A stretch of DNA of 64,000 nucleotides from Naegleria gruberi. Its lineage: Eukaryota. Below, piece by piece: positions 1-64,000 of the stretch. The stretch lies in NCBI GenBank assembly GCA_000004985.1, contig GG738895.1, one strand, 5' to 3'. Both the position numbers and the translations under genes were made by a program. Numbering within the stretch: the first letter of the stretch is position 1; the number at the start of each line of letters is the position of its first letter. Under the pieces are notes generated by a model. That model ran no database searches. It had not been told where the DNA came from and saw only the letters and a list, made by a program, of their open reading frames with translations.

Positions 1-150
1 TTGATGATAGGAATGAAAAGCAACTATTGGCTCAATCTTCCAGTGCATAAATTATGAATACAGTAGATAAAGTAGCACTGTTAGGTAATTAAATCCAACG
101 ATATTGAATCAAATTCTATAAGACGATAATTATGAAAATTGCAAAATTCT

Positions 151-1704
151 TTAATTTTGTAATAATCCTTCCAAAATGGCAATGTAATGAACAATAGAAT
201 CCAAATACACATTTTCATCCAAATATTCGTTGTGGTCATGAAGCAAAACCTTGGTATTTGGCATGTAACTGTATCCGATCATGTTGACACCGGCAGCTCT
301 TGGGAACTAATAAAGAATTAATAAATATAATGCAAAATAACTTACTCTGGCATCAGTGGCAGCTGGGAAAATTCTCAATTCTGTCTTCATTCTTGAAGAG
401 ACAATATCTAAGAATTTCTTAACAGTTTCATCATTAAGATCAGCAACTGGATTGATCTTTGGTTGTTCAATAAACTTGATGGTACCATTAACAAAATCAG
501 CCCATGAACGAAGCATAATTTCAATTTCCTTCAAGTCAATATGTGGTGGAATTCTCATATCAAACAAGGCAGTAGCTGTTCTTGGAATAACATTAGGACT
601 AGAGAATTCTCCAGTTTCCTTGTTGGTATGTCCTGCTCTGAGACCTGTCAAATTGATAGTAATAACAGTACTACATTGTGTCTTTTCTCTTGGATTGTTG
701 GTTTGCAATCTCATTTGAACTTGTTGTTGTTCTCTGAATGGGAAAACCTTTTCATTGAGCAATTTGTAAATCTTTTCAGTGGCTGTTTGAGGAATGAATT
801 GAGAGCCGTGTCCAACATTACCTGTGGCAGTAATTTCAAACCAGTGAGCAACATTTTCACCATAATAAATTGGGATTATATCTTCATCCAATCCACTTGC
901 CAAACCTTCATCAATACCAAAACTAACATTCAATTCCTTCCACAATTCGTTTTGAATCAAACATTCCCATCCATCATCACCTCCAATTTCTTCATCAGCA
1001 ATAAAAACAACTTGAAGATTTCTCTCTGGTTTGAATCCAGATTCCACAAGAGCAACAAGAGCTTCCATGTAACCAGTTCCGATATTCTTCATATCTTGAG
1101 ATCCTCTCGAGTAAACTCTTCTGCCCTTTCCTGTATTTTCATCAACCATTGTTGCATCAAATGGTGGATACTTCCATTGATCCTTATCAACAGGAACTAC
1201 ATCAGTATGACTATTAATCATGATACTTCCCTTCGAAGCATCTCTTCCTTTCCATGTAAATATAAAACTTGGTTTAGCAGGATTGCAATGGAAAATATAA
1301 TACTTGAGAATGGAATTTTCTCCAGTCTTTAAATTAGCATTCACTTGCACTTCCTTGATCGGATCAGTACTATCATCAATATGGAAAACACTTCTTGTCC
1401 ATTTCAACAGAAAATCAATAGCAGTGGCATAATCAGGCTTTGGATGTTGAGTAGGTAATCTCAAATAGTCTTGGAATCGTTTCATGATATCATCACGAAG
1501 GCTTTGATCCGAGTAGATTTTACTCTTGTATTGATCGGCTAAAGTTGTTGTTGTTGTTGTTGGAATGTGGATATCTACAATGGGATCTGCATTAATTTGT
1601 TGTTGTTGTTGATCCGATCCAAATACAACATTGATGAACAATACACAACACAATACAATTATTAAAATTGATGGTGATGAATTGTAAAAATTAAATCTTT
1701 TCAT
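151..1704 (-). CDS. Aminoacylase-1-like metallopeptidase (peptidase M20 family), probably secreted; 2 exons (346..1704, 151..306)
   Basis: ORF 307..1704 (-) carries M20 motifs (SHTDVVPV, GSQDMKN, IADEEIGG) and a hydrophobic N-terminus. The frame is left at a GTAAGT donor (340..345). After a 39-nt intron (307..345, ending TTAG), exon 2 reads FPRAAGVNMIGYSYMPNTKVLLHDHNEYLDE...LLQN*, which matches the conserved ACY1 C-terminus. Confidence 0.85.
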
Positions 1705-2047
1705 TTTTTGTGGTTATATTATTTTTATTGATATAAATATTACAATCAATTGGGAAATGGAATATTCGATCATGTTTGAATAAAGAGGTATTGTATTTTA
1801 CATTAACATCGTAATAACCAAAAATTACTTAACCTGCTTGAAAGGATATGGATCTTTATTGGCAGGTCATTAGAATTCCAACAAAGTCTCAAATTGTAAA
1901 GCTTGTGGAAGAGATGATTTAAAGTAATTGAAATTTGTTTTGATGAAGACGGAATAACGAAATTTTTGCTTTAATGAACAAGAAATCAACAAGAAACGAA
2001 AAAGTTTGTCCTCTAGGTTGGGAATTCGGAAGTTTCGAATTAAAATA

Positions 2048-4021
2048 ATGGAATTACCAACCGAAAAAATGTCTCAACCAGATCTATCAACATTACCACC
2101 AAGACCTCACCATATCAAGATTCTAGGACCACCCTGTGATTGCAAACCAGTGAAACTAACCGTACTAAAACAAGTGGAAGAAAGTACAACAAATTTTGGA
2201 GCTTTCTACTACAAGTGCGCAACATGTCGATACTTTAAATGGGCAACAGATTCTGGTAATTCCATTGATTATGGTGACTTGTGGGCTCCATGTTGTCTTC
2301 TTCATCCCAACCGAAAGTGTAAATTATTGCAAATTGCAAGAAACAGCATTAATAGAGGAAAATTATTTTGGATTTGTGGAGTTTTGGATACTCCTTGTAC
2401 CCATTTTCAATTATTCGAAGGAAATATTGATGATTACAAAGAGTTTGTACCGAATTTTGATGAATCGTTATTGGAAAGTCAAGAACTAGAGAGTTCTCAA
2501 TCAAGTCAAATTGTAATGTCTCAGGCAAATTCAAGAAACATGATCGTTAGTCAATTACCAGAGGAAATCATGGCAGAAATTTTGAAATACTTGGACATGA
2601 TTCCTAATTGGGTGAAAATTATTGGAGTCTGTAAAGAATGGAAGAGAATGATTGATAATGTGATCGACCAGAAAGTGAATGATGGCTTAATTGAGCTTAA
2701 TCTTGGTTTTTTACATTCAAAAAGTCCATTTTGGTATTTTTGTGAAATTTTCAAAAGATTTTACAAAGTAAGAAAGATTACAATTTGTAACTTTGAATTG
2801 TATAGCGAATTAATGAGATTATTGGAATGGGTTGGTGTCGAAACTCTGGTATTATATAATTGCACAACCAAAATGTCCTGTAATCAGAAAGATCAAGTTG
2901 ATGACTCAGATAAGGTCTTAAATGAATGTTTTTCATTTAGGTCTAAATGCACTGAAATGTCATTCTTTCACATTCATGGAGAAACTCTATTATACAATTT
3001 CAATCATAATCATGTGGTACCTCATTTGAATGCTATTAATTCGGACATTTACTTTGAGTTTGTTAAAGAAATGGAAAGAAAAGTTGACATTACCCATAGA
3101 AGGCAGTTTCAAGAGTTGTCTCAGATTATTGCAATTAATTGCCCAGAGGATCTGAATTTTGTTTGGCTTAATGGTCCAGATGCTAGATCCTACCACAAAC
3201 ATGAGCAAGTAGACGCAAACTATGGAGATTTACTCGATTTACCTTTCGAACAAGAAGAATTGGAAAATATTGGAAAGTGTCATGTTAATGTGTATTCTCT
3301 GCCTACAGATATTGACGTTGGTTTTCTAAACCTATCTCTATTGGGACATCATAGAACACCAAAGATTTATGTGAAAAATGGAAAAAAGTACAGCTTTCCT
3401 ACCGTTGTTGATAATCAAGTAATTTCACATCCAGAAATTCAAAAGCAATTCATTCTAAACTGTGGAATTTCCAAGTATTTCAATGTTAACATGCTTGAGA
3501 TTGTCAACAAGGAACATTTCGATATTGCAGTAGAGAGTGGAATTGTACATTTTGAAAATGTTCACAAGCATGCATCCTTCAAAATATGTTTGGAAATATT
3601 GGCAAAGAATTTACTTGAAGATATACTTAAGGTTAATGGGAATGAAAGACTATTTTCCTTATGGAAAGGAACGTGTGTTTATAGACTTGTGTACTGGATA
3701 TACACTTTGCATTCGAAAGGTTTAGTCAAACCAATTCCTTCTTCAATTATTCAAATAGCCAAATCTATTGATTCAGAATGGAAGCAACGAAAACTTCTCT
3801 ACTCTCCTGTTTCAAAATTTTACGTAGATTATTCGAGAAATATTGGTGCTATTAGAGTTCCATTCTCATGGGAAGCTTTTGTTAATTATGGCGAATTGAG
3901 ATATCTTTTTGATGAATCATCTGAAAATTCAAATACAGAAATGGTGGAAAAGAATGCAAATAGAAGAACTTCCAATCAATTCGATTCTCTTAACCAACCA
4001 AAGAAGAGGAAACTAGAATAA
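2048..4021 (+). CDS. Protein with two GRF-type zinc fingers followed by an F-box-like motif; C-terminal two thirds unassigned
   Basis: First ATG of the 671-aa ORF is at 2048. CDCKPV...NFGAFYYKCATCRYFKW and CCLLHPNRKCKL...RGKLFWICG...CTHFQLF fit the zf-GRF pattern. LPEEIMAEILKYLD...CKEWKRMI fits an F-box. Confidence 0.6.
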   Translation: MELPTEKMSQPDLSTLPPRPHHIKILGPPCDCKPVKLTVLKQVEESTTNFGAFYYKCATCRYFKWATDSGNSIDYGDLWAPCCLLHPNRKCKLLQIARNSINRGKLFWICGVLDTPCTHFQLFEGNIDDYKEFVPNFDESLLESQELESSQSSQIVMSQANSRNMIVSQLPEEIMAEILKYLDMIPNWVKIIGVCKEWKRMIDNVIDQKVNDGLIELNLGFLHSKSPFWYFCEIFKRFYKVRKITICNFELYSELMRLLEWVGVETLVLYNCTTKMSCNQKDQVDDSDKVLNECFSFRSKCTEMSFFHIHGETLLYNFNHNHVVPHLNAINSDIYFEFVKEMERKVDITHRRQFQELSQIIAINCPEDLNFVWLNGPDARSYHKHEQVDANYGDLLDLPFEQEELENIGKCHVNVYSLPTDIDVGFLNLSLLGHHRTPKIYVKNGKKYSFPTVVDNQVISHPEIQKQFILNCGISKYFNVNMLEIVNKEHFDIAVESGIVHFENVHKHASFKICLEILAKNLLEDILKVNGNERLFSLWKGTCVYRLVYWIYTLHSKGLVKPIPSSIIQIAKSIDSEWKQRKLLYSPVSKFYVDYSRNIGAIRVPFSWEAFVNYGELRYLFDESSENSNTEMVEKNANRRTSNQFDSLNQPKKRKLE

Positions 4022-4223
4022 ACCGTAGACAAGTATTGTAAAATTGATAAAATCTATTCGTTAATCCAATACTGACAAGTAAATCCAAACTTGGACAAAT
4101 TGTTTGTATCATCATTACCATCCATCAAATGTCTTTACAGCTTCCAATTTGCCTTCCTTTTTCTACAGTTTTTTCCACACATTCAGTCAACCAGATCAGA
4201 ACCGTTCATCTCACTCAAAAAAA

Positions 4224-4799
4224 ATGAAACCATTCTTCGCCCTTCTCATTCTCCTCCTCATCCAACAACTTGTTTCCTGCCAATCCATCACCAAACAAAC
4301 CTATTACACTGAAGTCAATTGTGTTGGTGATATTTACACGACCATGTTCCTCGATAGTGGTTCAGCTTGCACATCGAAAGGATCAACTACTTGTAATGTG
4401 ATTACAATTTCTGGTCGTCAAGTTTACTTTACACAGGAATGTACCTCTGAAGTTCCACCTACACCAACCACTTTCACTGATGTCATTGCTTACACATACA
4501 AGAATGGTTCTTCTTGTAATGGGCAACTGAGATCTGCACAGGTCATTCCAATGGGAAAATGCATTATCGAATATGGTACCACTTATTATGCTTATTATGA
4601 TGCAACTGGATTCAAGACTTATTATTATGATAATGCTTGCAAAAGCAAAATGTTCACCACATCATTGTTTTTGAATACTTGTTTGAATGGTAATGTAAAG
4701 TACTCTTCTTTGGGAGGAAGAAATGCAGCCTCTTTGGAAACAAGTGCATCTTTGGGTGTGATTGTGCTAAGTGTATTGTTTAGTTTGGTTTCTTTCTAG
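4224..4799 (+). CDS. Small secreted Cys-rich protein with a hydrophobic C-terminal tail (GPI-anchor-like)
   Basis: ATG at 4224 is preceded by an A-tract. MKPFFALLILLLIQQLVSC looks like a signal peptide. The protein has multiple Cys and a C-terminal SASLGVIVLSVLFSLVSF. No family was recognised. Confidence 0.5.
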   Translation: MKPFFALLILLLIQQLVSCQSITKQTYYTEVNCVGDIYTTMFLDSGSACTSKGSTTCNVITISGRQVYFTQECTSEVPPTPTTFTDVIAYTYKNGSSCNGQLRSAQVIPMGKCIIEYGTTYYAYYDATGFKTYYYDNACKSKMFTTSLFLNTCLNGNVKYSSLGGRNAASLETSASLGVIVLSVLFSLVSF

Positions 4800-4866
4800 T
4801 TAGTTTAATAAAACTAAATATTTCCAAATATGAGCTCTTTGAAATTCATAAAAACAACAAAAAAAA

Positions 4867-5444
4867 ATGTCTCAACAATCACAACAAGATTCATCATGGT
4901 TGGACTCTATGTTTATGGATCCTTTTTTAGGTGAGTATCAAAGGCTACCATTATTTACTGATTATCATCATCATTCCATAATTTTCGGAATTTGTTTAAA
5001 TTTCTATGATCACAACTTGTATTCGGAATTCATGATTTGAAAAACAAAATATGATTGATATTATTTGTAGGCTGTGCATATGAACCTGAAACTTCAATTG
5101 AAAACAAACCACCTCCAAGAAAATTACCACCTCTCAATGAACCAAATCAAAAGCCTCATCTTTCCATCTCTCACACCAATGAAGTGGTGAATATTTACTT
5201 TGATTTTAATGATACTGAGTGGACTAAACATGATGTTCATATTGATATTGATGATTTACATCACATCTTGTCCATTTCAAATATTAACAAGGCTAAACCA
5301 AGCTTTCAACGAAAACTTCATCTTCCTAAATATTTGAATACTAAAGAATCAAAGGCTAAATTTGCTGATGGATTTGTTGTCATTACATTCAAGAAGACTA
5401 TCAACTTGGAGCAGGCAACACCTAGAAAGGTTCCTTTGGAATAA
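4867..5444 (+). CDS. Small heat-shock protein-like (alpha-crystallin/HSP20 domain); 2 exons (4867..4930, 5071..5444)
   Basis: The A-tract+ATG at 4867 opens MSQQSQQDSSWLDSMFMDPFL, which ends at a GTGAGT donor (4931). The acceptor TTTGTAG ends at 5070 and joins in frame to ORF 5055..5444. The C-terminal FQRKLHLPKYLNTKESKAKFADGFVVITFKK matches the ACD pattern F.R...LP......A.f.dGvL.i..pK. Confidence 0.6.
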
Positions 5445-5566
5445 TTGTAAATCTTTCTTTTTGTAAATATTAAATTATAATTTATACAATAATTGTAACA
5501 CAACATATTAGACTGACAAGAGTAATTGAGAGTAGCTCATTAACATGATAAAACAAGCAAAAAAAA

Positions 5567-6871
5567 ATGTCTCTAAAAGAACTTTATCCTGACCTTCTGA
5601 TAGATCAAGTTCTTCCCTTTCTCCCTGCGAGGTTCATACTAGATTATAAAATGGCTCCGATCTGGTTTAAAATTCTACCAGATGATTATCAACGCATCCT
5701 AACACAACGATCAAATGATTGGCTATTTACTAAAAGGTATGAAAAGCAGAAATCAAGTGTAGTGGATATTCTGTTGAAAATCATTATCAAATACAAGTCT
5801 GAATGCTATGGAAAATTTGAAAATATTGTCCCAACTGAATTTGGTTATCTTGTTGATAAATTGGAGGAAGGGAAGAGTAAGAATTACAAATCGATCAGGG
5901 AAGAACTAACATTCAGAGATGTGCAATTTATATTCGAGTTTGTGAGTCGATATAATTTCATATATTTGGGGTCCAAGTTTAATAGTATTATGAATAAGAG
6001 TACAGAACCTTTCGAGTTTAGCTGGGTTTATGCTCTTGATCCCTATTACCAAACTAATCAACAATTATTATTGAGAAGATTCAGAAAAAGTTACGATCCT
6101 TTAAGATATATCCACACAGATCTGAACTCGATTGAAGGATGTAAACGAATTCGAGGTCAATTCTATTTCAAGAATGGACACTATTGTTGCGAGCTTTACC
6201 ATGAATTATTCGTTAACATTGAAAAATTGGACAAGATTGAAGTTGACGCCACTTGGTCACTAATAATTTTGCATTCCTTGTCGTTTGATGACCTACATCC
6301 TGTCACTGACGAATACTTTTTGCAGAGATTCTTTTTACCTGTCATTGAATCTCGTCTGGTTTTCCAAAGTGAACGAGATCCCACGCCAACTTGTACCTTC
6401 GGTTCTGATAATGCTATATATTCACGTTTCAATGTTTCACTAATTCCCTCTCAAAACAAAATGGAAGTAGATGCCAAGATCAATAGACAGACTCTATCAA
6501 CCTTATTTTACATTGCTGTATGGTCTTTATTAATCTATTTTAAGCTGCTTTGGCCATTCAGTGATTATTTTGTTTTTCAACCTTACTTTGGAGAAAACCC
6601 ATTCCATTGGAAATCAATACTATTTATTATTTCAGATTTTTTTATACCAATCTATCCGGATTTTTTTATTCTAATCTATCTTATGAGAAGTATTCTTGTT
6701 TATTATTGGGGATTTTGGACAATTCATCATATTACCATATTGGAAACTCTGGTATTCATGTTCTTGTTCTCTGAACTCTGCAATTACATTACAATGTACT
6801 ATTTGCAACACGGAGCTGAGACACATCATGTTAGAACAATACCATGGATAAGGAAGAAAAAGAAGAATTAA
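5567..6871 (+). CDS. Hypothetical protein: F-box-like N-terminus plus C-terminal multi-pass membrane region
   Basis: 434-aa ORF with A-tract+ATG. The N-terminus reads LLIDQVLPFLPARFILDYKM. The last ~130 aa contain several long hydrophobic segments (LSTLFYIAVWSLLIYFKLLW, ILFIISDFFIPIY, ILVYYWGFWTIHHITILETLVFMFLF). Confidence 0.55.
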   Translation: MSLKELYPDLLIDQVLPFLPARFILDYKMAPIWFKILPDDYQRILTQRSNDWLFTKRYEKQKSSVVDILLKIIIKYKSECYGKFENIVPTEFGYLVDKLEEGKSKNYKSIREELTFRDVQFIFEFVSRYNFIYLGSKFNSIMNKSTEPFEFSWVYALDPYYQTNQQLLLRRFRKSYDPLRYIHTDLNSIEGCKRIRGQFYFKNGHYCCELYHELFVNIEKLDKIEVDATWSLIILHSLSFDDLHPVTDEYFLQRFFLPVIESRLVFQSERDPTPTCTFGSDNAIYSRFNVSLIPSQNKMEVDAKINRQTLSTLFYIAVWSLLIYFKLLWPFSDYFVFQPYFGENPFHWKSILFIISDFFIPIYPDFFILIYLMRSILVYYWGFWTIHHITILETLVFMFLFSELCNYITMYYLQHGAETHHVRTIPWIRKKKKN

Positions 6872-7021
6872 ACTCAAAGAAGATTCCACTCCCCTCACAT
6901 CAAAGATTGAACCCTTAATCCAGCTTCCTAAACACTTGATACAAAGATGGATGCCCAAATTCTTGCTCTATTATTAGGACAAATAAAAAAGGCGCGAAAC
7001 TTAATTTAACAGCAAAAAAAA

Positions 7022-8320
7022 ATGCCTCCCCATTCTTCCCTCTTTCAAACAATCCAGTCACATTCCGATGAAACTCTTCGGAACAGAAGTACCACCAGAA
7101 AAACAACAACATCTCGGGAAAGGGAAAGTAGGAAGTGTCCACTTTGTATGAGATCACGTCTAGGGAGTTCATCTGAAGGTTGTGTTCATGCAAAGGCTTT
7201 GATTCAGAAAACTAATCTAAAGGCTCCATTCATAGGTTTACATAATAGTAGGCTATTAGATAGATGCCCTACCTCTAGTGTTAAATTTCCAGAGTTTAAG
7301 GCTTTAATTGAAAAGACAATCGAAGAGTTTACAGACTTGGTTCCAGCCAATGATTTTACAATCGATAAGAAGCCTTATAGAGAAATGCTTAATAGGCACT
7401 TTTATCAAAAGATTAATGATTTGGCTATTATCAGAGGAATATTTCCAAGAGATTCAAATGATAAGCAATCATGGAGTGATGATGCAATTGAATATGATGA
7501 CGAAAATGATGAAATTACTATTGTAAATAAGAACAATACCAGAATTGACCAACCATCAATCCCTCCTGCTAGACCTTTAAATCAACAATCACCATCCAAC
7601 ACACAAGCAATCATTCCAACCAAACAACCAAAGATCAAACCTGCCAGCAAACCGAAAACACCTAAGCAAACCACTGTAACACCACCCCTTACAACACCTG
7701 TTTCATTCACCAATACGCAACCAAAATCCCAACCATCCATAACAACCCCAAGCAATTGTACAAAGCAATTAATCCTAGATGTAGATAGTCCAATCATAAC
7801 AACACCAAAGATAACATATCCAACAATCAAGCCAGAGAAAGTCCTAACAACAACTCAATCCACTCCAAATCTAAAGAAATCTGATGATTCATTCCTCAAA
7901 CCATCCCCCATTAGTCCCGTTTCTGTAAGAAAGACTCCCACCATAACAACACCTGCCAGAAGGTCTTCTATCCCTTCCACTAAACAACCAACGTATCTTC
8001 CAAGTACTCCTCAAAAGATTCAAAAGCAAAAGATAATGCTCAAGAACAATAGAACTAAAAAGAGAGAATTAATGATGCTCTCCCAATCTGATTTTAATTC
8101 TCTACAATCTCTGGGTGAAGCACTTGTCCAAAACTGGGAAGAAAAACCACCAATCAACCAAATCAAATTTAAATACCCAGAGAATGGTAAGAAAATTCAT
8201 GTCAATACTACCGGGCTTGAAGTTATAAAGGACATGTTTGGAAAGTATGACTTGTTAGAATTTTCAATTGGTAAGAAACAAAGATACCTCACAACTCCCA
8301 ATAAAGTTCACAATATGTAA
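7022..8320 (+). CDS. Hypothetical Pro/Thr/Ser/Lys-rich protein
   Basis: 432-aa ORF with A-tract+ATG and a low-complexity central region (PKIKPASKPKTPKQTTVTPPLTTP...). No domain was recognised. Confidence 0.45.
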   Translation: MPPHSSLFQTIQSHSDETLRNRSTTRKTTTSRERESRKCPLCMRSRLGSSSEGCVHAKALIQKTNLKAPFIGLHNSRLLDRCPTSSVKFPEFKALIEKTIEEFTDLVPANDFTIDKKPYREMLNRHFYQKINDLAIIRGIFPRDSNDKQSWSDDAIEYDDENDEITIVNKNNTRIDQPSIPPARPLNQQSPSNTQAIIPTKQPKIKPASKPKTPKQTTVTPPLTTPVSFTNTQPKSQPSITTPSNCTKQLILDVDSPIITTPKITYPTIKPEKVLTTTQSTPNLKKSDDSFLKPSPISPVSVRKTPTITTPARRSSIPSTKQPTYLPSTPQKIQKQKIMLKNNRTKKRELMMLSQSDFNSLQSLGEALVQNWEEKPPINQIKFKYPENGKKIHVNTTGLEVIKDMFGKYDLLEFSIGKKQRYLTTPNKVHNM

Positions 8321-9030
8321 AACTGTCAACAACACTCTTGAAAATCGAGCTCAGACGAGACCAAGCAAACAAAAGAATTGGGCAAGCAAACAGAAGAAAC
8401 GTAATCATACACCCACCTCCCTTTTATGTGCACATAAAAGTAAGTCTGTATTACCAAATAAGAACAATAAATGCATGCTTAGTATACATAGGGACATCCA
8501 TTTGTGCAGCCTTATTCCCTGTATAGTCTTTGAGTATATTATATTCGTATCTAGTTTGTTGTTGACAGTAAACAAAATTTGCATCGTCTTTCGCTTGCAA
8601 AGAAAACTCGGTAAAACATACAACAAAAAAACAAACATTCCACTACAACATGTCGTGCTCTCACTAATTACTACTCCTCTACTAATAATATCGGTACCAA
8701 CACATCCATAGCGAAACATTGTGTTTTTCTGATTCAACAATAGCACACACAATAAATATTGCGCAGCAGCATCATTGGCCATTAATCTCCTTACTACTTT
8801 TTACTACTTTTTTGAAGCGAACTTTTTTAAAGCAGTATTATTAATAGGTTTTTTCTAGGAACAATGCCTGGGAAATTTCAGCAATGCCCAACAACAATAA
8901 GAAATGGAATATTGTAGGTGAGGTGAAATGGGATAATCTACCAACAAACAAGTAAAAAAAGAGAAAGCTCAACAGCAAGAAGAAAACTAAAGCCAACAAG
9001 AAATCAAAATCAAAAGTTTAGCAAACAAGA

Positions 9031-9702
9031 ATGCATGTCGTTGGTGACCATCAACAAACAGCACAAACACATGCCATGGAAGGAAACAACATGTTAGTAA
9101 TGCAACAACATGCACCAATGTTGCAACATGCAAGTGACATGTCTTTGATGCATCATCCTGACATGCATGAATGTGATTCGAACAGTAATGCATCACATGC
9201 AACTAGTATTTCTTCTCAACATGGACTCAATAGAAAACAGCAGCATGGAAAAACACCAATGAAATTTGTAGATGAAACAGTGAATGTAAGGAAGAAAATC
9301 AAAAAGAAACAAGACGAAAGCTGTTTTAAACGATCAAAATTGAGAAAATCACTCAGTAACGAAACATTCTTGGAAAATTACTTTGAATATGATAATATCA
9401 ATGGAACTAATCAATTGAAAAAATTCAAATTAATTGAATGTTCCCAGAGCAAAATTGTTACATCTGAAATAATCCCAAATTCTAATGTACATTCAATGCA
9501 TGTCAAGACATCTGAAAGCAAAACACTTGATGATGGTTCTACTTCTCACCATGTTGGATGTTCTCAAGCTCATGCACCTGTTAGCAACTCAAATGTATTG
9601 GAAAGTGAGCAAAATAACGAGTCAAATGATAACACTAATCTTCTCTTAGCACTGCTTTATGTACTGACCGCAGATTCTCAAACTCAAAATGTCTCAATTT
9701 GA
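9031..9702 (+). CDS. Hypothetical His/Met/Gln-rich protein
   Basis: 223-aa ORF starting at an ATG. No domain was recognised. It is kept only because it is the sole long ORF in this interval. Confidence 0.35.
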   Translation: MHVVGDHQQTAQTHAMEGNNMLVMQQHAPMLQHASDMSLMHHPDMHECDSNSNASHATSISSQHGLNRKQQHGKTPMKFVDETVNVRKKIKKKQDESCFKRSKLRKSLSNETFLENYFEYDNINGTNQLKKFKLIECSQSKIVTSEIIPNSNVHSMHVKTSESKTLDDGSTSHHVGCSQAHAPVSNSNVLESEQNNESNDNTNLLLALLYVLTADSQTQNVSI

Positions 9703-10080
9703 GTTTTACAATTATTCGAAAGAAGCGAATTAATTTTTTTGGACAAAATCATATTTAGAATTTTTGTCAACTGTTACTCAATAGTTCTAACTTGTTGTAA
9801 AATTACAATAGTAGCCATTAACTGTTCAATTTTTTCATAACATGATAACAGCCTTTTTCAGTAAAGGAATCGATTCTATCAATATTTTTACATTATGCTT
9901 CATTGGTTGGAATTTATCTGACTCGCTCTTTGCTACTAGATATTTCATTGTTTTTGGACCAATATGTATCAAAGTCTATCTAATGAATAATTGAAAGTCT
10001 CGGTAATCCATTTGGTAGTTTTGCATGAATGGAACAACTATTGTTAACACAAATATATTCCACGGAAAAAAAGATAAAAA

Positions 10081-10198
10081 GACTACAGCACCACAGGTTC
10101 CCAAGTTGTCTCCAACCTCAGTACTGATGTGGCTCGACGATGCTTAACTTCTCAAATCGGACGGGATGAGGTGCATTCATCGTGATATGGCCGTAGCC
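10081..10198 (-). rRNA. 5S ribosomal RNA
   Basis: The reverse complement reads GGCTACGGCCATATCACGATGAATGCACCTCATCCCGTCCGATTTGAGAAGTTAAGCATCGTCGAGCCACATCAGTACTGAGGTTGGAGACAACTTGGGAACCTGTGGTGCTGTAGTC. This aligns with the universal eukaryotic 5S layout. Helix I 5' GGCUACGGC pairs with 3' GCUGUAGUC. The gene is followed immediately by TTTTT. Confidence 0.9.
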
Positions 10199-10409
10199 AT
10201 CAATAATATAAATTCTTAGTATTTAATCAGCTTCACAAATTGTGATGATGATATAGAGTAACAGTGGATTACTAAGTATCAACTAGAACAAGACCTCTAA
10301 GATATAGAACTCATAAACTACTATCAAAAAAGAATAAAAGAAGATTGGAAATTTGAAATCACATTATACAAAAATCCACACCTAAGGATGATTGTCCTCG
10401 TAACGTTTC

Positions 10410-10475
10410 AATTATTATTTTGGACGGGAAGCCTGCCAGGAATATGGCGACAATCCCGCTACAGTCTTTGACTGT
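10410..10475 (+). ncRNA. Candidate structured RNA segment: Sm-like site followed by two hairpins (identity unassigned)
   Basis: AAUUAUUAUUUUGG lies at 10410..10423. A nested hairpin follows: CGGGA (10425-29)/UCCCG (10454-58), with inner UGCCA (10434-38)/UGGCG (10445-49). A perfect 6-bp hairpin ACAGUC-UUU-GACUGU follows at 10461..10475. The segment is locally GC-richer than flanking intergenic DNA. No known snRNA 5' motif was found upstream. Confidence 0.25.
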
Positions 10476-10824
10476 ATGAACAGTGAAGGCAACGAAGACA
10501 GAATCTTGTTGGTTCAGTAAGGTTTGTTAAAGAAATTGACAGAGTTGGATCACCTTCTATTTATTGCACATTATCGAAGCTAAATTGATGGATGCAAATT
10601 TTGGTACCATATTTTCTTTATCAATTCAAAATTGAAACTTCATCTATATATTTACTTACTGATAAATCTCTTTTAAATTGAATTTTTCAAAGATTCTGAG
10701 TAATGGCAGGTTATGAATCTACTAATATCCAAACTCCTTCGAGTTCTAGCGTTTACTGGAACAGTAACATATCGAAGAAAATTCTTCCTCACAAAATAGA
10801 TTCCAAATTAAATCATAAAAAATA

Positions 10825-22077: not shown

Positions 22078-23048
22078 ATGCTCAAAACCTCCAATCGTCT
22101 CTCCTCTCTTGTTTCTTGTCAAGCTTTAAAGGAAGCCATCAACAAGACAAGCAATATTAAAATTATTGACGGATCATGGCATATGCCAGCCATGAAACGT
22201 AATGGCTATGAAGAATATTTAAAAGAACACATTCCGAATGCTAGATTTTTTGATATTGATGGATTGAGTGATCAAAACACTGATTTGCCACACATGTTCC
22301 CTTCTGTTGAATTGTTTGAGAAGAGCATTACAGAAATGGGTATTGAAAATACTGATCAAATTGTTGTATATGATACTGCCTTTACTTCAGCATTCAGAGT
22401 TTGGTATACGTTTAAAGTTTTTGGACATGAAGGGAAGGTTAGCTTGTTGGATGGTGGATTAACCAAGTGGAAGCTATTGGGCTATCCTATCGAAAGTGGA
22501 AAACCAAATATTACTCCATCATCTCATCCGTACAAGGCCAAATATCAATCGGATTTTGTTGCAAGAATGGACGAAATTTTGGATAATTTGAATAATCAAA
22601 AATCATACATTGTTGGTATGTAATATTATTAGTGGAATATTAGTGAGATATGATACTATTTATTATACACTGAATAGATGCTAGATCAGCTGAAAGATTT
22701 AATGGAACTCAACCAGAACCTCGTCCAAATTTAAAGAGTGGACACATTCCAAATTCTTTCAATATTCCATTCCCAACTCTTGTCAATCCAGAAGATAAAA
22801 CTTTCAAGACAGATGAAGAGATTTTGAAATTATTCCAAAACTCTGGTTTGAACATTCAATACATTAATGATAAGATTGTAATTGACAAGCCAATTATTGG
22901 AAGTTGTGGAAGTGGTGTAACTGCTTGTGCCTTGCTCTATTCCCTTAATCTTCTTGGTGTTTCTCTTGATAAACTTCGTATTTATGATGGCTCCTTCTCG
23001 GAGTACGGAAAGGAATCATTCACCAATCCAGTTTCCCAAAGAAAATAA
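22078..23048 (+). CDS. Rhodanese-domain sulfurtransferase (3-mercaptopyruvate/thiosulfate sulfurtransferase type); 2 exons (22078..22615, 22678..23048)
   Basis: Two rhodanese halves are present. The 62-nt intron 22616..22677 (GTATGT...AATAG) joins IV|DARSAERFNGTQPEPRP..GHIPNSFNIPF. The active-site loop is CGSGVTA. Confidence 0.85.
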
Positions 23049-23094
23049 GTTTCAACAAGTTCCACACATCATTCACATTTCACTCAAAAAAAAA

Positions 23095-25389
23095 ATGTCA
23101 TCATATACAGAGATTATTAGTGGGTTAAGTGTTAGAGCCTCCGGTGTGCATACAAACTTGGATGAAAATGGAATGGTGACTAATAAAGATCCAAAAGAAA
23201 GACTTTTAGAAGTGTGTAAGGATATTATTTCCTACTACAATTCCTACCAAGACAAGACACAAGATTTCTGCCAGAAAATTACAGCCATATTCGAATCGTT
23301 TGTTGCAGACAAGAGGTTTAATTCAATCTTCCTTGAAAAGGATGTTGCAGCTGTTTATTCCGATTGTCTGATCAATCCGAAATATGGTATCAAATTAACA
23401 GGACACGGAGGTATTTGGAAGTTGGTCAATTTTCAACATATTGTTACGAAGGAGACGACAAAACAGTTTGTGGATATTGGTCTATTGGACATGTTCAATC
23501 AACTGAATGCCACAACTGTTGATTGTACCAATACTTCCTACACTACTTCTATCATGAATATTTATCATGTTATCGGAACTCAGAAGGAATATGCTCGATT
23601 GGTTGTTAGACCAGTGATTGCCCTGATACTCAAGCTTGAAAATAGTAGTTATGAAGCTAGAAATTATATGAATTACTTGTTTAATATTGTTGGATGTGAT
23701 AGGGAAAGAATTTTTGAAGAATATGGAAAAGATCTTGAAGAGGTCAATAAGAAATTTGAAAAGAACAAGAATCAAACAATCAAGCAACTTCTCTTTGATT
23801 TATTTGGCACAAAGAATGCAGAATTTGTTTCCCTATTGATTGACTATGCAGGAACTAAGAAGAAATACTCCTTCCCTATTGATAATGAGATTGAAACTAC
23901 TGTTGAAGATGTGACACAATTCATTTTGGAGAAGTGTGTTATGGAGGATGTAGATGTGATTGAGAGTCATGAATTACAAATTTACGATATGGATATTGAG
24001 GACTATGTGGATTTTGATTTTATTGATTCGGATATTTTTGGAAAGGATGGTAATGCTGCCAAGTTCAAGTTGAACGTTACAATTGATTATGATAAAAAGA
24101 GAAAAAAGGAAGAAAAAAGAGAATCCGAGTTGAGAGAATTATCCGAGAAGAGTATATCTAGTATCAACCTTTCAGAAAAGTCGCTGGCAGACTCTGTACC
24201 ATCTTCTCACAAATTCGATAGCAGTATTGCTAGCTCAGGAATTGAAATGTCTAGTATGGAAATGTCCGCTATGAAAGATTCAGGAAATGAAATTTCTGGT
24301 ATTCCAATGTCAGGAATCCAAATGTCTGGTATTGAAATGTCTGGAATTCAAATGTCAGGCGTTGAAATGTCAGGTATTGAAATGTCTGGATTTTCGTCAT
24401 CTCACTCAATCTCAGGTCATAATGGTCCTCTTGAAATGCCATCATTTATTTCTGCTGCTGAAAATGCTCCAAAGGTAGAGCTAACCGAGAATAGTTTATT
24501 AGGTGGCAGCTTTGAGATTCCAGATTCATTCAAAGAACCAGTTGTCACATCTCAAAAGGACAAAAAGACCAAAAAGATTGTTAATGAAACATATCAAATA
24601 TTGGATAAGATTGAATCTAATGAATCAATGATTGATAGAAAGGTTTATATTGCAAAGGATTTGGCCAACAAATCTGGTCCAAATATTGTAATCAAATATT
24701 TACCAATCAAATCAACCACCGAATTCAACAGATGTATGAAGGAAGGAGTAAATATGATTCGTATGGGAAGAACTATTCAACAAAAGAAGATTCCACTCGC
24801 AAACATATTCGATGTCTTTGAAGAAGAAGACAAGGAGAAGAATAAGGCATCCATCAGATTCCTTTGTTTTGCCATGCCTTACTATGGATCTGGAAATTTG
24901 CAAACCTATTTGGAATCAAAGAATCAACCATCCTTGGATTGGAATTTCATCTACTCTCTATTCAAGCAAATTGTTAATGGTTTGGTGTATTTGCATGAAC
25001 AAAATATTGCTCACAAGAATCTCAAACTCTCCAATGTTTTCTTTGTGGATGAGGATAAAATCGTACTGACAGATTATGGACTAAATAGTGACATTTCATC
25101 ACAAGTACCAGAACACAATTCTCTGAGCAATGTGGAAAATATTCCAATTGAGAAATTCCAAAAGGCAGATATCTATCAAGCCGGGTTAATATTTGCCTCC
25201 CTGTGTTTGCTCCTGAATGGTAACACGGTGAGTAATTTGACTACGATTTTGAAGGAAGGAGAAAGCTCATTAAGAAATTCTCTTGGTAAAATCCCAGAAA
25301 AAGCAAAGGACATGGCTGTCAAATTATTGACTCAAGATCCAAATGAAAGACCATCCATTCAGCAAGTTGTCAATTTGTTGGATATCTAG
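23095..25389 (+). CDS. Protein with C-terminal protein-kinase-like domain predicted to be catalytically inactive (pseudokinase) and an internal MSGIx pentapeptide repeat
   Basis: A-tract+ATG at 23095. The kinase-fold C-terminus has VIKYL, then HKNLKLSN in place of HRDLKxxN and DYG in place of DFG. It has no glycine-rich loop and no APE. Confidence 0.7.
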   Translation: MSSYTEIISGLSVRASGVHTNLDENGMVTNKDPKERLLEVCKDIISYYNSYQDKTQDFCQKITAIFESFVADKRFNSIFLEKDVAAVYSDCLINPKYGIKLTGHGGIWKLVNFQHIVTKETTKQFVDIGLLDMFNQLNATTVDCTNTSYTTSIMNIYHVIGTQKEYARLVVRPVIALILKLENSSYEARNYMNYLFNIVGCDRERIFEEYGKDLEEVNKKFEKNKNQTIKQLLFDLFGTKNAEFVSLLIDYAGTKKKYSFPIDNEIETTVEDVTQFILEKCVMEDVDVIESHELQIYDMDIEDYVDFDFIDSDIFGKDGNAAKFKLNVTIDYDKKRKKEEKRESELRELSEKSISSINLSEKSLADSVPSSHKFDSSIASSGIEMSSMEMSAMKDSGNEISGIPMSGIQMSGIEMSGIQMSGVEMSGIEMSGFSSSHSISGHNGPLEMPSFISAAENAPKVELTENSLLGGSFEIPDSFKEPVVTSQKDKKTKKIVNETYQILDKIESNESMIDRKVYIAKDLANKSGPNIVIKYLPIKSTTEFNRCMKEGVNMIRMGRTIQQKKIPLANIFDVFEEEDKEKNKASIRFLCFAMPYYGSGNLQTYLESKNQPSLDWNFIYSLFKQIVNGLVYLHEQNIAHKNLKLSNVFFVDEDKIVLTDYGLNSDISSQVPEHNSLSNVENIPIEKFQKADIYQAGLIFASLCLLLNGNTVSNLTTILKEGESSLRNSLGKIPEKAKDMAVKLLTQDPNERPSIQQVVNLLDI
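24236..24400 (+). repeat. 15-nt (pentapeptide) coding tandem repeat, consensus (G/S)-I-x-M-S
   Basis: SGIEMSSMEMSAMKDSGNEISGIPMSGIQMSGIEMSGIQMSGVEMSGIEMSG. The DNA units are ggaattcaaatgtca/ggtattgaaatgtct. Confidence 0.8.
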
Positions 25390-25445
25390 TCAAATCTCTT
25401 TCTTAAATCCATTATAAACATTGGTCAAATTTATTGAGGCAAATT

Positions 25446-26779
25446 CTAATTGTTTTTTATAGAAGAGTAACACTCGGTCGTGTAATATAGTTGATCTATA
25501 GCCTCACTAAATCCTCTTTCTTCAAAGCCTTCCCCTACAATCCAGTGAACATAAGCTCTCTTGCTATACATCTTATCAAATTGTAGAGCAAGGTTATTAA
25601 GATAACTTGTTATTGAACTGGTATTGTTGGCAATGTGCATTACATTTTTAAAATGGAAAGAGGTTGGATGAATATTTACAGGTGCCTTTCTTGATATTTG
25701 ATATTGAGCTTGTTCATTGTTGTAAGTTTTGAGTACTTTCGAAAGAGAATCAGTATGATGATGTGAAAAATCTCCTCTCATTGATGTGTTCATTGCTATG
25801 GAAACTCCATCAGCCTTATTAACACTATTCAAAGAGGATTTTTTTGAAAAGAGATCCTTAATATTGAATTCAGTACTGGATGTATCTTGCAAGTTTACAA
25901 AACTATTAGATATTATATTAGTTTCGGCTGTTACACCCAAATAATCAATGACATTATTTAAACTTCCTTCATTTGAGAATCTAATCTGAGATGTTAATGT
26001 TGAAATACTTTGTGAAATTAAATGATTCATGTCCTTGAAATTAGGATTCTCAATTCCACACTCCACACAAGCATCCAATAGTGAACAATTATCAAATGCA
26101 AATATACATTTCATTCTATCATAAATATAATTCAAGCCAATAACTGAATTGTAAGTATCCAACATTGAAGTAGAATAAGTTGCACCTGGAAAAACAGTAA
26201 AGGTTGACTCGAAACATTATCTCAATATTCAACATGAAACTCTCACAAACCTACCATTGGTAATTTAAATTCATTTGCCAAACCCCAGACAATACGAGAG
26301 GTTGATCCAGATCCAGTTCCTCCACCAAGTGCTTGAGTAATCAATATACTCTCCACTGAATCACATCGTTCCAGCATTTTCCTAACTCTCTCCTCAATAT
26401 AATTAATTTCACAAGATGACATTGAAAAATAGCCTTTACCAAAGTTTGAGGCAGCATCTTCATTACCACATATTATATTTTCCTCCTTAAATTGAACATG
26501 CAATTGATGATCATTATGCAATGAACTTTGTAGTTGTTGGGGATCGGAATCAAAGAATAAACATCGAGGATGATAGACATTCTCCACTCTAATGGATTCA
26601 TCATATAAACATGATAGATTATTAATTTGTGGATCATTGTGGATATTGCTATTTTCTAAAAGTGAATTAGTGTTGTTGTTGTTGGATTGTAATCCGTGTT
26701 CATCGGCAAATAATTGCCAGAGATCAGTGCCGATCTGAGTTCCGCAATTACCAATATGCAAAAATATCAATTCTTTCAT
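25446..26779 (-). CDS. Highly divergent tubulin-family protein (alpha-like); 2 exons (26255..26779, 25446..26207)
   Basis: MKELIFLHIGNCGTQIGTDLWQLFADEHGL, GNEDAASNFGKGY, ALGGGTGSGSTS and YVHWIVGEGFEERGFSEA all align with tubulin landmarks. The 47-nt intron 26208..26254 (GTAGGT...CGAG) gives KLPM|STFTVFPGATYS, compared with tubulin IMNTFSVVPSPKVS. Confidence 0.8.
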
Positions 26780-26920
26780 TTTTTTTTTAAATATTAAATA
26801 TTTTAAATACAATAATTGTAATGTCCTTAATATTTAAAGATGTATTTTGTCAAGTGTTGAAGTTCTCTTGAACTTTGATCTTTAAATAGATTTTGAAAAA
26901 AACAATTTTCAAAAAAAAAA

Positions 26921-27832
26921 ATGATTCAATTCTTGGATCCAAATGTTGTGCAATTTGAAATTTTACCTCATCTCGATGATCGATCCGTTATTTCACTCCT
27001 ATCGACATGTAAAATTGTCAATCAGGTAATTTCTATTCCGGACTATATCGAAACAAAATTGAAAATAATGGATGAAGAAATTTTGAGTCAGAAATTCAAT
27101 GAGTTGGAACAAAGTCCAATCCAAGTGAATAGAATTAATGAAATATTTAGATTAGCATATTTGAATTTTAGAGAAGGAATGTTTCAAACTGAAAAGCAAT
27201 TGTTAGGAACAGTTAAAGTGGATGAGGCACAATGTTATGGAAAATTGAAATCTCAATATACTCTTTTGCAGAGATATGTTTTCAAGAATTCCGACAAATT
27301 ATCACCACACTGTAATAGGAGTGTTTTTTCAGGTTCAACAGGATTTTGGAATTCTCATAGTGTTGATTTTAAAATCTCAAAAGAGAATACTGTATATTAT
27401 TGGTCCATTGTCCTTACAGCATTTGATCGTAAGATATCAAATAGCTGGGCAATACTTGTAGGTTTTGCTGAAGAGGATGCTGCCTCATCATTATCTAAAA
27501 GCTGGATTCCATCTGGATATTGTGTCAAATCAAATGCAATACTTGAAAATAGTTATACATCATACACAGAGAGCCTTGTGAATACGGAAGGAGATGTCAT
27601 TGGAATTGAGTGCTATGTCCAAAACAAAACAGTCTATTTCAATGTTTACTCTCCTTCGAGGAACCATCAGACCTTTCAATTCAAATCTGTGAATAGTAAT
27701 ATAGTACCAATGGTATCTATGGTACACTCTCAATCACTCCAATTACTTTCATTACTTCCGTGGGATGGGCATGTGGAAAGCTTGAAATCCTTTGGAGAAT
27801 GTGCAACAAGGATTTGTACAGCAGAAGAATGA
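26921..27832 (+). CDS. F-box-like + SPRY-like domain protein (copy 1 of an inverted pair)
   Basis: The N-terminus reads VQFEILPHLDDRSVISLLSTCKIV (F-box-like). The C-terminus reads YYWSIVLTAF...WAILVGFAEE...GDVIGIECYVQNKTVYFNV, which fits the SPRY core pattern. It is about 89 percent identical in protein to 52502..53413 (-). Confidence 0.7.
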   Translation: MIQFLDPNVVQFEILPHLDDRSVISLLSTCKIVNQVISIPDYIETKLKIMDEEILSQKFNELEQSPIQVNRINEIFRLAYLNFREGMFQTEKQLLGTVKVDEAQCYGKLKSQYTLLQRYVFKNSDKLSPHCNRSVFSGSTGFWNSHSVDFKISKENTVYYWSIVLTAFDRKISNSWAILVGFAEEDAASSLSKSWIPSGYCVKSNAILENSYTSYTESLVNTEGDVIGIECYVQNKTVYFNVYSPSRNHQTFQFKSVNSNIVPMVSMVHSQSLQLLSLLPWDGHVESLKSFGECATRICTAEE

Positions 27833-27966
27833 TTTTATTGTTTGAAGAATTAAATTTCAAACAATAAATTACTATTCTATTATTGATGGATATCCAATGA
27901 TGATGTTCACTGAATATCAATGTTTTCCAGTATTGAAACCTTGATCTCTTTTTTACAACAAAAAAA

Positions 27967-29454
27967 ATGGGAAATAACAAGAGCAGAAATCCAACTCCCA
28001 TTCCACCACCATCTTTCGAATTAGATTTCCGAACCATCAAGGAAATTAATCAGGAAAAATTTGTGTTGCATCCAGATTTAACATTCGAAATGGCAACAAA
28101 TTATTTGGAAATTGGTGAAATTTTACAATTGGCATTGTCATGTAAATTATTGTACTCGTATTTGTGGTTTGATCAGGAAAAATTGTGGAACGCAGTGGCA
28201 AGGAGAGATGGCTTTACGATTCGACAGCACGAATGTAAACAACTTTATCGTACGTTGAGGAAGAAGGAGATTAGTTTATTGGAAAATCCAAAATTTAGTT
28301 TGGTTTCTCTCTTTTGGAAACCAGAATTTGTTGCTGAATTTGGGAATATTGAATTGAATCAATTAATTTACATATTAAGAAATCCACATTTTCACATAAT
28401 GGTTAAAGCCAATTTGATTGAATTTTCATTGAAACAATTCATCACTAGTGAGAATTACAAAAAATTGAAGAATCTTTTATATTCAATGTGTAGGATTGAA
28501 AATGGAACAAACATTATATTACCAGATGGTTATTTAGAGAGACCTCCATCTAAAATAACTCTCCTTTCATTATTATGTAAACATTTATTCGAAATACCAG
28601 GTGCTGATGATATTATTATAAGATTTGCACCTTTTGGATTGGTATCTGAGGAAGTGAACAAGTATTCCTCTGTCTTTACATTTGAAAAGAGAATCATTTT
28701 AATATTATTAGAAAAGTGCAAAAGAAAGGAACCTAATTTGGATCAATACTTTACAATATTCACTCAAATATTCGAGAAGAAATTACATTTACTGGAAAAT
28801 TTCTATCAATTCAAAGACTTATTGGACTCATTTCAAACACTGGACATTGAAAAAATTACTCCTACCTTAATCCATTTACTTTCCAGTAATGAGAAATTAT
28901 TTCCAGGAGCTACCTTGCTTGATCTACATGTTTATCATCCAAAAATTGTTGCAGAAATATCAAAGCTGTCTCATTTACCTTGCAATCACTCAATGAACTA
29001 CATTCTAAAGTATTTAGATAACAGTACATTTTCATCTCAAGAACAACTTGCTATACCTCTTGATTCTCTTTTTCAAATATGGGGAAAATATGGTAAAATG
29101 ATTTCTCAATATTATCTAAGAAGGATTTGTGAATTGGATTTTGAAAGAACTGTGAATCAAATATTGGAATGTGAGCCCGTGTCTTTCTGTTCTTTTGACT
29201 GGGATAATCAGCGTTACCAATTTCAGTATTTGTTTTTCTTGAAACAACTGGAAAACCATGTCAAGACTCTTGATTCTTCTGAATATGGATTATTCTTTCA
29301 GAAACTGAAAAAGGTATCAGAAACCATCCATCAGAACAGCAAAGGAGAGGGATACACGAAAATACTGAATTCTATTCTCTTTGAGATTGAGCGGTTTGCA
29401 TCCCAGTATCCATTCAGTAACTCTTTGAAAAAAGCAATTGAACGAGATTTTTAA
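27967..29454 (+). CDS. Hypothetical protein starting MGNNKS (N-myristoylation consensus) with weak F-box-like segment
   Basis: 495-aa ORF with A-tract+ATG. EIGEILQLALSCKLLYSYLWFDQEKLW resembles an F-box. The remainder is unassigned. Confidence 0.5.
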   Translation: MGNNKSRNPTPIPPPSFELDFRTIKEINQEKFVLHPDLTFEMATNYLEIGEILQLALSCKLLYSYLWFDQEKLWNAVARRDGFTIRQHECKQLYRTLRKKEISLLENPKFSLVSLFWKPEFVAEFGNIELNQLIYILRNPHFHIMVKANLIEFSLKQFITSENYKKLKNLLYSMCRIENGTNIILPDGYLERPPSKITLLSLLCKHLFEIPGADDIIIRFAPFGLVSEEVNKYSSVFTFEKRIILILLEKCKRKEPNLDQYFTIFTQIFEKKLHLLENFYQFKDLLDSFQTLDIEKITPTLIHLLSSNEKLFPGATLLDLHVYHPKIVAEISKLSHLPCNHSMNYILKYLDNSTFSSQEQLAIPLDSLFQIWGKYGKMISQYYLRRICELDFERTVNQILECEPVSFCSFDWDNQRYQFQYLFFLKQLENHVKTLDSSEYGLFFQKLKKVSETIHQNSKGEGYTKILNSILFEIERFASQYPFSNSLKKAIERDF

Positions 29455-29593
29455 AACAAATGAAAGTCAACTAGTTGCCTCATCACAACATGATGTTTAG
29501 AAGAGAATCAAAGATAGCCACCTTTTTGAATTGAGGGTTTTATTTCAAGTCGATGGATGGGAAGTGTACCAACATACCACATTTAATGAGCTA

Positions 29594-30393
29594 CTATTTA
29601 ACAGTGAACACATCTCCTTCAACGGCAGCCCCAGGCAATGTAAGAACAATTCCTTGAAAATGAATAGCAAGTATAAATTCATTGACACATTCATCAGAAT
29701 TAATCATTTCTTCAGTTAATCCCATGAATTTCATAACTTGTTGAATTGATTTCCTTGCAGAAAAATTGTCGTTTCTACGAAAATCAATAAAAATACTATT
29801 ATTAAGCAATGGTACACTATTTTGGTAAACTGATAATACCCTTGTTAATCCTCCATTTCCATTACGTCCTCCAAAAGAAGAAAATCTCAATATTAAATCC
29901 ATTTGCTTAATTGTGTTTAAAATTTCTCCATTTACAGATGTAACAATAAGGTCATTATGTAGACTAATTTGCAAATCAGATGATGAAAATGATATAAAAC
30001 TTTTAACGAATATAAAAGGAGTTATGAGAGAAATCATTTTTCCAACCAATTCATTATTCGATTCGTTTAGAATAGCTGGTTGTTTAGTCACTACATTGTT
30101 CACAATTGCTTGTAAAAAACCGAAAATCTCAAACAAGTCAACATTAGTGCTACATTCGTCCAAGAAGAATACGAAACATTTGTTTTCTCGCAGCTGAATA
30201 TTCCTCTAACTTTCATCCCTTCCAATAACTCAGTTTCCAAACGATGACGCCAGAAATCAACAGCTCCAATCAAAGTTTCATTCCAATTCCTAATTCACAC
30301 AAGTCGGAGAACAAGTACAGACATTGGTGATGGATGAAACAAGTGTGAAATTATTTCATTGATGAAAATATCTGCTGGCATGAGTGATGACAT
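29594..30393 (-). pseudogene. F-box-like gene with an in-frame TGA and a frame change (pseudogene or unresolved splicing)
   Basis: A-tract+ATG at 30393. MSSLMPADIFINEIISHLFHPSPMSVLVLRLV is followed by TGA (30295..30297), then IRNWNETLIGAVDFWRHRL in the same frame. The long ORF 29594..30163 lies in another frame. Confidence 0.4.
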
Positions 30394-30503
30394 TTTTTTT
30401 AGACGAATGTTTATTGTAATGAAAACTAATCTGTACTGGAAAGTAAATCATAAACATTCTGTTGTCTGTCACAGCTTAGCGAGAGACTTTCTTATTTACC
30501 ATT

Positions 30504-31664
30504 TTAATTAAATATCAAATAATTGTTCAAACTATTAAAAAGTTCTGTATCCGAAGGTTTTGAATTCATTTCTCTAATTAATTTCTTCCAATCTTTACAT
30601 TTAATTTCTTCTGGTTGGTTATTTTTTGTAATTGTCTTGAATTGTTGAACCATTACTTGACCTGCCTTTTCTAGTAAGTTGATTTCTACATTTGGAAGAA
30701 ATTGAACTATAAATGGATTTTTTTCAACTAATTTCTCAATCAATTGTGGATCTTTTGAAAATTTTTCATCAACTATTTTCAAACATTTTGCATCCTTCGC
30801 CACCAATTCCATTTCAAATTCATCCAAATTTGGAATTTCTGAAATAATTACTGATTTGTAAAATCTATAATTCATTCCATTCAAAGAAATTGCTTTCATT
30901 AAAAAATCTCTATTTCCTACAAATTTGGAAGGTATATCATTAATGATATAATCATCCACTTCGACTGCTTTTAATACAACTTGTTCATCATTTTCCCATG
31001 GTTCAATATCTCCAATCCAATATATTGGAAGTCCATATTCGAAACTCTTAATGAGTAAATCCTTATTTTGGAGTTTCCAATCTAGACCTTGATGGGTTGG
31101 GTCAATTTCGATTTGTTTGGAGATGAATTCTCTTGAATTAAGTAGTGATTCGTCAACTCCTGAGAGGACTATTCCAGATTTCATGGCTTGGAGAACAAAA
31201 TCCACATTCGAAAGTAAACTATTGTTTTCTCTAGCCATTTCAGCATAATCCACAACTATATCCGTTTGAAAAACTGTATTCAGCAGTCTCTCCTCAGCAA
31301 TTTCATAAACAAGCTTTCTTTCTTCTTCAGTTAATTGTACTAACTTTCCAATAGCTTCAAAAACTAAACTACCTAATCTATTTCTCATATCCAGAGTCAT
31401 TTCCTTCCAAGCATGTTTCCAAAAATCTTGTCTTTTCAACACTGAGAAGGGAAGATCAAAAAGTAAATTCAATACTAATAAATGGCCATTATTAAATAGT
31501 CTGAAAATCCAATACGAATCTTGTGTGAAAAGTTTTATTAGAAATGGAGCGAACGGAAGAAGTTTTGATAATTGGTGCAAGTGATGATTGCTTTCGTATT
31601 GGTGCGATAGCAAGGCAAGGTCTTGAGATAAATCAAATAATTGGAACGAAACTTGTTCAGACAT
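30504..31664 (-). CDS. Hypothetical protein with DUF4116-like repeats
   Basis: 386-aa ORF with A-tract+ATG. It has repeated segments of the form D.e.VLkAv..d.y.i..ip..f..n.dF (VDFVLQAMKSG, EQVVLKAVEVDDYIINDIPSKFVGNRDFLMKAISLNG, ELVAKDAKCLKIVDEKFSKDPQLIEKLVEKNP). Confidence 0.5.
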   Translation of the reverse strand: MSEQVSFQLFDLSQDLALLSHQYESNHHLHQLSKLLPFAPFLIKLFTQDSYWIFRLFNNGHLLVLNLLFDLPFSVLKRQDFWKHAWKEMTLDMRNRLGSLVFEAIGKLVQLTEEERKLVYEIAEERLLNTVFQTDIVVDYAEMARENNSLLSNVDFVLQAMKSGIVLSGVDESLLNSREFISKQIEIDPTHQGLDWKLQNKDLLIKSFEYGLPIYWIGDIEPWENDEQVVLKAVEVDDYIINDIPSKFVGNRDFLMKAISLNGMNYRFYKSVIISEIPNLDEFEMELVAKDAKCLKIVDEKFSKDPQLIEKLVEKNPFIVQFLPNVEINLLEKAGQVMVQQFKTITKNNQPEEIKCKDWKKLIREMNSKPSDTELFNSLNNYLIFN

Positions 31665-31800
31665 TTTTTTTCATTATAATGATAGTTTCCAATAAGTGAA
31701 GCTTCATTATCTACAAGTAACCTCCATTAATCAACTATTTGAAATCTCAATCGAGGTTGCATTCTGTCTATTCAAAAAATTTAGTTAATTGCCCAAAAGA

Positions 31801-31874
31801 TGCCTCCCTTGGGAATCGAACCCAAGACCTCTGTCTTACTAGGACAGCGCTACTGCCAACTGAGCTAGGAAGGC
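31801..31874 (-). tRNA. tRNA-Thr (anticodon AGU)
   Basis: The reverse complement GCCTTCCTAGCTCAGTTGGCAGTAGCGCTGTCCTAGTAAGACAGAGGTCTTGGGTTCGATTCCCAAGGGAGGCA folds as a cloverleaf. The anticodon loop is CUAGUAA. A T-run lies downstream. Confidence 0.95.
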
Positions 31875-32077
31875 TGACATTGAATTGAAATATTTGAGAT
31901 ATTAAGCCTATTAAAGTACAAATTTCTGTCAACACGCTTATTTTTTTGTTTATGAATAGATTTCTACTCATATGCTTATCTTTTGCACATATTAAGTTTT
32001 ACAGCTGTCCTGACCAATGGTTTAAAAAATCTCTTATTAACAAATCTTTCAGATTCCTATTGGTCATTGTAAAAAAA

Positions 32078-33580
32078 ATGTTTAAACAACTTGATCACGA
32101 TTCCTTGGTCAATATTATTGGATTTCTTAACCTTTCTGATGTATTGGAAAATTTTGCCATCATCAATTCCGAAATAAATCAACTTTTTAATGATCGGTAT
32201 GGATACTTGATCTCTTTGATCACAGATAGGATTTTATTCTCGGAAGAACATTTTCTAGCCTTGTTCAATTTTTTAGATAAGAATTTTCAAGTTGAATCAA
32301 TACTAAATGAAGAGGAGAGGGAAGTTATTAATTGTACAGCTTTGAGTAGAATATGTGGGGAGGAAAATCATGATGAGAGGAAGGTGATTGAAAGAGTCTT
32401 GTCAGAGCAGATTAATTGTGTCCAGATTGATAATTATTCCAAGATGAAAACATGTTGGAGTTGTTGTAAGAGGCTGAGCTATTTGAATATTCTGTTTATA
32501 CCTAGGGATAGCGATAGAAACATTGAAGTGTGTTATTGCCCTGGTCATGAAAAATACATTCATTACAGTTTGGATAATTACGGAAAGATTATGAAATTGG
32601 CTGACTCCTACGAATTTTCAAAGGATAGAATTTACAAATTTACTTTGCATTATAAGAATGGATTTAACGTAAAGAAAATATATTCGAAACCAAGAGAATC
32701 ACATAGAAATCAAAAAGAAATAATTCTTAAAAACAAGGAATTGTATATTGAGCTTACAGGCCCGACTCTTTACGAGTATAATACTGTAACATTAATTCAT
32801 CAAGAATCAATTAATAGTGACATTACCATTTCAATACCAAACATTCAAGATTCTGAACATTACAAGAACAGATGTTACTTGGTGAGGAGCGATTTATTTG
32901 TCAGACCACTATATGACATTAATTCTTTCTTCCATGATATTTCAGCTCCCAACAAATGTGGAGATTTGAAAGTATCAAGAAAAGGAGATTCTATTTTATG
33001 GACAATCTCAAAGAAAAATATCAAACAATTAGTATTTCGTTTCATGATTACAAATGCTATGATTCTACCACTTTCGTTGCTCCTATTTGTATATTTAACG
33101 GATTATTCTATTGATTCTATATCAACTGATAATATTCAACTCCTTATGCTTTTTCTTGATTCAGTTTCATTAAGTTGCATTTCCCTTTTTGCTTCGGATT
33201 ATTTCACTAACAGATATCGTCGTGTATCAACGGAAAGCTTTAAATTTCTGGCCAAAATTGGTATTGGAAGTTTTTTCCTAAAACTAGTCATTTCATTCAT
33301 TTTTCCATTCCTTTCTCCAGTAGATACAGCAAGTCCATTTAGATTATCATTGCAATTCACAATCCCTTACATATTTTCTTTATTTACAACCATAGTCTCT
33401 TGTTCCTGTTTAGCTCAAACATCATTTTGGTACGCACGTTCCTGTGATTGGTTTTACAATTTGAGGAAGAAGGAATCAGCACTTGGTAGAGTTTTCAATA
33501 AGTGTCTATCTTGGATAACAAACCTCTCCTCCTTGAAAGGTGTAGACAATGACACAGAAGAACGTTGTGTAGTTAACTGA
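32078..33580 (+). CDS. Hypothetical protein: F-box-like N-terminus plus C-terminal multi-pass membrane region
   Basis: A-tract+ATG at 32078. The N-terminus reads LDHDSLVNIIGFLNLSDVLENFAIINSEINQLF. The C-terminal ~190 aa have several hydrophobic helices. The architecture is the same as 5567..6871. Confidence 0.55.
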   Translation: MFKQLDHDSLVNIIGFLNLSDVLENFAIINSEINQLFNDRYGYLISLITDRILFSEEHFLALFNFLDKNFQVESILNEEEREVINCTALSRICGEENHDERKVIERVLSEQINCVQIDNYSKMKTCWSCCKRLSYLNILFIPRDSDRNIEVCYCPGHEKYIHYSLDNYGKIMKLADSYEFSKDRIYKFTLHYKNGFNVKKIYSKPRESHRNQKEIILKNKELYIELTGPTLYEYNTVTLIHQESINSDITISIPNIQDSEHYKNRCYLVRSDLFVRPLYDINSFFHDISAPNKCGDLKVSRKGDSILWTISKKNIKQLVFRFMITNAMILPLSLLLFVYLTDYSIDSISTDNIQLLMLFLDSVSLSCISLFASDYFTNRYRRVSTESFKFLAKIGIGSFFLKLVISFIFPFLSPVDTASPFRLSLQFTIPYIFSLFTTIVSCSCLAQTSFWYARSCDWFYNLRKKESALGRVFNKCLSWITNLSSLKGVDNDTEERCVVN

Positions 33581-33611
33581 ACGAGTCAAGCTCAAATAAT
33601 AACTTAAAAAA

Positions 33612-34388
33612 ATGCAACAAGATCAAGAAGATGCCACAATAGTTTTCCTGCATGATTTCGCTTTCTATAACCAAAATTCTTCCTCGGAATACTTGGTCAA
33701 TCTCTTGAAGAAAAACCTGTCAAGGCCAAGGACAAGATTTAACATGAAAAAAGTTGACAGTTTCCAAGATTTGGAATTGAGAGAAGATTTACTACGAGGA
33801 GTGTATGGATATGGATTAAAACAATTATCAGAAATTCAAACTAAATGTATCATGCCAATAATATCATCCGAACCACCACTAGATGTTGTTTGCATTTCAA
33901 GCTCGGGGACTGGAAAGAAAACTGCATTCTCAATTGCTCTTCTCCAAAGAATAGACTTGGATCATCAAGCGTACTCTAAAGGAGCACCTCAAGCTCTAGT
34001 TATTACACCTACGAGAGAAATGAGTCAAGTCATTTCTAATCACATCAAGAAATTGGCTCATTATTTGGATGTCAAAGTATTACCTTTCCATGGAGGAGTT
34101 TCAACCAAAGAAACAATCCAAGCTCTAAATGAAATTCAACATGTAGTTGTTGGAACAAACAAATTGATGGACTTAATCAGGTTTAAAGTTTTGAATTTGA
34201 AATATTTGAAACTGATAATAATTGACAGAACAGGTTGTGATTGGCTCGACATGTATGATCAACAGATTTTGAGAATTATCAATGCATCAAACAAATTCAA
34301 CCTTCAAATATGTGTCTTTGGCGATTCGAGAAATATAGGATCGATTGAACAATATCTGAAAGATCCAATTTATTGTGAACTGGAGTAG
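33612..34388 (+). CDS. eIF4A-like DEAD-box helicase domain 1 only, with degenerate catalytic motifs (pseudo-helicase, copy 1)
   Basis: The protein is collinear with eIF4A RecA domain 1. The Q-motif region is FQDLELREDLLRGVYGYGL..LSEIQ. Walker A is SSSGTGKKT, and PTREMS replaces PTRELA. VVGT is present. DEAD is replaced by IIDR and SAT by VFG. It ends at the DPI...E domain boundary. Only ~295 nt remain before the next gene, so no domain 2 can be encoded. Confidence 0.7.
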   Translation: MQQDQEDATIVFLHDFAFYNQNSSSEYLVNLLKKNLSRPRTRFNMKKVDSFQDLELREDLLRGVYGYGLKQLSEIQTKCIMPIISSEPPLDVVCISSSGTGKKTAFSIALLQRIDLDHQAYSKGAPQALVITPTREMSQVISNHIKKLAHYLDVKVLPFHGGVSTKETIQALNEIQHVVVGTNKLMDLIRFKVLNLKYLKLIIIDRTGCDWLDMYDQQILRIINASNKFNLQICVFGDSRNIGSIEQYLKDPIYCELE

Positions 34389-34683
34389 AACTCGACAATC
34401 AGAGTATGTTGATTTGTATGCATCATGTCAACTCTGCTGCATATTCATTAAGCAATATTGGACCAAGTCAAGTGATATCTTCTCCAATTTTCAATTCCCT
34501 TGGTGAGTCTCAACTCTTCATTGATATTCAATGATTTTCCTTTTAATGGAAGATTATTTGAAGAGATTAATTACTAGAAATTAATTAGTCTGTTTGGAAA
34601 GTTAAGTTACAAAAATTACAGTAAATCTAGTTATTGGTTAAAGTTCTCAATAACGTATCATAATTAAATACTTTACAAAAAAA

Positions 34684-35775
34684 ATGGGAAACAATCAACA
34701 ACCCACATCCCAACCACCAGTTTTAAAAGATGGCGCTCTTCCGAGTGTTAGTACTCCATCATCAGCATGTTATGAACGCACATTAATGCAAGAATATTTT
34801 CCTAATAATTGTAAATTAATTCGAGTTTGTGATCATGATGAAGAAAATCGAAGGAAACAAGAGGAGAATTTGAAGAATTATCGGGAGAAATACTTGTCTC
34901 GATGTAATGGAATATTGGAGAAGATGTTACCTGAGGAAATTATTGTTGAAATTTTGTATTACTTGCCAATGAAGAGTTTGATCAAATTACAAATGGTTTC
35001 AAAGAATTTTCGCTTGTATTGGACTGAACTTCCTGGATTGTGGGATAAATTTTCAGATTATCCCAAAATGATGTATATTCCAATGGTATACGAAAGTATG
35101 AGAAGTAATTTTGGATATTATAATGAATTTAGACAAAAATTAATTAATTTACATGAAAAGCCAACACGAAATTTTGATTTTACTGGATATCAATACAAAG
35201 CCATCGTTTTGGGAGATAAAAAGTGTGGGAAAACCATTTTGCATAACAGAGTCTTCAAAGGCGAACCATTTTCTCAAGAATATGTCTATACGATCGGAGT
35301 AGATTTTTCTACCACAATTTCCAAACAAAACATATACATTCAATCTTGGGATACAGGTGGAGATGAAAGATTTAGAACAATTAATATCAATTTCTTTAGG
35401 GGTATGAAAGGCCACTTTTACTGCTTTGATTTGAATAATCACGAGTCATTTGAAGTAATGAAGGACATTTTTCAAGATTGGAAGAATGTATATCTCAAAG
35501 GTGAAGACCTTAGTTCATATTTTACTAAGATTTCATTCGCATTGGTGGGATTGAAATCAGATTTGGAACGCAAAGTATCAAGAGATGAAATTCATGAATT
35601 CTTGGAAAATATTGAACCACTGAAGGATAAGACTTTGCACACCAGTAGAGTCCAATACTTTGAGTTGAGTTCTAAAGAAGATTCAATTTCAGATTTACTT
35701 TTTCCATTTGTCTATAGTTATCATAATGTAATGGAAATACCAAGGCAATATTCAACAAGTATAAGTGAAATGTAA
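34684..35775 (+). CDS. MG-start + F-box + Rab-like small GTPase fusion protein (copy 1)
   Basis: The N-terminus is MGNNQQ. The F-box reads LPEEIIVEILYYLPMKSLIKLQMVSKNFRLYW. The GTPase motifs are G1 GDKKCGKT, G2 YTIGVDF, G3 WDTGGDERF, G4 GLKSDL and G5 ELSSKE. There is no C-terminal Cys. Confidence 0.75.
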   Translation: MGNNQQPTSQPPVLKDGALPSVSTPSSACYERTLMQEYFPNNCKLIRVCDHDEENRRKQEENLKNYREKYLSRCNGILEKMLPEEIIVEILYYLPMKSLIKLQMVSKNFRLYWTELPGLWDKFSDYPKMMYIPMVYESMRSNFGYYNEFRQKLINLHEKPTRNFDFTGYQYKAIVLGDKKCGKTILHNRVFKGEPFSQEYVYTIGVDFSTTISKQNIYIQSWDTGGDERFRTININFFRGMKGHFYCFDLNNHESFEVMKDIFQDWKNVYLKGEDLSSYFTKISFALVGLKSDLERKVSRDEIHEFLENIEPLKDKTLHTSRVQYFELSSKEDSISDLLFPFVYSYHNVMEIPRQYSTSISEM

Positions 35776-35924
35776 ACAAGATGAGATGTCAATAGTTTCG
35801 GTATTGAAATTATTTACAAATAAGAGAACTAAACCACAATACACTGAATAAGGAATATTCAAACACTTAGGGTCAAAAATCCGAGTTTTAATTAATATCA
35901 GCTTGAAAGATCATAATTGTTTTA

Positions 35925-38900
35925 TTAAATCATTAAGAACTGAACAAAGACCACTAAGCACAATACTTCAGTAACAAAATAGCTAGCATTAGCAACAGAA
36001 ACTCTATCCGATTTTCCAGGTGAACCCCTTCTTGATGGTTCTGGAATTGGTTGGGAAGTACTACTTTTTGGTTGTGGAATAGATGGTTGTGGATTAACAG
36101 GACTCTCTCCATTACAATTCATCTCATAAGCTCCAATATCTGGTGCCTTTCCATAATAAGGCATTCCAACATTAGTTCCCTTATCAATCAATGTAATGTT
36201 GCTGTCACATCTCAATCTAAAATCATTAGCCAAATAATCTTTGAAATAATTGGTGGCATTATTGTAATTATTTTCAAAAATGGTGTTTGGTCCAATAACT
36301 GGTTTCCAAATACCTTGGAAATAGCTCCCAACAATTGCAATATAATTGTAATCAGTTTCCCAATATGGAAGAAGATCAAACTTTGCACTAGAAGTTCCAA
36401 TATTCAAGTCAACCAACTGAATAGTATTGTCCAAGAAGGCATTATTCTTCATGGAAACACTTCTTGGATAGTAACTAATCATTGCCGAATCAAAAATTGC
36501 TTGGAATACCAATTCATCAAGAATGGATCTTGTCAACCCTCTTACTTCCTCAATAATTGAAAGACCAGCATTTGAATACGAGAAAGCACCTGTACTGGAG
36601 CTTAATAACCCTCTTTTTGTAACAGCAGTCCAATATGGATAAGCAAGACCATCTTGATCCAATTGAGGAAGAACATAATCTTTGTGAACTGACATGAAAT
36701 TAGTGTCATTAATCACATTGTTAATGAAATTGATAATTTCAGCCTTATCACCACTTGTTAAATCTGAAGCTGTAGAATAAGATCTAATTCTTGATACAAG
36801 AGTTTCATTTTTGGACCAAACTAATTTGTTTCCATTTTCGGTTGGGTTTACAATACTGTTAAAAAGAGTATTCCAATTTGAAGTGGTAGTACTATCTATC
36901 AAAGCACATCTGCTATTATCTGTCTTGACAGCAAATCTCAAAAATGATTGATAGAATTGATTATTATGCAGCACAACTCTAGCAGCATGATTGACACCAA
37001 CTGGACCTCCAATAAAGACATTTCGTCTGAAGATAACTAAACCATTTTGTTCCATCCACATGTTCTGATTACCAAGTTTGTTAATCAATACGTTATCTTC
37101 GAGAACAATGTTATTGATATTGGTAAATTGAATATTATCTGGATGTTGACGATATGAAGTTTGATGCTCAACTCGATTGTTTTTGATTAGAATATTCCAA
37201 TTACTATATGCCAATTGAGTTCCAGAACCAACCCAAATACCATTATTATAATTCTTGTAAATGTACATGTTCTTAATTTGTGAATCGTTCACCATACTTG
37301 CAAAGTTTACACCATTGTTGTGATTATAACTAATCTTGCCGCCATCAACATTAATATTAGTTGCATCTCTGAAACTAAATCCATTTTCACCATTTCCATA
37401 TGAAGAGCAGTTCAATAATTGAACACTATCAGTGAATTGACCAAAAAATCCCATTGAAGCATACTTTCTAAACATCATATCTTGAACAATTAAACCATCC
37501 CCGTAAACTATTGAAATGCCATTGGTCAAGGCAGATGCTTCAAGCATGACACCACTCACCTTAGGATCCTTATCAAGTGAAACTTGAATGATATTTCCTT
37601 CTGCGGTATATTGATTAGCACGAGAGAATGATCCAATATGATTGGCAATAGCATACGAATCTTTCAAGACTATTCCCATTGGAGTAGTAAGTCCTGGCGG
37701 AATGGCATTAATTCCAATAGTATTGGTAGTGGCATTGTAATAGATAATTGTTCGAGGTTGAATGGCATTTCCAAATTGATTGTAATGGTAGAAATCAGCA
37801 CCAACCCAGAAATTATCTGAAACAGGATTTCCTGCAGCATCATATTTGAACATGTCATCAACTTCCAAATAGACTATTCCATTTAAAGTGTATGAAACAT
37901 TCTTTGGAGTGAGATAATTAGTATGATCATATTCATCATCCAAATCATATGGAAGAGGTTTCATTGCCAAACTCAATTTCTCGCCATCTGCATAAATATA
38001 CGAAGTTGAAACTTGAAGTTGACCCTTATAGATGGAAATTGGTGTGGACATGACCTTTTCCAAATTTTTAGGATCAATAATTAATGAACCATCCAAAACT
38101 GCTGAATAAGTTTTGGAATTTCCAGAGGAAGGAGTTGGTGGATTCAAAGGTTTGATAGTAATTGGATGTTTGGAATGGGTTGGGCGATCAAAATAGATTG
38201 ATTCTCTATAGATACCATTTCCAACAATTAAGGTGTCATCTGGAAGTAACATGTATTGAGCTGCATTCAAAGTTGACCAAGCAGAAGATAGACCAAGACC
38301 ATCATTAGAATCGGATCCACTCAATTGATTAACATAGTAGGTCAATCCATTTCTGTTGTGCATTTGTTTACCTTGATAAACAGTAACAGATTGAGATCTC
38401 AAAGTTGCTCCTTTGGAATTTCCTGGATTTCTGTCATAAAAACCAAATTTCAAGATTTTAAACTTTTGAATAGCACTAGAATCGGTATCTGTTACAATGA
38501 CTTGATAATCATTAGCACTGGAACCCAATTTAGCCAACTGAATTGAAATTCCATTTGAAGACCATTCAGCATAAAGTTTGTAAGTGGAATAAAGCAATGG
38601 GACATGAATTAATGCTAATTTGGAGCTAGAATATAAGCGAACAGATTGACCATTCATAATTCTGGTAATGGACATGGTTGGATACAAACTAATCTTGTAA
38701 TAATTGTTTTGGTCAACCAGGAGAACAAAACCAAGATCATAGCTGGTAGATAGAAAACCAGTTTGCAAATTGCTTGAAAATGTAACACCATCAGTAGTGT
38801 CATACGGAGTGTCATAGGTGACAATCGAATCATTTTGATAAATTTGCAACAATTGACTAGCAATACCAACATTTCCTTTTTGGGTATTCCAACCAGCCAT

Positions 38901-39326
38901 GCCATTGCTAAAATTACTCTGCATCAACACCTTCAAACTATTTGGAGTAGGCAATGCAATAGATTGAATAGTAATCATGTGAGTAATGGTTATCTTTTTC
39001 CCATTCACATCATTATACGAAACGTTTCTCATCACCACAGTTTCGCCAATCGATTGTGTACTATAAACCAGAGCTGAATTATAATTATATAAACCAGTTT
39101 TCAATGGAGAACCATCTGCCATTGAATAAGCGATCTGAACTGAAGTTGAAGAATAGGAATCATTGAAATAGGTAATTCTTGGATTTAAAATTACTGAACC
39201 GAATTGATGCATGATAACTTTCTGGATGGGAGTAACGTAGAGTACATCCTGAACAGTTTGTGCATGTGTAACGGTATGAAAAACTGTCAGGAGGAGCAAA
39301 ATGACAAGTGGCAGTTTTGCTTTCAT
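35925..39326 (-). CDS. Large secreted right-handed beta-helix (pectin-lyase-fold, PbH1 repeat) protein with C-terminal Pro/Ser stalk and hydrophobic tail
   Basis: 1133-aa intronless ORF with signal-like MKAKLPLVILLLLTVFHTVTHA. It has a run of PbH1-like turns (NGISIVYGDG.., NGENGFSFRDATNINV, NHNNGVNFAS, NYNNGIWVGS, NIQFTNINNIVLEDN). The C-terminus reads PQPSIPQPKSSTSQPIPEP...LCLVVFVQFLMI. Confidence 0.7.
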   Translation of the reverse strand: MKAKLPLVILLLLTVFHTVTHAQTVQDVLYVTPIQKVIMHQFGSVILNPRITYFNDSYSSTSVQIAYSMADGSPLKTGLYNYNSALVYSTQSIGETVVMRNVSYNDVNGKKITITHMITIQSIALPTPNSLKVLMQSNFSNGMAGWNTQKGNVGIASQLLQIYQNDSIVTYDTPYDTTDGVTFSSNLQTGFLSTSYDLGFVLLVDQNNYYKISLYPTMSITRIMNGQSVRLYSSSKLALIHVPLLYSTYKLYAEWSSNGISIQLAKLGSSANDYQVIVTDTDSSAIQKFKILKFGFYDRNPGNSKGATLRSQSVTVYQGKQMHNRNGLTYYVNQLSGSDSNDGLGLSSAWSTLNAAQYMLLPDDTLIVGNGIYRESIYFDRPTHSKHPITIKPLNPPTPSSGNSKTYSAVLDGSLIIDPKNLEKVMSTPISIYKGQLQVSTSYIYADGEKLSLAMKPLPYDLDDEYDHTNYLTPKNVSYTLNGIVYLEVDDMFKYDAAGNPVSDNFWVGADFYHYNQFGNAIQPRTIIYYNATTNTIGINAIPPGLTTPMGIVLKDSYAIANHIGSFSRANQYTAEGNIIQVSLDKDPKVSGVMLEASALTNGISIVYGDGLIVQDMMFRKYASMGFFGQFTDSVQLLNCSSYGNGENGFSFRDATNINVDGGKISYNHNNGVNFASMVNDSQIKNMYIYKNYNNGIWVGSGTQLAYSNWNILIKNNRVEHQTSYRQHPDNIQFTNINNIVLEDNVLINKLGNQNMWMEQNGLVIFRRNVFIGGPVGVNHAARVVLHNNQFYQSFLRFAVKTDNSRCALIDSTTTSNWNTLFNSIVNPTENGNKLVWSKNETLVSRIRSYSTASDLTSGDKAEIINFINNVINDTNFMSVHKDYVLPQLDQDGLAYPYWTAVTKRGLLSSSTGAFSYSNAGLSIIEEVRGLTRSILDELVFQAIFDSAMISYYPRSVSMKNNAFLDNTIQLVDLNIGTSSAKFDLLPYWETDYNYIAIVGSYFQGIWKPVIGPNTIFENNYNNATNYFKDYLANDFRLRCDSNITLIDKGTNVGMPYYGKAPDIGAYEMNCNGESPVNPQPSIPQPKSSTSQPIPEPSRRGSPGKSDRVSVANASYFVTEVLCLVVFVQFLMI

Positions 39327-39818
39327 TGTGTTTGTTTTTTTTTACTGTGGTGATTTCAATGATAGTTATCATAATTGACTATATTGATTGATTTGCGTAG
39401 TGAGTTTCGTAATTTGTGAACTAAAAGAGTCAACTCCTAGTCAACTGGCGTGTGAAAAGCTTAGAAATTTAAATCTCTCTAAAATTTTATTATTCTGCTG
39501 TCATTGCAATTGACTCTTTGATAAAGCAACAAAATTCAGATCTGGGCAATGGTTTTCCAGGAAAGGAACGGTGTGGCTGGGTTCGCAAAAATTATATCTC
39601 CATTCCATTGCGCCTCAATTACTTTTTTCCGAAAAAAGCGAAACACTGAACGCCACAATTTATACAAACAATTTCTTGAACATTCATTGGTCTCTTCATT
39701 GAATATTGTGAGAACAGTAATCTTAAAAACCTGTAAATGATTGAGGGAAGTAAGTGAATTGGCTTGAAAATGCAGAGATATGTCTATGTGAAAACTATTC
39801 TTTTAAGATAGATGTGAA

Positions 39819-39898
39819 GCAGGGGTTCCCGAGTGGTCAAAGGGGTAGACTCAAGTTCTACTGCGCAAGCTTCGTGGGTTCAAATCCCACCTTCTGCA
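39819..39898 (+). tRNA. tRNA-Leu (anticodon CAA), long variable arm
   Basis: GCAGGGGTTCCCGAGTGGTCAAAGGGGTAGACTCAAGTTCTACTGCGCAAGCTTCGTGGGTTCAAATCCCACCTTCTGCA. All stems pair, the anticodon loop is CUCAAGU, and a T-rich tract lies downstream. Confidence 0.9.
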
Positions 39899-40369
39899 AC
39901 TTTTGTTTCTTTTTCTTTAGTGATTATGACTTGAGCATAATATTGATATTAAATATTTGACATTGTATGTAGAATATAATATGAAAAGATGGTCGCTTTA
40001 TTTCAAGTATATAAAAAGTTAATCAGCAACGATTACAAGCACCTGAATCATCCTCCTTCCTAACAATCCTTGGAAACAGATAAGATGAGCTTAGAGATGA
40101 ACTCAATTTCCAAGTTCTTTAAATGGATGAGATTGAATCACTTATAACACAAATTTTATTAATTGTTGTTTCTTCACAAGTGTAACCTTTTGTTTGTTGA
40201 AACCTTTCTATTACAAATAGTTACTTTTGTCATTTAAGCAATGTAACATTTCAATTATTTCGAATAAATTAGTTTATTGTTATCTTTGACTTTCAACTCT
40301 TTACTTTTGAATAGCCAATCACTCGTATCTAAACATTCTCTTCTCAAAACTATATAGTACAAAACTCGT

Positions 40370-40855
40370 TTAAATCAAAAAGTCAAACTTTTGAAATACT
40401 GGATCAAAATTCGTTGAAAATGAAATACAACCATTAAAGTTTTCCTGTTTCGTACTCTTCACAACAGAGCAACACAAAATTTGGAAAGGTTTAGGTGAGC
40501 TCATATTTGAATCGTACAAGTTAGGAATGGAAGAAGTATCAATTTCAACAATTAGATTACTCGATTCTGGAATACAATGAAAACTCATCTTTTCCCACTG
40601 TGGAGTAAAGCTTGGAAATATGCTGTGTGTTCTACGTGATGAATCAATCACCATAATAATCATGTGTGTCTGTTGTGAGCTATTATTCTCAAAGAAGAGT
40701 CTCAGTTTTTCACCCCTCTTTAACAGATTACTCCTCTCACTTGATTCTCTCGACATTTTACAAGTGTGCATACATTGATAAGCTAGTGATTGTTCCATCG
40801 CCTCAGGTGAATATTGTCGGCTCAATAATTGATGTACTGTAACTTTAGTTGCCAT
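40370..40855 (-). CDS. Hypothetical 161-aa protein
   Basis: ATG-initiated ORF with no recognisable domain. It sits in an otherwise gene-poor 1.8-kb interval. Confidence 0.3.
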   Translation of the reverse strand: MATKVTVHQLLSRQYSPEAMEQSLAYQCMHTCKMSRESSERSNLLKRGEKLRLFFENNSSQQTHMIIMVIDSSRRTHSIFPSFTPQWEKMSFHCIPESSNLIVEIDTSSIPNLYDSNMSSPKPFQILCCSVVKSTKQENFNGCISFSTNFDPVFQKFDFLI

Positions 40856-41735
40856 TCTTGTTGATGTTTTTATTGGTTGTGTGTTTTGTTCCTACTTCCC
40901 AATGAGATGTTGTTCTTTCTTTTTTTCCTAGATGTAAGTTGCGTCTTAAATGATTACGATGTGTGGTGGTTGCCAAACAACAATTAACATCAACAGTGAT
41001 GAAACTTGTACCAAGTTCATTGCTAATGGAAGTTCCTTGACTGTGCGAGAAGGAGTTCAGCATCATTTCAATGATGGGATGAAAATAATTTGGAGTGCTA
41101 CTTGCCGAAGTGATGTGACATGGATAGATGGTTCTGCCTTTGATGATGAACAACTCAATGTCGTTTAGTGTGTTTCAATCGTATTATGAAATGTTGTTTG
41201 GTTCATCATGCACACTGCAATCGATAAGGATTCACTGAATTGAAGAAAGGGTGAACCTTGATGAATTCAATGATAATCTAGATGAACATTTTCTGATGAA
41301 TTTTAAAATGATTATGAGATATTGACCTGTGTAACTTTACAGTACTTTATGTAACTTGACAAAGTTCATTAAATTTTTCAAATAAAACCTATATAATAAG
41401 AATGACAAGATTGATTTGGAAATGAATTTCTTCATTATTCCAAGTCATCTTATTCTTCATTAGTTCTTAATTGTTGATTCAAAGAAGTGAACTTGGTGAA
41501 ATAGAAAAATATTTTCAACAAATTTGTGAAATAAATTACAATTTCAATTTATCTTAGCTCTAATCTAGTTGGATTGTTGTTTGTATACTGTTAATAATAA
41601 TTATTTGAATAAATCTAAATATTTGTACAGAGGTATGTGGTGTGTTATGAATGATCATCATTAATATGGTCCAATTTGTTGTTGTATCATCCTCGTAATC
41701 CTTTCGGAAGAAGTGATCATCCACAATTTGTCCAA

Positions 41736-42140
41736 TTATTTCTTGTCATTCTTGAATCTGTGGTTACAACCCGTACAAATCAACCACAAATTCATACCAC
41801 CTTGATTTTCTTTAGTAATACCAAAACCTGTTTGTAGATAGACAACTTCACTGTGGCCACATTTTGGACAAGCACCAATACCAACAGTACCTCTTGGAAG
41901 AGTTGGATCTTTTGTTAATTCGTTCCAATCAATATTACTCCATTGAATATCCTTGGAAGCTTTAATATCGTTTTTATAAACAGTGTATTCATCTGTTGGA
42001 ACTCTTTCACTAAAATCGCAATGTCTACATTTATATTCGAGTGTTTTGAGTCTTCGGTTTTCTCTTGGATACAACATATTGTTGCATTCTGAGCAAAACT
42101 TCATACCCAATGATCTATCGTCTTCAAGATTGTCCTCCAT
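41736..42140 (-). CDS. DNA-directed RNA polymerase II subunit RPB9
   Basis: The N-terminal zinc ribbon is FCSECNNMLYPRENRRLKTLEYKCRHCDF. The C-terminal TFIIS-type ribbon is CPKCGHSEVVYLQ...LICTGCNHRF. A-tract+ATG present. Confidence 0.85.
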   Translation of the reverse strand: MEDNLEDDRSLGMKFCSECNNMLYPRENRRLKTLEYKCRHCDFSERVPTDEYTVYKNDIKASKDIQWSNIDWNELTKDPTLPRGTVGIGACPKCGHSEVVYLQTGFGITKENQGGMNLWLICTGCNHRFKNDKK

Positions 42141-42459
42141 TTTTTTTTAATTAAAATTATTTTATTGTTGTGATAAAAATACACCTTGTTAATTAAACTG
42201 TCTTGTGAAAATAGTGAAGTAAAGGTTCAAGTTGTTGTGAAGGTGATGATCTACGAAACACAGAAGGTATTAATCATTCCGCTTGTTTGTTATTGATGGA
42301 GTCATGTTCTTATTGTTATGTGTTTGGTCCAAACATGAGATTCTTTCAGGCTGGCATTTTTTAGCTTGGGATTTGCCTGTAAAATATTCTTATTGTAAAA
42401 GAACCCTAGACTGGGTTGGCCAAAATTTGCGAAAGTTTGTCGAAAAAAAAATACAAAAA

Positions 42460-52501: not shown

Positions 52502-53413
52502 TCATTCTTCTGCTGTACAAATCTTTGTTGCACATTCTCCAAAGGATTTCAGGCTTTCCACATGTCCATCCCACGGAAGTAATGAAAGTAATTGGAGTGA
52601 TTGAGAGTCTACCAGAGATACCATTGGTACTATATTACTATTAACATATTCGAATTGAAAAGTCTGATGGTTCCTCGAAGGGGAGTAAACATTGAAATAG
52701 ACTGTTTTGTTTTGGATATAACATTCAATTCCAATGACATCTCCTTCAGTATTCACACTGTGCTCTGAGTATAATTTATAACTACTTGTAACTGTTGCAT
52801 TCGATTTGATACAATAGCCATATAGAATCCATTTATCATATAGTGATGAGACAGCATCCTCTTCAGCAAAACCTACAATTATTGCCCAGCCATTTGATAT
52901 CTTCCAATCATAAGCTGTAAGTACTATGGACCAATAATATATAGTATTCTCTTTTGAGATTTTAAAATCAACACTATGAGAATTCCAAAATCCTGTTGAA
53001 CCTGAAAAAACACTCCTATTACAGTGTGGTGATAATTTGTTAGAATTCTTGAAAACATATCTCTTTAAAAGAGTATATTGAGATTTCAATTTTCCATAAC
53101 ATTGTGCCTCATCCACTTTAACTGTTCCTATCAATTGCTTTTCTGTTTGGAACATTCCTTCTCTAAAATTCAAATATGCTAATCTAAATATTTCATTAAT
53201 TCTATTCACTTGGATTGGACTTTGTTCCAACTCATTGAATTTCTGACTCAAAATTTCTTCATCCATTATTTTCAATTTTGTTTCGATATAGTCCGGAATA
53301 GAAATTACCTGATGGACAATTTTACATGTCGATAGGAGTGAAATAACGGATCGATCATCGAGATGAGGTAAAATTTCAAATTGCACAACATTCGGATCCA
53401 AGAATTGAATCAT
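52502..53413 (-). CDS. F-box-like + SPRY-like domain protein (copy 2 of an inverted pair)
   Basis: The A-tract+ATG at 53413 is the same start as copy 1. The protein is 303 aa with the same stop context (CTAEE*). See 26921..27832. Confidence 0.7.
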   Translation of the reverse strand: MIQFLDPNVVQFEILPHLDDRSVISLLSTCKIVHQVISIPDYIETKLKIMDEEILSQKFNELEQSPIQVNRINEIFRLAYLNFREGMFQTEKQLIGTVKVDEAQCYGKLKSQYTLLKRYVFKNSNKLSPHCNRSVFSGSTGFWNSHSVDFKISKENTIYYWSIVLTAYDWKISNGWAIIVGFAEEDAVSSLYDKWILYGYCIKSNATVTSSYKLYSEHSVNTEGDVIGIECYIQNKTVYFNVYSPSRNHQTFQFEYVNSNIVPMVSLVDSQSLQLLSLLPWDGHVESLKSFGECATKICTAEE

Positions 53414-53581
53414 TTTTTTTTTGAAAATTGTTTTTTCATAGATCAAAGTTCGTTTTTTGTTTTTTACAATGAACAGTTTTTTGTTATAATTTTTAAATAG
53501 TGAATGGAAAAATTACAACAATTTAAGGAGCTAGCCCAAATGTTTACAACATAACACAATAATTTGAAAGTTTTTAAAAAA

Positions 53582-55018
53582 ATGAAAAAAGTTAAAAAAG
53601 TTAAAAAAGTTAAAAAATCGAAAACTGTCAAGTCATTGGCAGTTGAAGATCAAGTGGTCATACAGGCTGGCCTGTTAGCACCGTTATCATCATCGGATGT
53701 TTTGTTTTATCAAATATTACCATGCTTTCCATTAAAATTGTTATTCGAAACAGCAAGATTAGTTTGTAAAGAATGGAATTTATTTATTGTGGGAAATCAT
53801 AATGATGCTGGTCATGTAAAAGAATATTTTACAGGTCGGTACTCTCTGATCATTCCCCGTGAAAAAGAAGAATCTCTGATGACTTGTATTCGTGCTGGAT
53901 ATTTCCGAAATATAATTCAAAAATTACATTTCAAAGCTTTTGATTCATTTTGTAATCCTTCTATTGTTAGAAACTCAGGAGTGATTGAAATGGTTCCACA
54001 AATTAGTTCAACTTTATTGGATGATTCTTTTCCAAATGTTGAGGAAATTATTATTGGAACTGTCAATTCAGATTCTTGTATTATAAGAGAGGGATTTTGT
54101 AAAAACAAACTGGAAAAGTTGAAATTGTTGAAGATGACCATGCAAAGGGACGTGTCAATTTCTGATATATTTTCATGTGATTTTATGCAAAATTTGACAT
54201 GCTTGAATTTGGATAACTGCTTTATTGATTATACAACAGTTTTACAAATTAGTGAATGTCCACTGAAGAACTTGGAGAAATTGTGCTTAGGATATAATTC
54301 AATAACTCAATTGGGAGCTCTTACATTGTCCAAAAGCAAACATCTTTCAAAATTAACATATTTAGATTTGACTTATAATGACATTGGTGATGAAGGGCTT
54401 AGACATCTTTGTGAAAGTGAAACACTGTGTAATATTTCAAATCTATTATTGGAATTTAATGTAATTTCAGAATTGGAGCCTCTTTTACAAAGCTCCAATA
54501 TGAAAAATCTAGCACATTTGAATTTGTATAGATGTAGTTTGAATTTAAAAAGCTTTATGTCATTGATATCTTGCCCTAATTTACCAAAACTTTCAGAAAT
54601 TAGTCTATACCATGCAGGTTTAACAGGAATGCAAGAATTAGAAACTTCTCACATCATAGTATCCAACTCAATCAATCGACTTGATCTATCCTCTTGCAGT
54701 TTAGATGATTTGGGATTTAGGTGTTTGTTAAATTCCCTCAAATACGACTCCATTACTGAACTAAATCTTAGGTACAATGAAATTGGAAATGAAGGATTGT
54801 TGTGCCTAGCTGAATGTCCCTTCCTGACCAATTTGAGGATACTCGACCTATCTGGAAATCCAATAGATGATGAAGGTGCCCTCTACCTGGCACAAAACGT
54901 TCAATTTCCAAATATTAAGGAATTAATTTTAGAGTTTACCAAAATGACCAAAAATGGCAGTGAAAAATTTTCAGAAATTATTTTACAACGATTCCCAAAT
55001 GTTAATTTAACTATTTAA
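53582..55018 (+). CDS. F-box-like + RNI-type leucine-rich repeat protein with N-terminal (KKV)n tract
   Basis: First ATG at 53582. MKKVKKVKKVKKSK comes from a 9-nt DNA repeat. The F-box-like segment is FYQILPCFPLKLLFETARLVCKEWNLFI. It is followed by ~28-aa LRRs (LTYLDLTYNDIGDEGLRHL..., LRILDLSGNPIDDEGALYL). Confidence 0.7.
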   Translation: MKKVKKVKKVKKSKTVKSLAVEDQVVIQAGLLAPLSSSDVLFYQILPCFPLKLLFETARLVCKEWNLFIVGNHNDAGHVKEYFTGRYSLIIPREKEESLMTCIRAGYFRNIIQKLHFKAFDSFCNPSIVRNSGVIEMVPQISSTLLDDSFPNVEEIIIGTVNSDSCIIREGFCKNKLEKLKLLKMTMQRDVSISDIFSCDFMQNLTCLNLDNCFIDYTTVLQISECPLKNLEKLCLGYNSITQLGALTLSKSKHLSKLTYLDLTYNDIGDEGLRHLCESETLCNISNLLLEFNVISELEPLLQSSNMKNLAHLNLYRCSLNLKSFMSLISCPNLPKLSEISLYHAGLTGMQELETSHIIVSNSINRLDLSSCSLDDLGFRCLLNSLKYDSITELNLRYNEIGNEGLLCLAECPFLTNLRILDLSGNPIDDEGALYLAQNVQFPNIKELILEFTKMTKNGSEKFSEIILQRFPNVNLTI

Positions 55019-55099
55019 AAATTTAGTGAGCTCATCTAAATGGAATTTATTTGTGCAAGCAATTCCATTCATTGGAAATCAAGTCAATTTTTCAAAGTT

Positions 55100-56207
55100 T
55101 CATTTTATTCTTGGTAATATTGTTAAAATTATATTTAAAAAGCCTTCAGTTTCAATATTGTTTGCATTGATATTGAGATCTGTTAACTGAGATAAGTGAC
55201 TCAATGATTTGGCACCTTCAGCACCAATATTATTTGTACTGATATTCAAAGTGGTCAATTTGCCTAGTTGACTGATATACATTGCTCCAGTGTTTCCAAT
55301 TTTAGAATAACTAATATTCAAGTCTGTTAATTGTGACATTTCGGATATAATTTTTGCCCCTTCATCTCCAATATAATTACAACTAATATTCAAATTATTT
55401 AAATTTTCCATTTGACTAATGAACTTGACTCCAACTACAGACAAATTTGGACAATTCGAAACATCAAGCTTTGTTAACTGTTTAATTTCACTAATTTTCT
55501 CTACAGATCTATCATTAAGATCAGAATATCTTACACGAAGTGATTTCAAAGTTTTTGATTGTGAAATAACATTCATCTGAAATGTTTCATCATTTTCTAA
55601 TGAAAATGCTGAATAACTCAAATCGAGTGAAATCAAATTTTTCATTCCAAATACAGAAAAAGATCCTGAATATCCAATACGATTGCTACATATATTCAAA
55701 CTAGTCAAGTTTGCCATTGTACTGATATGTTTAGCTCCTTCATCTCCAATTGAATTATAACTCAGATCAAGATTGGTCAATTGAGTCAAATTTTGAGAAA
55801 TTAATTGAGCTCCTTTCGTCCTAATTCTACAAACACTATTCCCAACAAGTTTCAATTCAACAATATTCCCAATAATTCCAGATTTAACAATATTTTCCAC
55901 AATTTTATCCTCAACCTCCAAATCAACAGAAAGTTTTGCCCTATTTTTGATTACTTCATGCCAATTACGAGAAATTAATAAACAACTTTGTATAATCATT
56001 GAAGAATCCAAAAAGGTAAGAATTTCATAACAAATATCATCAGGAAATACTTGATTTCGAAATTATTATATAAAAAATTACATAATTTTAGCAATTACAC
56101 TCACAATCAGGATTGGATTTCATTCCGATAGGTGCATCAATGGATTGTTTCATCTTTTTCCTATTAGAAAAATTATCATCATTTTCCCTTCTTTTTGTTT
56201 TTGACAT
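55100..56207 (-). CDS. F-box-like + 24-residue LRR protein; 2 exons (56105..56207, 55100..56049)
   Basis: Exon 1 has an A-tract+ATG and encodes the basic MSKTKRRENDDNFSNRKKMKQ...SNPD. A GTGAGT donor opens the 55-nt intron 56050..56104 (acceptor TCAAG). Exon 2 starts L-FPDDICYEILTFLDSSMIIQSCLLISRNWHEVI, followed by LRRs such as LTDLNISYSKIGNTGAMYISQLGK. Confidence 0.7.
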
Positions 56208-56411
56208 TTTTTTAAATTTCAAATTAATTTGAAAATTGGAAAATCAAAACATTGTAAACGATTTAATTGGCGGACCATCTCACTTAATAATCAACTCAAA
56301 ACATCCACCTCCCCGACTGCTAATAAGCAGGGATGTTTAAGCGGACTATTGGTCCACCATTCGAATAGACATCAACAAGAATCGAATTTATGTAAACTCA
56401 TCAAAAAAAAA

Positions 56412-57143
56412 ATGCACGACTGTTGTAAGCAAGGACACATTCACACAGGTACTCCAACAGGTACACTCACTCAAATTTCCGGAAGAGAAACCTATGTGAA
56501 AAAACATTCGAATAGTAATGGAAAGGCCATTTTATTTATTCATGATGCTTTCGGATTGCCATTCATTAATAATCAACTCTTGGTTGATACCTTCTCTGAA
56601 GAAGCACAAGCTGATGTTTATTTACCTGATTTTTTCAATGGTGATGGTGTTCCAATTCAAGTCCTGTCAAACATGTCAAGTTTTGATTTTAATCCTTGGA
56701 GAGCTAGAAATGGACGTGATAAATTCCCAATTATTGAAAGTTATACAAGAGCACTGAAAGAACAGGAAGGAATTAAAAAACTTGTAGTAATTGGATTTTG
56801 TTGGGGTGGTTGGGGTTCCATTCAATTAGGTCAATTGGATGATTTGGTGGATGGAGTTGTTTTGGCTCATCCATCAATGCTTGAAATTCCATCTGATATT
56901 GAGGCATTGAAAAAGCCAAGTTTATTCATTTGTGCTGAGGTTGACCATGCATTCTCAGAGGAAGCACGTTTATTATCTCAATCAATTTTGGAAAATAAGG
57001 AAATGGATGCAACATTTAAATTGTGGAATGGAGTGAGACATGGATTTGCAGTTCGTTTTGATACGGAGGATAAGATTGCTGCTCAAGCTGCTGAACAAGC
57101 AAAGGATGAGGCAGTTAAATTCTTTAAGAGAATACTTCAATAA
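56412..57143 (+). CDS. Dienelactone hydrolase family protein
   Basis: A-tract+ATG at 56412. The nucleophile motif VIGFCWGGWG (G-x-C-x-G) and the C-terminal HGFAVR His motif are present. Length is 243 aa. Confidence 0.85.
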   Translation: MHDCCKQGHIHTGTPTGTLTQISGRETYVKKHSNSNGKAILFIHDAFGLPFINNQLLVDTFSEEAQADVYLPDFFNGDGVPIQVLSNMSSFDFNPWRARNGRDKFPIIESYTRALKEQEGIKKLVVIGFCWGGWGSIQLGQLDDLVDGVVLAHPSMLEIPSDIEALKKPSLFICAEVDHAFSEEARLLSQSILENKEMDATFKLWNGVRHGFAVRFDTEDKIAAQAAEQAKDEAVKFFKRILQ

Positions 57144-57322
57144 TTATTTAATACTTATTAGAAATTTATTATATGTAAAGTAACCATTGATATTTAAGTA
57201 TTTACGGAAATGCTTAATATTTGGACCCTTAACTACGGCATTGACAATAAATCAAAAACAAGATGAAATCATCATTGGTTGTGAAACACTTTATTAAGGG
57301 TAATTAAGCAAACGTTAACGTA

Positions 57323-57395
57323 GCCCGTCTAGCTCAGTCGGTAGAGCGCAAGGCTCTTAACCTTGTGGTCGTGGGTTCGACCCCCACGGTGGGCG
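57323..57395 (+). tRNA. tRNA-Lys (anticodon CUU)
   Basis: GCCCGTCTAGCTCAGTCGGTAGAGCGCAAGGCTCTTAACCTTGTGGTCGTGGGTTCGACCCCCACGGTGGGCG folds as a cloverleaf. The anticodon loop is CUCUUAA. A T-rich tract lies downstream. Confidence 0.95.
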
Positions 57396-57695
57396 TTTCC
57401 TTTTAATTTTATTATCTTTGATTTTAGCCAATCAACTGAGGAAAAATCAACTCTTCATAAGGCCATCCTAATTCGAATCAGGTACATAGTTTGCACAAGA
57501 GAAAAAAGTATTATTTTAGAACATGACGGAACATCAAGAATTGTTGTAACACAACATATTAATTGTTTCCTGTTGGTATGGCTTGTCTGGTATCGTTTCT
57601 TGTGTCATATTAATCAGAAAAAACTACCAATATTTTCAGCATCAAATAATCAATTATCATCATCATGATGGAGGTAAAACAAGAAGAAGGTTGGT

Positions 57696-59141
57696 ATGTT
57701 CTCGAGAACAAGGGTTATTTTCAAAATAATAATAATAATAATAATTAATGAATTGCTAATAGAGAATATTATATTTTCGGATGATGTTTGTTTTGAAATT
57801 ATTTCCATGATTGATGATTCGTGGTTTATTTTGAATAATTGTTCTTTAATTTCAAAACAATGGTTTAATGTGATCAAGGATCGTTCAAAACTTGTTATTC
57901 AATTTAAAAAAAAATTAACAGAAAAAAGAGTTGAATTATTAATGAAAAGTCAATTCATGAACAGTATTGTAAATGTTAAGTTTTCTTTTGGGTTGCTTAA
58001 CTCTTCAGATAAACTTAAATTCATAAGTGAAATGAAACATTTAACATCACTTGATATTGCTGACAATCAAATTGGTGATGAGGGATCTAAATTCATAAGT
58101 GGAATGAAACATTTAACATCACTTAATATAGATCGCAATCAAATTGGTGTAGAAGGAGCCAAACTCATAAGTGGAATGAAATCATTAATATCACTTAGTA
58201 TTGGTGATAATCAAATTGGTGTAGAAGGAGCCAAACTCATAAGTGGAATGAAACATTTAACATCACTTGATATAAATCGCAATCAAATTGGTGTAGAAGG
58301 AGCCAAATCAATAAGTAGAATGAAACAATTAACATCACTTAATATATATTACAATCAAATTGGTGCTGAGGGAGCCAAATCAATAAGTGGAATGAAACAA
58401 TTAACATCACTTGATATTGGTGGAAATCAAATTGGTGTAGAAGAATCCAAATACATAAGTGAAATGAAACAATTAACATCACTTGATATATATAACAATC
58501 AAATTGGTGTAGAAGGAGCCAAATCAATAAGTGGAATGAAACAATTAACATCACTTAATATTGGTTTCAATCGAATTGGTGTAGAAGGATCCAAACTCAT
58601 AAGTGAAATGAAACAATTAACATCACTTAATATTGGTTCCAATGAAATTGGTGTAGAAGGGTCCAAATTCATACCTGAAATGAAACATTTAACATCACTT
58701 AATATATATTACAATGAAATTGGTGATGAAGGATCCAAATACATAAGTGAAATGAAACAATTAACATCACTTGATATATATTACAATGAAATTGGTGTGG
58801 AAGGAGCCAAATACATAAGTGAAATGAAACAATTAACATCACTTGGTATTAGTGATAATCAAATTGGTGTAGAAGGAGCCAAATTCATAAGTGAAATGAA
58901 ATTATTAACATCACTTGATATTGCTGACAATCAAATTGGTGATGAGGGATCTAAATTCATAAGTGAAATGAAATCATTAACATCGCTTAATGTTAATTCC
59001 AATCAAATTGGTGATGAGGGAGCCAAACTTATAAGTGGAATGAAACAATTAACATCACTTAAAATATATTACAATCAAATTGGTGAAACTTTATTAATGT
59101 CTGTTATATCAATAACAGCTGAGACCAAATCTTTAGACTAA
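57696..59141 (+). CDS. F-box-like + 24-residue LRR protein (14 full units plus one partial); 5' end uncertain
   Basis: FSDDVCFEIISMIDDSWFILNNCSLISKQWFNVI is paralogous to the 55100 gene, and is followed by a regular LRR array. The ORF-internal ATG at 57696 would translate an (AAT)7 microsatellite as poly-Ile. An alternative is ATGATGGAG (57665) + GTAAAA donor + intron to 57764. Confidence 0.65.
   Translation: MFSRTRVIFKIIIIIIINELLIENIIFSDDVCFEIISMIDDSWFILNNCSLISKQWFNVIKDRSKLVIQFKKKLTEKRVELLMKSQFMNSIVNVKFSFGLLNSSDKLKFISEMKHLTSLDIADNQIGDEGSKFISGMKHLTSLNIDRNQIGVEGAKLISGMKSLISLSIGDNQIGVEGAKLISGMKHLTSLDINRNQIGVEGAKSISRMKQLTSLNIYYNQIGAEGAKSISGMKQLTSLDIGGNQIGVEESKYISEMKQLTSLDIYNNQIGVEGAKSISGMKQLTSLNIGFNRIGVEGSKLISEMKQLTSLNIGSNEIGVEGSKFIPEMKHLTSLNIYYNEIGDEGSKYISEMKQLTSLDIYYNEIGVEGAKYISEMKQLTSLGISDNQIGVEGAKFISEMKLLTSLDIADNQIGDEGSKFISEMKSLTSLNVNSNQIGDEGAKLISGMKQLTSLKIYYNQIGETLLMSVISITAETKSLD
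58010..59090 (+). repeat. 72-nt coding tandem repeat array (LRR units xLTSLxIxxNQIGxEGAKxISxMK)
   Basis: There are 14 full units plus 1 partial unit. Long stretches are shared verbatim between units, for example atgaaacaattaacatcacttgatat and caaattggtgtagaaggagccaaa. Confidence 0.9.
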
Positions 59142-59287
59142 CTAAGATTCTTTGTAGGGATTTGGGTTTGTTGATATTAGGCACCGTACATTGTGTAAAG
59201 CTTCATTTATTTAACTACCTCAATATCTTAAAGTGTGGAGTATTGTGATTGAAACGTTGAAAGATGAGTTTACATAATTCAAACAAT

Positions 59288-60300
59288 TCACTTACAGATA
59301 TCTTCAAGATGGGATCTTGGAGAGAAGATCAGTGGATGCTTTTGCATGTCAATGTAGAGTAAGGAACGATTGGTGCTCATTTCTGGGAATTCCTTTTCCT
59401 CTAAGGAAAGTTTGAAATGTCTGACAGTGTTGACAATTGACATGCAAAGTTCTAAGGTTGCAATTCTACTACCTGGGCATTTTCTTGCCTTAATTCGCAA
59501 GTTATTTGAAGTAATTGATAGAAAACTTACACCAACACCAAATGGACTGTTTACAAATGAACTCTTCATTGCCAATGGTGAATTTCTTTCATGTCTTTCT
59601 GGAATGAATTCTTGAGCTCGTGGCACAAACTCTTCACTCAAACAAGCACGTCTTTGGAGTGCAATAACTGTTGTACCCTTTGGAATATTTTATCCTCCCA
59701 GTTCTGTATCGTTATTGAGTATTCTTGCCAAAATCCAAAGGGATTGAGGCGTAAAACTTCTTCCACAAAGTTTTTAGTGAGCTTTAGTTTCTTGAATTGC
59801 TCTGCATTTACTAATAGACCGTTCTCTGAAGTAACCTCGTCTAAATTTGGCTCTCCAAATACCTCTAATAGTAGTAAAGTTTTTTTTGGTAATCTGGATG
59901 ATGAGCTAATCTGTACATGACATGACTCATCATTGTCATTGTAATGTCCATTGCAGCTTGAAGGAATGAATTCATAACTGTTCATTCTTTGAACGTTCCA
60001 TTAGCAGTTCATACAATCTTGGCTTTTCGCTTGGGTTGACCTTAAACCTGTTCATTACATAATTTGTACATATTCGAATGATTTTTCACAGGTAAATTCC
60101 ATTCTCTTGTATTCTTTTGTTTTAAAATATTGATACATGGATGGTTTTGTCAATAATCTGGATCTTGTGTTGGTTCTAAGTATTTAATTAATCTTCTTAC
60201 ATTCAATTGACTCAGGAGTTACGACTTGATCTTGGAATTCTGGTTTCATGGCAATGTTAAACAATTGCCTCGTCTCTTGCCATGGTTCCTCATATAGCAT
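59288..60300 (-). pseudogene. Cytochrome P450 relic: N-terminally truncated, two frameshifts and one nonsense codon
   Basis: Reading 5' to 3' on the minus strand, the remnants are:
- EPWQETRQLF (W..R region)
- I-helix-like AAMDITMTMMSHVMYRLAHHPDYQKK, with a frame change at a T8/A8 run (59880..59887)
- K-helix EEVLRLNP, with a frame change near 59735..59745
- ELGG-TAA-NIPKGT, with the stop at 59690..59692 where Tyr is expected
- FIPERH
- an intact heme loop FGVG|ARKCPG, split by a 42-nt GTAAGT intron (59489..59530)
The upstream space is occupied by the stop of the next gene at 60321. Confidence 0.7.
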
Positions 60301-60320
60301 TTTGCAAAGCAAATGGATGT

Positions 60321-61418
60321 TTATAGCATGGTTTTTAGAGTGGCAACAGCATAGAGGAATGGAAAGAGAAGGTCATCATCAGAGCACTCTTCTTTGGAGC
60401 TTAATTCAAAATATTGAACTTTGGTTGTGTGAATTGTTTTTTGTTGAGGCTCTGGCTCGACCATTTTTAGAAAATTGTAAATTTCAAGTCTTGTTACTTG
60501 ATGATCGAGATCTGATTTCAATCCGAGTAAGAGGAAACATCTATCATTGATATTGTAATCTGAAATATCTTTGACTGTCATTTCGTGATAAATTTCAATC
60601 ATTTCCTCAAATGATTTATGACTATTCAAATCAAAACAATACACAAAAACATTAGCTCTCGAATAAACAGATTTGAATAGCGATAGATATGTTTGATTTC
60701 CACATGTATCCCAAATCTTGAATGCAAATTCCGTCCCACTTCCATAAAGGTAATGCTTGTCAATTACTGGGAAAGTTATTGAGGGTGTATAATTTTCCGA
60801 AAATGGTAATTGATTAAAAGCTCTATCAATCAAAGTGGATTTACCACACCCTGATGACCCAACAAATATGTATTGGGCACATTGAGGCAATTCAACATCC
60901 TCATCTATTACAAATCTCTTCAGCAAGACATTTTTAACATTTTCATAACTTTCCATATCAGAAAACATGTACAACATTGGACTTTTTCTCCTCAAATCCT
61001 TCCACAGAACTTCAAATCTGGTCCAATACATTAAAAATCTCTTTGAAACTCGTTGCATTCTCCCTATACTTTCCATATCCAAAAATTGTAAAATGTGTAA
61101 AATTATTTCATGAGGAAAATTCGTCAACCAACCATCCTTCTCCTCACCCTGATTGAAATACTCATCATTGCCTCCATATCCTCTCCTAATTCCATTAAAA
61201 ATTCCTATCGGAAGCAATTCTACATCCGAAACAATAGTAGAAAGAATAGATTTCCTCTTGAATCCTCTTGGTAATTCCAACACGGGAAAATGTAGGGATT
61301 TTCCTGTAGAATAAAGTAAATTTTCAGATTGTTCACGGGAGGGGATTTTATTTTCATCTCTTGCTTGGTGATTCAGAGATGATGATGAGGGCGTCTCTGT
61401 TGATGTTTGTTGTCCCAT
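60321..61418 (-). CDS. MG-start + F-box + Rab-like small GTPase fusion protein (copy 2)
   Basis: MGQQTS fits the myristoylation consensus. The F-box reads FPHEIILHILQFLDMESIGRMQRVSKRFLMYW. The GTPase motifs are G1 GSSGCGKS, G3 WDTCGNQTY, G4 GLKSDL and G5 ELSSKE. There is no C-terminal Cys. Confidence 0.75.
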   Translation of the reverse strand: MGQQTSTETPSSSSLNHQARDENKIPSREQSENLLYSTGKSLHFPVLELPRGFKRKSILSTIVSDVELLPIGIFNGIRRGYGGNDEYFNQGEEKDGWLTNFPHEIILHILQFLDMESIGRMQRVSKRFLMYWTRFEVLWKDLRRKSPMLYMFSDMESYENVKNVLLKRFVIDEDVELPQCAQYIFVGSSGCGKSTLIDRAFNQLPFSENYTPSITFPVIDKHYLYGSGTEFAFKIWDTCGNQTYLSLFKSVYSRANVFVYCFDLNSHKSFEEMIEIYHEMTVKDISDYNINDRCFLLLGLKSDLDHQVTRLEIYNFLKMVEPEPQQKTIHTTKVQYFELSSKEECSDDDLLFPFLYAVATLKTML

Positions 61419-61521
61419 TTTTTTATGTTGATTGGTTTACAAAATATGAAATAGTTATGATTGTAATAGTCCAGAAAAGATTTTCAATCACAATATCGAT
61501 TATTGAATTTATTGGTACAAT

Positions 61522-64000: not shown

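What the first reader, a model, noticed from the sequence alone, without database searches (positions are those of the whole stretch)
25446..26779. Strongly divergent alpha-like tubulin paralog
All tubulin landmarks are recognisable: the N-terminal GTP loop, GGGTGSG, FSV.PSP and HWY.GEGMEE.EF.EA equivalents. Many are altered. GNCGTQIG replaces GQ.G.QIG, there is an Asn-rich insertion after residue ~30, and HWIVGEGFEERGFSEA replaces the usual C-terminal landmark. The acidic C-terminal tail is missing and the protein ends SSIKNN. Loss of the acidic tail and the changes in the T1 loop suggest a non-canonical role rather than a bulk microtubule subunit. Heteroloboseans are known to use distinct tubulin sets for mitotic and flagellar microtubules. 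This copy looks more divergent than I would expect for either set.
Basis: partly seen in the sequence, partly recalled or inferred. Interest (0 to 1): 0.5.

Follow-up and report, generated by a model that had tools for sequence, protein, structure and literature searches.

The report
Divergent alpha-like tubulin of Naegleria gruberi
This is a real, intact gene for a very divergent alpha-tubulin-like protein in the amoeba Naegleria gruberi; it is almost certainly one of that genome's already catalogued but never studied "bonus" tubulins, and it has lost several features needed to build ordinary microtubules.

Summary
Window 25446-26779 (minus strand) encodes a two-exon, 428-aa tubulin-fold protein (PF00091 E 1e-38; AlphaFold pTM 0.84; TM about 0.85 to solved tubulins). 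The window is N. gruberi NEG-M, because a neighbouring gene is 504/504 identical to a RefSeq protein.

The protein is alpha-derived. Alpha references score above beta and far above gamma, epsilon and delta, and it groups with alpha in 99-100% of NJ bootstraps. It is only 27-30% identical to any canonical, flagellar or mitotic alpha-tubulin. It sits on a long branch with other N. gruberi-only paralogs (XP_002679827.1 at 61-63%, XP_002672843.1, XP_002679287.1).

Most of the GTP pocket and helix H11' are kept. The M-loop and H10-S9 loop are shortened, NLVPYPR and the D251/E254 pair are not recognisably kept, Pfam Tubulin_C is not detected, and there is no acidic tail.

It is probably functional. 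The ORF is intact in two strains (pN/pS 0.30), the intron position is apparently shared with the paralog, and the regions that lost canonical motifs are as conserved between paralogs as the GTPase domain.

It is not new: it is very likely JGI 72133, one of the seven "bonus" alpha-tubulins (Fritz-Laylin 2010; Fulton 2022; Velle 2022 tree). Its function and expression remain untested.

The parts
26255..26779 (-). Exon 1 (codons 1-175): start codon, T1 loop, long Asn-rich H1-S2 loop, T2-T4 loops, H4, ending ...EFKLPM
   Evidence: ORF list and sequence; translation; PF00091 match to residues 3-222
26208..26254 (-). Preferred intron, 47 nt, GTAGGT...TTTCGAG, phase 0
   Evidence: It restores strand S5 (STFTVFP), homologous to SCFSIFP in P0002 and EFSIYP in alpha. 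The Pfam score is higher than with the alternative (121.4 vs 133.8 bits). P0002 carries 14 extra residues exactly here, starting with V (a GTN codon), which fits an unspliced in-frame 42-nt intron if its last codon is AAG. This rests on homology, with no RNA evidence.
26186..26250 (-). Alternative frame-compatible GT..AG pair (65 nt, good polypyrimidine-CAG acceptor); it would delete strand S5 and give 422 aa
   Evidence: It is considered less likely, but only RNA data can exclude it.
25446..26207 (-). Exon 2 (codons 176-428 plus the TAG stop at 25448-25446): S5, T5, H5-H7, the degenerate T7/H8/M-loop region, S8-S10, H11, H11', H12; no acidic tail
26729..26752 (-). T1 loop GNCGTQIG (canonical alpha is GQAGVQIG): Q11N and A12C
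26630..26683 (-). Asn-rich extension of the H1-S2 loop (residues 33-50), predicted to be disordered
   Evidence: pLDDT below 50 for residues 33-50; insert relative to the alpha HMM and to P0002
26306..26326 (-). T4 signature GGGTGSG, fully conserved
25500..25547 (-). H11'/H11-H12 segment HWIVGEGFEERGFSEA, the segment best conserved with alpha after T4 (79% over alpha residues 401-414); W407 is kept, with F404Y, Y408I and M413F
   Evidence: the role of H11' at the alpha-beta intradimer contact is taken from PMC12934608

Best explanation
The locus is an intact two-exon gene of Naegleria gruberi NEG-M. It is very likely JGI model 72133, one of the genome's seven catalogued 'bonus' alpha-tubulins. 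It encodes a 428-aa alpha-tubulin-derived paralog from an expansion so far seen only in N. gruberi. Shown here: it adopts the tubulin fold, it is alpha-derived, it lies outside the canonical, flagellar and mitotic alpha clades, and it is under weak to moderate purifying selection. Inferred: it probably still binds GTP, because D69, GGGTGSG, S178/T179, N206 and N228 are kept and the other changes are conservative (Q11N, E71D, Y224F) or modest (N101S). It may still pair through its nucleotide-side face with a beta-type partner, because H11' and the H11-H12 loop are the parts best preserved with alpha. It can hardly make normal lateral contacts or normal contacts on its T7/H8 face. The M-loop is 7 residues shorter, the H10-S9 loop 8 residues shorter, NLVPYPR is gone, and D251/E254 read as S/N in the helix-H8 register. 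It also lacks the acidic tail that motors, MAPs and modifying enzymes use. The most likely role is therefore a specialised, non-bulk subunit: a non-polymerising or lattice-terminating alpha-like tubulin, possibly partnered with one of the equally divergent beta-like paralogs. It is unlikely to be a building block of flagellar or spindle microtubules.
For: Gene and fold: PF00091 E 1.2e-38; pTM 0.84, pLDDT 76.5; TM 0.82-0.87 to solved tubulins. Organism: (504/504 identity to a RefSeq N. gruberi protein once a 39-nt intron is skipped). Alpha origin; alpha 152-177, beta 126-143, gamma 94, epsilon 73-83, delta 65 bits; alpha+X in 98.7% and 100% of bootstraps, canonical alpha excluding X in 100% and 97%, X with the mitotic clade 0%; alpha HMM 200.7 vs beta HMM 178.7 bits; alpha-length S9-S10 loop; alpha-type D98/A99 and T179. 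Restricted distribution: an exhaustive phmmer over 1.84 billion cluster representatives found only a strain variant and XP_002679827.1 as close relatives, and the next genuine relatives are again N. gruberi divergent alphas. Constraint: the ORF is intact in two strains, with pN/pS 0.30 (7 nonsynonymous, 6 synonymous; one-sided P 0.03). Paralog identity is 55-79% in every region, including those that lost canonical motifs, and the intron position appears shared. Lost assembly features: and no PF03953 hit for this protein or its two paralogs. Literature: Fulton 2022 independently judged the 'bonus' tubulins unlikely to assemble into microtubules, and the Velle 2022 ML tree has the same long-branch N. 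gruberi clade.
Against: Constraint is relaxed compared with the neighbouring kinase (pN/pS 0.30 vs 0.06), and it rests on only 13 substitutions. The alignment between T7 and the M-loop is ambiguous, since MAFFT and hmmalign place the gaps differently, so the D251/E254 calls are tentative. In Tetrahymena, divergent beta-like tubulins with altered GTP-site and interface residues do enter nuclear and spindle microtubules (PMC3382179), so divergence alone does not prove that a tubulin cannot assemble. No partner was identified. The tree is neighbour-joining only, and long-branch effects could distort where the clade attaches.
Confidence: 0.5

Rival explanations
1. It is a decaying duplicate: a young, lineage-specific alpha-tubulin copy under relaxed selection with no current function, still open by chance.
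For: It has long branches and lost motifs. pN/pS is about five times that of the neighbouring gene, and substitution density is higher (13 in 1188 nt vs 5 in 843 nt). No ortholog turned up among annotated N. fowleri, N. lovaniensis, Willaertia or Acrasis proteins. The gene has no protein record in the large protein collection apart from a metagenome ORF. There is no expression evidence.
Against: A 1.29-kb ORF with a usable intron is intact in two strains. The paralog XP_002679827.1, at a Kimura distance of about 0.5 per site, is also fully open, with the same derived blocks conserved (NPNFK.MNHLISQ.ISTLTSQIRF, NSFVNLQDTS, NVMHIANNT.SITSYL, ECYSS). Conservation between the paralogs is even across domains, whereas decay would erode regions unevenly and break the frame. 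pN/pS is significantly below 1 (P 0.03). AlphaFold models it as a compact tubulin.
Confidence: 0.2
2. It is a genuine microtubule subunit used in one specialised array (basal body, rootlet-associated, cortical or a subset of spindle microtubules), as the Tetrahymena beta-like tubulins are.
For: Tubulin fold, GTP pocket and H11' are retained. There is precedent that noncanonical tubulins lacking canonical motifs enter specific arrays (PMC3382179). Fulton 2022 raises exactly this possibility for the 'bonus' genes.
Against: The M-loop and H10-S9 loop are shortened and the NLVPYPR motif is lost. Identity to alpha in the intermediate domain is 17% with 20 gap positions, and there is no tail. The documented BLTs and Naegleria mitotic tubulins are far less divergent, the mitotic ones being 57-58% identical to human alpha.
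Confidence: 0.2
3. It is a member of a conserved non-alpha/beta tubulin family (gamma, delta, epsilon, zeta or eta) that was misread as alpha-like.
For: There is no acidic tail and Pfam Tubulin_C is not detected. Human delta also lacks the Tubulin_C hit.
Against: Scores against verified human and vertebrate gamma, delta and epsilon are 94, 65 and 73-83 bits, against 152-177 for alpha. It never groups with them in 300 bootstraps. N. gruberi is reported to have separate single gamma, delta and epsilon genes. Zeta and eta references were not available, so those two were not tested directly.
Confidence: 0.02

Closest known systems
N. gruberi 'bonus' highly divergent alpha-tubulins (Fritz-Laylin et al. 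2010, Fig. S4B as described by Fulton 2022, PMC9081340; long-branch N. gruberi leaves 65597, 71268, 72133, Contig_6773, 51830, 88206, 88213 in the Velle 2022 tree, PMC9036621 Data S3)
   Same: It comes from the same genome and forms a clade with XP_002679827.1 (61-63% identity), XP_002672843.1 (JGI 88213) and XP_002679287.1. It shows the same kind of gaps and insertions and the same loss of the Tubulin_C signature. The published sister pair 72133 + Contig_6773 (1314 nt = 437 aa + stop = XP_002679827.1) matches the pair found here.
   Different: Nothing essential differs; this is very probably JGI 72133 itself. That identification is indirect, and this gene has no protein record in the collection searched. 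Its gene model is refined here (47-nt intron).
Naegleria mitotic alpha-tubulins (alpha-6 of strain NB-1; JGI 58607 and 55745; Velle 2022)
   Same: They are alpha-derived, divergent, encoded in the same organism, and share F404Y in H11'.
   Different: The mitotic alphas are 57-58% identical to human alpha, conserved in N. fowleri and Acrasis, keep the M-loop, NLVPYPR, D251/E254 and an acidic tail, and have H407/F408. This protein is 27-30% identical, keeps W407, lacks those features, and never groups with them (0 of 300 bootstraps).
Tetrahymena noncanonical alpha-like and beta-like tubulins (BLT1, BLT4; Pucciarelli 2012, PMC3382179)
   Same: They are lineage-specific divergent paralogs with substitutions in GTP-site and interface residues and without canonical targeting or modification motifs.
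   Different: BLT1 and BLT4 have been shown to enter nuclear and spindle microtubules. Nothing is known for this protein, and its loop deletions are more severe. The two arose independently.
Canonical alpha-tubulin (e.g. human TUBA1A, N. gruberi flagellar JGI 56236)
   Same: Fold, GGGTGSG, most nucleotide contacts, the alpha-length S9-S10 loop, alpha-type D98/A99/T179, and the H11-H11' motif MY.KRA.VHW.VGEG.EE.
   Different: 27-29% identity; N101S; a shortened T7 loop, M-loop and H10-S9 loop; no K40; no acidic tail or terminal Tyr; no Pfam Tubulin_C hit.

Membership tests
Tubulin/FtsZ superfamily | GTPase-domain profile (Pfam PF00091) and the GGGTGSG signature | tested here: met
   PF00091 at 133.8 bits, E 1.2e-38, against a cut-off of 33; GGGTGSG is intact
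Tubulin/FtsZ superfamily | Two-domain tubulin fold | tested here: met
   AlphaFold pTM 0.84; Foldseek TM 0.82-0.87 to alpha- and beta-tubulin chains, E about 1e-31
Alpha-tubulin (canonical) | Closer to alpha than to any other tubulin family by score and by tree | tested here: met
   The best 60 PDB hits are all alpha; alpha HMM 200.7 vs beta HMM 178.7 bits; alpha+X in 98.7-100% of NJ bootstraps. It falls outside the canonical alpha clade, which is itself supported at 97-100%.
Alpha-tubulin (canonical) | Alpha-specific extra residues in the S9-S10 loop (about 8 more than beta) | tested here: met
   The loop is of alpha length, with 1 gap against 8 in beta
Alpha-tubulin (canonical) | T7/H8 catalytic pair D251/E254 that activates GTP hydrolysis on the adjoining beta subunit | tested here: inconclusive
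   MAFFT and the register of the predicted H8 helix give S and N (D in the paralog). hmmalign places the gaps differently. This leans towards not met.
Alpha-tubulin (canonical) | Recognisable tubulin C-terminal/intermediate domain (Pfam PF03953), including NLVPYPR and a full-length M-loop | tested here: not met
   There is no PF03953 hit at E up to 1. The intermediate domain is 17% identical to human alpha with 20 gap positions, the M-loop is 7 residues shorter and the H10-S9 loop 8 residues shorter.
Alpha-tubulin (canonical) | Acidic C-terminal tail | tested here: not met
   The protein ends ...ECYSSIKNN directly after H12
Naegleria mitotic alpha-tubulins | Membership of the heterolobosean mitotic clade; about 57% identity to human alpha; H11' with Y404/H407/F408 | tested here: not met
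   0 of 300 bootstraps group it with the mitotic clade; 27-30% identity; H11' reads Y404/W407/I408 (motif definition)
Gamma-, delta-, epsilon-tubulin | Higher similarity to, and grouping with, verified family members | tested here: not met
   94, 65 and 73-83 bits against 152-177 for alpha; it never groups with them. The references were verified: gamma against PDB 7qj0, delta and epsilon by database names.
Zeta-/eta-tubulin | Grouping with zeta or eta references | not tested
N. gruberi 'bonus' divergent tubulins | Encoded in the N. gruberi NEG-M genome, clearly tubulin, far more divergent than the flagellar and mitotic sets, with gaps and insertions | tested here: met
   genome identity; divergence and clade; published description and tree

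The most novel reading that the evidence does not exclude
This protein and its sister XP_002679827.1 would define a Naegleria-specific class of alpha-like tubulin that has stopped forming a lattice. It would still fold, bind GTP and dock onto a beta-type subunit through a preserved H11'/nucleotide-side face. But it lacks lateral (M-loop) and T7-face contacts and the hydrolysis-activating glutamate. It would then act as a terminator or regulator of microtubule ends, or as half of a non-microtubule heterodimer with one of the 'bonus' beta-like proteins.
Probability: 0.25. Interest if true: 0.55.

Novelty: already known. Interest (0 to 1): 0.3.

Why it matters
Naegleria is the organism that prompted the multi-tubulin hypothesis. 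Its flagellar and mitotic tubulin sets are now well studied, but the third set, seven alpha-like and five beta-like 'bonus' genes, has no known expression pattern or function. This analysis adds three things for one of them. First, a corrected gene model and evidence of purifying selection. Second, a residue-level picture: the nucleotide pocket and H11' are kept, while lateral and T7-face elements and the tail are lost. Third, a testable hypothesis, that it is a non-lattice alpha-like subunit. If that were confirmed, it would be a natural example of a tubulin repurposed away from polymer building. As it stands, this is a correct re-identification of a catalogued gene, not a discovery.

Tried and rejected
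1. My first gene model, with a 65-nt intron (422 aa), was rejected in favour of the 47-nt intron after comparison with the paralog showed that strand S5 lay inside the supposed intron.

2. I first took XP_002679827.1 for an ortholog from another species. That was rejected when the flanking M20 peptidase proved 504/504 identical to an N. gruberi RefSeq protein. The window is NEG-M and the two tubulins are paralogs.

3. Hits P0019 and P0020 (213 and 196 bits) looked like intermediate relatives. They are chimeric or duplicated canonical alpha-tubulin models.

4. A scan of JGI metagenome contigs for relatives found none.

5. Exact-sequence look-ups of XP_002679827.1 and of the exon-2 ORF found no contigs, and the spliced protein could not be submitted. 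The splice junction therefore could not be checked against transcript assemblies.

6. Expression data were out of reach. The 2024 RNA-seq preprint has no supplements held, and the 2010 microarray and genome papers are not held.

7. The Biopython rooted-clade support values were artefacts of rooting. Support was recomputed as unrooted splits.

8. A second tubulin gene in the window, as a possible partner, was looked for and not found.

Full report
THE GENE
The interval 25446-26779 lies on the minus strand and is covered by two ORFs. The ATG at 26779 opens MKELIFLHIGNCGTQIG..., the usual tubulin N-terminus. The TAG at 25448-25446 follows ...ECYSSIKNN.

The two ORFs are joined by a short intron, and two GT..AG pairs keep the frame. 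I first used 26250-26186 (65 nt, 422 aa). Alignment with the closest relative then showed that this removes the core strand S5. The sequence STFTVFP lies in frame with exon 2 and matches SCFSIFP in the relative and EFSIYP in canonical alpha-tubulin.

The intron 26254-26208 (47 nt, GTAGGT...CGAG, phase 0) keeps that strand and gives 428 aa. It also raises the Pfam PF00091 score from 121.4 to 133.8 bits. Such short introns are used in this genome: the neighbouring M20 peptidase gene has an annotated 39-nt intron (GTAAGT...TTATTAG). No RNA data were available, so the 47-nt model rests on homology.

THE ORGANISM
The ORF at 307-1704 (minus strand) matches an N. gruberi RefSeq protein over all 504 residues once its 39-nt intron is skipped. 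The window is therefore N. gruberi NEG-M, on a scaffold of 333,733 bp. That scaffold also carries another divergent alpha-tubulin, XP_002672843.1 (JGI 88213), outside this window.

A metagenome contig (ENA ERZ929261) is 99.16% identical over 2143 bp with no gaps. It provides a second strain for comparison.

CHECKING THE OBSERVATION
- GNCGTQIG
- the Asn-rich H1-S2 loop, about 8 residues longer than in canonical alpha and predicted to be disordered (pLDDT below 50 for residues 33-50)
- GGGTGSG
- FTVFPGATYSTS
- HWIVGEGFEERGFSEA
- a C-terminus without an acidic tail

The statistics leave no doubt that this is a tubulin. PF00091 scores E 1.2e-38. The 60 best PDB sequences are all alpha-tubulins at E about 3e-46. 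The AlphaFold model has pTM 0.84 and mean pLDDT 76.5, with the full tubulin succession of strands and helices. Foldseek gives TM 0.82-0.87 to solved tubulin chains.

WHICH TUBULIN FAMILY
I assembled reference sequences from three sources:
- alpha and beta tubulins, including the N. gruberi and N. fowleri flagellar and mitotic isotypes, from Velle et al. 2022 Data S5 and S6
- human gamma, verified as identical to PDB 7qj0
- vertebrate delta and epsilon, retrieved and named by the protein database

Family | BLASTP score (bits)
alpha | 152-177
beta | 126-143
gamma | 94
epsilon | 73-83
delta | 65

phmmer ranks the families the same way. Family HMMs give 200.7 bits for alpha and 178.7 for beta.

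In neighbour-joining trees with 300 bootstraps:
- This protein, XP_002679827.1 and XP_002672843.1 form a clade in 100% of replicates.
- That clade joins alpha in 98.7% (100% when further divergent alphas are added).
- It never joins beta, and never nests in the Naegleria mitotic clade.
- Canonical alpha excluding it is supported at 97-100%.
- XP_002679287.1, another N. gruberi divergent alpha, joins the clade in 94%.

Alpha-type characters are present: the alpha-length S9-S10 loop, D98/A99 and T179.

Identity to any canonical, flagellar or mitotic alpha is only 27-30%. The flagellar and mitotic sets are 79-85% and 57-58% identical to human alpha.

Zeta and eta could not be tested.

DISTRIBUTION
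An exhaustive phmmer search of 1.84 billion cluster representatives found only two close relatives: the strain variant and XP_002679827.1, at 511 and 491 bits. Scores then drop to about 150-165 bits for ordinary alpha-tubulins. Two higher hits in between are chimeric canonical alpha models.

No N. fowleri, N. lovaniensis, Willaertia or Acrasis protein appeared, although proteins of N. lovaniensis, Willaertia and Acrasis are in the database. Unannotated genomic copies in those species were not searched for.

WHAT IS KEPT AND WHAT IS LOST
Identity to human alpha by region:

Region | Identity to human alpha
N-terminal GTPase domain | 28%
Intermediate domain | 17%, with 20 gap positions
H11-H12 | 42%
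H11-H12 loop with H11' (alpha residues 401-414) | 79%

Nucleotide contacts D69, G143-G146, S178/T179, N206 and N228 are kept. The changes are Q11N, E71D, N101S and Y224F.

H11' is reported as the most conserved alpha element and as a contact with beta helix H8 within the dimer (PMC12934608). It reads Y404, W407, I408 here. Tryptophan 407, which the mitotic alphas replaced by His, is retained.

The features lost or altered are:
- The T7 loop is shorter.
- In the register given by MAFFT and by the predicted H8 helix (residues 258-265), D251/E254 read as S/N, and as S/D in the paralog. hmmalign places the gaps differently, so this call is tentative.
- The NLVPYPR motif is gone.
- The M-loop lacks 7 residues and the H10-S9 loop lacks 8.
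- Pfam Tubulin_C (PF03953) is not detected in this protein or in its two paralogs.
- The acidic tail is absent.

From general knowledge of the microtubule lattice (Nogales, Lowe and colleagues), the M-loop makes the main lateral contact. T7/H8 and the H10-S9 loop lie on the longitudinal face opposite the nucleotide. The erosion is therefore concentrated on lattice-forming surfaces, while the nucleotide side is comparatively spared. That last step is an inference, not a measurement.

IS IT ALIVE?
Between the two strains the coding sequence has 6 synonymous and 7 nonsynonymous differences. That gives pN/pS 0.30, with a one-sided binomial P of 0.03 against neutrality. Most of the replacements are conservative. 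The convergent kinase gene next door has pN/pS 0.06.

The paralog XP_002679827.1 is fully open at a Kimura distance of about 0.5. It carries 14 extra residues (VSKYGHDIVDTMIK) exactly at this gene's intron site. Those residues start with V (a GTN codon), which fits an unspliced in-frame 42-nt intron if the last codon is AAG. The intron position therefore appears to be shared.

Identity between the two paralogs is even across the protein: 55% in the GTPase core, 56% across T7 to the M-loop, 66% in S9-S10, 79% in H6-H7 and 71% in H11-H12. The regions that no longer look like alpha are thus conserved as a new state and are not drifting. This argues for a functional protein under somewhat relaxed constraint. 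It does not show expression.

WHAT IS KNOWN
The N. gruberi genome paper listed 13 alpha and 9 beta genes, 'some highly divergent' (quoted in Velle 2022). [quoted passage not shown] He also notes single conserved gamma, delta and epsilon genes.

The ML tree of Velle et al. contains exactly seven long-branch N. gruberi alpha leaves. Among them is the sister pair 72133 (scaffold_51) and Contig_6773 of 1314 nt, with support 100. 1314 nt is 437 codons plus a stop, which is the length of XP_002679827.1. No third close relative exists in the databases. This gene is therefore very probably JGI 72133.

The gene is thus already catalogued, although no matching protein record was found in the collection searched. 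The closest functional analogy is the Tetrahymena beta-like tubulins, which do enter nuclear and spindle microtubules (PMC3382179). That is a reminder that divergence alone does not prove a tubulin cannot assemble.

VERDICT
The gene is a known but unstudied member of the N. gruberi divergent alpha-like tubulins.

The best-supported reading is a functional, GTP-binding, non-bulk alpha-like subunit that cannot make a normal lattice (confidence about 0.5). The rivals are a decaying duplicate (0.2), a specialised structural isotype (0.2) and another tubulin family (0.02). Interest is modest. The useful outputs are the corrected gene models, the residue-level map and a concrete set of tests.

Noticed in passing
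window 154-1704 (-), intron 307-345: The M20/aminoacylase-like peptidase gene is identical to an N. gruberi RefSeq protein. It contains an annotated 39-nt intron (GTAAGT...TTATTAG), showing that very short introns are used in this genome.
   Followed up: yes
XP_002679827.1 (P0002), residues about 172-185: This RefSeq paralog ('LOW QUALITY PROTEIN') carries 14 extra residues, VSKYGHDIVDTMIK, exactly where the window gene has its intron. They look like an unspliced in-frame 42-nt intron, so the true protein would be 423 aa.
   Followed up: partly
window 25446-26779: No protein matching this gene exists in the 15-billion-sequence collection apart from a 239-aa ORF from a metagenome (ENA ERZ929261, 99.16% nucleotide identity). 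The gene seems to be missing from the GenBank/RefSeq annotation of NEG-M, although a JGI model (72133) very probably covers it.
   Followed up: partly
window 22927-25389 (+): This protein kinase gene (Pkinase domain at residues 583-816) has a run of MSGI(E/Q) peptide repeats before the kinase domain. It converges on the tubulin gene, with 56 bp between the stop codons, and is strongly constrained between strains (pN/pS 0.06).
   Followed up: partly
window 26921-27832 (+): A 303-aa ORF is transcribed divergently from the tubulin gene, with 141 bp between the two ATGs, so they may share a promoter region. It has a weak SPRY match (E 3e-4, below Pfam's cut-off) and an F-box-like N-terminus by eye.
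   Followed up: no
window 30504-31664 (-), 57696-59141 (+), 12688-15636 (+): Other recognisable genes in the window are a DUF4116-repeat protein, a leucine-rich-repeat protein and an EPL1 (enhancer of polycomb-like) domain protein. Several long ORFs (5567-6871, 7022-8320, 27967-29454, 35925-39326, 47461-49644, 49782-51581) have no Pfam match.
   Followed up: no
protein ids P0019, P0020: Two database 'tubulins' that outscored real relatives are chimeric or duplicated canonical alpha-tubulin gene models (1115 and 577 aa). Their scores are inflated by repeated domains.
   Followed up: yes

What the first reader, a model, noticed from the sequence alone, without database searches (positions are those of the whole stretch)
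26866..27832. Recent inverted duplication of an F-box/SPRY gene including its promoter (partner at 52502..53455)
The 303-aa proteins from 26921..27832 (+) and 52502..53413 (-) have identical length and are about 89 percent identical. The first 94 residues differ at a single position (N34H). Similarity continues about 55-65 nt upstream of both ATGs, in the blocks gaactttgatct and gaaaaaaacaattttcaaaaaaaaaaATG, with one ~10-nt indel between them. It stops immediately after the shared stop codon. The copies are about 25 kb apart in opposite orientation. This makes them a young duplicate pair and potential substrates for inversion of the intervening segment.
Basis: seen in the sequence. Interest (0 to 1): 0.55.

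Follow-up and report, generated by a model that had tools for sequence, protein, structure and literature searches.

The report
Young inverted gene duplicate in Naegleria
Two copies of one small gene for a probable ubiquitin-ligase substrate receptor (F-box plus SPRY-like domain) lie 25 kb apart in opposite orientation in the amoeba Naegleria gruberi; this is a real but ordinary recent gene duplication, in which one copy has changed faster in its likely substrate-binding loops.

Summary
26921..27832(+) and 52502..53413(-) each encode 303 aa. They differ at 31 residues (89.8% identity) and 56 of 909 coding nt (93.8%). Homology runs from an exact 12-mer at -51 (copy A) / -38 (copy B), across an 11-nt indel, to 1 nt past the TGA, and nothing beyond. 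It is the only long repeat in the window.

The window is Naegleria gruberi, and both genes are already annotated (copy A is NAEGRDRAFT_81123). The family occurs only in Vahlkampfiidae (Naegleria, Willaertia). The F-box passes Pfam's threshold only in the closest orthologue. The SPRY assignment rests on a sub-threshold Pfam hit plus an AlphaFold/Foldseek match.

dS(A-B) is 0.11, against about 1.9 to the nearest orthologue, so the duplication or last homogenisation is recent. Divergence is uneven: dN/dS is 0.08 in residues 1-94 and 1.13 in residues 158-219, the most variable SPRY loops. Polarised with the outgroup, copy B carries 15 derived residues and copy A 6.

Best reading: a gene-sized, post-speciation inverted duplication of an SCF-type receptor, with copy B diverging in specificity. 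A 5' gene-conversion tract is possible (p about 0.05). Inversion of the interval is untestable here. This is ordinary biology and of low interest.

The parts
26870..26881 (+). Distal shared upstream block of copy A (GAACTTTGATCT). This is the 5' limit of the homology.
   Evidence: Exact 12-mer found only here and at 53440-53451. There is no similarity further upstream.
26882..26894 (+). 13-nt insert specific to copy A (TTAAATAGATTTT). Together with the preceding T it forms a TATA-like TTTAAATA at about -40..-32. Copy B has only AT here.
   Evidence: Read from the sequence. Any function is inferred.
26895..26920 (+). Proximal shared leader of copy A (GAAAAAAACAATTTTC followed by A10).
   Evidence: Alignment. 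The A-run itself is generic in this genome.
26921..27832 (+). Copy A coding sequence, 303 aa, identical to NAEGRDRAFT_81123. It retains more of the ancestral state than copy B.
26939..27043 (+). F-box-like segment of copy A (aa 7-41).
   Evidence: Pfam F-box / F-box-like E 0.03 / 0.025, which is below threshold. The orthologue P0003 scores 24.2 bits against a cut-off of 20.5. Nine of 13 family members hit F-box-like. The AF2 model has three short helices at 7-36.
27275..27760 (+). SPRY-like beta-sandwich of copy A (about aa 119-280).
   Evidence: Pfam SPRY E 3.2e-4, 21.2 bits against a cut-off of 26.3. The AF2 model has pLDDT 70 and pTM 0.71. Foldseek top hits are SPRY domains of Ash2L, HERC1, MID2 and RanBP9/10 at E 7e-8 to 1e-5.
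27392..27577 (+). Fast-diverging segment, copy A side (aa 158-219). It holds 21 of the 31 amino-acid differences.
   Evidence: dN/dS is 1.13 here against 0.08-0.37 elsewhere. Fisher p=0.01 for N/S here against the rest of the gene. Copy A is 68% identical to the outgroup here and copy B 53%.
27834..27868 (+). A-only AT-rich hairpin that starts exactly at the 3' homology breakpoint.
   Evidence: MFE -14.7 kcal/mol, z=-4.85. The corresponding flank of B gives z=+1.0. Such hairpins are not general after stop codons here.
52502..53413 (-). Copy B coding sequence, 303 aa (annotated 'predicted protein', P0002). This is the faster-evolving copy.
52757..52942 (-). Fast-diverging segment, copy B side (aa 158-219).
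   Evidence: 15 of the 24 B-derived nucleotide changes lie here.
53414..53437 (-). Proximal shared leader of copy B.
53440..53451 (-). Distal shared upstream block of copy B (GAACTTTGATCT).

Best explanation
A roughly 0.95-kb DNA segment of Naegleria gruberi, holding one intronless gene and its proximal upstream 40-50 nt, was copied into a second intergenic site about 25 kb away in inverted orientation. This happened well after the split from the nearest sequenced relative. The gene encodes a Vahlkampfiidae-specific protein with an N-terminal F-box, a helical linker and a C-terminal SPRY-like beta-sandwich that ends in a conserved LPWDG.VE.LK motif. By architecture it is most likely the substrate receptor of an SCF (Skp1-Cullin-F-box) ubiquitin ligase: the F-box docks on Skp1 and the SPRY loops hold the substrate. 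Since the duplication, the F-box and linker have stayed almost unchanged, while the central SPRY loops (aa 158-219) have accumulated replacements at the neutral rate or faster, mainly in copy B. Copy B is therefore probably shifting or relaxing its substrate specificity while still plugging into the same ligase core. Shown here: the duplication, its limits, its relative age, the asymmetry, and the SPRY fold at moderate confidence. Inferred: Skp1 binding, the ligase function, substrate binding by the variable loops, and promoter function of the shared upstream blocks.
For: Age: dS(A-B) = 0.113, against dS(A-O) = 1.85 and dS(B-O) = 1.98 for the orthologue in L001. Only one close homologue exists outside N. 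gruberi among 5.8 billion proteins, and none was found in JGI metagenome contigs. Region-specific dN/dS is 0.08 (aa 1-94), 0.37 (95-157), 1.13 (158-219) and 0.19 (220-303); N/S in 158-219 against the rest gives Fisher p=0.01. Asymmetry: 24 B-derived against 12 A-derived nucleotide changes (Tajima p=0.046) and 15 against 6 residues. In aa 158-219, A is 68% identical to the outgroup and B 53%. In the family alignment the same segment is the most indel-rich part. A second N. gruberi pair of the same family (P0007/P0017, 97% identical) likewise has all its differences after residue 120.
Against: Neither copy reaches Pfam's curated cut-off for F-box or SPRY. The structure model is only moderately confident: pLDDT 70, with residues 90-116 below 50. 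A dN/dS of 1.13 is not significantly above 1, so relaxed constraint on B is as good an explanation as adaptive change. The 3' breakpoint lies exactly after the stop codon, and dS is about 3-fold lower in the 5' half (p=0.056). Both features are also what concerted evolution of an older pair would give. No expression or interaction data are available.
Confidence: 0.72

Rival explanations
1. The duplication is older, and the two copies are kept alike by ectopic gene conversion (concerted evolution). The apparent youth would then reflect the last conversion events, the most recent covering the promoter, F-box and linker (about -38 to +263).
For: Homology edges coincide with functional edges (the proximal upstream blocks and stop+1) while the flanks are unalignable. 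dS is 0.059 in codons 1-150 against 0.166 in codons 151-303, Fisher p=0.056. There is a 163-nt identical run at nt 101-263; P=0.0009 if the 56 differences were placed uniformly. No third-position difference occurs in codons 8-87. Two older inverted paralogue pairs lie in the same region: D1/D2 at 49% identity and R1/R2 at 36%. D1/D2 is nested inside A/B with near-mirror spacing, 6691 against 6853 nt.
Against: Even the more divergent 3' half has dS of only 0.17, against saturation to the outgroup. A conversion model therefore still needs the whole gene to have been homogenised recently. The synonymous-site test is only borderline. The uniform-placement test is confounded by purifying selection on the F-box. 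The P0007/P0017 pair shows the same invariant N-terminus, which points to constraint. Genes between A and D1 and between B and D2 share no similarity (best E > 0.1), so no large old palindrome is visible. The neighbourhoods of the N. fowleri and Willaertia family members contain no half-helicase gene.
Confidence: 0.2
2. Assembly artefact: the two copies are alleles or haplotypes of one locus, or a chimeric join.
For: None from the sequence. It is considered only because N. gruberi NEG-M is reported to be polyploid and heterozygous (my recollection of the 2010 genome paper, not checked here).
Against: The copies differ at 6% of sites plus promoter indels. Each is embedded in unique, gene-dense sequence on both sides (a tubulin-like gene and a 495-aa ORF for A; tRNA-Asn and an LRR gene for B). 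They are in opposite orientation within one contiguous stretch. A collapsed or split allele would share its flanks.
Confidence: 0.03
3. RNA-mediated duplication: copy B or A is a retrocopy of the other's mRNA.
For: The duplicated unit is gene-sized and intronless, and its 3' edge is close to the end of the ORF.
Against: There is no poly(A) remnant after either stop codon and no target-site duplication at the edges. The unit ends 1 nt after the stop, which would require an mRNA with no 3' UTR. The unit includes 38-51 nt upstream, and both copies have kept the same leader. The parent gene has no intron, so intron loss cannot be used as a test.
Confidence: 0.03

Closest known systems
Metazoan F-box/SPRY proteins FBXO45 / FSN-1 / DFsn (from my own knowledge: about 286 aa, an F-box followed by a SPRY domain, and a substrate receptor working with Skp1 and PAM/MYCBP2)
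   Same: Same size class and same domain order, F-box then SPRY. The same inferred logic applies: the F-box docks on Skp1 and the SPRY domain binds the substrate.
   Different: No detectable sequence relationship. An exhaustive HMMER scan of 1.84 billion representatives found only 10 proteins at E <= 0.001. The named ones are from Naegleria and Willaertia, and two are unnamed environmental sequences. The best structural matches are the SPRY domains of Ash2L, HERC1, MID2 and RanBP9/10, at 11-16% identity. The family has its own C-terminal LPWDG.VE.LK motif and a long helical linker. The architecture is most likely convergent rather than orthologous.
SPRY / B30.2 receptors whose variable loops set target specificity (TRIM5alpha, SPSB/GUSTAVUS; from my own knowledge)
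   Same: Replacements between the two copies cluster in loops of the SPRY sandwich (aa 185-197 and 210-225 in the model), and dN/dS there is about 1.
   Different: No positive-selection test with several species was possible. No ligand is known. The contact surface was not checked in 3D.
Young dispersed inverted gene duplicates with asymmetric divergence, and concerted evolution of paralogues (general phenomenon)
   Same: Gene-sized unit, low dS, one copy evolving faster, and a possible conversion tract.
   Different: Nothing unusual except the 3' breakpoint exactly at the stop codon and the hairpin that starts there in copy A.

Membership tests
F-box proteins (SCF substrate receptors) | An F-box motif of about 40-50 aa recognised by PF00646 or PF12937 above the curated cut-off | tested here: inconclusive
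   Copies A and B score 14.6-15.1 bits (E 0.02-0.03) against cut-offs of 20.5 and 24.3. The 61%-identical orthologue P0003 scores 24.2 bits and passes PF00646. Nine of 13 family members hit F-box-like, best E 5.7e-5. The family profile gives a weak hit to the F-box of FBXW11, E 0.48.
F-box proteins (SCF substrate receptors) | Three-helix F-box fold at the N-terminus | tested here: met
   The AF2 model has helices at 7-17, 20-29 and 31-36 with pLDDT 65-80. This is model-level evidence only.
F-box proteins (SCF substrate receptors) | Binds Skp1 and assembles with a cullin | not testable with these tools
   Needs co-IP or two-hybrid with N. gruberi Skp1.
SPRY domain (PF00622) | Sequence match above Pfam's gathering score | tested here: not met
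   A scores 21.2 bits (E 3.2e-4) and B 16.6 bits (E 8.4e-3), against a cut-off of 26.3. Five of 13 family members hit at E <= 1.
SPRY domain (PF00622) | Bent beta-sandwich fold superposable on solved SPRY domains | tested here: met
   Foldseek against the PDB: the top 20 hits are all SPRY or PRYSPRY domains (Ash2L, HERC1, MID2, RanBP9/10), E 7e-8 to 8e-6, probability 1.00, target-normalised TM 0.48-0.65. The model has pLDDT 70 and pTM 0.71, so confidence is moderate. Legume lectins, a related jelly-roll fold, appear from rank 21.
FBXO45 / FSN-1 orthologous group | Detectable sequence homology to the metazoan F-box/SPRY proteins | tested here: not met
   No hit outside Vahlkampfiidae or unnamed environmental sequences at E <= 0.001 in the exhaustive search. 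No solved relative was found by sequence.
Recent DNA-level gene duplicate | High nucleotide identity that extends into non-coding sequence, low dS, two intact ORFs and distinct flanks | tested here: met
Concerted evolution / ectopic gene conversion | Mosaic of significantly different synonymous divergence along the pair | tested here: inconclusive
   dS 0.059 against 0.166, Fisher p=0.056. The run test gives P=0.0009 but is confounded by selection.
Retrocopy | Poly(A) tract, target-site duplication and absence of upstream promoter sequence | tested here: not met
   None of the three features is present.
Inverted repeats that mediate inversion | Both orientations of the intervening segment exist in a population or clone | not testable with these tools
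   Only one assembly is available. Exact-protein look-ups of both copies found no other assembly.

The most novel reading that the evidence does not exclude
Copy B is being remodelled by positive selection in the SPRY substrate-binding loops. On this reading, this Vahlkampfiidae-only F-box/SPRY family (with a second 97%-identical pair elsewhere in N. gruberi) is a rapidly duplicating receptor set. It would be aimed at changing targets, such as proteins of intracellular bacteria or giant viruses of amoebae, in the way TRIM5-type SPRY receptors are in animals. The 0.94-kb inverted arms could additionally keep exchanging their 5' halves and occasionally flip the 24.7-kb interval.
Probability: 0.15. 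Interest if true: 0.4.

Novelty: new member of a known kind. Interest (0 to 1): 0.15.

Why it matters
It matters little beyond Naegleria genomics. It documents a clean, datable example of gene-sized inverted duplication in a compact protist genome. It also assigns a fold and a likely role (SCF receptor) to a lineage-restricted family that is so far annotated only as hypothetical. And it flags one copy as the faster-evolving one in its presumptive binding loops. If population or sister-species data later show selection or an inversion polymorphism, the locus could serve as a small model for receptor diversification in amoebae. As it stands it is ordinary paralogue evolution.

Tried and rejected
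Large old palindrome including D1/D2. This was considered because of the nested mirror spacing. It was rejected because the genes between the arms show no similarity and family members in N. fowleri and Willaertia have no half-helicase neighbour.

Synteny with the closest orthologue, to decide which copy is the parent. L001 shares only the gene itself with the window, so the parent copy remains undetermined.

Independent assemblies. Exact-protein look-ups of both copies returned nothing. A metagenome scan found no relative.

The 12-mer as a generic promoter motif. Its core is not enriched: 15 matches against 14.7 expected.

A hairpin after the stop codon as a general 3' signal. Only 2 of 28 genes have one with z below -3.

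Bacterial-type promoter and terminator scan. It was uninformative, as expected for a eukaryote.

Sequence search of solved structures. The single protein gave nothing meaningful. The family profile gave only a weak F-box hit.

The AFDB fold library was unavailable.

A literature search found no paper on this family or this pair.

Full report
OBSERVATION

26921..27832(+) and 52502..53413(-) each encode 303 residues and end in TGA. They differ at 31 residues (89.8% identity), and residues 1-94 differ only at N34H. At the nucleotide level the coding sequences differ at 56 of 909 positions. A local alignment runs from 26897 to 27833 against 53436 to 52501, with 93.9% identity and one gap. A repeat scan of the whole window finds this pair (936 nt, 93%) as the only long repeat apart from LRR arrays and two tRNAs.

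Upstream, an exact 12-mer GAACTTTGATCT lies at 26870-26881 and 53440-53451. These are the only two exact copies in 64 kb, and the shorter core of the motif is not enriched. Between the 12-mer and the shared leader GAAAAAA(A)CAATTTTC-A(9-10)-ATG, copy A has 13 nt and copy B has 2 nt. Further upstream and downstream, the alignment scores are no better than shuffles (z = 1.6 and 1.0-1.2).

The duplicated unit is therefore 26870-27833 in A and 53451-52501 in B. The shared upstream part is 51 nt in A and 38 nt in B, and the homology stops 1 nt after the stop codon. The A-run before the ATG is a general feature of genes in this window (17 of 22 putative starts have at least 8 A in -12..-1). It does not count as evidence of shared ancestry; the other two blocks do.

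IDENTITY

Copy A is 100% identical to NAEGRDRAFT_81123 of Naegleria gruberi. Copy B is a 'predicted protein' on the same 333,733-bp scaffold. The window looks like this compact eukaryotic genome: 33% GC, dense ORFs, six dispersed tRNA genes, and a tubulin-like gene with a short GT..AG intron next to copy A.

Among 5.8 billion proteins, only one further close relative exists: P0003, 59-61% identical, from a Logan assembly of SRR25266747. Its called start is probably 21 codons too early, because an A-run followed by ATGATTCAATTC, as in A and B, lies at the second ATG.

An exhaustive HMMER scan of 1.84 billion cluster representatives finds only ten proteins at E <= 0.001. The named ones are from N. 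gruberi, N. fowleri and Willaertia magna, and two are unnamed environmental sequences. The family is thus confined to Vahlkampfiidae as far as public data go.

DOMAINS

Neither copy reaches Pfam's curated thresholds. SPRY scores 21.2 bits in A and 16.6 in B, against 26.3. F-box scores about 15 bits, against 20.5 and 24.3.

Support comes from relatives and from the fold:
- The orthologue P0003 passes PF00646 at 24.2 bits.
- Nine of 13 aligned family members hit F-box-like.
- The family profile weakly matches the F-box of FBXW11.
- An AlphaFold2 model built on the 13-sequence alignment (pLDDT 70, pTM 0.71) has three short N-terminal helices, two linker helices, a beta-sandwich from about residue 119 to 280, and a C-terminal helix.
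- The best Foldseek matches in the PDB are SPRY or PRYSPRY domains: Ash2L, HERC1, MID2 and RanBP9/10, at E 7e-8 to 1e-5.

The label 'F-box plus SPRY-like' is therefore reasonable. Membership in the metazoan FBXO45/FSN-1 group is not supported, because there is no sequence relationship.

AGE AND MODE

Nei-Gojobori estimates for the pair are dS = 0.113 and dN = 0.052. Against the orthologue in L001, dS is about 1.9, which is saturated. The duplication, or the last homogenisation, is therefore far more recent than the split from the closest sequenced relative.

The neighbours of the orthologue in L001 do not match anything in the window, so the parent copy cannot be identified. Retroposition is unlikely. 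There is no poly(A) remnant and no target-site duplication, upstream sequence is included, and the unit ends 1 nt after the stop. An assembly artefact is also unlikely: the copies differ by 6%, have promoter indels, and sit in different, unique, gene-dense flanks.

PATTERN OF DIVERGENCE

Divergence is very uneven along the gene:

| Residues | dN/dS | Note |
|---|---|---|
| 1-94 | 0.08 | |
| 95-157 | 0.37 | |
| 158-219 | 1.13 | 26.5 replacement and 6.5 silent changes |
| 220-303 | 0.19 | |

The excess of replacements in residues 158-219 over the rest of the gene is significant (Fisher p = 0.01). In the model, this segment covers the loops at 185-197 and 210-225 and the short hairpin between them. 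In the family alignment it is the most indel-rich part.

Polarising with P0003 gives 24 B-derived against 12 A-derived nucleotide changes (Tajima test p = 0.046), and 15 against 6 residues. In residues 158-219, copy A is 68% identical to the outgroup, its best-conserved segment, whereas copy B is 53% identical. Copy B is therefore the one that has departed.

A dN/dS near 1 cannot separate relaxation from adaptive change. A second pair of the same family in N. gruberi (P0007/P0017, 97% identical, on two other scaffolds) also has an invariant N-terminal 120 residues, with all its differences in the C-terminal domain. This fits strong constraint on the F-box and linker.

GENE CONVERSION?

Synonymous divergence is 0.059 in codons 1-150 and 0.166 in codons 151-303 (Fisher p = 0.056). 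Nucleotides 101-263 are identical, and no third-position difference occurs in codons 8-87. The homology edges also coincide with the functional edges of the gene. These features are what ectopic conversion between an older pair would produce. However, the tests are borderline and are confounded by selection. Even the more divergent half is young relative to the outgroup. I keep this as the main rival (about 0.2).

CONTEXT

Two older inverted paralogue pairs lie in the same region.
- D1 33612-34388(+) and D2 45766-46560(-) encode only the N-terminal domain of a DEAD-box helicase and are 49% identical.
- R1 34684-35775(+) and R2 60321-61418(-) encode an F-box plus a Ras-like GTPase and are 36% identical.

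D1/D2 is nested inside A/B at nearly mirrored distances (6691 and 6853 nt from the A and B starts). However, the genes in between are unrelated, and the neighbourhoods of the N. fowleri and Willaertia family members contain no half-helicase gene. I therefore read this as repeated local duplication, or coincidence, rather than as one old palindrome.

In copy A, a perfect 13-14-bp AT-rich hairpin starts exactly at the 3' breakpoint (z = -4.85). Copy B has none, and such hairpins are not general after stop codons here. This remains unexplained.

INVERSION

The arms are 0.94 kb long and 94% identical, with identical runs of up to 163 nt. Recombination between them could invert the 24.7-kb interval. 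Nothing available here tests that: only one assembly is accessible, and a metagenome scan found no relative.

VERDICT

It is an ordinary young paralogue pair in an already annotated genome. This second look adds four things: the organism and the lineage-restricted family; fold-level support for the domain assignment; the asymmetric, loop-focused divergence of copy B; and a possible 5' conversion tract. Interest is low (0.15). Novelty: a new member of a known kind.

Noticed in passing
window 25446-26779 (-): A divergent tubulin-family gene (PF00091 E 2e-31 for the first exon) is split by a GT..AG intron of about 70 nt near 26166-26242. Its ATG is only 141 nt from copy A's ATG, on the opposite strand.
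   Followed up: partly
window 33612-34388 (+) and 45766-46560 (-): An inverted paralogue pair (49% identity) encodes only the N-terminal RecA-like domain of a DEAD-box helicase (258 and 264 aa), and the DEAD motif looks degenerate. The pair is nested inside the A/B pair at near-mirror distances (6691 and 6853 nt), although the genes in between are unrelated.
   Followed up: partly
window 34684-35775 (+) and 60321-61418 (-): A third inverted paralogue pair (36% identity) encodes an F-box fused to a Ras-like GTPase. In Willaertia magna a gene of this type lies directly next to the F-box/SPRY family member P0005 (L005 11006-12728).
   Followed up: partly
window 27834-27868 (+): A perfect 13-14-bp AT-rich hairpin (z=-4.85) begins exactly where the A/B homology ends. 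It is absent from copy B and is not a general feature after stop codons in this window.
   Followed up: partly
window 11303-11375, 31801-31874, 39819-39898, 45360-45430, 52314-52386, 57323-57395: Six dispersed tRNA genes (Ala, Thr, Leu, Gly, Asn, Lys) lie in 64 kb, each in a short intergenic spacer. tRNA-Asn ends 115 nt from copy B's stop codon, in convergent orientation.
   Followed up: no
window 57945-59180 (within ORF 57696-59141); also 53564-55018 and 55100-56011: A tandem array of 14 units of 72 nt (24 aa, leucine-rich repeat) with 80-86% identity between units. Two further LRR genes lie beside copy B.
   Followed up: no
window, upstream of most ATG starts: An A-rich leader: at least 8 A in positions -12..-1 at 17 of 22 putative start codons. 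It is also conserved at the orthologue's probable true start in L001 (4976-4985).
   Followed up: partly
P0007 / P0017 (N. gruberi, two other scaffolds): A second very young pair of the same family (97% identical, 326/336). The first 120 residues are identical and all differences lie in the SPRY-like part.
   Followed up: partly
L005 and L006 (Willaertia magna contigs JBEGDK010000142 and JBEGDK010000076): The family member P0005 is encoded identically on two contigs with the same neighbours over at least 20 kb. This indicates either haplotigs or a large recent segmental duplication.
   Followed up: no
window 53438-53411 (-): In copy B the promoter indel creates a small out-of-frame upstream ATG (ATGAAAAAACAATTTTCAAAAAAAAATGA) whose stop overlaps the main start codon. 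It is relevant only if transcription starts upstream of it.
   Followed up: no

What the first reader, a model, noticed from the sequence alone, without database searches (positions are those of the whole stretch)
26866..61418. Three different paralog pairs, each pair in opposite orientation, interleaved across 35 kb
The three pairs are:
- F-box/SPRY: 26921 + and 52502 -
- single-domain eIF4A-like: 33612 + and 45766 -
- F-box-GTPase: 34684 + and 60321 -
In every case the left copy is on + and the right copy on -. The order is not a perfect palindrome (SPRY, eIF4A-like, GTPase | eIF4A-like, SPRY, GTPase). Divergence also differs greatly between pairs: the SPRY pair is ~89 percent identical, while the others appear well below 50 percent by eye. 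This suggests an old inverted segmental duplication that was later rearranged and partly re-homogenised, or repeated inverted duplications at one hotspot.
Basis: partly seen in the sequence, partly recalled or inferred. Interest (0 to 1): 0.6.

Follow-up and report, generated by a model that had tools for sequence, protein, structure and literature searches.

The report
Three inverted local gene duplicates, Naegleria
In this stretch of the amoeba Naegleria gruberi, three genes each have a copy nearby on the opposite strand; these look like separate duplications of very different ages, with part of the youngest pair recently overwritten by its partner, which is ordinary gene-family turnover and not one large mirrored duplication.

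Summary
The window is Naegleria gruberi NEG-M nuclear DNA (exact protein matches, 333,733-bp scaffold). There are three paralog pairs, left copy on + and right copy on - in each: F-box/SPRY-like at 90% aa identity, an eIF4A-like protein with only the first helicase domain at 49%, and F-box-GTPase at 36%. Apart from three LRR genes, no other paralogs occur in the window.

The SPRY and DEAD-only partners are each other's closest detected relatives in a 5.8-billion-protein database. The GTPase partners are closest within N. gruberi, but two same-strand N. lovaniensis genes join their clade. That split is therefore about as old as the species split.

One mirrored segmental duplication is not supported:
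- The gene order is not mirrored, even for the adjacent DEAD-GTPase unit.
- None of the intervening genes is duplicated.
- The SPRY flanks show no residual homology.
- Divergence ranges from dS 0.11 to near saturation.

"Partly re-homogenised" is supported for the SPRY pair only. Its first 340 nt plus 76 nt upstream are 98.5% identical between copies, against 91% for the rest. A strain contig carries right-copy states in that 5' part (permutation p = 0.001).

Opposite orientation in all three pairs has a chance probability of 1/8. This is ordinary birth-and-death duplication with gene conversion, and interest is low.

The parts
26921..27832 (+). Left F-box/SPRY-like gene (EFC40002, 303 aa). 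This is the slower-evolving copy.
   Evidence: Exact match to the N. gruberi protein. Pfam SPRY 21.2 bits, below the 26.3 cutoff. F-box 14.5 bits, below cutoff. 90% identical to the right copy.
52502..53413 (-). Right F-box/SPRY-like gene (EFC40073, 303 aa from the ATG at 53413). This is the faster-evolving copy.
   Evidence: Polarised by the outgroup L002: 32 right-derived vs 12 left-derived nucleotide changes and 15 vs 6 amino-acid changes, clustered at residues 158-219 and 256-269.
26845..27260 (+). Left arm of the recently homogenised tract of the SPRY pair: about 76 nt upstream plus the first 340 nt of the CDS.
   Evidence: Left-right identity is 98.5% in CDS 1-340 and 91.1% in CDS 341-913. 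Strain contig L003 carries right-copy states in this tract. Breakpoint lies between 27203 and 27268, max chi-square 20.1, permutation p = 0.001.
53074..53488 (-). Right arm of the same homogenised tract.
   Evidence: 53412-53488 is 100% identical to L003 224-300. L003 vs the right copy is 99.7% over CDS 1-340.
33612..34388 (+). Left DEAD-only gene: eIF4A-like RecA1 domain alone, with degenerate motifs (EFC40005, annotated from an internal Met).
   Evidence: Pfam DEAD 72 bits. DEAD is replaced by DRTG, SAT by GDS, and Walker A GKT by GKK; the protein ends after RecA1.
45766..46560 (-). Right DEAD-only gene (EFC40071).
   Evidence: Pfam DEAD 81 bits. 49% identical to the left copy. DEAD is replaced by EEMS and SAT by GCA. 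Best PDB matches are eIF4A-I residues 13-215. The same locus is seen in strain contigs L004 and L005.
34684..35775 (+). Left F-box-GTPase gene (EFC40006, 'rab family small GTPase'), 295 nt downstream of the left DEAD-only gene.
   Evidence: Pfam F-box 29 bits and Ras 83 bits, both above cutoff. Closest relatives are N. lovaniensis P0020 and P0018 at 41% and 39% over the full length.
60321..61418 (-). Right F-box-GTPase gene (EFC40075).
   Evidence: Pfam F-box-like 29 bits and Ras 81 bits. 36% identical to the left copy from the F-box onward. It sits in the same clade as the left copy and the two N. lovaniensis genes, 85% bootstrap.
45360..45430 (+). tRNA-Gly, 335 nt beyond the stop codon of the right DEAD-only copy.
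   Evidence: ARAGORN.
52314..52386 (+). tRNA-Asn, 115 nt beyond the stop codon of the right SPRY copy.
   Evidence: ARAGORN. Its similarity to tRNA-Lys at 57323-57395 explains the only other DNA repeat in the region.
55100..59141 (.). A fourth paralog pair, also on opposite strands but divergent: LRR genes 55100-55999(-) and 57696-59141(+), 39% identical. A third LRR gene lies at 53582-55018(+).

Best explanation
These are three separate, roughly gene-sized local duplications in Naegleria gruberi, made at different times in fast-evolving, lineage-restricted gene families. The F-box-GTPase split is about as old as the split from N. lovaniensis. The DEAD-only split is old, with synonymous sites close to saturation. 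The SPRY pair is either young or kept similar by copying between the two loci. The 5' part of the SPRY pair (about 76 nt upstream plus 340 nt of CDS) was homogenised by interlocus gene conversion, or by a crossover between the inverted copies, at about the time N. gruberi strains diverged. The rest of that gene has diverged, faster in the right copy. All six genes are intact. The shared opposite orientation has no demonstrated cause and is compatible with chance. Shown: paralogy, closest-relative status, unequal divergence, lack of collinearity, and the mosaic pattern. Inferred: the number and order of events, and conversion as the cause of the mosaic.
For: Identity of the organism and genes: where the predicted accession numbers were confirmed.

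The three pairs are the only non-LRR paralogs in the window.

DEAD-only pair: the partner scores 202 bits at 50% identity, and the next hit is a full-length eIF4A at 35%.

SPRY pair: the only relatives found are the partner, a 59% homolog on Logan contig L002, and a strain variant.

GTPase pair: an exhaustive HMMER search places P0004, P0005 and N. lovaniensis P0020 at 449-622 bits, then drops to 203 bits. The clade of four has 85% bootstrap support, and the gruberi pair is sister in about 9% of replicates.

Divergence: SPRY dS 0.11 and dN 0.05. Four-fold sites are 87% identical for SPRY, 47% for DEAD (chance 31%) and 52% for GTPase (chance 40%).

Extent of homology: SPRY homology ends one base after the stop codon, and the 570-nt flanks score no better than shuffled sequence. 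None of the genes between the left copies has a counterpart on the right.

Mosaic.
Against: If conversion acts on the SPRY pair, its low divergence does not date the duplication, so a common old origin with the other two pairs cannot be excluded.

The DEAD and GTPase pairs are both near saturation and could be the same age.

The mosaic rests on one metagenome contig (L003, k127 assembly). It could be a chimera of that strain's two copies: the NEG-M copies share a 163-nt identical stretch. Its first 223 nt match neither NEG-M locus.

The protein searches for SPRY and DEAD used a word index that missed a 41%-identical GTPase relative (P0020, compare). More distant family members in N. lovaniensis or N. 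fowleri may therefore exist.

All four paralog pairs in the window lie on opposite strands, which hints at a non-random cause that I could not test.
Confidence: 0.6

Rival explanations
1. One old inverted segmental duplication of a block carrying SPRY, DEAD-only and GTPase genes. It was later rearranged, lost the other duplicated genes, and had the SPRY pair re-homogenised by gene conversion.
For: All three pairs are left + / right -. Conversion, or something like it, does act on the SPRY pair. SPRY homology stops exactly at the CDS end, as expected if only the constrained coding part stayed similar enough to keep converting. The DEAD and GTPase pairs are both near synonymous saturation.
Against: The order on the right is D', S', G', not G', D', S'. 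The adjacent D-G unit (295 nt apart) is not mirrored either: D' and G' lie 14 kb apart in the wrong order. At least four genes and a tRNA gene between S and D have no counterpart on the right. There is no flank homology. This model needs at least one transposition, several gene losses and whole-gene conversion, compared with three simple duplications.
Confidence: 0.12
2. The duplications were originally same-strand (tandem-type). A single later inversion flipped one block, with one breakpoint between 35.8 and 45.7 kb and the other outside the cluster, turning all three pairs into opposite-strand pairs at once.
For: One event explains the uniform orientation. The closest GTPase relatives in N. 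lovaniensis are a same-strand pair 5 kb apart. Undoing the inversion gives S D G G' S' D', with the two GTPase genes adjacent. Strain contigs show structural breaks right at the 5' ends of left S (about 26845) and right D' (46583).
Against: The novel sequence at the strain breakpoints is absent from the whole window, so it is not a simple inversion between those two points. If the SPRY duplication is as young as it looks (dS up to 0.19 in the unconverted part), the inversion must be younger still, or SPRY was duplicated afterwards in inverted orientation anyway. The LRR pair 55100(-)/57696(+) lies wholly inside the supposedly inverted block and is still on opposite strands.
Confidence: 0.18
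3. Coincidence: unrelated members of large families happen to lie in the same window.
For: The F-box-GTPase family has at least eight other N. gruberi members on at least six other scaffolds.
Against: SPRY and DEAD-only each have their closest detected relative 12-25 kb away. The two GTPases are reciprocal best hits within N. gruberi and share a clade with 85% support.
Confidence: 0.05
4. Assembly artefact, for example allelic haplotypes placed as an inverted repeat.
For: The SPRY copies are 94% identical at DNA level.
Against: There is no N in the window. The flanks of the two copies are entirely different. Independent contigs reproduce the left SPRY locus and the right DEAD locus. The other pairs are only 36-49% identical.
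Confidence: 0.02

Closest known systems
Birth-and-death evolution of F-box and other substrate-receptor gene families by local duplication (established for plants and nematodes; cited from general knowledge, not tested here)
   Same: The genes are lineage-restricted and fast-evolving, and they are duplicated locally. Copies diverge asymmetrically, with replacements concentrated in the putative substrate-binding (SPRY) part.
   Different: Here each pair lies 12-25 kb apart on opposite strands, not as adjacent same-strand tandems. Only the GTPase genes pass the Pfam F-box cutoff.
Interlocus (ectopic) gene conversion between inverted paralogs
   Same: There is a sharp step in paralog divergence: 1.5% in the first 340 nt against 8.9% in the rest. 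A strain allele is closer to the paralog than to its own ortholog in that tract.
   Different: It rests on one short metagenome contig. The direction of transfer, and whether it was conversion or crossover, are unresolved.
Palindromes and inverted segmental duplications
   Same: Paralogs lie on opposite strands within tens of kb.
   Different: There is no mirrored collinearity, no arm-to-arm homology outside single coding regions, and very unequal divergence between pairs.
TbFRP, the FYVE-F-box-GTPase of Euglenozoa (PMC3593210)
   Same: An F-box lies N-terminal to a Rab-like GTPase domain in one polypeptide, in another discoban lineage.
   Different: The Naegleria proteins have no FYVE domain. 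That paper reports no N. gruberi ortholog of TbFRP. No orthology is claimed here.
eIF4A N-terminal (RecA1) domain
   Same: The best PDB matches are eIF4A-I residues 13-215. The Q motif and motif Ia (PTRE) are kept.
   Different: There is no RecA2 domain. DEAD and SAT are lost in both copies, and Walker A is altered in the left copy. Helicase activity is therefore not expected.

Membership tests
Inverted segmental duplication / palindrome | Homologous genes in mirrored order on the two arms | tested here: not met
   The left order is S, D, G and the right order is D', S', G'. The adjacent D-G unit is not mirrored.
Inverted segmental duplication / palindrome | Homology extends over intervening genes and intergenic DNA | tested here: not met
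   No other gene pairs appear even at E<1. The SPRY flanks score the same as shuffled sequence. DNA homology is limited to the three coding regions.
Inverted segmental duplication / palindrome | Similar divergence of all duplicated genes | tested here: not met
   Four-fold sites are 87% identical for SPRY, against 47% and 52% for the other two pairs. Conversion could mask the age of the SPRY pair.
Local gene duplicates (partners are sister copies) | Each partner is the other's closest relative genome-wide | tested here: met
   This holds for SPRY and DEAD-only, within the sensitivity of a word-indexed search.
Local gene duplicates (partners are sister copies) | The GTPase partners are sister to each other, excluding other species' genes | tested here: inconclusive
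   The clade of two gruberi and two lovaniensis genes has 85% support. Inside it, the gruberi pair is sister in about 9% of replicates, and the two alternatives get 46% and 45%. Neighbour-joining only; no ML program was available.
Interlocus gene conversion | Mosaic pattern: one segment groups with the paralog and the rest with the ortholog | tested here: met
   At informative sites the counts are 6 right-type / 1 left-type before position 27203 and 6 / 44 after it. Permutation p = 0.001. The upstream 76 nt are 100% identical to the right copy against 76% to the left.
Interlocus gene conversion | The mosaic sequence is a real haplotype, not an assembly chimera | not testable with these tools
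   L003 is a k127 metagenome contig, and no reads are available.
F-box proteins | F-box domain above the curated Pfam cutoff | tested here: met
   This applies to the two GTPase genes only: 29.0 and 27.6-29.0 bits against cutoffs of 20.5 and 24.3.
F-box proteins | F-box domain in the SPRY pair | tested here: inconclusive
   14.5-14.7 bits, E about 0.03, below cutoff but in register with the profile. UniProt names one copy an F-box domain-containing protein.
SPRY domain proteins | SPRY domain above the curated cutoff, or a matching fold | tested here: inconclusive
   21.2 and 16.6 bits against a cutoff of 26.3, covering profile positions 2-116 of 121. The AlphaFold model was unusable at pLDDT 36.7. 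A PDB profile search found nothing.
DEAD-box RNA helicases | Two RecA-like domains with motifs I, II (DEAD), III (SAT) and VI | tested here: not met
   Only RecA1 is present. DEAD is replaced by DRTG / EEMS and SAT by GDS / GCA. No RecA2 is encoded anywhere in the window.
Ras-superfamily small GTPases | Ras/Rab-type G domain above the Pfam cutoff | tested here: met
   Ras 83.2 and 80.9 bits against a cutoff of 21.6. The P-loop GxxxCGK[ST] is present. The G4 motif reads LKSD instead of NKxD in both copies and in the one N. lovaniensis protein aligned, P0018 (read from the alignment).

The most novel reading that the evidence does not exclude
Opposite-strand placement is not a coincidence. One version is that the SPRY inverted repeat (937 nt, 24.7 kb apart) mediates recurrent inversion of the segment between its arms in N. 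gruberi populations. Strain contig L003 (right-type 5' part joined to left-type 3' part and the left downstream gene) would then be a crossover product. The other version is that inverted local duplication is a systematic mode of gene birth in this genome. That version is hinted at by four of four opposite-strand pairs in the window. A second hint is a 98%-identical F-box-GTPase pair on another scaffold, whose accession numbers suggest opposite strands.
Probability: 0.12. Interest if true: 0.45.

Novelty: new member of a known kind. Interest (0 to 1): 0.2.

Why it matters
If the reading is right, this locus is a small, clean example of how Naegleria builds lineage-specific genes: single-gene duplication, asymmetric divergence, and occasional gene conversion between copies. 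It does not change any general view. Two by-products may be of more use to specialists. One is a pair of eIF4A-derived single-domain proteins with dead catalytic motifs, with no closer relative found than ordinary eIF4A. The other is a heterolobosean family of F-box-GTPase fusion proteins. The strain-level mosaic and the structural breaks at the 5' ends of two of the copies suggest that the locus is still rearranging within the species.

Tried and rejected
- Gene positions for N. gruberi proteins are not in the contig index, so I could not fetch the rest of the scaffold or the second young GTPase pair.
- Two scans of JGI metagenome contigs, one with the DEAD-only profile and one with the SPRY profile, found no relatives.
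- The AlphaFold2 model of the SPRY protein, built from a 3-sequence alignment, had pLDDT 36.7. It was unusable, so I ran no fold search.
- A PDB profile search with the SPRY alignment found nothing.
- N. lovaniensis locus L001 shares no synteny with the window beyond the GTPase and LRR genes. The outgroup SPRY contig L002 shares no neighbours with either window locus.
- I tested whether the novel upstream ends of L003 and L004 are the same repeat, overlap each other, or occur elsewhere in the window. None of these holds.
- Retroposition of the SPRY gene was considered and rejected. The homology includes upstream sequence, stops one base after the stop codon, and has no 3' UTR or poly-A remnant.
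- The DNA repeat 52321-52394 / 57330-57404 is only the similarity between tRNA-Asn and tRNA-Lys.
- By-eye F-box motifs in 27967, 31946 and 53582 were not confirmed by Pfam; 57696 gave only 15.3 bits.
- Literature searches found nothing on duplications or inversions at this locus or in N. gruberi generally.
Full report
**Source.** The window is nuclear DNA of Naegleria gruberi strain NEG-M. Six window ORFs are exact matches to GenBank proteins EFC40002, EFC40073, EFC40006, EFC40075, EFC40007 and EFC40070, all on one scaffold of 333,733 bp. G+C is 30-38% throughout, and the window contains no N.

**The observation.** All six ORFs are intact at the stated places.
- F-box/SPRY-like: 26921-27832(+) vs 52502-53413(-), 272/303 = 90%.
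- DEAD-only: 33612-34388(+) vs 45766-46560(-), 119/241 = 49%.
- F-box-GTPase: 34684-35775(+) vs 60321-61418(-), 99/274 = 36%, from the F-box to the C-terminus.

An all-against-all comparison of window ORFs finds only these three pairs plus three LRR genes. Relaxing to E<1 adds nothing.

At DNA level the only long inverted repeat is 26897-27833 vs 53436-52501, at 93.9%. The other two pairs give 66-70% matches inside the coding regions.

Pfam supports Ras plus F-box for the GTPase pair and DEAD for the helicase-like pair. For the third pair it gives only sub-threshold SPRY (21 and 17 bits against a cutoff of 26.3) and sub-threshold F-box (14.5 bits).

**Are the partners each other's closest relatives?**

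DEAD-only: in a 5.8-billion-protein database the partner is the best hit (202 bits, 50%). The next hits are ordinary two-domain eIF4A-type helicases at 35-41%.

SPRY: only three relatives appear. They are the partner, a 59%-identical protein on a 6.5-kb Logan contig (L002), and a strain variant.

These two searches use a word index that missed a 41%-identical GTPase relative (compare). Distant family members may therefore have been overlooked, but a closer one is unlikely.

GTPase: I ran the exhaustive HMMER search. The two window proteins and N. lovaniensis P0020 score 449-622 bits, and the next protein scores 203. N. gruberi has at least eight further F-box-GTPases on other scaffolds, at about 25-35% identity.

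N. lovaniensis has two members on the same strand, about 5 kb apart and 66% identical to each other (L001 4157-5230 and 10001-11125). Both are closer to the left window copy (249 and 219 bits, full length) than the right window copy is (145 bits).

In a neighbour-joining bootstrap, the four genes form a clade in 85% of replicates. Inside it the two gruberi genes are sister in only about 9%, and the two alternatives get 46% and 45%. The GTPase split is therefore about as old as, or older than, the split between the two species. It is unresolved rather than refuted.

**Ages.**
- SPRY: dS 0.11, dN 0.05.
- Four-fold degenerate sites in conserved codons are 87% identical for SPRY. They are 47% identical for DEAD-only (chance 31%) and 52% for the GTPase pair (chance 40%).
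- Two pairs are therefore close to saturation and one is young or homogenised.

**Test of a single mirrored duplication.**
- A mirror image of S, D, G would read G', D', S'. The right side reads D', S', G'.
- D and G are 295 nt apart on the left, yet their partners lie 14 kb apart in the wrong order.
- The four protein genes and the tRNA gene between S and D have no counterparts on the right.
- SPRY homology begins about 45-76 nt upstream of the ATG and ends one base after the stop codon. The next 570 nt on either side score exactly like shuffled sequence.
- The model would need a transposition, several losses and complete conversion of one pair. It is not excluded, but it is not the economical reading.

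**Homogenisation in the SPRY pair.** Divergence between the two copies is sharply stepped: 98.5% identity in the first 340 nt of the CDS against 91.1% in the remaining 573 nt. Synonymous differences alone show the same direction, 5 of 88 sites against 14 of 97 (p = 0.056).

Metagenome contig L003 (ENA ERZ929261) is 98.4% identical to the left locus, including the downstream gene 27967. It carries the right-copy state at 6 of 7 informative substitutions up to position 27203, and the left-copy state at 44 of 50 thereafter. The maximum chi-square is 20.1 with permutation p = 0.001.

Its 76 nt upstream of the ATG are 100% identical to the right copy's upstream region (53412-53488), against 76% with an 18-nt gap difference for the left copy. 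In that tract a left-locus allele and the right paralog share a more recent ancestor than two left-locus alleles do. That is the signature of interlocus conversion, or of a crossover between the inverted copies.

There are two caveats. L003 is a k127 assembly, and the NEG-M copies share an identical stretch of 163 nt, so a chimera cannot be excluded. In addition, L003 positions 1-223 match neither NEG-M locus.

The fact that homology stops exactly at the stop codon fits conversion confined to the constrained coding part. For that reason I do not treat the SPRY pair's low dS as a reliable date.

**Asymmetric divergence.** Using L002 as outgroup, 32 nucleotide changes fall on the right copy and 12 on the left (binomial p = 0.004). 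For amino acids the counts are 15 and 6, clustered at residues 158-219 and 256-269 in the SPRY-like part. The right copy is the faster one, and its reading frame is intact.

**What the genes are.** The DEAD-only proteins match eIF4A-I residues 13-215 best and stop at the end of the first RecA-like domain. DEAD is replaced by DRTG or EEMS and SAT by GDS or GCA. The left copy has GKK in place of GKT. No second helicase domain is encoded anywhere in the window. They fail the definition of a DEAD-box helicase and are best described as eIF4A-derived single-domain proteins without the catalytic motifs.

The GTPase proteins have an F-box in front of a Rab-like G domain. The closest described architecture is TbFRP of Euglenozoa, which also has a FYVE domain and for which no N. 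gruberi ortholog was reported (PMC3593210).

**Orientation.** With random orientation, three of three opposite-strand pairs has probability 1/8. The LRR pair 55100(-)/57696(+) is also on opposite strands, making four of four (1/16), but it faces outward, not inward.

One later inversion of a block containing all right-hand copies would explain the uniformity. It fits the same-strand arrangement in N. lovaniensis, and undoing it gives S D G G' S' D'. I could not test this because no N. gruberi or outgroup synteny is reachable with the tools.

The LRR pair lies wholly inside that block and is still on opposite strands. The strain breakpoints I found are not those of a simple inversion within the window.

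**Strain-level structure.** Contigs L004 and L005 (same sequencing run) reproduce the right DEAD locus with tRNA-Gly, the S49 peptidase and L28e at 98.2% and 95.5% identity. Both stop aligning at 46583, which is 23 nt upstream of the ATG. Beyond that point L004 holds 133 nt of AT-rich sequence that is absent from the window. L005 shares its last roughly 65 nt before running into an Illumina adapter at the contig end. L003 likewise departs from both NEG-M loci beyond -76. Two of the six copies therefore sit next to structural differences between strains, and this remains unexplained.

**Verdict.** The best reading is three separate single-gene duplications of different age, with recent partial homogenisation of the youngest-looking pair. 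The single mirrored segmental duplication is not supported, and the inverted orientation is not shown to be more than coincidence. This is a familiar kind of gene-family turnover in an already annotated genome, so interest is low.

Noticed in passing
window 33612-34388 (+) and 45766-46560 (-): The GenBank models (EFC40005, 214 aa; EFC40071, 217 aa) start at an internal Met. The 44-47 codons upstream are in frame and conserved between the two copies from about residue 20. A 264-aa version is called in two independent assemblies. The true start is therefore probably the upstream ATG.
   Followed up: partly
window 33612-34388 and 45766-46560: These are eIF4A-derived proteins consisting of RecA1 only. 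The DEAD and SAT motifs are lost, and Walker A is altered in one copy. No closer relative than ordinary eIF4A was found in 5.8 billion proteins. They may be a N. gruberi-specific pseudo-helicase family of unknown role.
   Followed up: partly
window 31801-57395: Five tRNA genes lie within 26 kb (Thr, Leu, Gly, Asn, Lys), and a sixth (Ala) lies at 11303. tRNA-Gly and tRNA-Asn lie 335 and 115 nt beyond the stop codons of the right DEAD-only and right SPRY copies. This may mark preferred insertion or breakpoint sites.
   Followed up: no
L003 1-223; L004 1-133; L005 24-89: In strain contigs from run ERR1078381, the sequence immediately upstream of the left SPRY copy (beyond -76) and of the right DEAD-only copy (beyond -23, window 46583) is unrelated to anything in the window. 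In NEG-M the ORF 46597-47133(+) starts only 36 nt from the DEAD-only ATG.
   Followed up: partly
another N. gruberi scaffold (358,576 bp): P0023 = EFC41291 and P0168 = EFC41360: This is a second F-box-GTPase pair, 98% identical. In this GenBank record all + strand genes of a scaffold are numbered before all - strand genes; that rule was checked by correctly predicting EFC40005 and EFC40071. An offset of 69 therefore suggests the two genes lie on opposite strands and close together.
   Followed up: partly
window 34684-35775, 60321-61418; N. lovaniensis protein P0018 (= L001 10001-11125): The G4 guanine-specificity motif reads LKSD instead of the usual NKxD in both window proteins and in the N. 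lovaniensis protein aligned with them (P0018). The switch II motif is DTGGD in the left copy and DTCGNQ in the right copy.
   Followed up: no
window 25446-26812 (-): A divergent tubulin-family gene is split by a 77-nt GT...AG intron (26166-26242). The first exon matches the Pfam Tubulin GTPase domain at 110 bits. The second exon has no Pfam match.
   Followed up: partly
window 57945-59180 (+): The LRR gene 57696-59141 contains about 14-17 tandem 72-nt (24-residue) repeats that are 82-86% identical to one another, suggesting recent internal expansion or homogenisation.
   Followed up: no
window 35925-39326 (-) and 47461-49644 (+): Two large genes appear, by eye, to have N-terminal signal peptides and hydrophobic C-terminal tails (not tested). 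They have weak, sub-threshold matches to right-handed beta-helix (21.1 bits) and heparinase II/III C-terminal (19.5 bits) families, which are polysaccharide-lyase-like. They are not paralogs of each other.
   Followed up: no
L001 (N. lovaniensis PYSW02000003.1:20081-41205) and P0024: N. lovaniensis has two same-strand F-box-GTPase genes about 5 kb apart, with an LRR gene next to them. A third, 133-aa fragment (C9374_009504) lies on the same contig. The family is therefore locally clustered in that species too.
   Followed up: partly

Follow-up and report, generated by a model that had tools for sequence, protein, structure and literature searches.

About half of the amino acid differences between two F-box/SPRY paralogs of the amoeboflagellate Naegleria gruberi fall in a single stretch of the SPRY domain, where replacement changes are in excess while silent changes are not, and where one of the copies has diverged more than the other. 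Judging from sequence comparison, we see about an even chance that this pattern reflects a shift of binding specificity that followed altered selection on the part of the domain that presumably faces the ligand.

The gene pair and its family

The window, i.e., the whole analyzed stretch of 64,000 nucleotides, is nuclear DNA with 33.7% G+C. Copy 1 (26921..27832, + strand) is an intronless open reading frame of 303 codons, 100% identical to the NCBI protein NAEGRDRAFT_81123, and copy 2 (52502..53413, − strand) is its inverted paralog, also intronless, with 303 codons counted from the homologous ATG, known as a "predicted protein" of N. gruberi. Both reside on one 333,733-bp contig at a distance of 24.7 kb, and there is no third copy of the gene within the window. 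Their gapless protein alignment shows 272 identical residues out of 303 (90%) and 31 differences, and the inverted pair forms the sole long repeat within the window (936 nt, 93% identity). The window also contains six tRNA genes and a tubulin gene broken by a GT..AG intron.

The two copies are recent paralogs. According to the local alignment, their homology starts at −52 in copy 1 and at −41 in copy 2, with an 11-nt indel, and ends one base past the stop codon. As the flanks beyond these limits are no more alike between the two loci than shuffled sequence, the repeated unit is gene-sized: either the gene alone was copied, or old duplicates have been kept similar within the gene only. The contig with the outgroup gene described below (L001) has no neighboring genes in common with either locus.

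An HMMER profile search, run exhaustively on 1.84 billion representatives, matched 17 proteins at E ≤ 1e-3. The named relatives (10 of the 17 were looked up) are all from N. gruberi, N. fowleri, N. lovaniensis, and Willaertia magna, the others being metagenome sequences; by this search, the family is specific to Heterolobosea. The closest further relatives detected in N. gruberi share about 26% identity with the copies, the metagenome scan yielded no further close relatives, and a second, word-index protein search gave P0012 only. The literature search turned up no publication on Naegleria F-box/SPRY proteins.

The family is characterized by an F-box-like N-terminus, the helical linker (residues 66–118), the SPRY domain, a C-terminal helix, and the ending LPWDGxVExLK. 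At E ≤ 0.1, Pfam matches among 16 family members comprise F-box-like in 11 (best 5e-7), F-box in eight, and SPRY in six (best 3.3e-5); the Pfam F-box domain matches neither copy 1 nor copy 2 at this threshold. The family profile weakly matches solved F-box domains, namely, those of FBXW proteins and Legionella AnkB (E 0.02–0.3), and the UniRef name of copy 1 is "F-box domain-containing protein." The F-box-like N-terminus of copy 1 (residues ~5–56; 26933..27088, +) is modeled as helices 7–17, 20–29, 31–36, and 39–56; its counterpart in copy 2 (53246..53401, −) differs by one replacement, N34H.

Replacement and silent divergence between the copies

The divergent patch occupies residues 187–222 of copy 1, AASSLSKSWIPSGYCVKSNAILENSYTSYTESLVNT (27479..27586, +), and corresponds to AVSSLYDKWILYGYCIKSNATVTSSYKLYSEHSVNT in copy 2 (52748..52855, −), both peptides given in the original prediction being an exact match at these coordinates. 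It had been estimated that the patch contains about 16 changes in 35 positions, or about half of all differences, and the same number was obtained in our count: 16 out of 31 (52%), located between residues 188 and 219. The differences cluster in the patch far above chance: when 31 differences were placed at random on 303 sites 200,000 times, the most crowded 35-residue stretch contained 7.5 differences on average and 14 at most, compared to the observed 16 (P < 5e-6), and if the placement is limited to residues 158–303, P = 3.6e-4.

The nucleotide alignment of the patch is gapless and contains 25 substitutions in 108 nt, with two-position differences in five codons. A frameshift with subsequent restoration of the frame is ruled out as the origin of the patch by this lack of gaps; readings with paired indels are possible at codons 193–194 and 218–219, and are unneeded given the outgroup codons. 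In the family alignment, residues 186–197 are gappy and variable, and G199, Y200, Y215, N221, and D225 show almost no variation and are retained in both copies.

The Nei–Gojobori method yields dN 0.304 and dS 0.188 for the patch (codons 187–222; omega 1.6), versus 0.056 and 0.188, respectively, for the rest of SPRY (codons 158–275; omega 0.30). Codon likelihood (F3x4, kappa 2.0) gives similar values, namely, dN 0.337 and dS 0.211 in the patch (omega 1.59), 0.047 and 0.187 in the rest of SPRY (codons 158–303; omega 0.25), and 0.025 and 0.108 in the rest of the gene (omega 0.23). Silent divergence, whose level in the patch the original prediction had suggested comparing, is not raised there (dS 0.19–0.21, versus 0.19 in the rest of SPRY); in the SPRY codons next to the patch, it is 0.19–0.22 upstream and 0.15 downstream. 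Since dS of the patch equals that of the rest of SPRY and dN is six to seven times higher, the excess of changes in the patch is specifically nonsynonymous and does not represent an artifact of a gene-conversion boundary.

A common omega for the patch and the remainder of SPRY is rejected (likelihood-ratio p = 0.010), as is one for the patch and the remainder of the gene (p = 0.0035); these p-values are optimistic, since the limits of the patch were picked after seeing the data. The patch contains 21 nonsynonymous differences, compared to ~14 expected at omega = 1, and with two sequences omega does not significantly exceed 1 (likelihood ratio p = 0.42; Fisher p = 0.58), so that positive selection on the patch is not demonstrated. 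Apart from the two copies, a single outgroup sequence was available for comparison.

The 5′ end of the gene shows a different pattern. In the tract comprising 52 nt upstream and codons 1–87 (26870..27181, +, in copy 1; 53153..53451, −, in copy 2), silent-site and upstream comparison reveals near-identity of the copies: the first 261 coding bases contain two nucleotide differences, and the first 94 residues, one amino acid difference. Nei–Gojobori estimates for codons 1–87 are dN 0.005 and dS 0.02 (omega 0.24), the latter compared to dS 0.14 downstream; there is one synonymous difference among ~51 sites here, and there are 18 among ~135 sites further downstream (Fisher p = 0.027). As identity to the outgroup is not higher in the N-terminal half (59%) than in the SPRY domain (61–65%), gene conversion at the 5′ end is favored over stronger purifying selection, and the near-identity of the 5′ third probably results from recent gene conversion between the copies. 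Thus, the F-box end is almost invariant, as had been claimed, but the contrast drawn between it and the patch is weakened, because the silent sites of the F-box end are nearly identical as well.

In order to polarize the changes, we used P0003, the sole close relative of the pair (59% identity; Logan assembly of SRR25266747). Among the 31 amino acid differences, 15 are derived in copy 2, six are derived in copy 1, and ten are ambiguous; for the patch, these numbers are nine, three, and four, respectively. Outside the patch, the copies are equidistant from the outgroup, whereas in the patch identity to the outgroup is 64% for copy 1 and 47% for copy 2. Copy 1 is as close to the outgroup in the patch as elsewhere (64 vs. 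59–65%), and hence the patch is not intrinsically hypervariable. By this comparison, the patch of copy 1 is ancestral-like, and copy 2 is the more derived copy. At the nucleotide level, the patch accounts for five out of seven polarized nonsynonymous changes in copy 1 and for 10 out of 16 in copy 2.

The ratio of nonsynonymous to synonymous changes in copy 2 outside the patch is 6:7, indicating that this copy is still constrained and not decaying; omega is ~0.2 in the rest of copy 2, the neighboring SPRY strands included. The changes in copy 2 are more radical than those in copy 1 (mean BLOSUM62 score −0.53 vs. +1.33; Mann–Whitney p = 0.02). Copy 2 alone has replaced several family-conserved residues, namely, S214 (conserved in 12 out of 14 relatives), T213, N210, and E209, e.g., by S214L and T213K, and has gained the aromatic residues Y192 and Y198 in the patch, as well as Y256 and W170. 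The substitutions in copy 2 follow the usual GC>AT mutational bias and include three TCT>TAT changes; this bias may be the sole source of the Ser>Tyr changes in copy 2.

Predicted fold and position of the patch

The SPRY domain is predicted to form a beta-sandwich at residues ~134–280 of copy 1 (27320..27760, +), with the gaplessly aligned region of copy 2 at 52574..53014 (−). Both copies score below the 26.3 cut-off of Pfam PF00622 (21.2 bits for copy 1 and 16.6 bits for copy 2), and no SPRY relatives in PDB were found by sequence or profile search. A structural model built from the 16-sequence family alignment has pLDDT 81.6 and pTM 0.82 (a model from a three-sequence alignment reached pLDDT 36.7 only), with strands at residues 159–167, 178–184, 198–201, 206–209, 226–234, and onwards. 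With this model as the query, Foldseek identified the SPRY domain of Ash2L (E 2e-8), followed by MID1, RanBPM, HERC1, GUSTAVUS, and SPSB2, which bears out the earlier assignment of the domain to SPRY. According to the model, this is a divergent SPRY domain, recognizable mainly by its fold.

In the model, the patch consists of a short helical loop (185–197), a strand (198–201), a turn (202–205), a second strand (206–209), and a loop (210–225), with 11–12 out of 16 changed sites located outside the strands. Polar, charged, or aromatic residues are involved in 13 of the 16 changes, which argues against location of the patch in the buried core.

The patch was mapped onto SPSB2 and TRIM21, whose sequences were checked against PDB, by conserved SPRY motifs serving as anchors; hhalign against single templates had a probability of about 1% and misregistered TRIM21. 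The anchors are ILVGF, SGYC, and VPMVSMVHSQ in the copies, corresponding to VVGVA, SWGW, and YPAVSAVWGQ in SPSB2, and to LGVC, GFWTIW, and PFFSPGF in TRIM21, respectively. The SPSB2 anchors were reproduced by hhalign at low confidence, including the placement of VPMVSMVHSQ on YPAVSAVWGQ.

The peptide site of SPSB proteins is made of loops A–E, with V206–G208 following the PAVS strand, and mutations show that Y120, residues 123–128, and V206 of SPSB2 are needed for binding (PMC2923778). The pocket of TRIM21 is lined by D355, L370/L371, W381/W383, and F450/D452 (PMC4670481), and, more generally, ligands of TRIM PRYSPRY domains contact the concave sheet and VL1, VL3–beta6–VL4, and VL6 (PMC10643145). 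By the motif anchors, Y120 and residues 123–128 of SPSB2 and residues 184–197 of the copies are enclosed by equivalent pairs of anchor strands, and L370/L371 and W381/W383 of TRIM21 belong to segments equivalent to residues 184–206. Residues 184–206, covering the first two-thirds of the patch, thus likely correspond to pocket-lining SPRY elements and form a putative binding surface.

Two smaller clusters of differences fall, by the same anchors, in two other pocket loops. The loop before the hhGh strand (residues 168–177; 27422..27451, +), with F168Y, R170W, and S175G, would correspond to loop C of SPSB (T102) and to the D355 region of TRIM21, and the loop after the PMVSMV strand (residues 267–274; 27719..27742, +), with M267L and H269D, to loop E of SPSB (V206/W207/G208) and to F450/D452 of TRIM21. 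Segments equivalent to the TRIM21 pocket (175–177, 184–197, 198–206, and 269–272) together contain 15 of the 31 differences, a number that rises to 21 when the remaining patch residues are added. The proposal that the patch maps to the ligand-binding face is thus supported for its first two-thirds; for residues 210–221 it is doubtful, as the equivalent beta10–beta11 loop of SPSB proteins is described as lying far from the peptide site (PMC2923778).

Interpretation and relation to known receptors

Taking the domain layout into account, the copies most probably serve as substrate receptors in SCF (Skp1–Cullin–F-box) ubiquitin ligases, in which the N-terminal F-box would dock to Skp1 and the C-terminal SPRY sandwich would hold the substrate. 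After duplication, replacements appear to have piled up in one SPRY stretch comprising the loop after the hhGh strand, the two-strand hairpin, and the following loop. Since replacements are clustered there while silent divergence is uniform throughout SPRY, the selective regime likely changed locally, with purifying selection lifted or reversed on the patch surface and kept elsewhere. Copy 1 seems to have kept the ancestral-like surface, and copy 2 to have been remodeled by the gain of charged and aromatic residues; as the likeliest outcome, the ligand of copy 2 would now be another or a modified one, with the ligase scaffold unchanged. The original prediction preferred such diversification of specificity to neutral drift. 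The replacement-only excess, the SPRY fold, and the mapping to the pocket speak for diversification, but the dismissal of drift goes too far, as an omega of 1.6 does not significantly exceed 1.

For the same reason, neutral drift following local relaxation is the main rival: the binding surface of one redundant copy, and in part that of both, could have drifted with no new function, while selection would have been maintained on the F-box and on the core that determines the fold, and copy 2 may be losing binding. This explanation is possible, if on balance somewhat improbable. In its favor, omega of the patch is statistically indistinguishable from 1, the loss of family-conserved residues including S214 looks as if the ancestral binding mode were lost, and the mutational bias of copy 2 is the ordinary one. 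On the other hand, the point estimate is above 1, both copies, and not copy 2 alone, concentrate their polarized replacements in the patch, the four Tyr/Trp residues gained in loops are typical of binding surfaces, and the constraint retained by the rest of copy 2 would be odd for a receptor without any ligand.

The other explanations invoke exchange between genes or errors in the data. Old copies might have been kept similar by conversion, the patch being an escaped segment that shows the older divergence; this would fit both the low silent divergence of the 5′ end and the homology limited to −52..stop+1 between unrelated flanks, as expected of old duplicates. However, greater age of an escaped tract would show in its silent sites too, whereas dS of the patch equals that of the flanking SPRY, and the six-fold excess of dN would require dS above 1, which makes such a mosaic decidedly unlikely. 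A short conversion into copy 2 from a third, more divergent family member could produce the five codons with two-position differences, but is very improbable: dS is not raised, the window contains no further copy, the nearest other relatives found in N. gruberi, at ~26% identity, are too divergent to recombine, and copy 2 lacks the family-consensus residues expected from such a donor. Finally, mis-placed alleles or sequencing errors are hardly credible; the N. gruberi assembly is a draft, and nothing more specific points to an artifact, whereas both open reading frames are intact, the alignment is gapless with substitutions only, and the copies have different flanks on one scaffold and are represented by two separate NCBI proteins.

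The specificity shift that we prefer may be compared with known SPRY-containing receptors. FBXO45 has an N-terminal F-box and a C-terminal SPRY domain of the SPSB type, the latter being the part through which a cullin-type ubiquitin ligase binds its substrates. The Naegleria family has the same two-domain layout, F-box and then SPRY, as FBXO45/FSN-1, but differs from them by the helical linker at residues 66–118, the C-terminal helix, and the LPWDGxVExLK end. No homology to FBXO45/FSN-1 beyond the domain types was detected, the named ones among the 17 profile matches (10 looked up) being all from Heterolobosea, and the layout was probably assembled independently. SPSB1–4 and GUSTAVUS are receptors of Cullin-5 ligases whose adaptor is a C-terminal SOCS box, in contrast to the N-terminal F-box here, and sequence identity between SPSB-type SPRY domains and the copies is only 10–15%. 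Affinity differs among SPSB paralogs via beta7 and loop D, that is, the region of the first part of the patch (PMC2923778).

A looser likeness is provided by the B30.2 domains of TRIM5alpha and finTRIM, where variable loops of duplicated genes are positively selected. [quoted passage not shown] The main hot spot of TRIM proteins, v1 in the PRY part, is not variable in the Naegleria pair. Presumably, v2 and v3 of TRIM5alpha lie next to those central strands that are bordered by the two patch halves in the Naegleria copies, and we take residues 210–221 of the patch to correspond to v3.

An independent parallel to the pair considered here comes from two Willaertia proteins encoded on one contig, P0013 and P0027: they do not differ in the first 174 residues, the 16 differences between them are all confined to SPRY, and half of these, including a three-residue indel, fall in the stretch equivalent to the patch. 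The N. gruberi pair P0007/P0024 also has N-terminal identity, but no patch-like concentration of differences. A broader reading would be recurrent diversifying selection on the putative binding surface of the Heterolobosea F-box/SPRY family, the Willaertia pair included, with the F-box end homogenized by conversion; the family would then be an amoebal analog of TRIM5alpha/finTRIM, tracking targets that evolve fast, e.g., proteins of giant viruses or intracellular bacteria. We consider this scenario unlikely.

The pattern seen in the pair is ordinary paralog divergence, as expected of duplicated receptor genes, and is in line with current understanding; in one 0.9-kb gene, conversion would act on one part and local divergence on another. 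If the specificity shift is real, two SCF receptors with an identical docking end and about 20 residues differing around the SPRY pocket would constitute a natural experiment, and the patch would mark the specificity-determining surface of an uncharacterized family found only in Heterolobosea. The pair would then provide a direct design for patch-swap and pull-down work in Naegleria.

Extent and origin of the duplication

The two F-box/SPRY paralogs, copy 1 (26921..27832, +) and its inverted counterpart, copy 2 (52502..53413, -), share a gene-sized unit (26898-27833 vs 52501-53436). Their homology begins approximately 52 and 41 nt 5′ of the ATG, respectively, and ends one base past the stop codon; the flanks of the two copies, when compared, are unrelated despite silent divergence of just 0.1–0.2. 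Either only the ORF was copied, or the copies are old duplicates whose similarity has been maintained by conversion.

The divergence is distributed unevenly along the gene. The 5′ tract of near-identity (26870-27181 in copy 1 and 53153-53451 in copy 2) covers 52 nt upstream and codons 1–87. Of the 261 coding bases in this 5′ third, only two differ between the copies, and dS is 0.02 here vs 0.15–0.21 in the SPRY part. The low dS and the scarcity of differences suggest a recent intragenic gene-conversion tract in the 5′ third.

Gene neighborhood

At least five F-box-type genes are found in the 64-kb window, counting an ORF in which a GRF zinc finger precedes an F-box (2006-4021, +) and an F-box-like, LRR-containing ORF (53564-55018; the F-box-like part assigned by eye, the LRRs by Pfam). 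The ORF at 60321-61418 (-) has an unusual architecture, with an F-box (Pfam, E 1e-6) joined to a small GTPase domain of the Ras/Roc type (E 1e-22). A tandem LRR array (57945-59180) in the ORF 57696-59141 (+) consists of at least 14 units of 72 nt, each encoding one 24-residue leucine-rich repeat; it was expanded or homogenized recently, as its inner 12 units have 79–86% DNA identity to the reference unit.

Among genes of other kinds, a divergent tubulin gene (25446-26812, -) comprises two ORFs separated by a GT..AG intron of approximately 65 nt (near 26166-26242), the Pfam Tubulin match (2e-31) being confined to the N-terminal ORF. Six tRNA genes are dispersed over the window, one of them, tRNA-Asn(GTT) (52314-52386, +), lying 115 nt downstream of copy 2. 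The 599-aa ORF at 49782-51581 (-), with a low-complexity Gly/Ser-rich run and a C-terminus rich in Lys, Arg, and Glu, yielded no match in the Pfam search.

The divergent SPRY patch and its parallel in Willaertia magna

Within the patch of divergent SPRY residues 187–222, codons 193–194 (27497-27502 in copy 1, 52832-52837 in copy 2; AAA AGC vs GAT AAA) and 218–219 (27572-27577 and 52757-52762; AGC CTT vs CAC AGT) can each be read as a one-codon shift, that is, a paired insertion and deletion, instead of four substitutions; the codons of the outgroup P0003 do not demand this reading.

A second recent duplicate pair of the family, P0013 and P0027 (KAL9658408 and KAL9658400), resides on one contig of Willaertia magna. 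Residues 1–174 of these proteins are identical, and all 16 differences fall within the SPRY domain, among them a three-residue indel in the loop that corresponds to the patch. The pattern of copies 1 and 2 is repeated in the Willaertia pair.

Follow-up and report, generated by a model that had tools for sequence, protein, structure and literature searches.

Among DEAD-box proteins, the translation initiation helicase eIF4A is the archetype; all of its regulation that we know of operates via other proteins binding to it. Degenerate versions of the DEAD-box fold have been described as scaffolds: the two-domain pseudohelicases Utp25 (Def), of the SSU processome, and MUT-15, of the C. elegans CPUG complex, are ancient or essential components of known complexes and keep both RecA-like domains (PMC9539457; bioRxiv 10.64898/2026.09.04.749402). 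Isolated eIF4A N-terminal domains (NTDs) have been produced as recombinant fragments (yeast 1QDE/1QVA; human 2G9N), which have intact motifs and bind nucleotide, and we found no precedent in the literature for natural NTD-only eIF4A paralogues. The gene studied here lies in a 64-kb stretch of Naegleria gruberi DNA, which was analysed as a whole and is called the window below. Like Utp25 and MUT-15, its product has a DEAD-box fold with degenerate catalytic motifs, but it consists of a single RecA1 domain and belongs to a recent, multi-copy family found in one protist lineage, which we call half-helicases. Like the recombinant fragments, it ends within a few residues of the crystallographers' cut; by contrast, it is encoded in a genome, its active site is mutated, and it appears to be under selection.

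The focal gene and its two parts are the following.

33612 to 34388, plus strand: focal gene NAEGRDRAFT_72139, an NTD-only eIF4A paralogue; intact ORF of 258 aa, with DEAD as its only Pfam domain
33612 to 33743, plus strand: aa 1-44, the N-terminal tail; it is homologous to that of eIF4A and contains an insert of ~17 aa
33750 to 34379, plus strand: RecA1 (DEAD) domain core (aa 47-256), from the phmmer match over aa 47-253 and block-mean pLDDT values of ~82-98

The ORF is present exactly as an earlier note on this DNA, made from the sequence alone, had claimed, and the entry P0001 matches its product at 100%. In RefSeq, the corresponding protein (XP_002672749) starts only at the internal Met45; one argument for the longer N-terminus adopted here is that gene calls made independently in a second strain have 264 and 270 aa. 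The tail is also conserved in frame in the two other N. gruberi paralogues, half2 and half3 (16 of 44 residues identical), with a codon-position identity in the order 2>1>3 and a dN/dS of ~0.31, and the three paralogues, including the focal gene, share an A-tract (ttaaaaaaATG) directly before the upstream ATG. Pfam and structural comparisons, both of which the earlier note had recommended, agree with its view that the protein is collinear with the whole first RecA domain of eIF4A. PF00270 (DEAD) matches aa 74-207 with E=4.8e-20 (72 bits, cutoff 26), while PF00271 (Helicase_C) gives only sub-threshold noise located inside RecA1 (16.5 vs 23.5 bits). The best PDB sequence matches in phmmer are the eIF4A-I DEAD-domain crystals (aa 47-253, E=4e-29), with scores of 105 bits for eIF4A-I, 101-103 for yeast eIF4A, 91 for eIF4A-III and 73 for DDX39B. 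An AF2 model built from a 57-sequence alignment has a pLDDT of 86, above 90 in the core and below 50 at aa 1-22, the tail being predicted as disordered or of low confidence. Foldseek returned eIF4A DEAD domains as top matches to this predicted structure (2g9n_B, TM 0.88, rmsd 2.7 A; TM 0.86-0.89 across 2g9n, 5zbz, 7ddx and 1fuu), and its ranking likewise puts eIF4A-I/Tif1 closest, rather than eIF4A3, DDX39, DDX6 or Dbp5. CMS1 (PF14617), which Pfam describes as a 90S pre-ribosome subunit, was considered and rejected: since the match at aa 117-210 (E=0.011) reaches only 15.6 of the required 35 bits and the region is explained by PF00270, the focal protein is not a member. We conclude that the focal protein is a stand-alone eIF4A-derived RecA1 domain.

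Motif registers were taken from ungapped HMMER and MAFFT alignments to eIF4A, and each motif was audited against the 78 positions that are invariant in 10 full-length eIF4A NTDs.

33813 to 33839, plus strand: Q-motif region, GLKQLSEIQ for canonical GFEKPSxIQ, with Gln76 kept (alignments)
33897 to 33920, plus strand: degenerate motif I (P-loop), SSSGTGKK for canonical AQSGTGKT (ungapped alignment)
34008 to 34025, plus strand: motif Ia, PTREMS for canonical PTRELA, largely kept (4 of 7 invariant positions)
34092 to 34097, plus strand: GG doublet, kept (motif audit)
34152 to 34163, plus strand: motif Ib region, GT-NK for canonical GTPGR (Pro deleted, Gly to Asn, Arg to Lys)
34224 to 34235, plus strand: dead motif II, DRTG (D205-G208) for DEAD (1 of 6 invariant positions left)
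34320 to 34328, plus strand: dead motif III, GDS (G237-S239) for SAT (0 of 5 invariant positions left)

The focal protein retains 34 of the 78 positions (44%); only 1 of 11 is left in motifs II and III together, and 9 of 15 in the RNA-contact motifs Ia, GG and Ib. None of the ATP-binding and hydrolysis motifs I, II and III is intact. The earlier note had read an insertion into Walker A and had equated DEAD with IIDR and SAT with VFG. In the ungapped alignment, GKT is replaced by GKK without net insertion, so that the Mg-coordinating Thr becomes Lys, and both other registers were wrong: the true equivalents are D205-R-T-G208, with Arg in place of the catalytic Glu, and G237-D-S239. This correction does not affect the earlier note's verdict of dead catalytic motifs, and, as it had said, PTRE(M), GG and HVVVGT are kept. 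We also considered, and dropped, a change in charge or pI in favour of RNA binding: no consistent signal emerged, and the comparison was flawed by alignment ends.

The end of the gene coincides with the end of the domain.

34362 to 34388, plus strand: C-terminal end, DPIYCELE plus stop; last RecA1 beta-strand, cut at the inter-domain linker
34389 to 34683, plus strand: downstream spacer without RecA2 coding potential, with stops in all three frames

The ORF stops 5 residues past 'DPI' (AF2 strand at 253-256), and all six half-helicases known to us in N. gruberi and Willaertia magna finish 2-8 residues beyond (D/N)P(I/V), the same structural boundary. Stops close each of the three frames in the 295 bp that separate the focal gene from the next one, leaving, as had been claimed, no room for a second domain. 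An annotation or assembly artefact, in which the ORF would be the first part of a two-domain helicase gene with the rest spliced in or lost, could be suspected from the imperfect RefSeq models of the half genes, which have the wrong start, and from the introns of N. gruberi, about 0.7 per gene (PMC5862402). However, no RecA2 was found anywhere in the 64 kb with a 53-sequence eIF4A-CTD profile HMM run on the six-frame translation with filters off (best E=1), and tblastn of the window with five full-length eIF4As matched only the NTD, with no hidden RecA2 exon. The region within +/-4 kb of two W. magna half loci contains no RecA2 either. Moreover, the same architecture is present at two other N. 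gruberi loci, in the independent strain assembly and at the W. magna loci, the parental eIF4A gene of N. gruberi has no introns, and the catalytic motifs are dead regardless. The artefact reading is thus essentially refuted, and we regard it as scarcely credible. Exon-defined truncation was also ruled out: the eIF4A gene being intronless, the truncation point does not lie at an intron. Similarity that seemed to run past the stop codon in the strain locus L001 turned out to be noise containing stops.

Compared with heterolobosean eIF4A (XP_002676412), to which it is 35-39% identical over the NTD, the focal protein has a homologous N-terminal tail, a complete RecA1 fold, a recognisable motif Ia, GG and Q-motif Gln and a shared 3-residue insertion before the P-loop. 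It differs from it by the absence of RecA2, hence of motifs IV-VI including the motif VI arginines, by GKK, DRTG and GDS in place of GKT, DEAD and SAT, and by an extra 5-residue loop (YSKGAP) and the ~17 aa tail insertion. That such motif losses abolish activity is established DEAD-box enzymology. Because RecA2 is missing and the motif II Glu, motif III and the P-loop Thr are lost, the sequence supports the prediction, already made in the earlier note, that the focal protein is neither a DEAD-box ATPase nor a helicase.

Two further features, a second gene and a lineage marker, bear on the origin of the family.

45766 to 46560, minus strand: paralogue half2, NAEGRDRAFT_72146, 264 aa, 48-50% identical to the focal protein
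33864 to 33881, plus strand: lineage marker, the 3-residue insertion SSEPPL between Q motif and P-loop (alignment)

N. gruberi holds three half-helicase paralogues, about 43-49% identical among each other, and a search of other genomes, as the earlier note had advised, added three in W. magna. The conserved second paralogue that it had mentioned is half2, whose P-loop (IGTGKT) is intact and in which DEAD is EEMS and SAT is GCA; an allele (P0178) is present in the second strain, on L001. Half3, like half2, keeps GKT, and both have an acidic motif II; the third N. gruberi locus is NAEGRDRAFT_72190. The insertion is found in all the halves and in the full-length eIF4A (TTSEPPAD) of N. gruberi, W. 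magna and Acrasis kona; neither eIF4A3-like sequences nor the eIF4A of fungi, animals and stramenopiles have it. Since this heterolobosean-only insertion is common to all of them, the half-helicases descend from the lineage's own eIF4A. In a neighbour-joining (NJ) tree that included the true N. gruberi and Acrasis eIF4A, the heterolobosean clade with the halves received 97% bootstrap support, and the Naegleria and Willaertia halves were monophyletic at 95%, inside eIF4A and apart from the eIF4A3-like outgroup; NJ is a distance method and the branches are long. A first tree that included the unrelated long-branch halves P0061, P0074 and P0100 gave 38% for monophyly and is superseded. R78K, V233I and the loss of Pro72 are common to all five halves compared. 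Against monophyly, the halves of each genus resemble the eIF4A of that genus more closely, by 1-4 percentage points. The NJ tree suggests that the half-helicases originated before the split between Naegleria and Willaertia.

No N. fowleri or N. lovaniensis orthologue was returned, though both proteomes are in the searched database, and the family may therefore be dispensable. Genomic neighbours differ at every half locus, and comparing the N. gruberi with the W. magna loci, and the paralogues with one another, revealed neither synteny nor co-duplicated neighbours. In JGI metagenomes, a single-protein scan with the focal protein found no relatives, and a family profile scan returned only generic DEAD-box genes, ~30% identical to it. 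A giant-virus or endogenous viral origin was rejected, given the absence of any IMG/VR relative of the family profile, the uniform base composition and the host-specific insertion, which argues for cellular descent. NTD-only or NTD-array derivatives of eIF4A exist in other eukaryotes.

The half-helicases might be non-functional relics, that is, partial-duplication pseudogenes that are still open by chance. Their destroyed catalytic motifs would fit this explanation, as would the lack of a returned orthologue in the two other Naegleria species, a rate between strains ~3 times that of a neighbouring housekeeping gene (half2), and one strain allele that alters the GG motif (G165A). Against it, all six ORFs, of 235-270 codons, are intact in an AT-rich genome and across two genera, with no frameshifts or premature stops relative to paralogues, and they share one domain boundary as end point. 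In all five half pairs, dN/dS is 0.30-0.42 (NG86), with a bootstrap 95% upper bound on pN/pS of at most 0.74, and the W. magna pair, at an unsaturated dS of 0.59, gives 0.35. Between the two N. gruberi strains, whose DNA is 98.2% identical, the half2 coding sequence carries 10 substitutions in 795 nt (1.3%) and no indels, as opposed to 25 substitutions in 530 nt (4.7%) and three indel events in the adjoining intergenic DNA, and is thus 3.7 times less diverged; the corresponding pN/pS of 0.40 is based on only these 10 substitutions, a number so small that relics could still be argued from it. The coding pattern of the N-terminal tail and the A-tract at the start codon, conserved at all loci, also speak against decay. 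Neither of the two observations that the earlier note had set beforehand as contrary to its reading was made: the 64 kb contain no downstream Helicase_C exon, and dN/dS is not neutral. Taken together, the substitution patterns demonstrate that the half-helicases are under purifying selection. Pseudogene status of the focal gene is accordingly unlikely, as the earlier note had argued, and the view of the whole family as relics seems to us quite improbable. Rather, the focal gene probably encodes a selected, non-catalytic protein.

What such a protein would do is suggested by the partners of eIF4A. The earlier note had proposed an eIF4A decoy or a regulator that binds RNA or eIF4G. The primary eIF4G-binding interface lies on the eIF4A CTD; the NTD interface gives only ~5% of the binding energy, and isolated yeast RecA_N shows no detectable eIF4G binding by ITC (PMC3064780). 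The primary surface, RecA2, is not encoded in the focal protein, and competition at eIF4G-MIF4G would require a newly gained affinity. By analogy with yeast, a plain eIF4G decoy is therefore disfavoured and is the least likely version of the decoy idea. A secondary eIF4G interface of yeast eIF4A involves E43 and R35, and full-length eIF4A carrying E43R bound eIF4G more strongly (PMC3064780). In the focal protein, the R35 equivalent is still Arg (R62) and Lys70 occupies the Glu43 position, but these equivalents vary among paralogues (LLSG in half2) and surface residues are poorly conserved between them (48% identity), which argues against one fixed conserved partner. Other ligands are known to dock on this domain, as PDCD4-MA3c and eIF4G-MA3 contact the eIF4A NTD (PMC3850090).

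Codon usage points to a low abundance: the ENC of the focal gene is 42, compared with 32 for eIF4A, and this weak codon bias suggests levels far below those of eIF4A, which is awkward for a stoichiometric eIF4A decoy. Exact-sequence look-ups of the 258-aa, 264-aa and 214-aa products returned no transcript-derived contig and are uninformative, as eIF4A returned none either; the supplements of one N. gruberi proteomics paper contain no match to the half-helicases, which is equally uninformative on expression. No mention of their locus tags or accessions was found in the literature, and a published survey of the components of eIF4F gives N. gruberi a single eIF4A, the three half accessions not being among its entries.

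The dead RecA1 could instead have been neofunctionalised outside eIF4F, as a structural or adaptor module recruited to another complex. Degenerate DEAD-box folds have precedents as scaffolds in the two-domain proteins cited above, and a change of partner would agree with the 44% of eIF4A-invariant positions retained, with the codon bias of an ordinary gene, with the unlike neighbours at every half locus and with a far faster evolution than that of eIF4A, whose sequences in Naegleria species share at least 90% identity. Nothing, however, points to any particular other complex, the tail still resembles that of eIF4A, several RNA-contact motifs can still be made out, and multiple divergent paralogues would be unusual for a stoichiometric scaffold subunit. 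We consider this possibility doubtful.

eIF4A is also a known toxin and drug target, and the RecA1 copies of these bacterivorous amoebae might absorb an eIF4A-targeting effector, viral factor or natural product. A lineage-specific, multi-copy and rapidly diverging family beside an ultra-conserved target would fit such a conflict, and the Foldseek matches include eIF4A complexes with BLF1 and rocaglates. This support is purely circumstantial. BLF1 acts on the eIF4A CTD, the positions aligned to the rocaglate contacts, which we take to be F163 and Q195 of human eIF4A1, are not conserved in the halves, and IMG/VR holds no viral homologue. A role in host-pathogen or toxin conflict is very improbable.

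Returning to a selected competitor for ligands of eIF4A, we propose the following origin and mode of action. The eIF4A gene of the heterolobosean lineage, which has no introns, would have been duplicated in part, giving a copy cut at the inter-domain linker, most likely before Naegleria and Willaertia diverged, and this copy would then have multiplied independently in each genus, to three genes each. Consisting of RecA1 and the N-terminal tail, a half-helicase would neither hydrolyse ATP nor clamp or unwind RNA, and would most likely act purely by binding. It may offer the RecA1 surface and tail of eIF4A to a ligand that usually docks on RecA1, competing with or buffering full-length eIF4A. 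As candidates for this ligand we see an MA3/HEAT-type protein similar to PDCD4 or eIF4G-MA3, some other binder of the NTD, or RNA, which motifs Ia, GG and Ib, in part preserved, could contact; cap-dependent initiation would be modulated as a result. We infer, on these grounds, that the focal protein is expressed, has such a ligand and affects translation. Competition for an eIF4A-NTD ligand in translation is a tentative proposal, which we hold to be somewhat more likely wrong than right; the composite picture of a selected, dead single-domain eIF4A derivative acting by ligand competition is plausible and falls just short of evenly balanced.

At the level of annotation, the automatic UniProt name 'ATP-dependent RNA helicase' is wrong for the half-helicases, and their RefSeq models begin at an internal Met; should the genes be unexpressed, the finding shrinks to this correction. 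In conclusion, the focal protein is a conserved single-domain pseudo-helicase and probably a binding protein. A selected family consisting of a dead first RecA domain alone would be a new type of pseudoenzyme, made of one domain and not of the whole core, and would offer a natural experiment on the isolated RecA1 surface in vivo. It is conceivable, though unlikely, that heterolobosean half-helicases tune initiation by titrating an NTD-binding factor or serve as sacrificial decoys that draw off natural products or factors of microbes or viruses aimed at eIF4A. If true, this would make them the first family of pseudo-helicases with a single RecA domain to have a regulatory role, and the NTD-only and NTD-array derivatives elsewhere hint that this may be a recurrent solution.

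The focal ORF (window 33612..34388, + strand) encodes a 258-aa protein whose collinearity with the first RecA domain of eIF4A, proposed in an earlier note from the sequence alone, was confirmed by domain, structure-database and model searches. Pfam assigned DEAD (PF00270, E=4.8e-20), the Helicase_C (PF00271) match being below threshold and misplaced, and phmmer against the PDB retrieved first eIF4A-I DEAD-domain crystals (E=4e-29, aa 47-253), with eIF4A-III (91 bits) and DDX39B (73 bits) ranking lower. The AF2 model reached a pLDDT of 86 (core >90) with a 57-sequence alignment, a depth-dependent result (five sequences gave a mediocre 62), and the top Foldseek matches were human and yeast eIF4A DEAD domains (2g9n_B, TM 0.88, rmsd 2.7 A). 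The N. gruberi half-helicase genes are:

33612..34388, + strand: focal half, NAEGRDRAFT_72139, 258 aa, on a scaffold of 333,733 bp
45766..46560, - strand: half2, NAEGRDRAFT_72146, 264 aa, 48-50% identical to the focal protein, the second conserved paralogue mentioned in the note
same scaffold, outside the window: third half, NAEGRDRAFT_72190, protein P0011 of 233 aa, full ORF P0159 of 270 aa
second-strain locus L003:2533-3345: allele of NAEGRDRAFT_72190

The last RecA1 strand coincides with the end of the focal ORF, five residues past 'DPI'. The 295-bp spacer beyond it carries stops in all frames and is followed by an F-box and Ras GTPase gene (34684-35775, + strand; F-box at aa 82-115, Ras/Roc-family small GTPase domain at aa 172-332). 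A six-frame search of the 64 kb with an HMM of 53 eIF4A C-terminal domains, filters off, revealed no RecA2 (best E=1), and tblastn with five full-length eIF4As matched the window at two places, by the NTD only. These data uphold the claim of a stop at the domain boundary with no room for domain 2, and the downstream Helicase_C exon that would have contradicted it was not found within 64 kb. We conclude from the sequence that the truncation of the focal gene is real. Since the parental eIF4A gene is intronless, the break is not exon-defined.

The RefSeq model, XP_002672749 ('predicted protein [Naegleria gruberi]', 214 aa, 100% identical to the focal product), starts at the internal Met45 (window 33612-33746); that of half2, XP_002672815 (217 aa; window 46419-46560), also starts internally. 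Met1 is the better-supported start for four reasons: the 44 codons ahead of Met45 form an open frame conserved across the paralogues (16/44 identical); their identity by codon position is 2>1>3, with dN/dS ~0.31; they align with the eIF4A N-terminal tail; and an A-tract, as at other starts, precedes the upstream and not the internal ATG, both in the three paralogues and in Willaertia. In an independent strain assembly, the gene calls are likewise the longer versions, of 264 and 270 aa. The conserved extension and the A-tract thus indicate products of 258 and 264 aa.

Ungapped alignments revised all three motif readings of the note: the supposed Walker A insertion is a Thr to Lys change (GKT to GKK) with no net insertion, and the equivalents of motifs II and III are not IIDR and VFG but those listed here.

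Motifs of the focal protein; positions kept refer to the 78 NTD positions that do not vary among ten full-length eIF4As; 34 of the 78 are kept.
P-loop: canonical GKT, focal SGTGKK
Q motif: 4/8 kept
Motif I: 5/9 kept
Motif Ia: 4/7 kept
GG: 2/3 kept
Motif Ib: 3/5 kept
Motif II: canonical DEAD, focal D205-R-T-G, 1/6 kept
Motif III: canonical SAT, focal G237-D-S, 0/5 kept

DEAD-box activity is known to depend on the Glu of motif II, the Thr of the P-loop and the arginines of motif VI in RecA2. Because all of these are missing, we infer from the known mechanism, in agreement with the note, that the focal protein can neither hydrolyse ATP nor hold RNA in a clamp.

The third N. gruberi copy, recovered by exhaustive HMMER over 1.84 billion representatives and cluster look-ups, retains the DE dipeptide (motif II DEFE) with a GTSKT P-loop; an MMR_HSR1-family GTPase gene sits 46 bp upstream. 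In other genomes, where the note had advised searching, HMMER, cluster look-ups and a profile search identified three Willaertia magna halves (KAL9649299, KAL9657223 and P0179). PF00270 is the sole Pfam match of every half, all end 2-8 residues past (D/N)P(I/V), and no RecA2 lies within 4 kb at the two W. magna loci examined. Catalytic decay varies by copy, DEAD having become DRTG, EEMS, DEFE or DQLD and SAT having become GDS, GCA, SQD, SLQ or SLN, while the half2 P-loop is intact. Database searches including both proteomes returned no half orthologue from N. fowleri or N. lovaniensis, which is only suggestive since one tool also missed the known third paralogue.

Several related sequences were encountered. 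N. gruberi XP_002668553 (P0413) is a 'partial' protein of 191 aa, encoded on a small separate scaffold of 6.8 kb, that shares at least 90% identity with canonical eIF4A; it probably represents a haplotig or a fragment of the assembly and not a further half. In unrelated eukaryotes, degenerate RecA1 domains of the eIF4A type occur in tandem arrays (proteins P0013, P0010, P0014, P0019, P0020), including ~7 repeats in Stomoxys calcitrans LOC106083760, four NTDs followed by one CTD in the trematode Calicophoron daubneyi and duplicated units in Mortierellaceae fungi; they may be genuine multi-NTD proteins or merged gene models. Further NTD-only eIF4A-like ORFs come from metagenomic or EukProt eukaryotes (loci L086:2175-2882 and L087-L089:5001-5681; proteins P0061 and P0100). 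Protein P0051 has the heterolobosean-type insertion, intact DEAD and SAT and a GRT P-loop, and P0074, which precedes a full-length DEAD/Helicase_C gene by ~800 bp, resembles a partial tandem duplicate.

That insertion, three residues (ILPITTSEPPADV) between the Q motif and the P-loop, is found in eIF4A of N. gruberi (P0314), W. magna (P0181) and Acrasis kona (P0310) and, as IMPIISSEPPLDV, in every half, and is missing from fungal, animal, stramenopile and eIF4A3-type sequences. In an NJ tree (202 NTD columns, 300 bootstraps; distance-based, with long branches), the heterolobosean sequences all group together with 97% support, the Naegleria and Willaertia halves with 95%, the halves of each genus with 100% and the eIF4As of the two genera with 94%; support was 38% in an earlier tree that included unrelated long-branch sequences. 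All five halves compared have R78K and V233I and lack Pro72, changes at otherwise invariant positions. The simplest history would be one partial eIF4A duplication pre-dating the Naegleria/Willaertia split, then independent expansions; as a caveat, the halves of each genus exceed by 1-4 percentage points in identity to the eIF4A of that genus.

Could the halves be neutral relics? Nei-Gojobori dN/dS, of which the note held that a neutral value together with absent expression would refute its reading, was 0.32, 0.38 and 0.42 among the N. gruberi halves, 0.35 for the W. magna pair, whose dS of 0.59 is unsaturated, and 0.30 for the comparison between genera, with pN/pS bootstrap upper bounds <=0.74. 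Metagenome ERR1078381 holds DNA of another N. gruberi strain, with 98.2% identity across 4.4 kb, allowing comparison of half2, adjoining intergenic DNA and a neighbouring S49 peptidase gene. The half2 CDS (795 nt) differs by 10 substitutions, of which 4 are synonymous and 6 non-synonymous, and zero indels, the 530-bp intergenic region by 25 substitutions and three indel events, and the peptidase CDS at 0.4% of sites. The eIF4A protein of this strain is identical to RefSeq XP_002676412, and N. fowleri, N. lovaniensis and N. gruberi eIF4A share one 90%-identity cluster. Judged by dN/dS and the strain comparison, the half genes are therefore constrained, yet far less than eIF4A. The spacer past half2 contains a run of six G-to-A strain differences within 10 bp (45486-45495) and a 23-bp indel at 45754, ~10 bp past the stop codon.

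The focal locus is flanked by a DUF4116-repeat protein gene (30504-31664, - strand) and a gene for a 1133-aa right-handed beta-helix protein (35925-39326, - strand; weak Pfam Beta_helix match); a 544-aa ORF lacking a Pfam match ends 31 bp before the focal ATG. The window has six tRNA genes, among them a tRNA-Thr(AGT) (31801-31874, - strand) that precedes the focal gene by 1.7 kb and a tRNA-Gly(GCC) (45360-45430, + strand) 336 bp past the half2 stop; their closeness to the halves is probably coincidental. At W. magna locus L004:2622-3920, a half gene begins 81 bp downstream of a PF01358-domain gene (E=1.9e-21; Pfam name poly(A) polymerase regulatory subunit). This domain is of the poxvirus VP39 cap 2'-O-methyltransferase type. 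An eIF4A derivative here adjoins a gene for an unusual, virus-like mRNA-cap enzyme.

With these motifs, the focal protein can presumably act only by binding. Isolated yeast RecA_N shows no eIF4G binding detectable by ITC, and the 'secondary' NTD interface, via R35 and E43, contributes ~5% of eIF4G binding energy (PMC3064780), which disfavours a simple eIF4G decoy. The idea stays open because the focal protein keeps the R35 equivalent and carries a Lys where yeast has E43; in full-length yeast eIF4A, the E43R change made eIF4G binding stronger (PMC3064780). The MA3 domains of PDCD4 and eIF4G are known NTD ligands (PMC3850090). On these grounds we favour, with moderate to low confidence, that the focal protein would compete for an eIF4A NTD ligand or touch RNA via motifs Ia, GG and Ib. 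Its weak codon bias (ENC 42 vs 32 for eIF4A and 29.5 for RPL28e) suggests low abundance, which is more compatible with titrating a scarce regulator than with titrating eIF4A's main partners. Exact-sequence look-ups with the focal and paralogue products matched no contig, and eIF4A itself was matched only in the DNA metagenome ERR1078381, from which N. gruberi transcriptomes seem to be missing from the index; the halves' identifiers are absent from one N. gruberi proteomics supplement. Competing explanations are a decoy for a pathogen or toxin, neutral relics and, by analogy with the two-domain pseudohelicases Utp25 and MUT-15, a scaffold in a complex unrelated to eIF4F; an annotation artefact is essentially excluded.

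The half genes are deposited but uncharacterised, under the UniProt auto-name 'ATP-dependent RNA helicase', and a eukaryote-wide eIF4F survey lists one N. gruberi eIF4A, the three half accessions not being among its entries. Our literature search found their identifiers in no paper and no description of natural single-RecA1 eIF4A paralogues. To our knowledge, DEAD-box pseudohelicases all keep both domains. We rate the halves, from their sequences, as DEAD-box-derived pseudoenzymes that, with a single RecA1, depart from this two-domain pattern.

Follow-up and report, generated by a model that had tools for sequence, protein, structure and literature searches.

The closest described counterparts of the proteins presented here are the Naegleria-specific F-box Rab-like subgroups of a 2021 genome paper, where they are characterised by an N-terminal extension bearing the F-box (Herman et al. 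2021, BMC Biol 19:142, PMC8296547; Supplementary Material 4). The same authors reported lineage-specific expansion with birth-and-death dynamics, disrupting mutations in some members and the absence of close relatives outside Naegleria, suggested a role at the organism-environment interface, and already proposed GTPase-dependent ubiquitination in their supplement, so that the family is catalogued and its function is at the stage of a proposal. They also found RhoBTB in Naegleria (PMC8296547), which is similar in joining a small GTPase to a cullin-adaptor domain (Cullin3), but differs in having a Rho rather than a Rab G domain, BTB rather than an F-box, and another domain order. In the Euglenozoa, the published protein TbFRP (Tb927.7.3790) consists of FYVE, F-box and Rab-like GTPase domains, is rapidly cleaved and varies in level with cell density; its authors favoured F-box-driven self-turnover, and did not find an N. 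gruberi ortholog. The closest functional analogue, by analogy and not homology, is Rab40-Cullin5, where a Rab joined to a cullin-adaptor box serves as substrate receptor in a cullin-RING E3 ligase. In Rab40 the SOCS box (ElonginB/C-Cul5) is located C-terminal of the G domain, whereas the F-box is N-terminal in the Naegleria family, and Rab40 keeps both prenylation and canonical G motifs. Finally, Legionella effectors combine a Rab-like domain with an F-box or U-box (Gomez-Valero et al., bioRxiv 10.1101/350777), and thus share with the Naegleria family the presence of a Rab domain and an F-box within a single polypeptide, although these are bacterial, secreted proteins likened to it by architecture alone.

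The window, i.e. the whole stretch of 64,000 nt of N. gruberi DNA analysed, contains two such genes, hereafter copy 1 and copy 2 (Table 1); no third copy was found in it, and none of the genomic neighbours of the two copies that were examined was functionally linked. Both open reading frames were present exactly as the sequence-only reading of this DNA had given them, were uninterrupted and lacked internal stops, and in both the ATG was the first start after in-frame stops, in an A-rich context. Their products are 100% identical to deposited N. gruberi proteins (over 100% of the length for copy 1), share 36% identity from the F-box through the C-terminus (E 1e-44), and have the same layout of Met-Gly, a probably disordered leader of ~80-100 aa, F-box, linker and Rab-like G domain. 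The family had been taken as undescribed and the type of fusion as unrecognised, neither of which survived: Table S8 of Herman et al. 2021 (PMC8296547), whose supplement already holds the ubiquitination proposal, has one entry each for XP_002672750.1 and XP_002672819.1, classed as "Rab ... F-box", and F-box plus Rab-like fusions are also published for the euglenozoan FRP and the Legionella effectors. Both copies are therefore members of the published Naegleria family and their architecture was already known, which makes the genes in the window a rediscovery of a published annotation; only Table S8 names both proteins, and a main-text literature search with the two accessions gave nothing.

Table 1. 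Genes, domains and motifs of the two F-box-Rab-like copies, with positions counted from the first letter of the window.
Feature	Residues (aa)	Position	Strand	Remarks
Copy 1, whole gene	363 in total	34684..35775	+	ORF; F-box-Rab-like protein XP_002672750.1 / EFC40006.1
Copy 1, leader	1-81	34684..34926	+	Starts MGNNQQ; candidate N-myristoylation site, then low-confidence, probably disordered stretch
Copy 1, F-box	82-120	34927..35043	+	LPEEIIVEILYYLPMKSLIKLQMVSKNFRLYWTELPGLW; Pfam PF00646; translation checked
Copy 1, linker	121-168	35044..35187	+	Predicted helix aa 139-156
Copy 1, Rab-like G domain	169-350	35188..35733	+	Pfam Ras PF00071, 83.2 bits at aa 172-332
Copy 1, P-loop (G1) GDKKCGKT		35212..35235	+	Intact
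Copy 1, switch I YTIGVDF		35287..35307	+	Rab-type, Thr kept
Copy 1, G3 DTGGD		35350..35364	+	Asp in place of catalytic Gln
Copy 1, G4 LKSD		35551..35562	+	Leu in place of NKxD Asn
Copy 1, C-terminal tail		35734..35775	+	EIPRQYSTSISEM and stop; without Cys
Copy 2, whole gene	365 in total	60321..61418	-	ORF; F-box-Rab-like protein XP_002672819.1 / EFC40075.1
Copy 2, leader	1-97	61128..61418	-	Starts MGQQTST; matches PS00008 myristoylation pattern
Copy 2, F-box	98-143	60990..61127	-	Pfam F-box 27.6 bits, F-box-like PF12937 29.0 bits
Copy 2, linker	144-180	60879..60989	-	From sequence comparison with copy 1
Copy 2, Rab-like G domain	181-357	60348..60878	-	Pfam Ras 80.9 bits at aa 183-345
Copy 2, P-loop GSSGCGKS		60837..60860	-
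Copy 2, switch I PSITFPV		60765..60785	-	Degenerate
Copy 2, G3 DTCGN		60696..60710	-	Gln replaced by Asn
Copy 2, G4 LKSD		60510..60521	-	NKxD Asn replaced by Leu
Copy 2, C-terminal tail		60321..60347	-	VATLKTML and stop; without Cys

It is very improbable that the F-box and GTPase are separate genes read through by the annotation, or that the two copies are pseudogenes. Decay does occur in this family, as some members carry disrupting mutations (Herman et al. 2021) and in the curated paralog XP_002680417.1* the P-loop is degenerate and the G3 motif missing, but copies 1 and 2 are intact and their gene models were left uncorrected by the manual curators of Table S8. Furthermore, the same domain order, linker and spacing recur in over 20 homologues, drawn from four species: N. 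gruberi, N. lovaniensis, N. fowleri and Willaertia magna. Motifs specific to the family (CFDL, GLKxDL, RVQYFELSSK and LLFPF) are also conserved, all in agreement with a single polypeptide in which the F-box precedes the Rab-like domain.

Both domains were supported by Pfam in the two copies and in all 20 family members tested, with the F-box at E <= 0.001. Copy 1 scored 29.0 bits for PF00646 at aa 82-115, against a Pfam cut-off of 20.5 bits that copy 2 exceeded as well, and when a profile of the family F-box was compared with the PDB, the only matches were chains of genuine F-box proteins (KDM2A/B, FBXW8, FBXL5, FBXO4, FBXW7, Cdc4 and Skp2), in line with the clear F-box noticed in the sequence-only reading. 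Neither a FYVE domain (no Pfam match at E <= 1) nor a SOCS box (no such family among the Pfam matches) was detected in either copy. An AlphaFold2 model of copy 1, which was built from a 20-sequence alignment and is usable for the G domain only (an earlier model from 3 sequences had a pLDDT of 35 and was set aside), placed F-box helices at aa 84-93 and 96-105 and a third segment of only 3 residues near aa 107-109. Confidence in this part of the model was only moderate, with a pLDDT of 64-70 over aa 81-110.

The G domain has a Ras-superfamily fold nearest to the Rabs. A search of the PDB with the copy 1 sequence returned Rab1 and Rab3 at about 1e-16, the block-mean pLDDT of the modelled domain was about 80-97 (about 60 in an insert at aa 311-320), and the best PDB matches of the model in Foldseek were Rab9, Rab8 and Rab1, with a target-normalised TM-score of about 0.8. 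The small-GTPase domain expected from the sequence-only reading was found in both copies, but its Rab-like switch I only in copy 1: at the RabF motifs, copy 1 has IGVDF and an RFRTI-like switch II, whereas copy 2 has ITFPV and TYLSL at these positions, and the G3 and G4 motifs are non-canonical in both.

The loss of these canonical G3 and G4 residues extends through the family. The catalytic Gln was present in none of 24 family members, compared with 82 of 129 other GTPases, and the Asn of NKxD likewise in 0/24 versus 81/129, its position being taken by Leu (13), Met (5), Thr (3) or Phe (1), and never by Asn. Conservation of switch II was also lower in the family than in the comparators (0.44 versus 0.74). 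Because of these losses a classical GTP-hydrolysis switch appears doubtful, and normal Rab-like cycling would be unlikely, which weakens the earlier idea of nucleotide-state control through a normal GTPase cycle. Conversely, G1 is intact, and the switch-I Thr (21/24), the G4 Lys (22/24) and the G4 Asp (19/24) are mostly retained in the family, so guanine nucleotide is probably still bound, by a G domain that is more likely to be locked or fast-exchanging than switched by GAPs and GEFs. Classic Rab mutants with Ile in place of the NKxD Asn bind nucleotide poorly, and by analogy the natural Leu or Met could also point to a pseudo-GTPase that holds no nucleotide at all, which would make the nucleotide state irrelevant.

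With regard to membrane attachment, the prenylation motif of Rab and Ras proteins is missing in both copies, as had been noticed from the sequence: copy 1 ends in STSISEM and copy 2 in TLKTML, and no CC, CXC or CaaX Cys is present in the last 5 residues. Within the family only 2/25 members have a Cys among the last 5 residues, versus 68/129 of the other GTPase matches. The opposite is true for the N-terminus, where both copies start with the expected Met-Gly. Such a start was found in 21/25 family members and in 4/129 other GTPase matches (Fisher p = 3.5e-18, the members being phylogenetically non-independent), and Gly2 is conserved in at least 90% of the family, whereas the leader beyond MG is not conserved, and in copy 1 has a pLDDT mostly <50 over aa 1-78. 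The MG start is a hallmark of the family, and its retention in an otherwise unconserved leader makes N-terminal lipidation plausible, consistent with the earlier suggestion that any membrane attachment would have to be N-terminal. The match of copy 2 to the myristoylation consensus also stood when judged by PROSITE PS00008, a crude pattern of the form G-{EDRKHPFYW}-x(2)-[STAGCN]-{P}: GQQTST of copy 2 matches and GNNQQP of copy 1 does not, and 14 of the 21 MG-starting members match and 7 fail. A second membrane signal, either a polybasic stretch or a Cys, was not present in the sequence near either leader. A conserved Gly2, together with the lack of a prenylation Cys and of the catalytic Gln and with Leu or Met at the position of the NKxD Asn, leads to the hypotheses that these proteins may have a myristoyl anchor and may be locked or pseudo-GTPases rather than switches.

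We lean, with modest confidence, towards the view that the two copies are paralogs within the already catalogued lineage-specific birth-and-death family of the heteroloboseans Naegleria and Willaertia, and that they act as membrane-tethered SCF receptors. By analogy with Rab40-Cullin5 and RhoBTB-Cullin3, such a protein is most likely a membrane-tethered SCF substrate receptor, in which the F-box would bind Skp1 and so recruit a Cul1-based SCF ubiquitin ligase, and Gly2, probably myristoylated, would provide a perhaps weak membrane tether in place of the absent C-terminal prenyl anchor. The Rab-like domain occupies the position where F-box proteins usually bind their substrates, and hence would be the target-recognition or regulatory module. 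Counted in favour of this reading were the same architecture and the idea of GTPase-dependent ubiquitination in Herman et al. 2021, and counted against it were the failure of copy 1 and 7/21 MG members to match PS00008, leaders without a second membrane signal, the moderate confidence of the modelled F-box, a possible nucleotide-free state and the preference for self-turnover in the similar TbFRP. If true, a Cul1-based SCF would join Rab40-CRL5 (Cul5) and RhoBTB (Cul3) as cullin ligases with a small-GTPase adaptor, and protists would have invented this arrangement independently and then expanded it greatly.

The resemblance to the euglenozoan FRP, likewise a protein of discoban protists, extends beyond an F-box that precedes a divergent Rab-like G domain. 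FRP also lacks the catalytic Gln (FDISGH, YDLSGA, FDASGD), the G4 motif of the Euglena FRP (GLKGD) resembles that of the Naegleria family, and in both groups membrane targeting is N-terminal rather than through C-terminal prenylation, albeit only predicted in Naegleria, where the PI3P-binding FYVE domain of FRP is absent. The Gln loss, GLKGD and a Cys in beta-4 were the motif resemblances that prompted a test of FRP ancestry, for which profiles were made from six FRP sequences rebuilt from OCR text of a supplementary alignment. Scored with the FRP G-domain HMM, canonical N. gruberi Rabs reached about 46 bits and other GTPases a median of 32.7, compared with a median of 17.8 for the Naegleria family. 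As canonical Rabs outscored the family, a specific link to FRP is unsupported, in what is a weak test given OCR errors and extreme divergence. A single ancestral discoban F-box-GTPase fusion, with the anchors swapped (FYVE versus myristate), might still underlie both groups, although the G-domain test does not support this and both lineages are very divergent.

The self-turnover offered for TbFRP can also be considered for the Naegleria proteins, with the Rab-like GTPase as the output and the F-box coupling the protein itself to SCF-dependent degradation or processing, thus giving a short-lived, regulated GTPase. F-box proteins are commonly auto-ubiquitinated, and the rapid cleavage and cell-density-dependent level of TbFRP fit such a module; nevertheless we consider this rather improbable for a family in which the catalytic Gln is missing from every member and the switch II effector surface is poorly conserved, a poor fit to a signalling GTPase as main output, and for which no specific FRP relationship was found. 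In another reading the ligase would be dispensable altogether, as with yeast Rcy1, whose F-box binds Skp1 without Cul1 in a complex that acts directly in membrane recycling. A comparable trafficking factor, in which the Rab-like domain provides the membrane or effector contacts, would be consistent with the Rab-type fold, the probable membrane tether and the genuine F-box, but is unlikely, as a lineage-specific, fast-expanding and variable family is unlike a core trafficking component.

The dispensable catalytic residues and variable partner surface, together with birth-and-death expansion and the role at the organism-environment interface suggested by Herman et al. 2021, would fit a GTPase-dead Rab decoy on a ligase, which would mimic Rabs and trap bacterial effectors or Rab regulators, so that the F-box marks the catch for ubiquitination. 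Naegleria is a host of Legionella, whose effectors include Rab-like fusions with an F-box or U-box, and such a decoy would be the amoebal counterpart of the integrated decoys in plant immune receptors. We judge both the decoy and this parallel to be less likely still than a trafficking role, as the support is entirely circumstantial and relaxed constraint could explain the variability just as well. Compared with these alternatives we retain the SCF receptor as the preferred reading; of the sequence-only interpretation as a whole, the fusion, the missing prenylation motif and plausible N-terminal lipidation held, the undescribed status did not, and nucleotide-state control was weakened.

Finally, we searched for further members of the family. 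Word-indexed searches were too insensitive, returning only three plain Rabs and a single homologue from N. lovaniensis besides the two proteins themselves, and an exhaustive HMMER search was required for recovery of the family. Scanning of metagenome contigs with two conserved peptide patterns gave no further loci, and an origin from giant viruses, or the existence of viral copies, was rejected: a scan of viral contigs gave no relative, and fold matches in BFVD covered the G domain only. The supplement of Herman et al. 2021 does not contain the term 'myristoyl', and no remark was found in it that the catalytic Gln or the Asn of NKxD is missing. The MG hallmark, these two losses and the unsupported FRP link are additions to the published catalogue, as is a wider range, since the family was found in N. 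gruberi, N. lovaniensis, N. fowleri and metagenomes and, contrary to Herman et al. 2021, also has members outside Naegleria, in Willaertia magna.

The two open reading frames singled out by the sequence-only reading, which lie 25 kb apart in the window, match the positions claimed for them exactly, one on each strand, and the coordinates of all their parts were confirmed by translation (see table). In both copies no start codon lies between the preceding in-frame stops and the ATG, which has A-rich surroundings, and an F-box above the PF00646 cut-off of 20.5 bits precedes a small-GTPase domain, confirming the architecture that had been noticed. Aligned from the F-box through to the C-terminal end, the copies share 36% identity (E 1e-44), and tblastn of the window revealed no third copy. 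Copy 1 is identical over its full length (100%) to Naegleria gruberi XP_002672750.1/EFC40006.1, deposited as "rab family small GTPase", and copy 2 likewise to XP_002672819.1/EFC40075.1, deposited as "small GTPase"; one 333,733-bp scaffold carries both, and their precomputed Pfam annotations already contain the F-box.

Features of the window, with Pfam matches and positions within the proteins
Feature	Position	Strand	Length	Residues	Score
Copy 1 ORF	34684..35775	+	363 aa
Copy 1 F-box PF00646				82-115	29.0 bits
Copy 1 Ras PF00071				172-332	83.2 bits
Copy 1 family-specific insertions				272-283, 311-322
Copy 2 ORF	60321..61418	-	365 aa
Copy 2 F-box PF00646; F-box-like PF12937				98-143	27.6 bits; 29.0 bits
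Copy 2 Ras PF00071				183-345	80.9 bits
F-box protein of a second kind, F-box PF00646	2006..4021	+		182-219	24.9 bits
ORF preceding the helicase	31946..33580		544 aa
DEAD/DEAH helicase domain	33612..34388	+	258 aa		72 bits
Beta-helix protein	35925..39326	-	1133 aa
LRR protein	55100..56011	-
Dienelactone hydrolase	56229..57143
LRR protein	57696..59141	+
tRNA Ala-TGC	11303
tRNA Thr-AGT	31801
tRNA Leu-CAA	39819
tRNA Gly-GCC	45360
tRNA Asn-GTT	52314
tRNA Lys-CTT	57323

The F-box-Rab-like architecture of these genes is already known, and the suggestion that the family is undescribed was wrong. Both accessions appear in Table S8 of Herman et al. 2021 (BMC Biol 19:142, PMC8296547), entered as "Rab" with "F-box" as additional domain and with their gene models left uncorrected, and Supplementary Material 4 of that paper reports a conserved N-terminal extension (recognisable as an F-box for at least part of the membership), subgroups evolving by birth-and-death and a CaaX motif in one subgroup, so that the architecture and, essentially, its interpretation are in print. 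Similar fusions have been published for TbFRP (Tb927.7.3790; FYVE + F-box + GTPase; PMC3593210) and for Legionella effectors (bioRxiv 10.1101/350777). Our additions are incremental: a Met-Gly (MG) start as family hallmark, the universal loss of two G-domain residues, members in Willaertia, and a negative test of kinship with the euglenozoan FYVE + F-box + Rab-like proteins (FRPs).

Profiles were run exhaustively against 1.84 billion representative proteins, and an F-box profile specific to the family was then applied; together they recovered 25 members: many in N. gruberi, others in N. lovaniensis, a long form of 954 aa in N. fowleri, three proteins in Willaertia magna, which take the family to at least one genus beyond Naegleria, and further members on metagenome contigs. 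A scan of metagenome contigs with two conserved peptide patterns added no loci. Pfam F-box and Ras were both matched at E <= 0.001 by 20/20 aligned members, and every PDB chain matched by the family F-box profile is a genuine F-box chain (from E 5.5e-5 upward), among them KDM2A/B, FBXW8, FBXL5, FBXO4, FBXW7, Cdc4 and Skp2. An artefact or pseudogene is unlikely, as the reading frames are intact, the models curated and the family conserved in four species. Viral contigs yielded no relatives, viral structure matches being restricted to the G domain. The two closest N. lovaniensis homologues, C9374_009435 (P0002, with a broken DxxG motif, WDM-GE) and C9374_009431 (P0007), sit on the same contig at a distance of four locus tags, mirroring the two-copy N. 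gruberi arrangement and suggesting a conserved local cluster. Three long forms of 765-954 aa (P0097, P0101 and P0104: XP_002676828.1 of N. gruberi, XP_044565615.1 of N. fowleri and one metagenome protein) start with MGQ and are longer by about 400-570 residues ahead of the F-box, which lies at aa 386-616.

An MG start followed by Q or N was found in 21/25 members, compared with an MG start in 4/129 other top-scoring GTPases (Fisher p = 3.5e-18, for family members that are not phylogenetically independent); of the four exceptions, one shares its cluster with a sequence starting MGQ. The N-terminal leader beyond MG is unconserved, and this selective retention of Gly2 while the rest varies is the strongest argument for putative N-myristoylation, a word stem ("myristoyl") absent from the supplements of PMC8296547. 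Copy 2 satisfies the PROSITE pattern PS00008, as do 14 of the 21 members that start with MG; copy 1 does not. At the other end, neither copy has a cysteine near the C-terminus, and a cysteine within the last five residues occurs in 2/25 members versus 68/129 other GTPases, by which criterion the family is a predicted non-prenylated subgroup. For a paralog outside the window, XP_002677491.1*, the manually corrected model in Table S8 places the start (MFSKIWKASLTCHDLNIKITKK) 22 aa before a conserved MGNKQP; given the MG start of 21/25 members, translation probably begins at this internal methionine, and the extension added in curation would abolish the putative myristoylation site.

G motifs were counted in 24 members and 129 other GTPase hits. 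The P-loop is unbroken in both copies and most members, and the switch-I Thr (21/24 vs 123/129), G4 Lys (22/24 vs 118/129) and G4 Asp (19/24 vs 121/129) are largely retained, whereas the catalytic Gln of G3 (0/24 vs 82/129; with D, E, S, N, H, V, K and other residues in its place) and the Asn of NKxD (0/24 vs 81/129; L 13, M 5, T 3, F 1, gap 2) are lost throughout. This Asn is the site of the classic Rab/Ypt Asn-to-Ile mutants, in which nucleotide affinity is lowered. Conserved elements are the beta-6/G5 region (RVQYFELSSK), the CFDL of beta-4, FP..Y in alpha-5 and a pair of insertions specific to the family; in switch II the mean top-residue frequency is 0.44, against 0.74 in the comparators, which suggests a diversified or relaxed classical effector surface. 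Together, motif counts and conservation predict that the G domain has probably kept guanine-nucleotide binding, and suggest that it lacks a canonical GAP/GEF-driven hydrolysis cycle. AlphaFold2 gave pLDDT 35 on 3 sequences and, on a 20-sequence alignment, a model usable for the G domain only, with block means of about 80-97 in the G domain (~60 at insert aa 311-320), 64-70 in the F-box helices and mostly below 50 over aa 1-78, a leader which the model indicates is probably disordered; Foldseek against the PDB returned Rab9, Rab8, Rab1, Rab11 and Rab7 (target-normalised TM-score about 0.8).

FRPs resemble the family in the supplementary alignment of PMC3593210 (mmc1): the catalytic Gln is absent from all of them, beta-4 contains a Cys, and Euglena FRP has GLKGD at G4, while in trypanosomatid FRPs NKxD is gone entirely (VCGLIPP); the accessible portion of the paper's text makes no comment on these losses. 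Unlike FRP, copies 1 and 2 have no FYVE domain in Pfam. A G-domain profile from six FRPs, rebuilt from OCR text of that alignment, scored canonical N. gruberi Rab11, Rab18 and Rab22 at about 46 bits, the 129 other GTPases at a median of 32.7 and the Naegleria family at 17.8; as canonical Rabs outscore it, the family shows no specific FRP affinity. The FRP F-box profile gave weak matches to the family of at most 19 bits. A common origin is thus not supported, a weak negative given OCR noise and divergence; the losses common to both groups may have arisen by convergence.

The best-supported model, towards which we lean slightly, has four parts, and all beyond domain identity we infer: a putative N-terminal myristate would tether the protein to membranes, the F-box would bring in Skp1 and a Cul1-based SCF ligase, the Rab-like domain, in place of the usual substrate-binding domain, would act as recognition or regulatory module, and the G domain would be locked or fast-exchanging. 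Of the nucleotide-controlled ligase receptor proposed from sequence, an F-box-GTPase adaptor thus remains plausible, with functional precedents in Rab40 (Rab + SOCS box, a Cullin5 substrate receptor) and RhoBTB-Cul3, but a true switch is doubtful, as judged from the two lost residues and the poorly conserved switch II. Yeast Rcy1 acts in Skp1-dependent, non-SCF trafficking, and by analogy a rival role of this kind could apply here. Alternatively, the F-box could drive turnover of the protein itself, as already suggested for TbFRP (PMC3593210). Birth-and-death evolution, dispensable catalysis and the hosting of Legionella by Naegleria lend circumstantial weight to a less likely rival, Rab decoys with a defence function.

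Genes near the two copies are unrelated to them. Immediately upstream of copy 1, a reading frame with an N-terminal DEAD/DEAH domain alone (no Helicase_C in Pfam), preceded by one without Pfam match, may be either a gene model split by an intron or a helicase that is truncated. The neighbour just downstream of copy 1 has a signal-peptide-like hydrophobic N-terminus, a weak right-handed beta-helix match, a Pro/Ser-rich stalk and a hydrophobic C-terminal tail, features that suggest a secreted or surface protein. Just upstream of copy 2, two LRR genes (LRR_6, LRR_8, up to 234 bits) flank the dienelactone hydrolase gene and tRNA-Lys. The F-box protein at 2006..4021, unrelated to the GTPase family, has a weak F-box match to copy 1 (tblastn) and an N-terminal GRF-type zinc ribbon at 24.6 bits, slightly under the 25.9 cut-off. 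Six tRNA genes are scattered among the protein-coding genes.

Follow-up and report, generated by a model that had tools for sequence, protein, structure and literature searches.

An apparently unannotated, intronless parallel β-helix protein of Naegleria gruberi with prokaryotic relatives and predicted secretion and anchor signals

Phagotrophic protists are well known to have acquired carbohydrate-active genes by horizontal transfer. Among the enzymes relevant to the protein described here, members of polysaccharide lyase family PL9 are distinguished by a cluster of Asp residues that binds Ca2+ together with a catalytic Lys, and the AlgE/AlgG mannuronan C5-epimerases by a catalytic YG(F/I)DPH(D/E) or DPHD motif located at a conserved coil. 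For the GH141 enzyme BT_1002, the catalytic Asp pair D523/D564 was reported to be essential for activity (PMC12786026). An 1133-aa protein encoded within a 64 000-nucleotide stretch of the N. gruberi genome (contig GG738895.1; referred to here as the window) was compared with these systems. In its AlphaFold2 (AF2) model (pLDDT 86), the protein is similar to Pel9A, AlgE4, RbmB, GH141 and GH120, a set comprising polysaccharide lyases, epimerases and hydrolases, and its top structural neighbours include phage capsule depolymerases. A sequence search of the PDB with this protein returned no match, and membership of a characterised CAZy PL, GH or CE family could not be shown. An earlier note on this DNA had proposed a carbohydrate-active enzyme, a proposal which fold and gene context favour and to which a demonstrated PL or GH family membership could not be added.

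Individual comparisons with these enzymes revealed likeness predominantly at the level of the fold. The target has no sequence-level match to the PL9 pectate lyase Pel9A (PDB 1ru4), is about three times larger and carries extra domains, while the family alignment, judged from sequence columns only, contains neither a conserved Lys nor a conserved Asp cluster corresponding to the PL9 base and Ca2+ site. The family profile matched a PL9 rhamnogalacturonan lyase over the N-cap only. RbmB, the Vibrio cholerae VPS biofilm-matrix lyase (PDB 9ozd), is a single-domain protein without the family motif, and its 14% identity to the target reflects likeness at fold level only. Similarly, profile likeness to GH141 (the α-L-fucosidase BT_1002; PDB 5mqp) and GH120 (XylC; PDB 3vst) covered only the N-cap and generic coils; the GH141 match (E 1.5e-5) contained no individually significant stretch and lay outside the catalytic region, and the published GH141*6 signatures HQxWxxxD and RxD were not recognised in the family motif on inspection by eye. 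In an HMM alignment, the AlgE4 sequence YGFDPHE paired with a non-conserved family consensus (nGislqk; MGFFGQF in the window protein), and the family HPDN sequence, at profile positions ~640–650, lies ~110 positions (roughly four to five coils) past the AlgE4-aligned stretch and has a different order. Membership of the AlgE-type epimerases (AlgE4, AlgE6 and AlgG) was rejected, as D-P-H is lacking at the catalytic position.

In the ORF listing, the gene surpasses all other frames of the window in length, followed by ORFs of 982 and 820 aa; as had been noted earlier, it consists of exactly one uninterrupted reading frame (Table 1). This frame is collinear with N. gruberi paralogue P0001 across 97% of its length and with a Phycisphaerae homologue across residues 5–1069. 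The absence of introns, previously put forward as a sign of transfer, carries little weight, as many genes in the window are single ORFs. No protein identical or near-identical to the target was found in the databases searched. A neighbouring M20 peptidase ORF displayed 100% identity over 453 aa to an annotated N. gruberi protein. The target appears to be an unannotated fifth N. gruberi paralogue without a counterpart in the public proteome.

Table 1. Coordinates of the gene and of the observed or predicted features of its product within the window.
Feature	Position	Strand	Basis
Complete intronless CDS, 1133 aa plus stop	35925..39326	(-)	ORF listing, ATG start
Stop codon of the 1133-aa CDS	35925-35927	(-)	
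Predicted signal peptide, aa 1-22, MKAKLPLVILLLLTVFHTVTHA, predicted cleavage between Ala22 and Gln23	39261..39326	(-)	hydropathy, inspection
N-terminal Ig-like β-sandwich, aa 29-123	38958..39242	(-)	AF2 β-strands, pLDDT ~90
ConA/LamG-like jelly-roll, putative carbohydrate-binding module, aa 132-318	38373..38933	(-)	AF2 model
Right-handed parallel β-helix, aa 329-800	36927..38342	(-)	
Family polar motif, candidate active or binding site	37056..37151	(-)	alignment conservation
α-Helical sub-domain after the β-helix, aa 818-952	36471..36875	(-)	AF2 helices
Last β-coils and C-terminal cap, aa 956-1070	36117..36461	(-)	
Disordered Pro/Ser/Thr-rich stalk, aa 1075-1112	35991..36104	(-)	pLDDT 25-45, sequence read directly
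Putative C-terminal anchor signal, aa 1113-1133	35928..35990	(-)	hydropathy 1.8-2.1, AF2 helix 1118-1132

The gene is physically integrated in the host chromosome, as is evident from the eukaryotic genes adjoining it on both sides (encoding a kinase, EPL1, an SNF transporter, F-box/Ras and LRR proteins), the six tRNA genes in the window, and its host-like composition and codon usage. Its GC3 is 0.27 and its RSCU correlation with neighbouring genes is 0.93, as high as for any gene in the window, so that the comparison of codon usage and GC3 suggested earlier places the target within host usage. Bacterial contamination of the assembly, or a very recent insertion, would be compatible with a bacterial-like, intronless protein that is missing from the annotated proteome. 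Both were rejected on composition and genomic context, and this explanation is considered extremely improbable: the flanking eukaryotic genes and tRNAs lie on one contiguous sequence with the target, its GC content and codon usage do not differ from those of its neighbours, identity to any bacterial relative is 27–33% compared with 46–47% to the N. gruberi paralogues NAEGRDRAFT_74717 and NAEGRDRAFT_64181 (both on other scaffolds), and the protein bears a stalk and tail of eukaryotic type.

The central part of the protein was shown to be composed of stacked right-handed coils, as found in parallel β-helix or pectin-lyase folds, in agreement with what had been read from the letters alone. The helix opens with an N-cap motif (TYYV-x3-G-x-D-x-N-x-G...DDT-x-I...G-x-YRE). 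Pfam Beta_helix (PF13229) scored 21.1 bits against a gathering cutoff of 25.9 bits on the target alone (E 2.6e-4) and was matched by 25 of 30 aligned family members (best E 2e-30). In Foldseek, the preceding jelly-roll aligned with legume lectins and a phage CBM (TM 0.45–0.59 on the target), and from about aa 140 onwards it has a homologous counterpart in bacterial relatives of tier 1 as well as tier 2. The helical sub-domain, with invariant residues W818, R933 and E938, occurs in the amoeba paralogues and, among bacterial relatives, only in those of tier 1. The C-terminal cap is characterised by the motif DF-x-L...LIDKGTNVG-x-PY-x-G-x-APDIGAYE and a match to the NCBIfam PelN C-terminus at aa 1038–1069; of the 80 prokaryotic loci kept, 79 contained the short cap motif, as did nine viral loci. 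The Ig-like domain was detected by phmmer only in Naegleria and Willaertia paralogues, and by hhalign it was linked to the N-terminus of the bacterial protein P0012 (probability 90.7%, E 1.2e-6). With tblastn matches to bacterial loci reaching aa 5 and aa 77 of the target, this domain is probably also of bacterial origin. The view of a bacterial-type helix is thus upheld and at the same time too narrow, since the jelly-roll and the C-terminal extension are bacterial as well.

The ectodomain is flanked by features indicative of secretion and anchoring, as proposed in the earlier note for all three elements. The N-terminus reads MKAK-LPLVILLLLTVF-HTVTHA/QT (the slash marking the predicted cleavage), with visible n-, h- and c-regions, Kyte-Doolittle 19-mer means above 1.6 for residues 1–25, a helix at residues 5–17 predicted by AF2 with low pLDDT, and T-H-A at positions -3 to -1, an A-x-A-like site as judged by eye. 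An equivalent signal segment occurs in a paralogue, in which the mature N-terminus QT[VI]QD is also conserved. Towards the C-terminus, the stalk sequence NPQPSIPQPKSSTSQPIPEPS was read at about aa 1078–1098, and in the AF2 model residues 1075–1133 display pLDDT values below 50, except for a predicted terminal helix. A comparable stalk is carried by paralogue P0001. Residues 1109–1133 constitute the only stretch besides the N-terminus with hydropathy above 1.6; here, N1113-A-S (candidate omega site) is followed by the spacer YFVTE and the 13-aa hydrophobic tail VLCLVVFVQFLMI, which reaches the last residue and leaves no cytoplasmic tail. Comparable hydrophobic tails close the paralogues examined that have an informative C-terminus, among them P0001, P0002 and P0028 of N. 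gruberi. Judged from this layout, a putative GPI anchor and a tail-less transmembrane anchor are equally possible.

At least five paralogues, including the target, are present in N. gruberi. NAEGRDRAFT_74717, _64181, _69936/_69935 and _75844 belong to the same family and share its domain order, with _75844 lacking the coils corresponding to aa 615–823; 74717, 64181 and 69935 also share the signal peptide and/or the terminal hydrophobic tail. The same family and domain order were observed for Willaertia magna ABK040_011139, _013011, _008776, _015116 and _008771. Some Willaertia copies differ in reaching 2.85 kaa, with added EGF repeats and loss of the HPDN/QNMW motif, and the W. magna P0003 model ends without a hydrophobic tail. 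Literature searches with the NAEGRDRAFT and ABK040 locus tags, PDB 9RX2, and Naegleria combined with beta-helix or pectate lyase retrieved nothing specific, and the Naegleria and Willaertia members are functionally uncharacterised. Bacterial relatives, likewise uncharacterised, include the Phycisphaerae MAG protein MBE0535468.1, labelled 'right-handed parallel beta-helix repeat-containing protein'. Together with metagenomic relatives, it is homologous to the target over aa 5/146–1071, with 27–32% identity, and has in common with it the jelly-roll, the helix with its helical insert, the cap and the polar motif. Conversely, the bacterial relatives possess a bacterial signal peptide and extra C-terminal LamG, Ig or other domains, and lack the Pro/Ser stalk and terminal hydrophobic tail.

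Among 1.84 billion proteins, 28 family representatives were obtained with E <1e-30; these represent 50%-identity clusters, within which other Naegleria species may sit. The named strong relatives derive from N. gruberi, W. magna and one Phycisphaerae MAG. Naegleria and Willaertia are the only eukaryotes named, the remainder being bacterial or archaeal or located on bacterial contigs, and the taxonomic check advocated earlier found every relative examined outside these two genera to be prokaryotic. In two neighbour-joining analyses (446 and 591 columns; this being the only tree method applied), the heterolobosean copies formed one clade with 100% bootstrap support, which joins tier-1 bacteria at 99–100% within a wider tier-2 prokaryotic radiation. 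The restricted eukaryotic range and this nesting support a gene of bacterial ancestry that was acquired horizontally. Codon usage like that of neighbouring genes, together with a single amoeba clade nested among prokaryotes, suggests an old transfer followed by duplication; the transfer probably preceded the Naegleria/Willaertia split, and duplication was shown to have proceeded independently in both genera thereafter. The claim of horizontal acquisition is retained as to bacterial origin and amended as to number and age: the target does not stand alone and belongs, with the other N. gruberi copies, to an old, fully ameliorated heterolobosean multigene family.

That age, with the family common to Naegleria and Willaertia and its composition free of any foreign trace, would also suit an ancient eukaryotic gene inherited vertically with near-universal loss, or a transfer from amoeba to bacteria. 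Such scenarios are very improbable, as no other eukaryote occurs among the named or context-checked relatives, and the amoeba clade is enclosed by prokaryotic relatives of much greater diversity. Furthermore, proteins of Acrasis kona and N. lovaniensis were in one of the collections searched, yet neither species was among the named family members.

Within the helix, a conserved polar motif was identified, consisting of R726-x-H728-P-D730-N731-x-Q733 and Q754-N755-M-W757, with N789 and R797 just downstream. Across the family, H728, D730, N731, Q754 and W757 are each conserved in 24 of 27 sequences and Q733 in 25, while N755, N789 and R797 occur in all 27; in the tier-1 alignment A3 (n=9 sequences), all of these residues are invariant. 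With His, Arg, Asn, Gln and Trp among its conserved residues, and neither a conserved pair of carboxylates nor a cluster of Asp, the family slightly favours metal-independent action on acidic sugars, as in a lyase or an epimerase, over that of a classical two-carboxylate hydrolase. The motif is retained in the window protein and has disappeared from Willaertia paralogues P0004, P0007 and P0008, a distribution expected if it is functional. The same losses, accompanied by the gain of EGF repeats, imply that the scaffold persists without the motif, which would suit a non-catalytic surface adhesin or lectin that binds glycans for capture, adhesion or recognition without cleaving them. The stalk and anchor layout is typical of adhesins, and no catalytic family assignment was possible. 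Such a role is possible, albeit not favoured: the target retains every conserved polar residue shared with its bacterial homologues despite more than 70% sequence divergence, the highest structural scores were all to enzymes, and the bacterial homologues are located in polysaccharide synthesis or degradation loci. Genes in these loci include those encoding Wzx, glycosyltransferase, DegT, FdtA, EpsI, Poly_export and MBOAT, and a bacterial homologue was also found to adjoin a GH78 rhamnosidase gene.

Taken together, the target is, with reasonable though far from complete confidence, a secreted, cell-surface-tethered, glycan-recognising β-helix protein of bacterial ancestry, and we infer an enzymatic function on polysaccharide. 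The data indicate that the gene for the complete secreted ectodomain (Ig-like domain, ConA-like jelly-roll, parallel β-helix, helical sub-domain and C-terminal cap) passed from a bacterium to an ancestor of Naegleria and Willaertia. In the Naegleria copies, this ectodomain lies between a predicted signal peptide of eukaryotic type on one side and a disordered Pro/Ser stalk with a closing hydrophobic segment on the other. According to the proposed mechanism, the signal peptide would direct the protein into the ER, and the C-terminal segment would be replaced by a GPI anchor at a candidate omega site around N1113–S1115 or serve as a tail-less membrane anchor, with the stalk keeping the ectodomain off the plasma or phagosomal membrane. 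The jelly-roll may then bind polysaccharide, and a groove on the helix, putatively lined by H728, D730, N731, Q733, Q754, N755, W757, N789 and R797, may cut or modify bacterial extracellular polysaccharide such as capsule or biofilm matrix, allowing the bacterivorous amoeba to reach and digest its prey.

In three bacterial loci, the homologue resides inside the producer's own EPS-biosynthesis cluster, suggesting the processing of a self-polymer, as for RbmB. By extension, the amoeba protein could act on the amoeba's own glycans, for example by reshaping the cyst wall or glycocalyx as the cell encysts, excysts or turns from amoeba to flagellate, and multiple paralogues could suit different life stages. 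This alternative is rather unlikely, and no matching endogenous polysaccharide pathway was evident within the window. More speculatively, within the preferred reading of a surface protein directed at bacterial polysaccharide, the homologues may constitute an unclassified family of β-helix depolymerases (R-x-H-P-D-N-x-Q, Q-N-M-W and an invariant Arg, without carboxylate pair or Ca2+ site), with which bacteria would trim their own EPS and which amoebae would have re-tooled with stalk and GPI anchor as a surface 'biofilm-matrix cutter' for grazing, some paralogues having become pure adhesins.

If the proposed function holds, a bacterivorous amoeba has turned a bacterial matrix-processing enzyme on its prey by means of eukaryotic secretion and anchoring signals, and five paralogues in a culturable model amoeba would provide a tractable entry to the breaching of capsules and biofilms by protists. 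As transfers of this kind into phagotrophic protists are well known, the result refines rather than overturns the existing picture, representing an uncharacterised yet unsurprising gene transfer into a bacteria-eating amoeba. More immediately, the analysis draws attention to a gene of 1133 codons that seems to have escaped annotation in the N. gruberi reference genome. It also delimits a small, heterolobosean-specific family of bacterial descent, recorded to date from Naegleria and Willaertia alone, and brings out a conserved motif in bacterial proteins that are associated with EPS loci and are themselves uncharacterised.

Additional scans, keyed mostly on the ubiquitous cap motif when performed with A3, retrieved no full-length relative from viral contigs, and from metagenomes the known P0010 contig and one tier-2 relative. 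These results lend no support to a viral vector and reveal no closer donor. A scan of GTDB genomes (185 579 species), which relied on a single C-terminal peptide pattern, yielded one full-length relative. Finally, a word-indexed homology search with the single protein gave one match among the matches listed, and the same search with a 30-sequence profile retrieved, among the matches listed, remote bacterial β-helix proteins.

The ORF listing confirmed one ORF that starts with ATG and spans 1133 codons; it is the longest of the window, the runners-up encoding 982 and 820 aa. The absence of an intron, which the earlier note had taken to fit horizontal acquisition, is real, but carries no information on origin, since most long genes of the window are likewise single ORFs. 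The deduced protein commences with MKAK, LPLVILLLLTVF and HTVTHA/QT, and this segment, previously described as signal-like, is one of just two stretches of the protein with a 19-residue hydropathy above 1.6. The anticipated Pro/Ser-rich tract (NPQPSIPQPKSSTSQPIPEPS) was read from the sequence, and hydropathy analysis placed a hydrophobic segment (...NASYFVTEVLCLVVFVQFLMI) at the very end of the protein; such tails also terminate the N. gruberi copies 74717, 64181 and 69935.

The central beta-helix is weak from sequence alone, with Pfam Beta_helix scoring 21.1 bits against a cutoff of 25.9 bits (aa 602-720), and a PDB sequence search with the target returned zero matches. It is clear, however, in a confident AlphaFold2 model (mean pLDDT 85.8, pTM 0.84) computed from a 30-sequence family alignment, in which the Pro/Ser tract is disordered.

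Features of the beta-helix protein (target) and of the surrounding window
Feature	Target residues	Window position (strand)	Basis
Target ORF		35925-39326 (-)	ORF listing
Signal helix	5-17		AlphaFold2 model
N-terminal Ig-like beta-sandwich	29-123		AlphaFold2 model
Jelly-roll	132-318		AlphaFold2 model
Long beta-helix	329-800		AlphaFold2 model
Alpha-helical sub-domain	818-952		AlphaFold2 model
Additional coils and cap	956-1038		AlphaFold2 model
Cap motif DF-x-L-x3-S-x-LIDxGxxVG...PDIGAYE	1038-1069	about 36120-36215	
Disordered stalk	1075-1117		AlphaFold2 model
Terminal helix	1118-1132		AlphaFold2 model
M20 peptidase ORF		307-1704 (-)	
DEAD-box ORFs		33612-34388 (+); 45766-46560 (-)	
F-box and Ras/Rab-like GTPase genes		34684-35775 (+); 60321-61418 (-)	
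tRNA-Leu(CAA)		39819-39898 (+)	
Other tRNA genes		11303; 31801; 45360; 52314; 57323	
Heparinase II/III-like ORF (weak similarity)		47461-49644 (+)	Pfam, PDB

An exhaustive phmmer search of the target against 1.84 billion cluster representatives yielded 261 matches, 28 of them with E < 1e-30. The top matches, all of them predicted proteins of N. gruberi, were NAEGRDRAFT_64181 and _74717, which share 46-47% identity with the target, together with _75844 and the neighbouring pair of models _69936/_69935. They are paralogues of the target since the window itself is from N. gruberi; five hypothetical proteins of Willaertia magna followed. No representative at least 50% identical to the target was present among the 1.84 billion, and an identical or near-identical protein was absent from a 5.8-billion-cluster database, so that the target appears to be an unannotated fifth N. 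gruberi paralogue, apparently not sharing a scaffold with any of the other four. NAEGRDRAFT_69936 and _69935 (equivalent to aa 293-801 and 879-1106, respectively) look like one gene divided by annotation, and _75844 (P0006) lacks the coils equivalent to aa 615-823, which reflects a wrongly modelled intron or else a genuine deletion. Among the Willaertia copies, P0004 and P0008 are giant paralogues of 2864 and 2851 aa; matches to Teneurin-type EGF repeats came from two family members, probably these two. P0007 and P0030 are encoded almost in tandem on a single contig (locus tags 008776 and 008771).

The nearer prokaryotic relatives (tier 1), i.e. a protein from a metagenome-assembled genome (MAG) of Phycisphaerae (Planctomycetota) and a number of metagenomic proteins, cover aa 138-1071 of the target at 27-32% identity, and the tier-1 contigs examined are bacterial. 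For the remoter, likewise prokaryotic relatives (tier 2), the common region is limited to aa 140-805. Across the GTDB species genomes (185,579 species), a scan seeded with a single C-terminal peptide pattern, which relatives without that motif would escape, recovered one full-length relative, the Phycisphaerae MAG. Pattern-seeded scans of JGI metagenomes returned the contig of metagenomic P0010 again together with one tier-2 relative, and those of viral contigs returned no full-length relative. Unlike full-length relatives, the 30-residue C-terminal cap motif is ubiquitous, and it is the only part of the target matching NCBIfam PelN. As the terminus of bacterial beta-helix proteins, this motif has a very wide distribution (among others in Actinomycetota, Bacteroidota and Myxococcota; loci L007-L094); it is also found on viral contigs, and occurs independently of the remaining target-family sequence.

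In two neighbour-joining analyses (446 and 591 columns, with 100 and 200 bootstraps, respectively), all Naegleria and Willaertia copies formed one clade with 100% bootstrap support, which joined the tier-1 bacterial sequences at 99-100% within the wider prokaryotic set. Inside this clade, the target is sister to 64181 and 74717 (97%), and the Willaertia copies cluster together (77-100%). The simplest history suggested by these trees would be one transfer from a bacterium to a heterolobosean that predates the divergence of Naegleria and Willaertia, with later duplications within each genus. The eukaryotes found to carry homologues are Naegleria and Willaertia, not a broad range of lineages, and their clade is nested among prokaryotes, in keeping with the bacterial origin proposed earlier; vertical eukaryotic ancestry is very improbable.

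Collinearity with the tier-1 bacteria extends over the jelly-roll, the helix, the helical insert and the cap. Detection of the N-terminal Ig-like domain by phmmer was restricted to amoebae, but HMM comparison matched this domain to the N-terminus of bacterial P0012 (probability 90.7%, E 1.2e-6), and tblastn alignments with bacterial loci extend back to target residue 5 or 77. Because of this collinearity, HMM match and tblastn reach, the transferred unit is, as judged from the alignments, the entire ectodomain. Three parts of the target are eukaryote-specific: its signal peptide, its Pro/Ser stalk and the hydrophobic tail at its end. At the C-terminus of P0012, a Gly-rich stretch is followed by a hydrophobic helix and then by an Arg cluster (...GGGGCALAPFG...LGLAFILAVTYRRDRRRPVS), an arrangement that resembles a sortase-like C-terminal sorting signal, and may by analogy be the bacterial counterpart of the amoebal anchor signal. 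Exosortase-associated EpsI genes lie beside two bacterial homologues (loci L001 and L003).

Integration of the gene into the host genome is evident from its surroundings. GC content is flat along the window (0.30-0.38), and the comparison with neighbouring genes proposed in the earlier note revealed a similar GC3 (0.27 for the target) and a synonymous-codon usage whose correlation with that of the remaining window (r = 0.93) is as high as for any gene there. The neighbours are eukaryotic (a protein kinase, EPL1, an SNF transporter, two F-box and Ras GTPases, an LRR protein, DEAD-box fragments and an S49 peptidase), with six tRNA genes interspersed, all of which argues against contamination or a recent insertion, the probability of which is negligible.

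Phagotrophic protists are well known to have acquired carbohydrate-active genes by horizontal transfer, and the beta-helix fold is common. Structural neighbours of the target model (scores in brackets) included Pel9A pectate lyase (32.0), AlgE4 epimerase (31.4), an alginate epimerase/lyase (29.8), the V. cholerae biofilm-matrix lyase RbmB (29.7), a PL31 alginate lyase (29.0), GH141 BT_1002 (29.0, 447 residues aligned) and GH120 XylC (28.6). The target-family profile matched the XylC N-cap, AlgE coils, the GH136 and PL9 N-caps and an uncharacterised 'parallel beta-helix repeat protein' (9rx2), none of these matches establishing family membership. Membership of AlgE was rejected, as the catalytic YGFDPHE of AlgE4 aligns with a non-conserved stretch of the target family.

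The family displays a polar signature of its own (R726-x-H728-P-D730-N731-x-Q733, Q754-N755-M-W757, N789 and R797), each residue being conserved in 24-27 of 27 members and invariant in all nine sequences of the tier-1 alignment. It is retained in the target, three further N. gruberi copies and one Willaertia copy, whereas the HPDN/QNMW motif is lost in Willaertia P0004, P0007 and P0008, and the signature is deleted in NAEGRDRAFT_75844. Such a pattern would be expected for a functional site given up by some duplicates, and suggests neofunctionalisation of the three Willaertia proteins into non-catalytic surface proteins. That the target itself is a non-catalytic adhesin is unlikely. No conserved carboxylate pair, Asp cluster or conserved Lys was found in the target family, which weakly favours a putative lyase or epimerase-type chemistry on acidic polysaccharides over classical hydrolysis.

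We consider it fairly probable that the target is a bacterial-derived ectodomain, secreted, tethered to the surface or phagosome, and directed at the extracellular polysaccharide of bacteria. Its lectin-like module and its beta-helix module, the latter resembling a glycanase, would be held at the amoeba surface or phagosome membrane by the stalk and a GPI or tail-less anchor. The analysis shows the origin, the architecture and the host-genome integration of the gene, and from these the type of anchor, catalysis, the substrate and the physiological role are inferred. Among the bacterial homologues, P0010 and P0005 are located inside clusters with Wzx flippases, GT2, DegT, FdtA, hexapeptide acetyltransferases, MBOAT, EpsI and Poly_export; P0013 is surrounded by DegT, GFO_IDH, GT4 and CE2 genes, P0023 adjoins a ribosomal-protein operon and a LacI regulator, and the Phycisphaerae gene directly adjoins a GH78 alpha-L-rhamnosidase. 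An alternative that echoes the self-EPS context of bacterial homologues would be an enzyme that reshapes the cyst wall or coat of the amoeba itself, a role that we regard as distinctly improbable compared with action on bacterial polysaccharide. The bacterial and amoebal branches are both uncharacterised, the literature searched containing no mention of target-family loci; that they constitute a new depolymerase family, re-tooled by amoebae as a surface biofilm or capsule cutter, is a doubtful, speculative proposition.

Several neighbouring loci were also inspected. The tRNA-Leu(CAA) gene is located ~490 bp upstream of the target start codon, within the 3.9-kb stretch separating the target from the S49 peptidase ORF. 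Over 453 residues, the M20 peptidase ORF matches an annotated N. gruberi protein with 100% identity, departing from it solely where the gene model splices, which identifies the window as the N. gruberi reference genome; this neighbour is thus in the public proteome, from which the target appears to be missing. In two genes similar to each other, an F-box is joined to a Ras/Rab-like GTPase domain, an unusual architecture, and one of these genes lies directly downstream of the target in convergent orientation. Two further ORFs each encode just an N-terminal DEAD-box helicase domain; they probably represent the first exons of helicase genes that contain introns and lie on either side of the target region. 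Finally, a 727-aa ORF ~8 kb from the target is weakly similar to heparinase II/III (Pfam Hepar_II_III_C, E 7.7e-4; PDB heparinase II, E 3e-5 over aa 378-460), and may represent a second bacterial-type polysaccharide lyase-like gene near the target.
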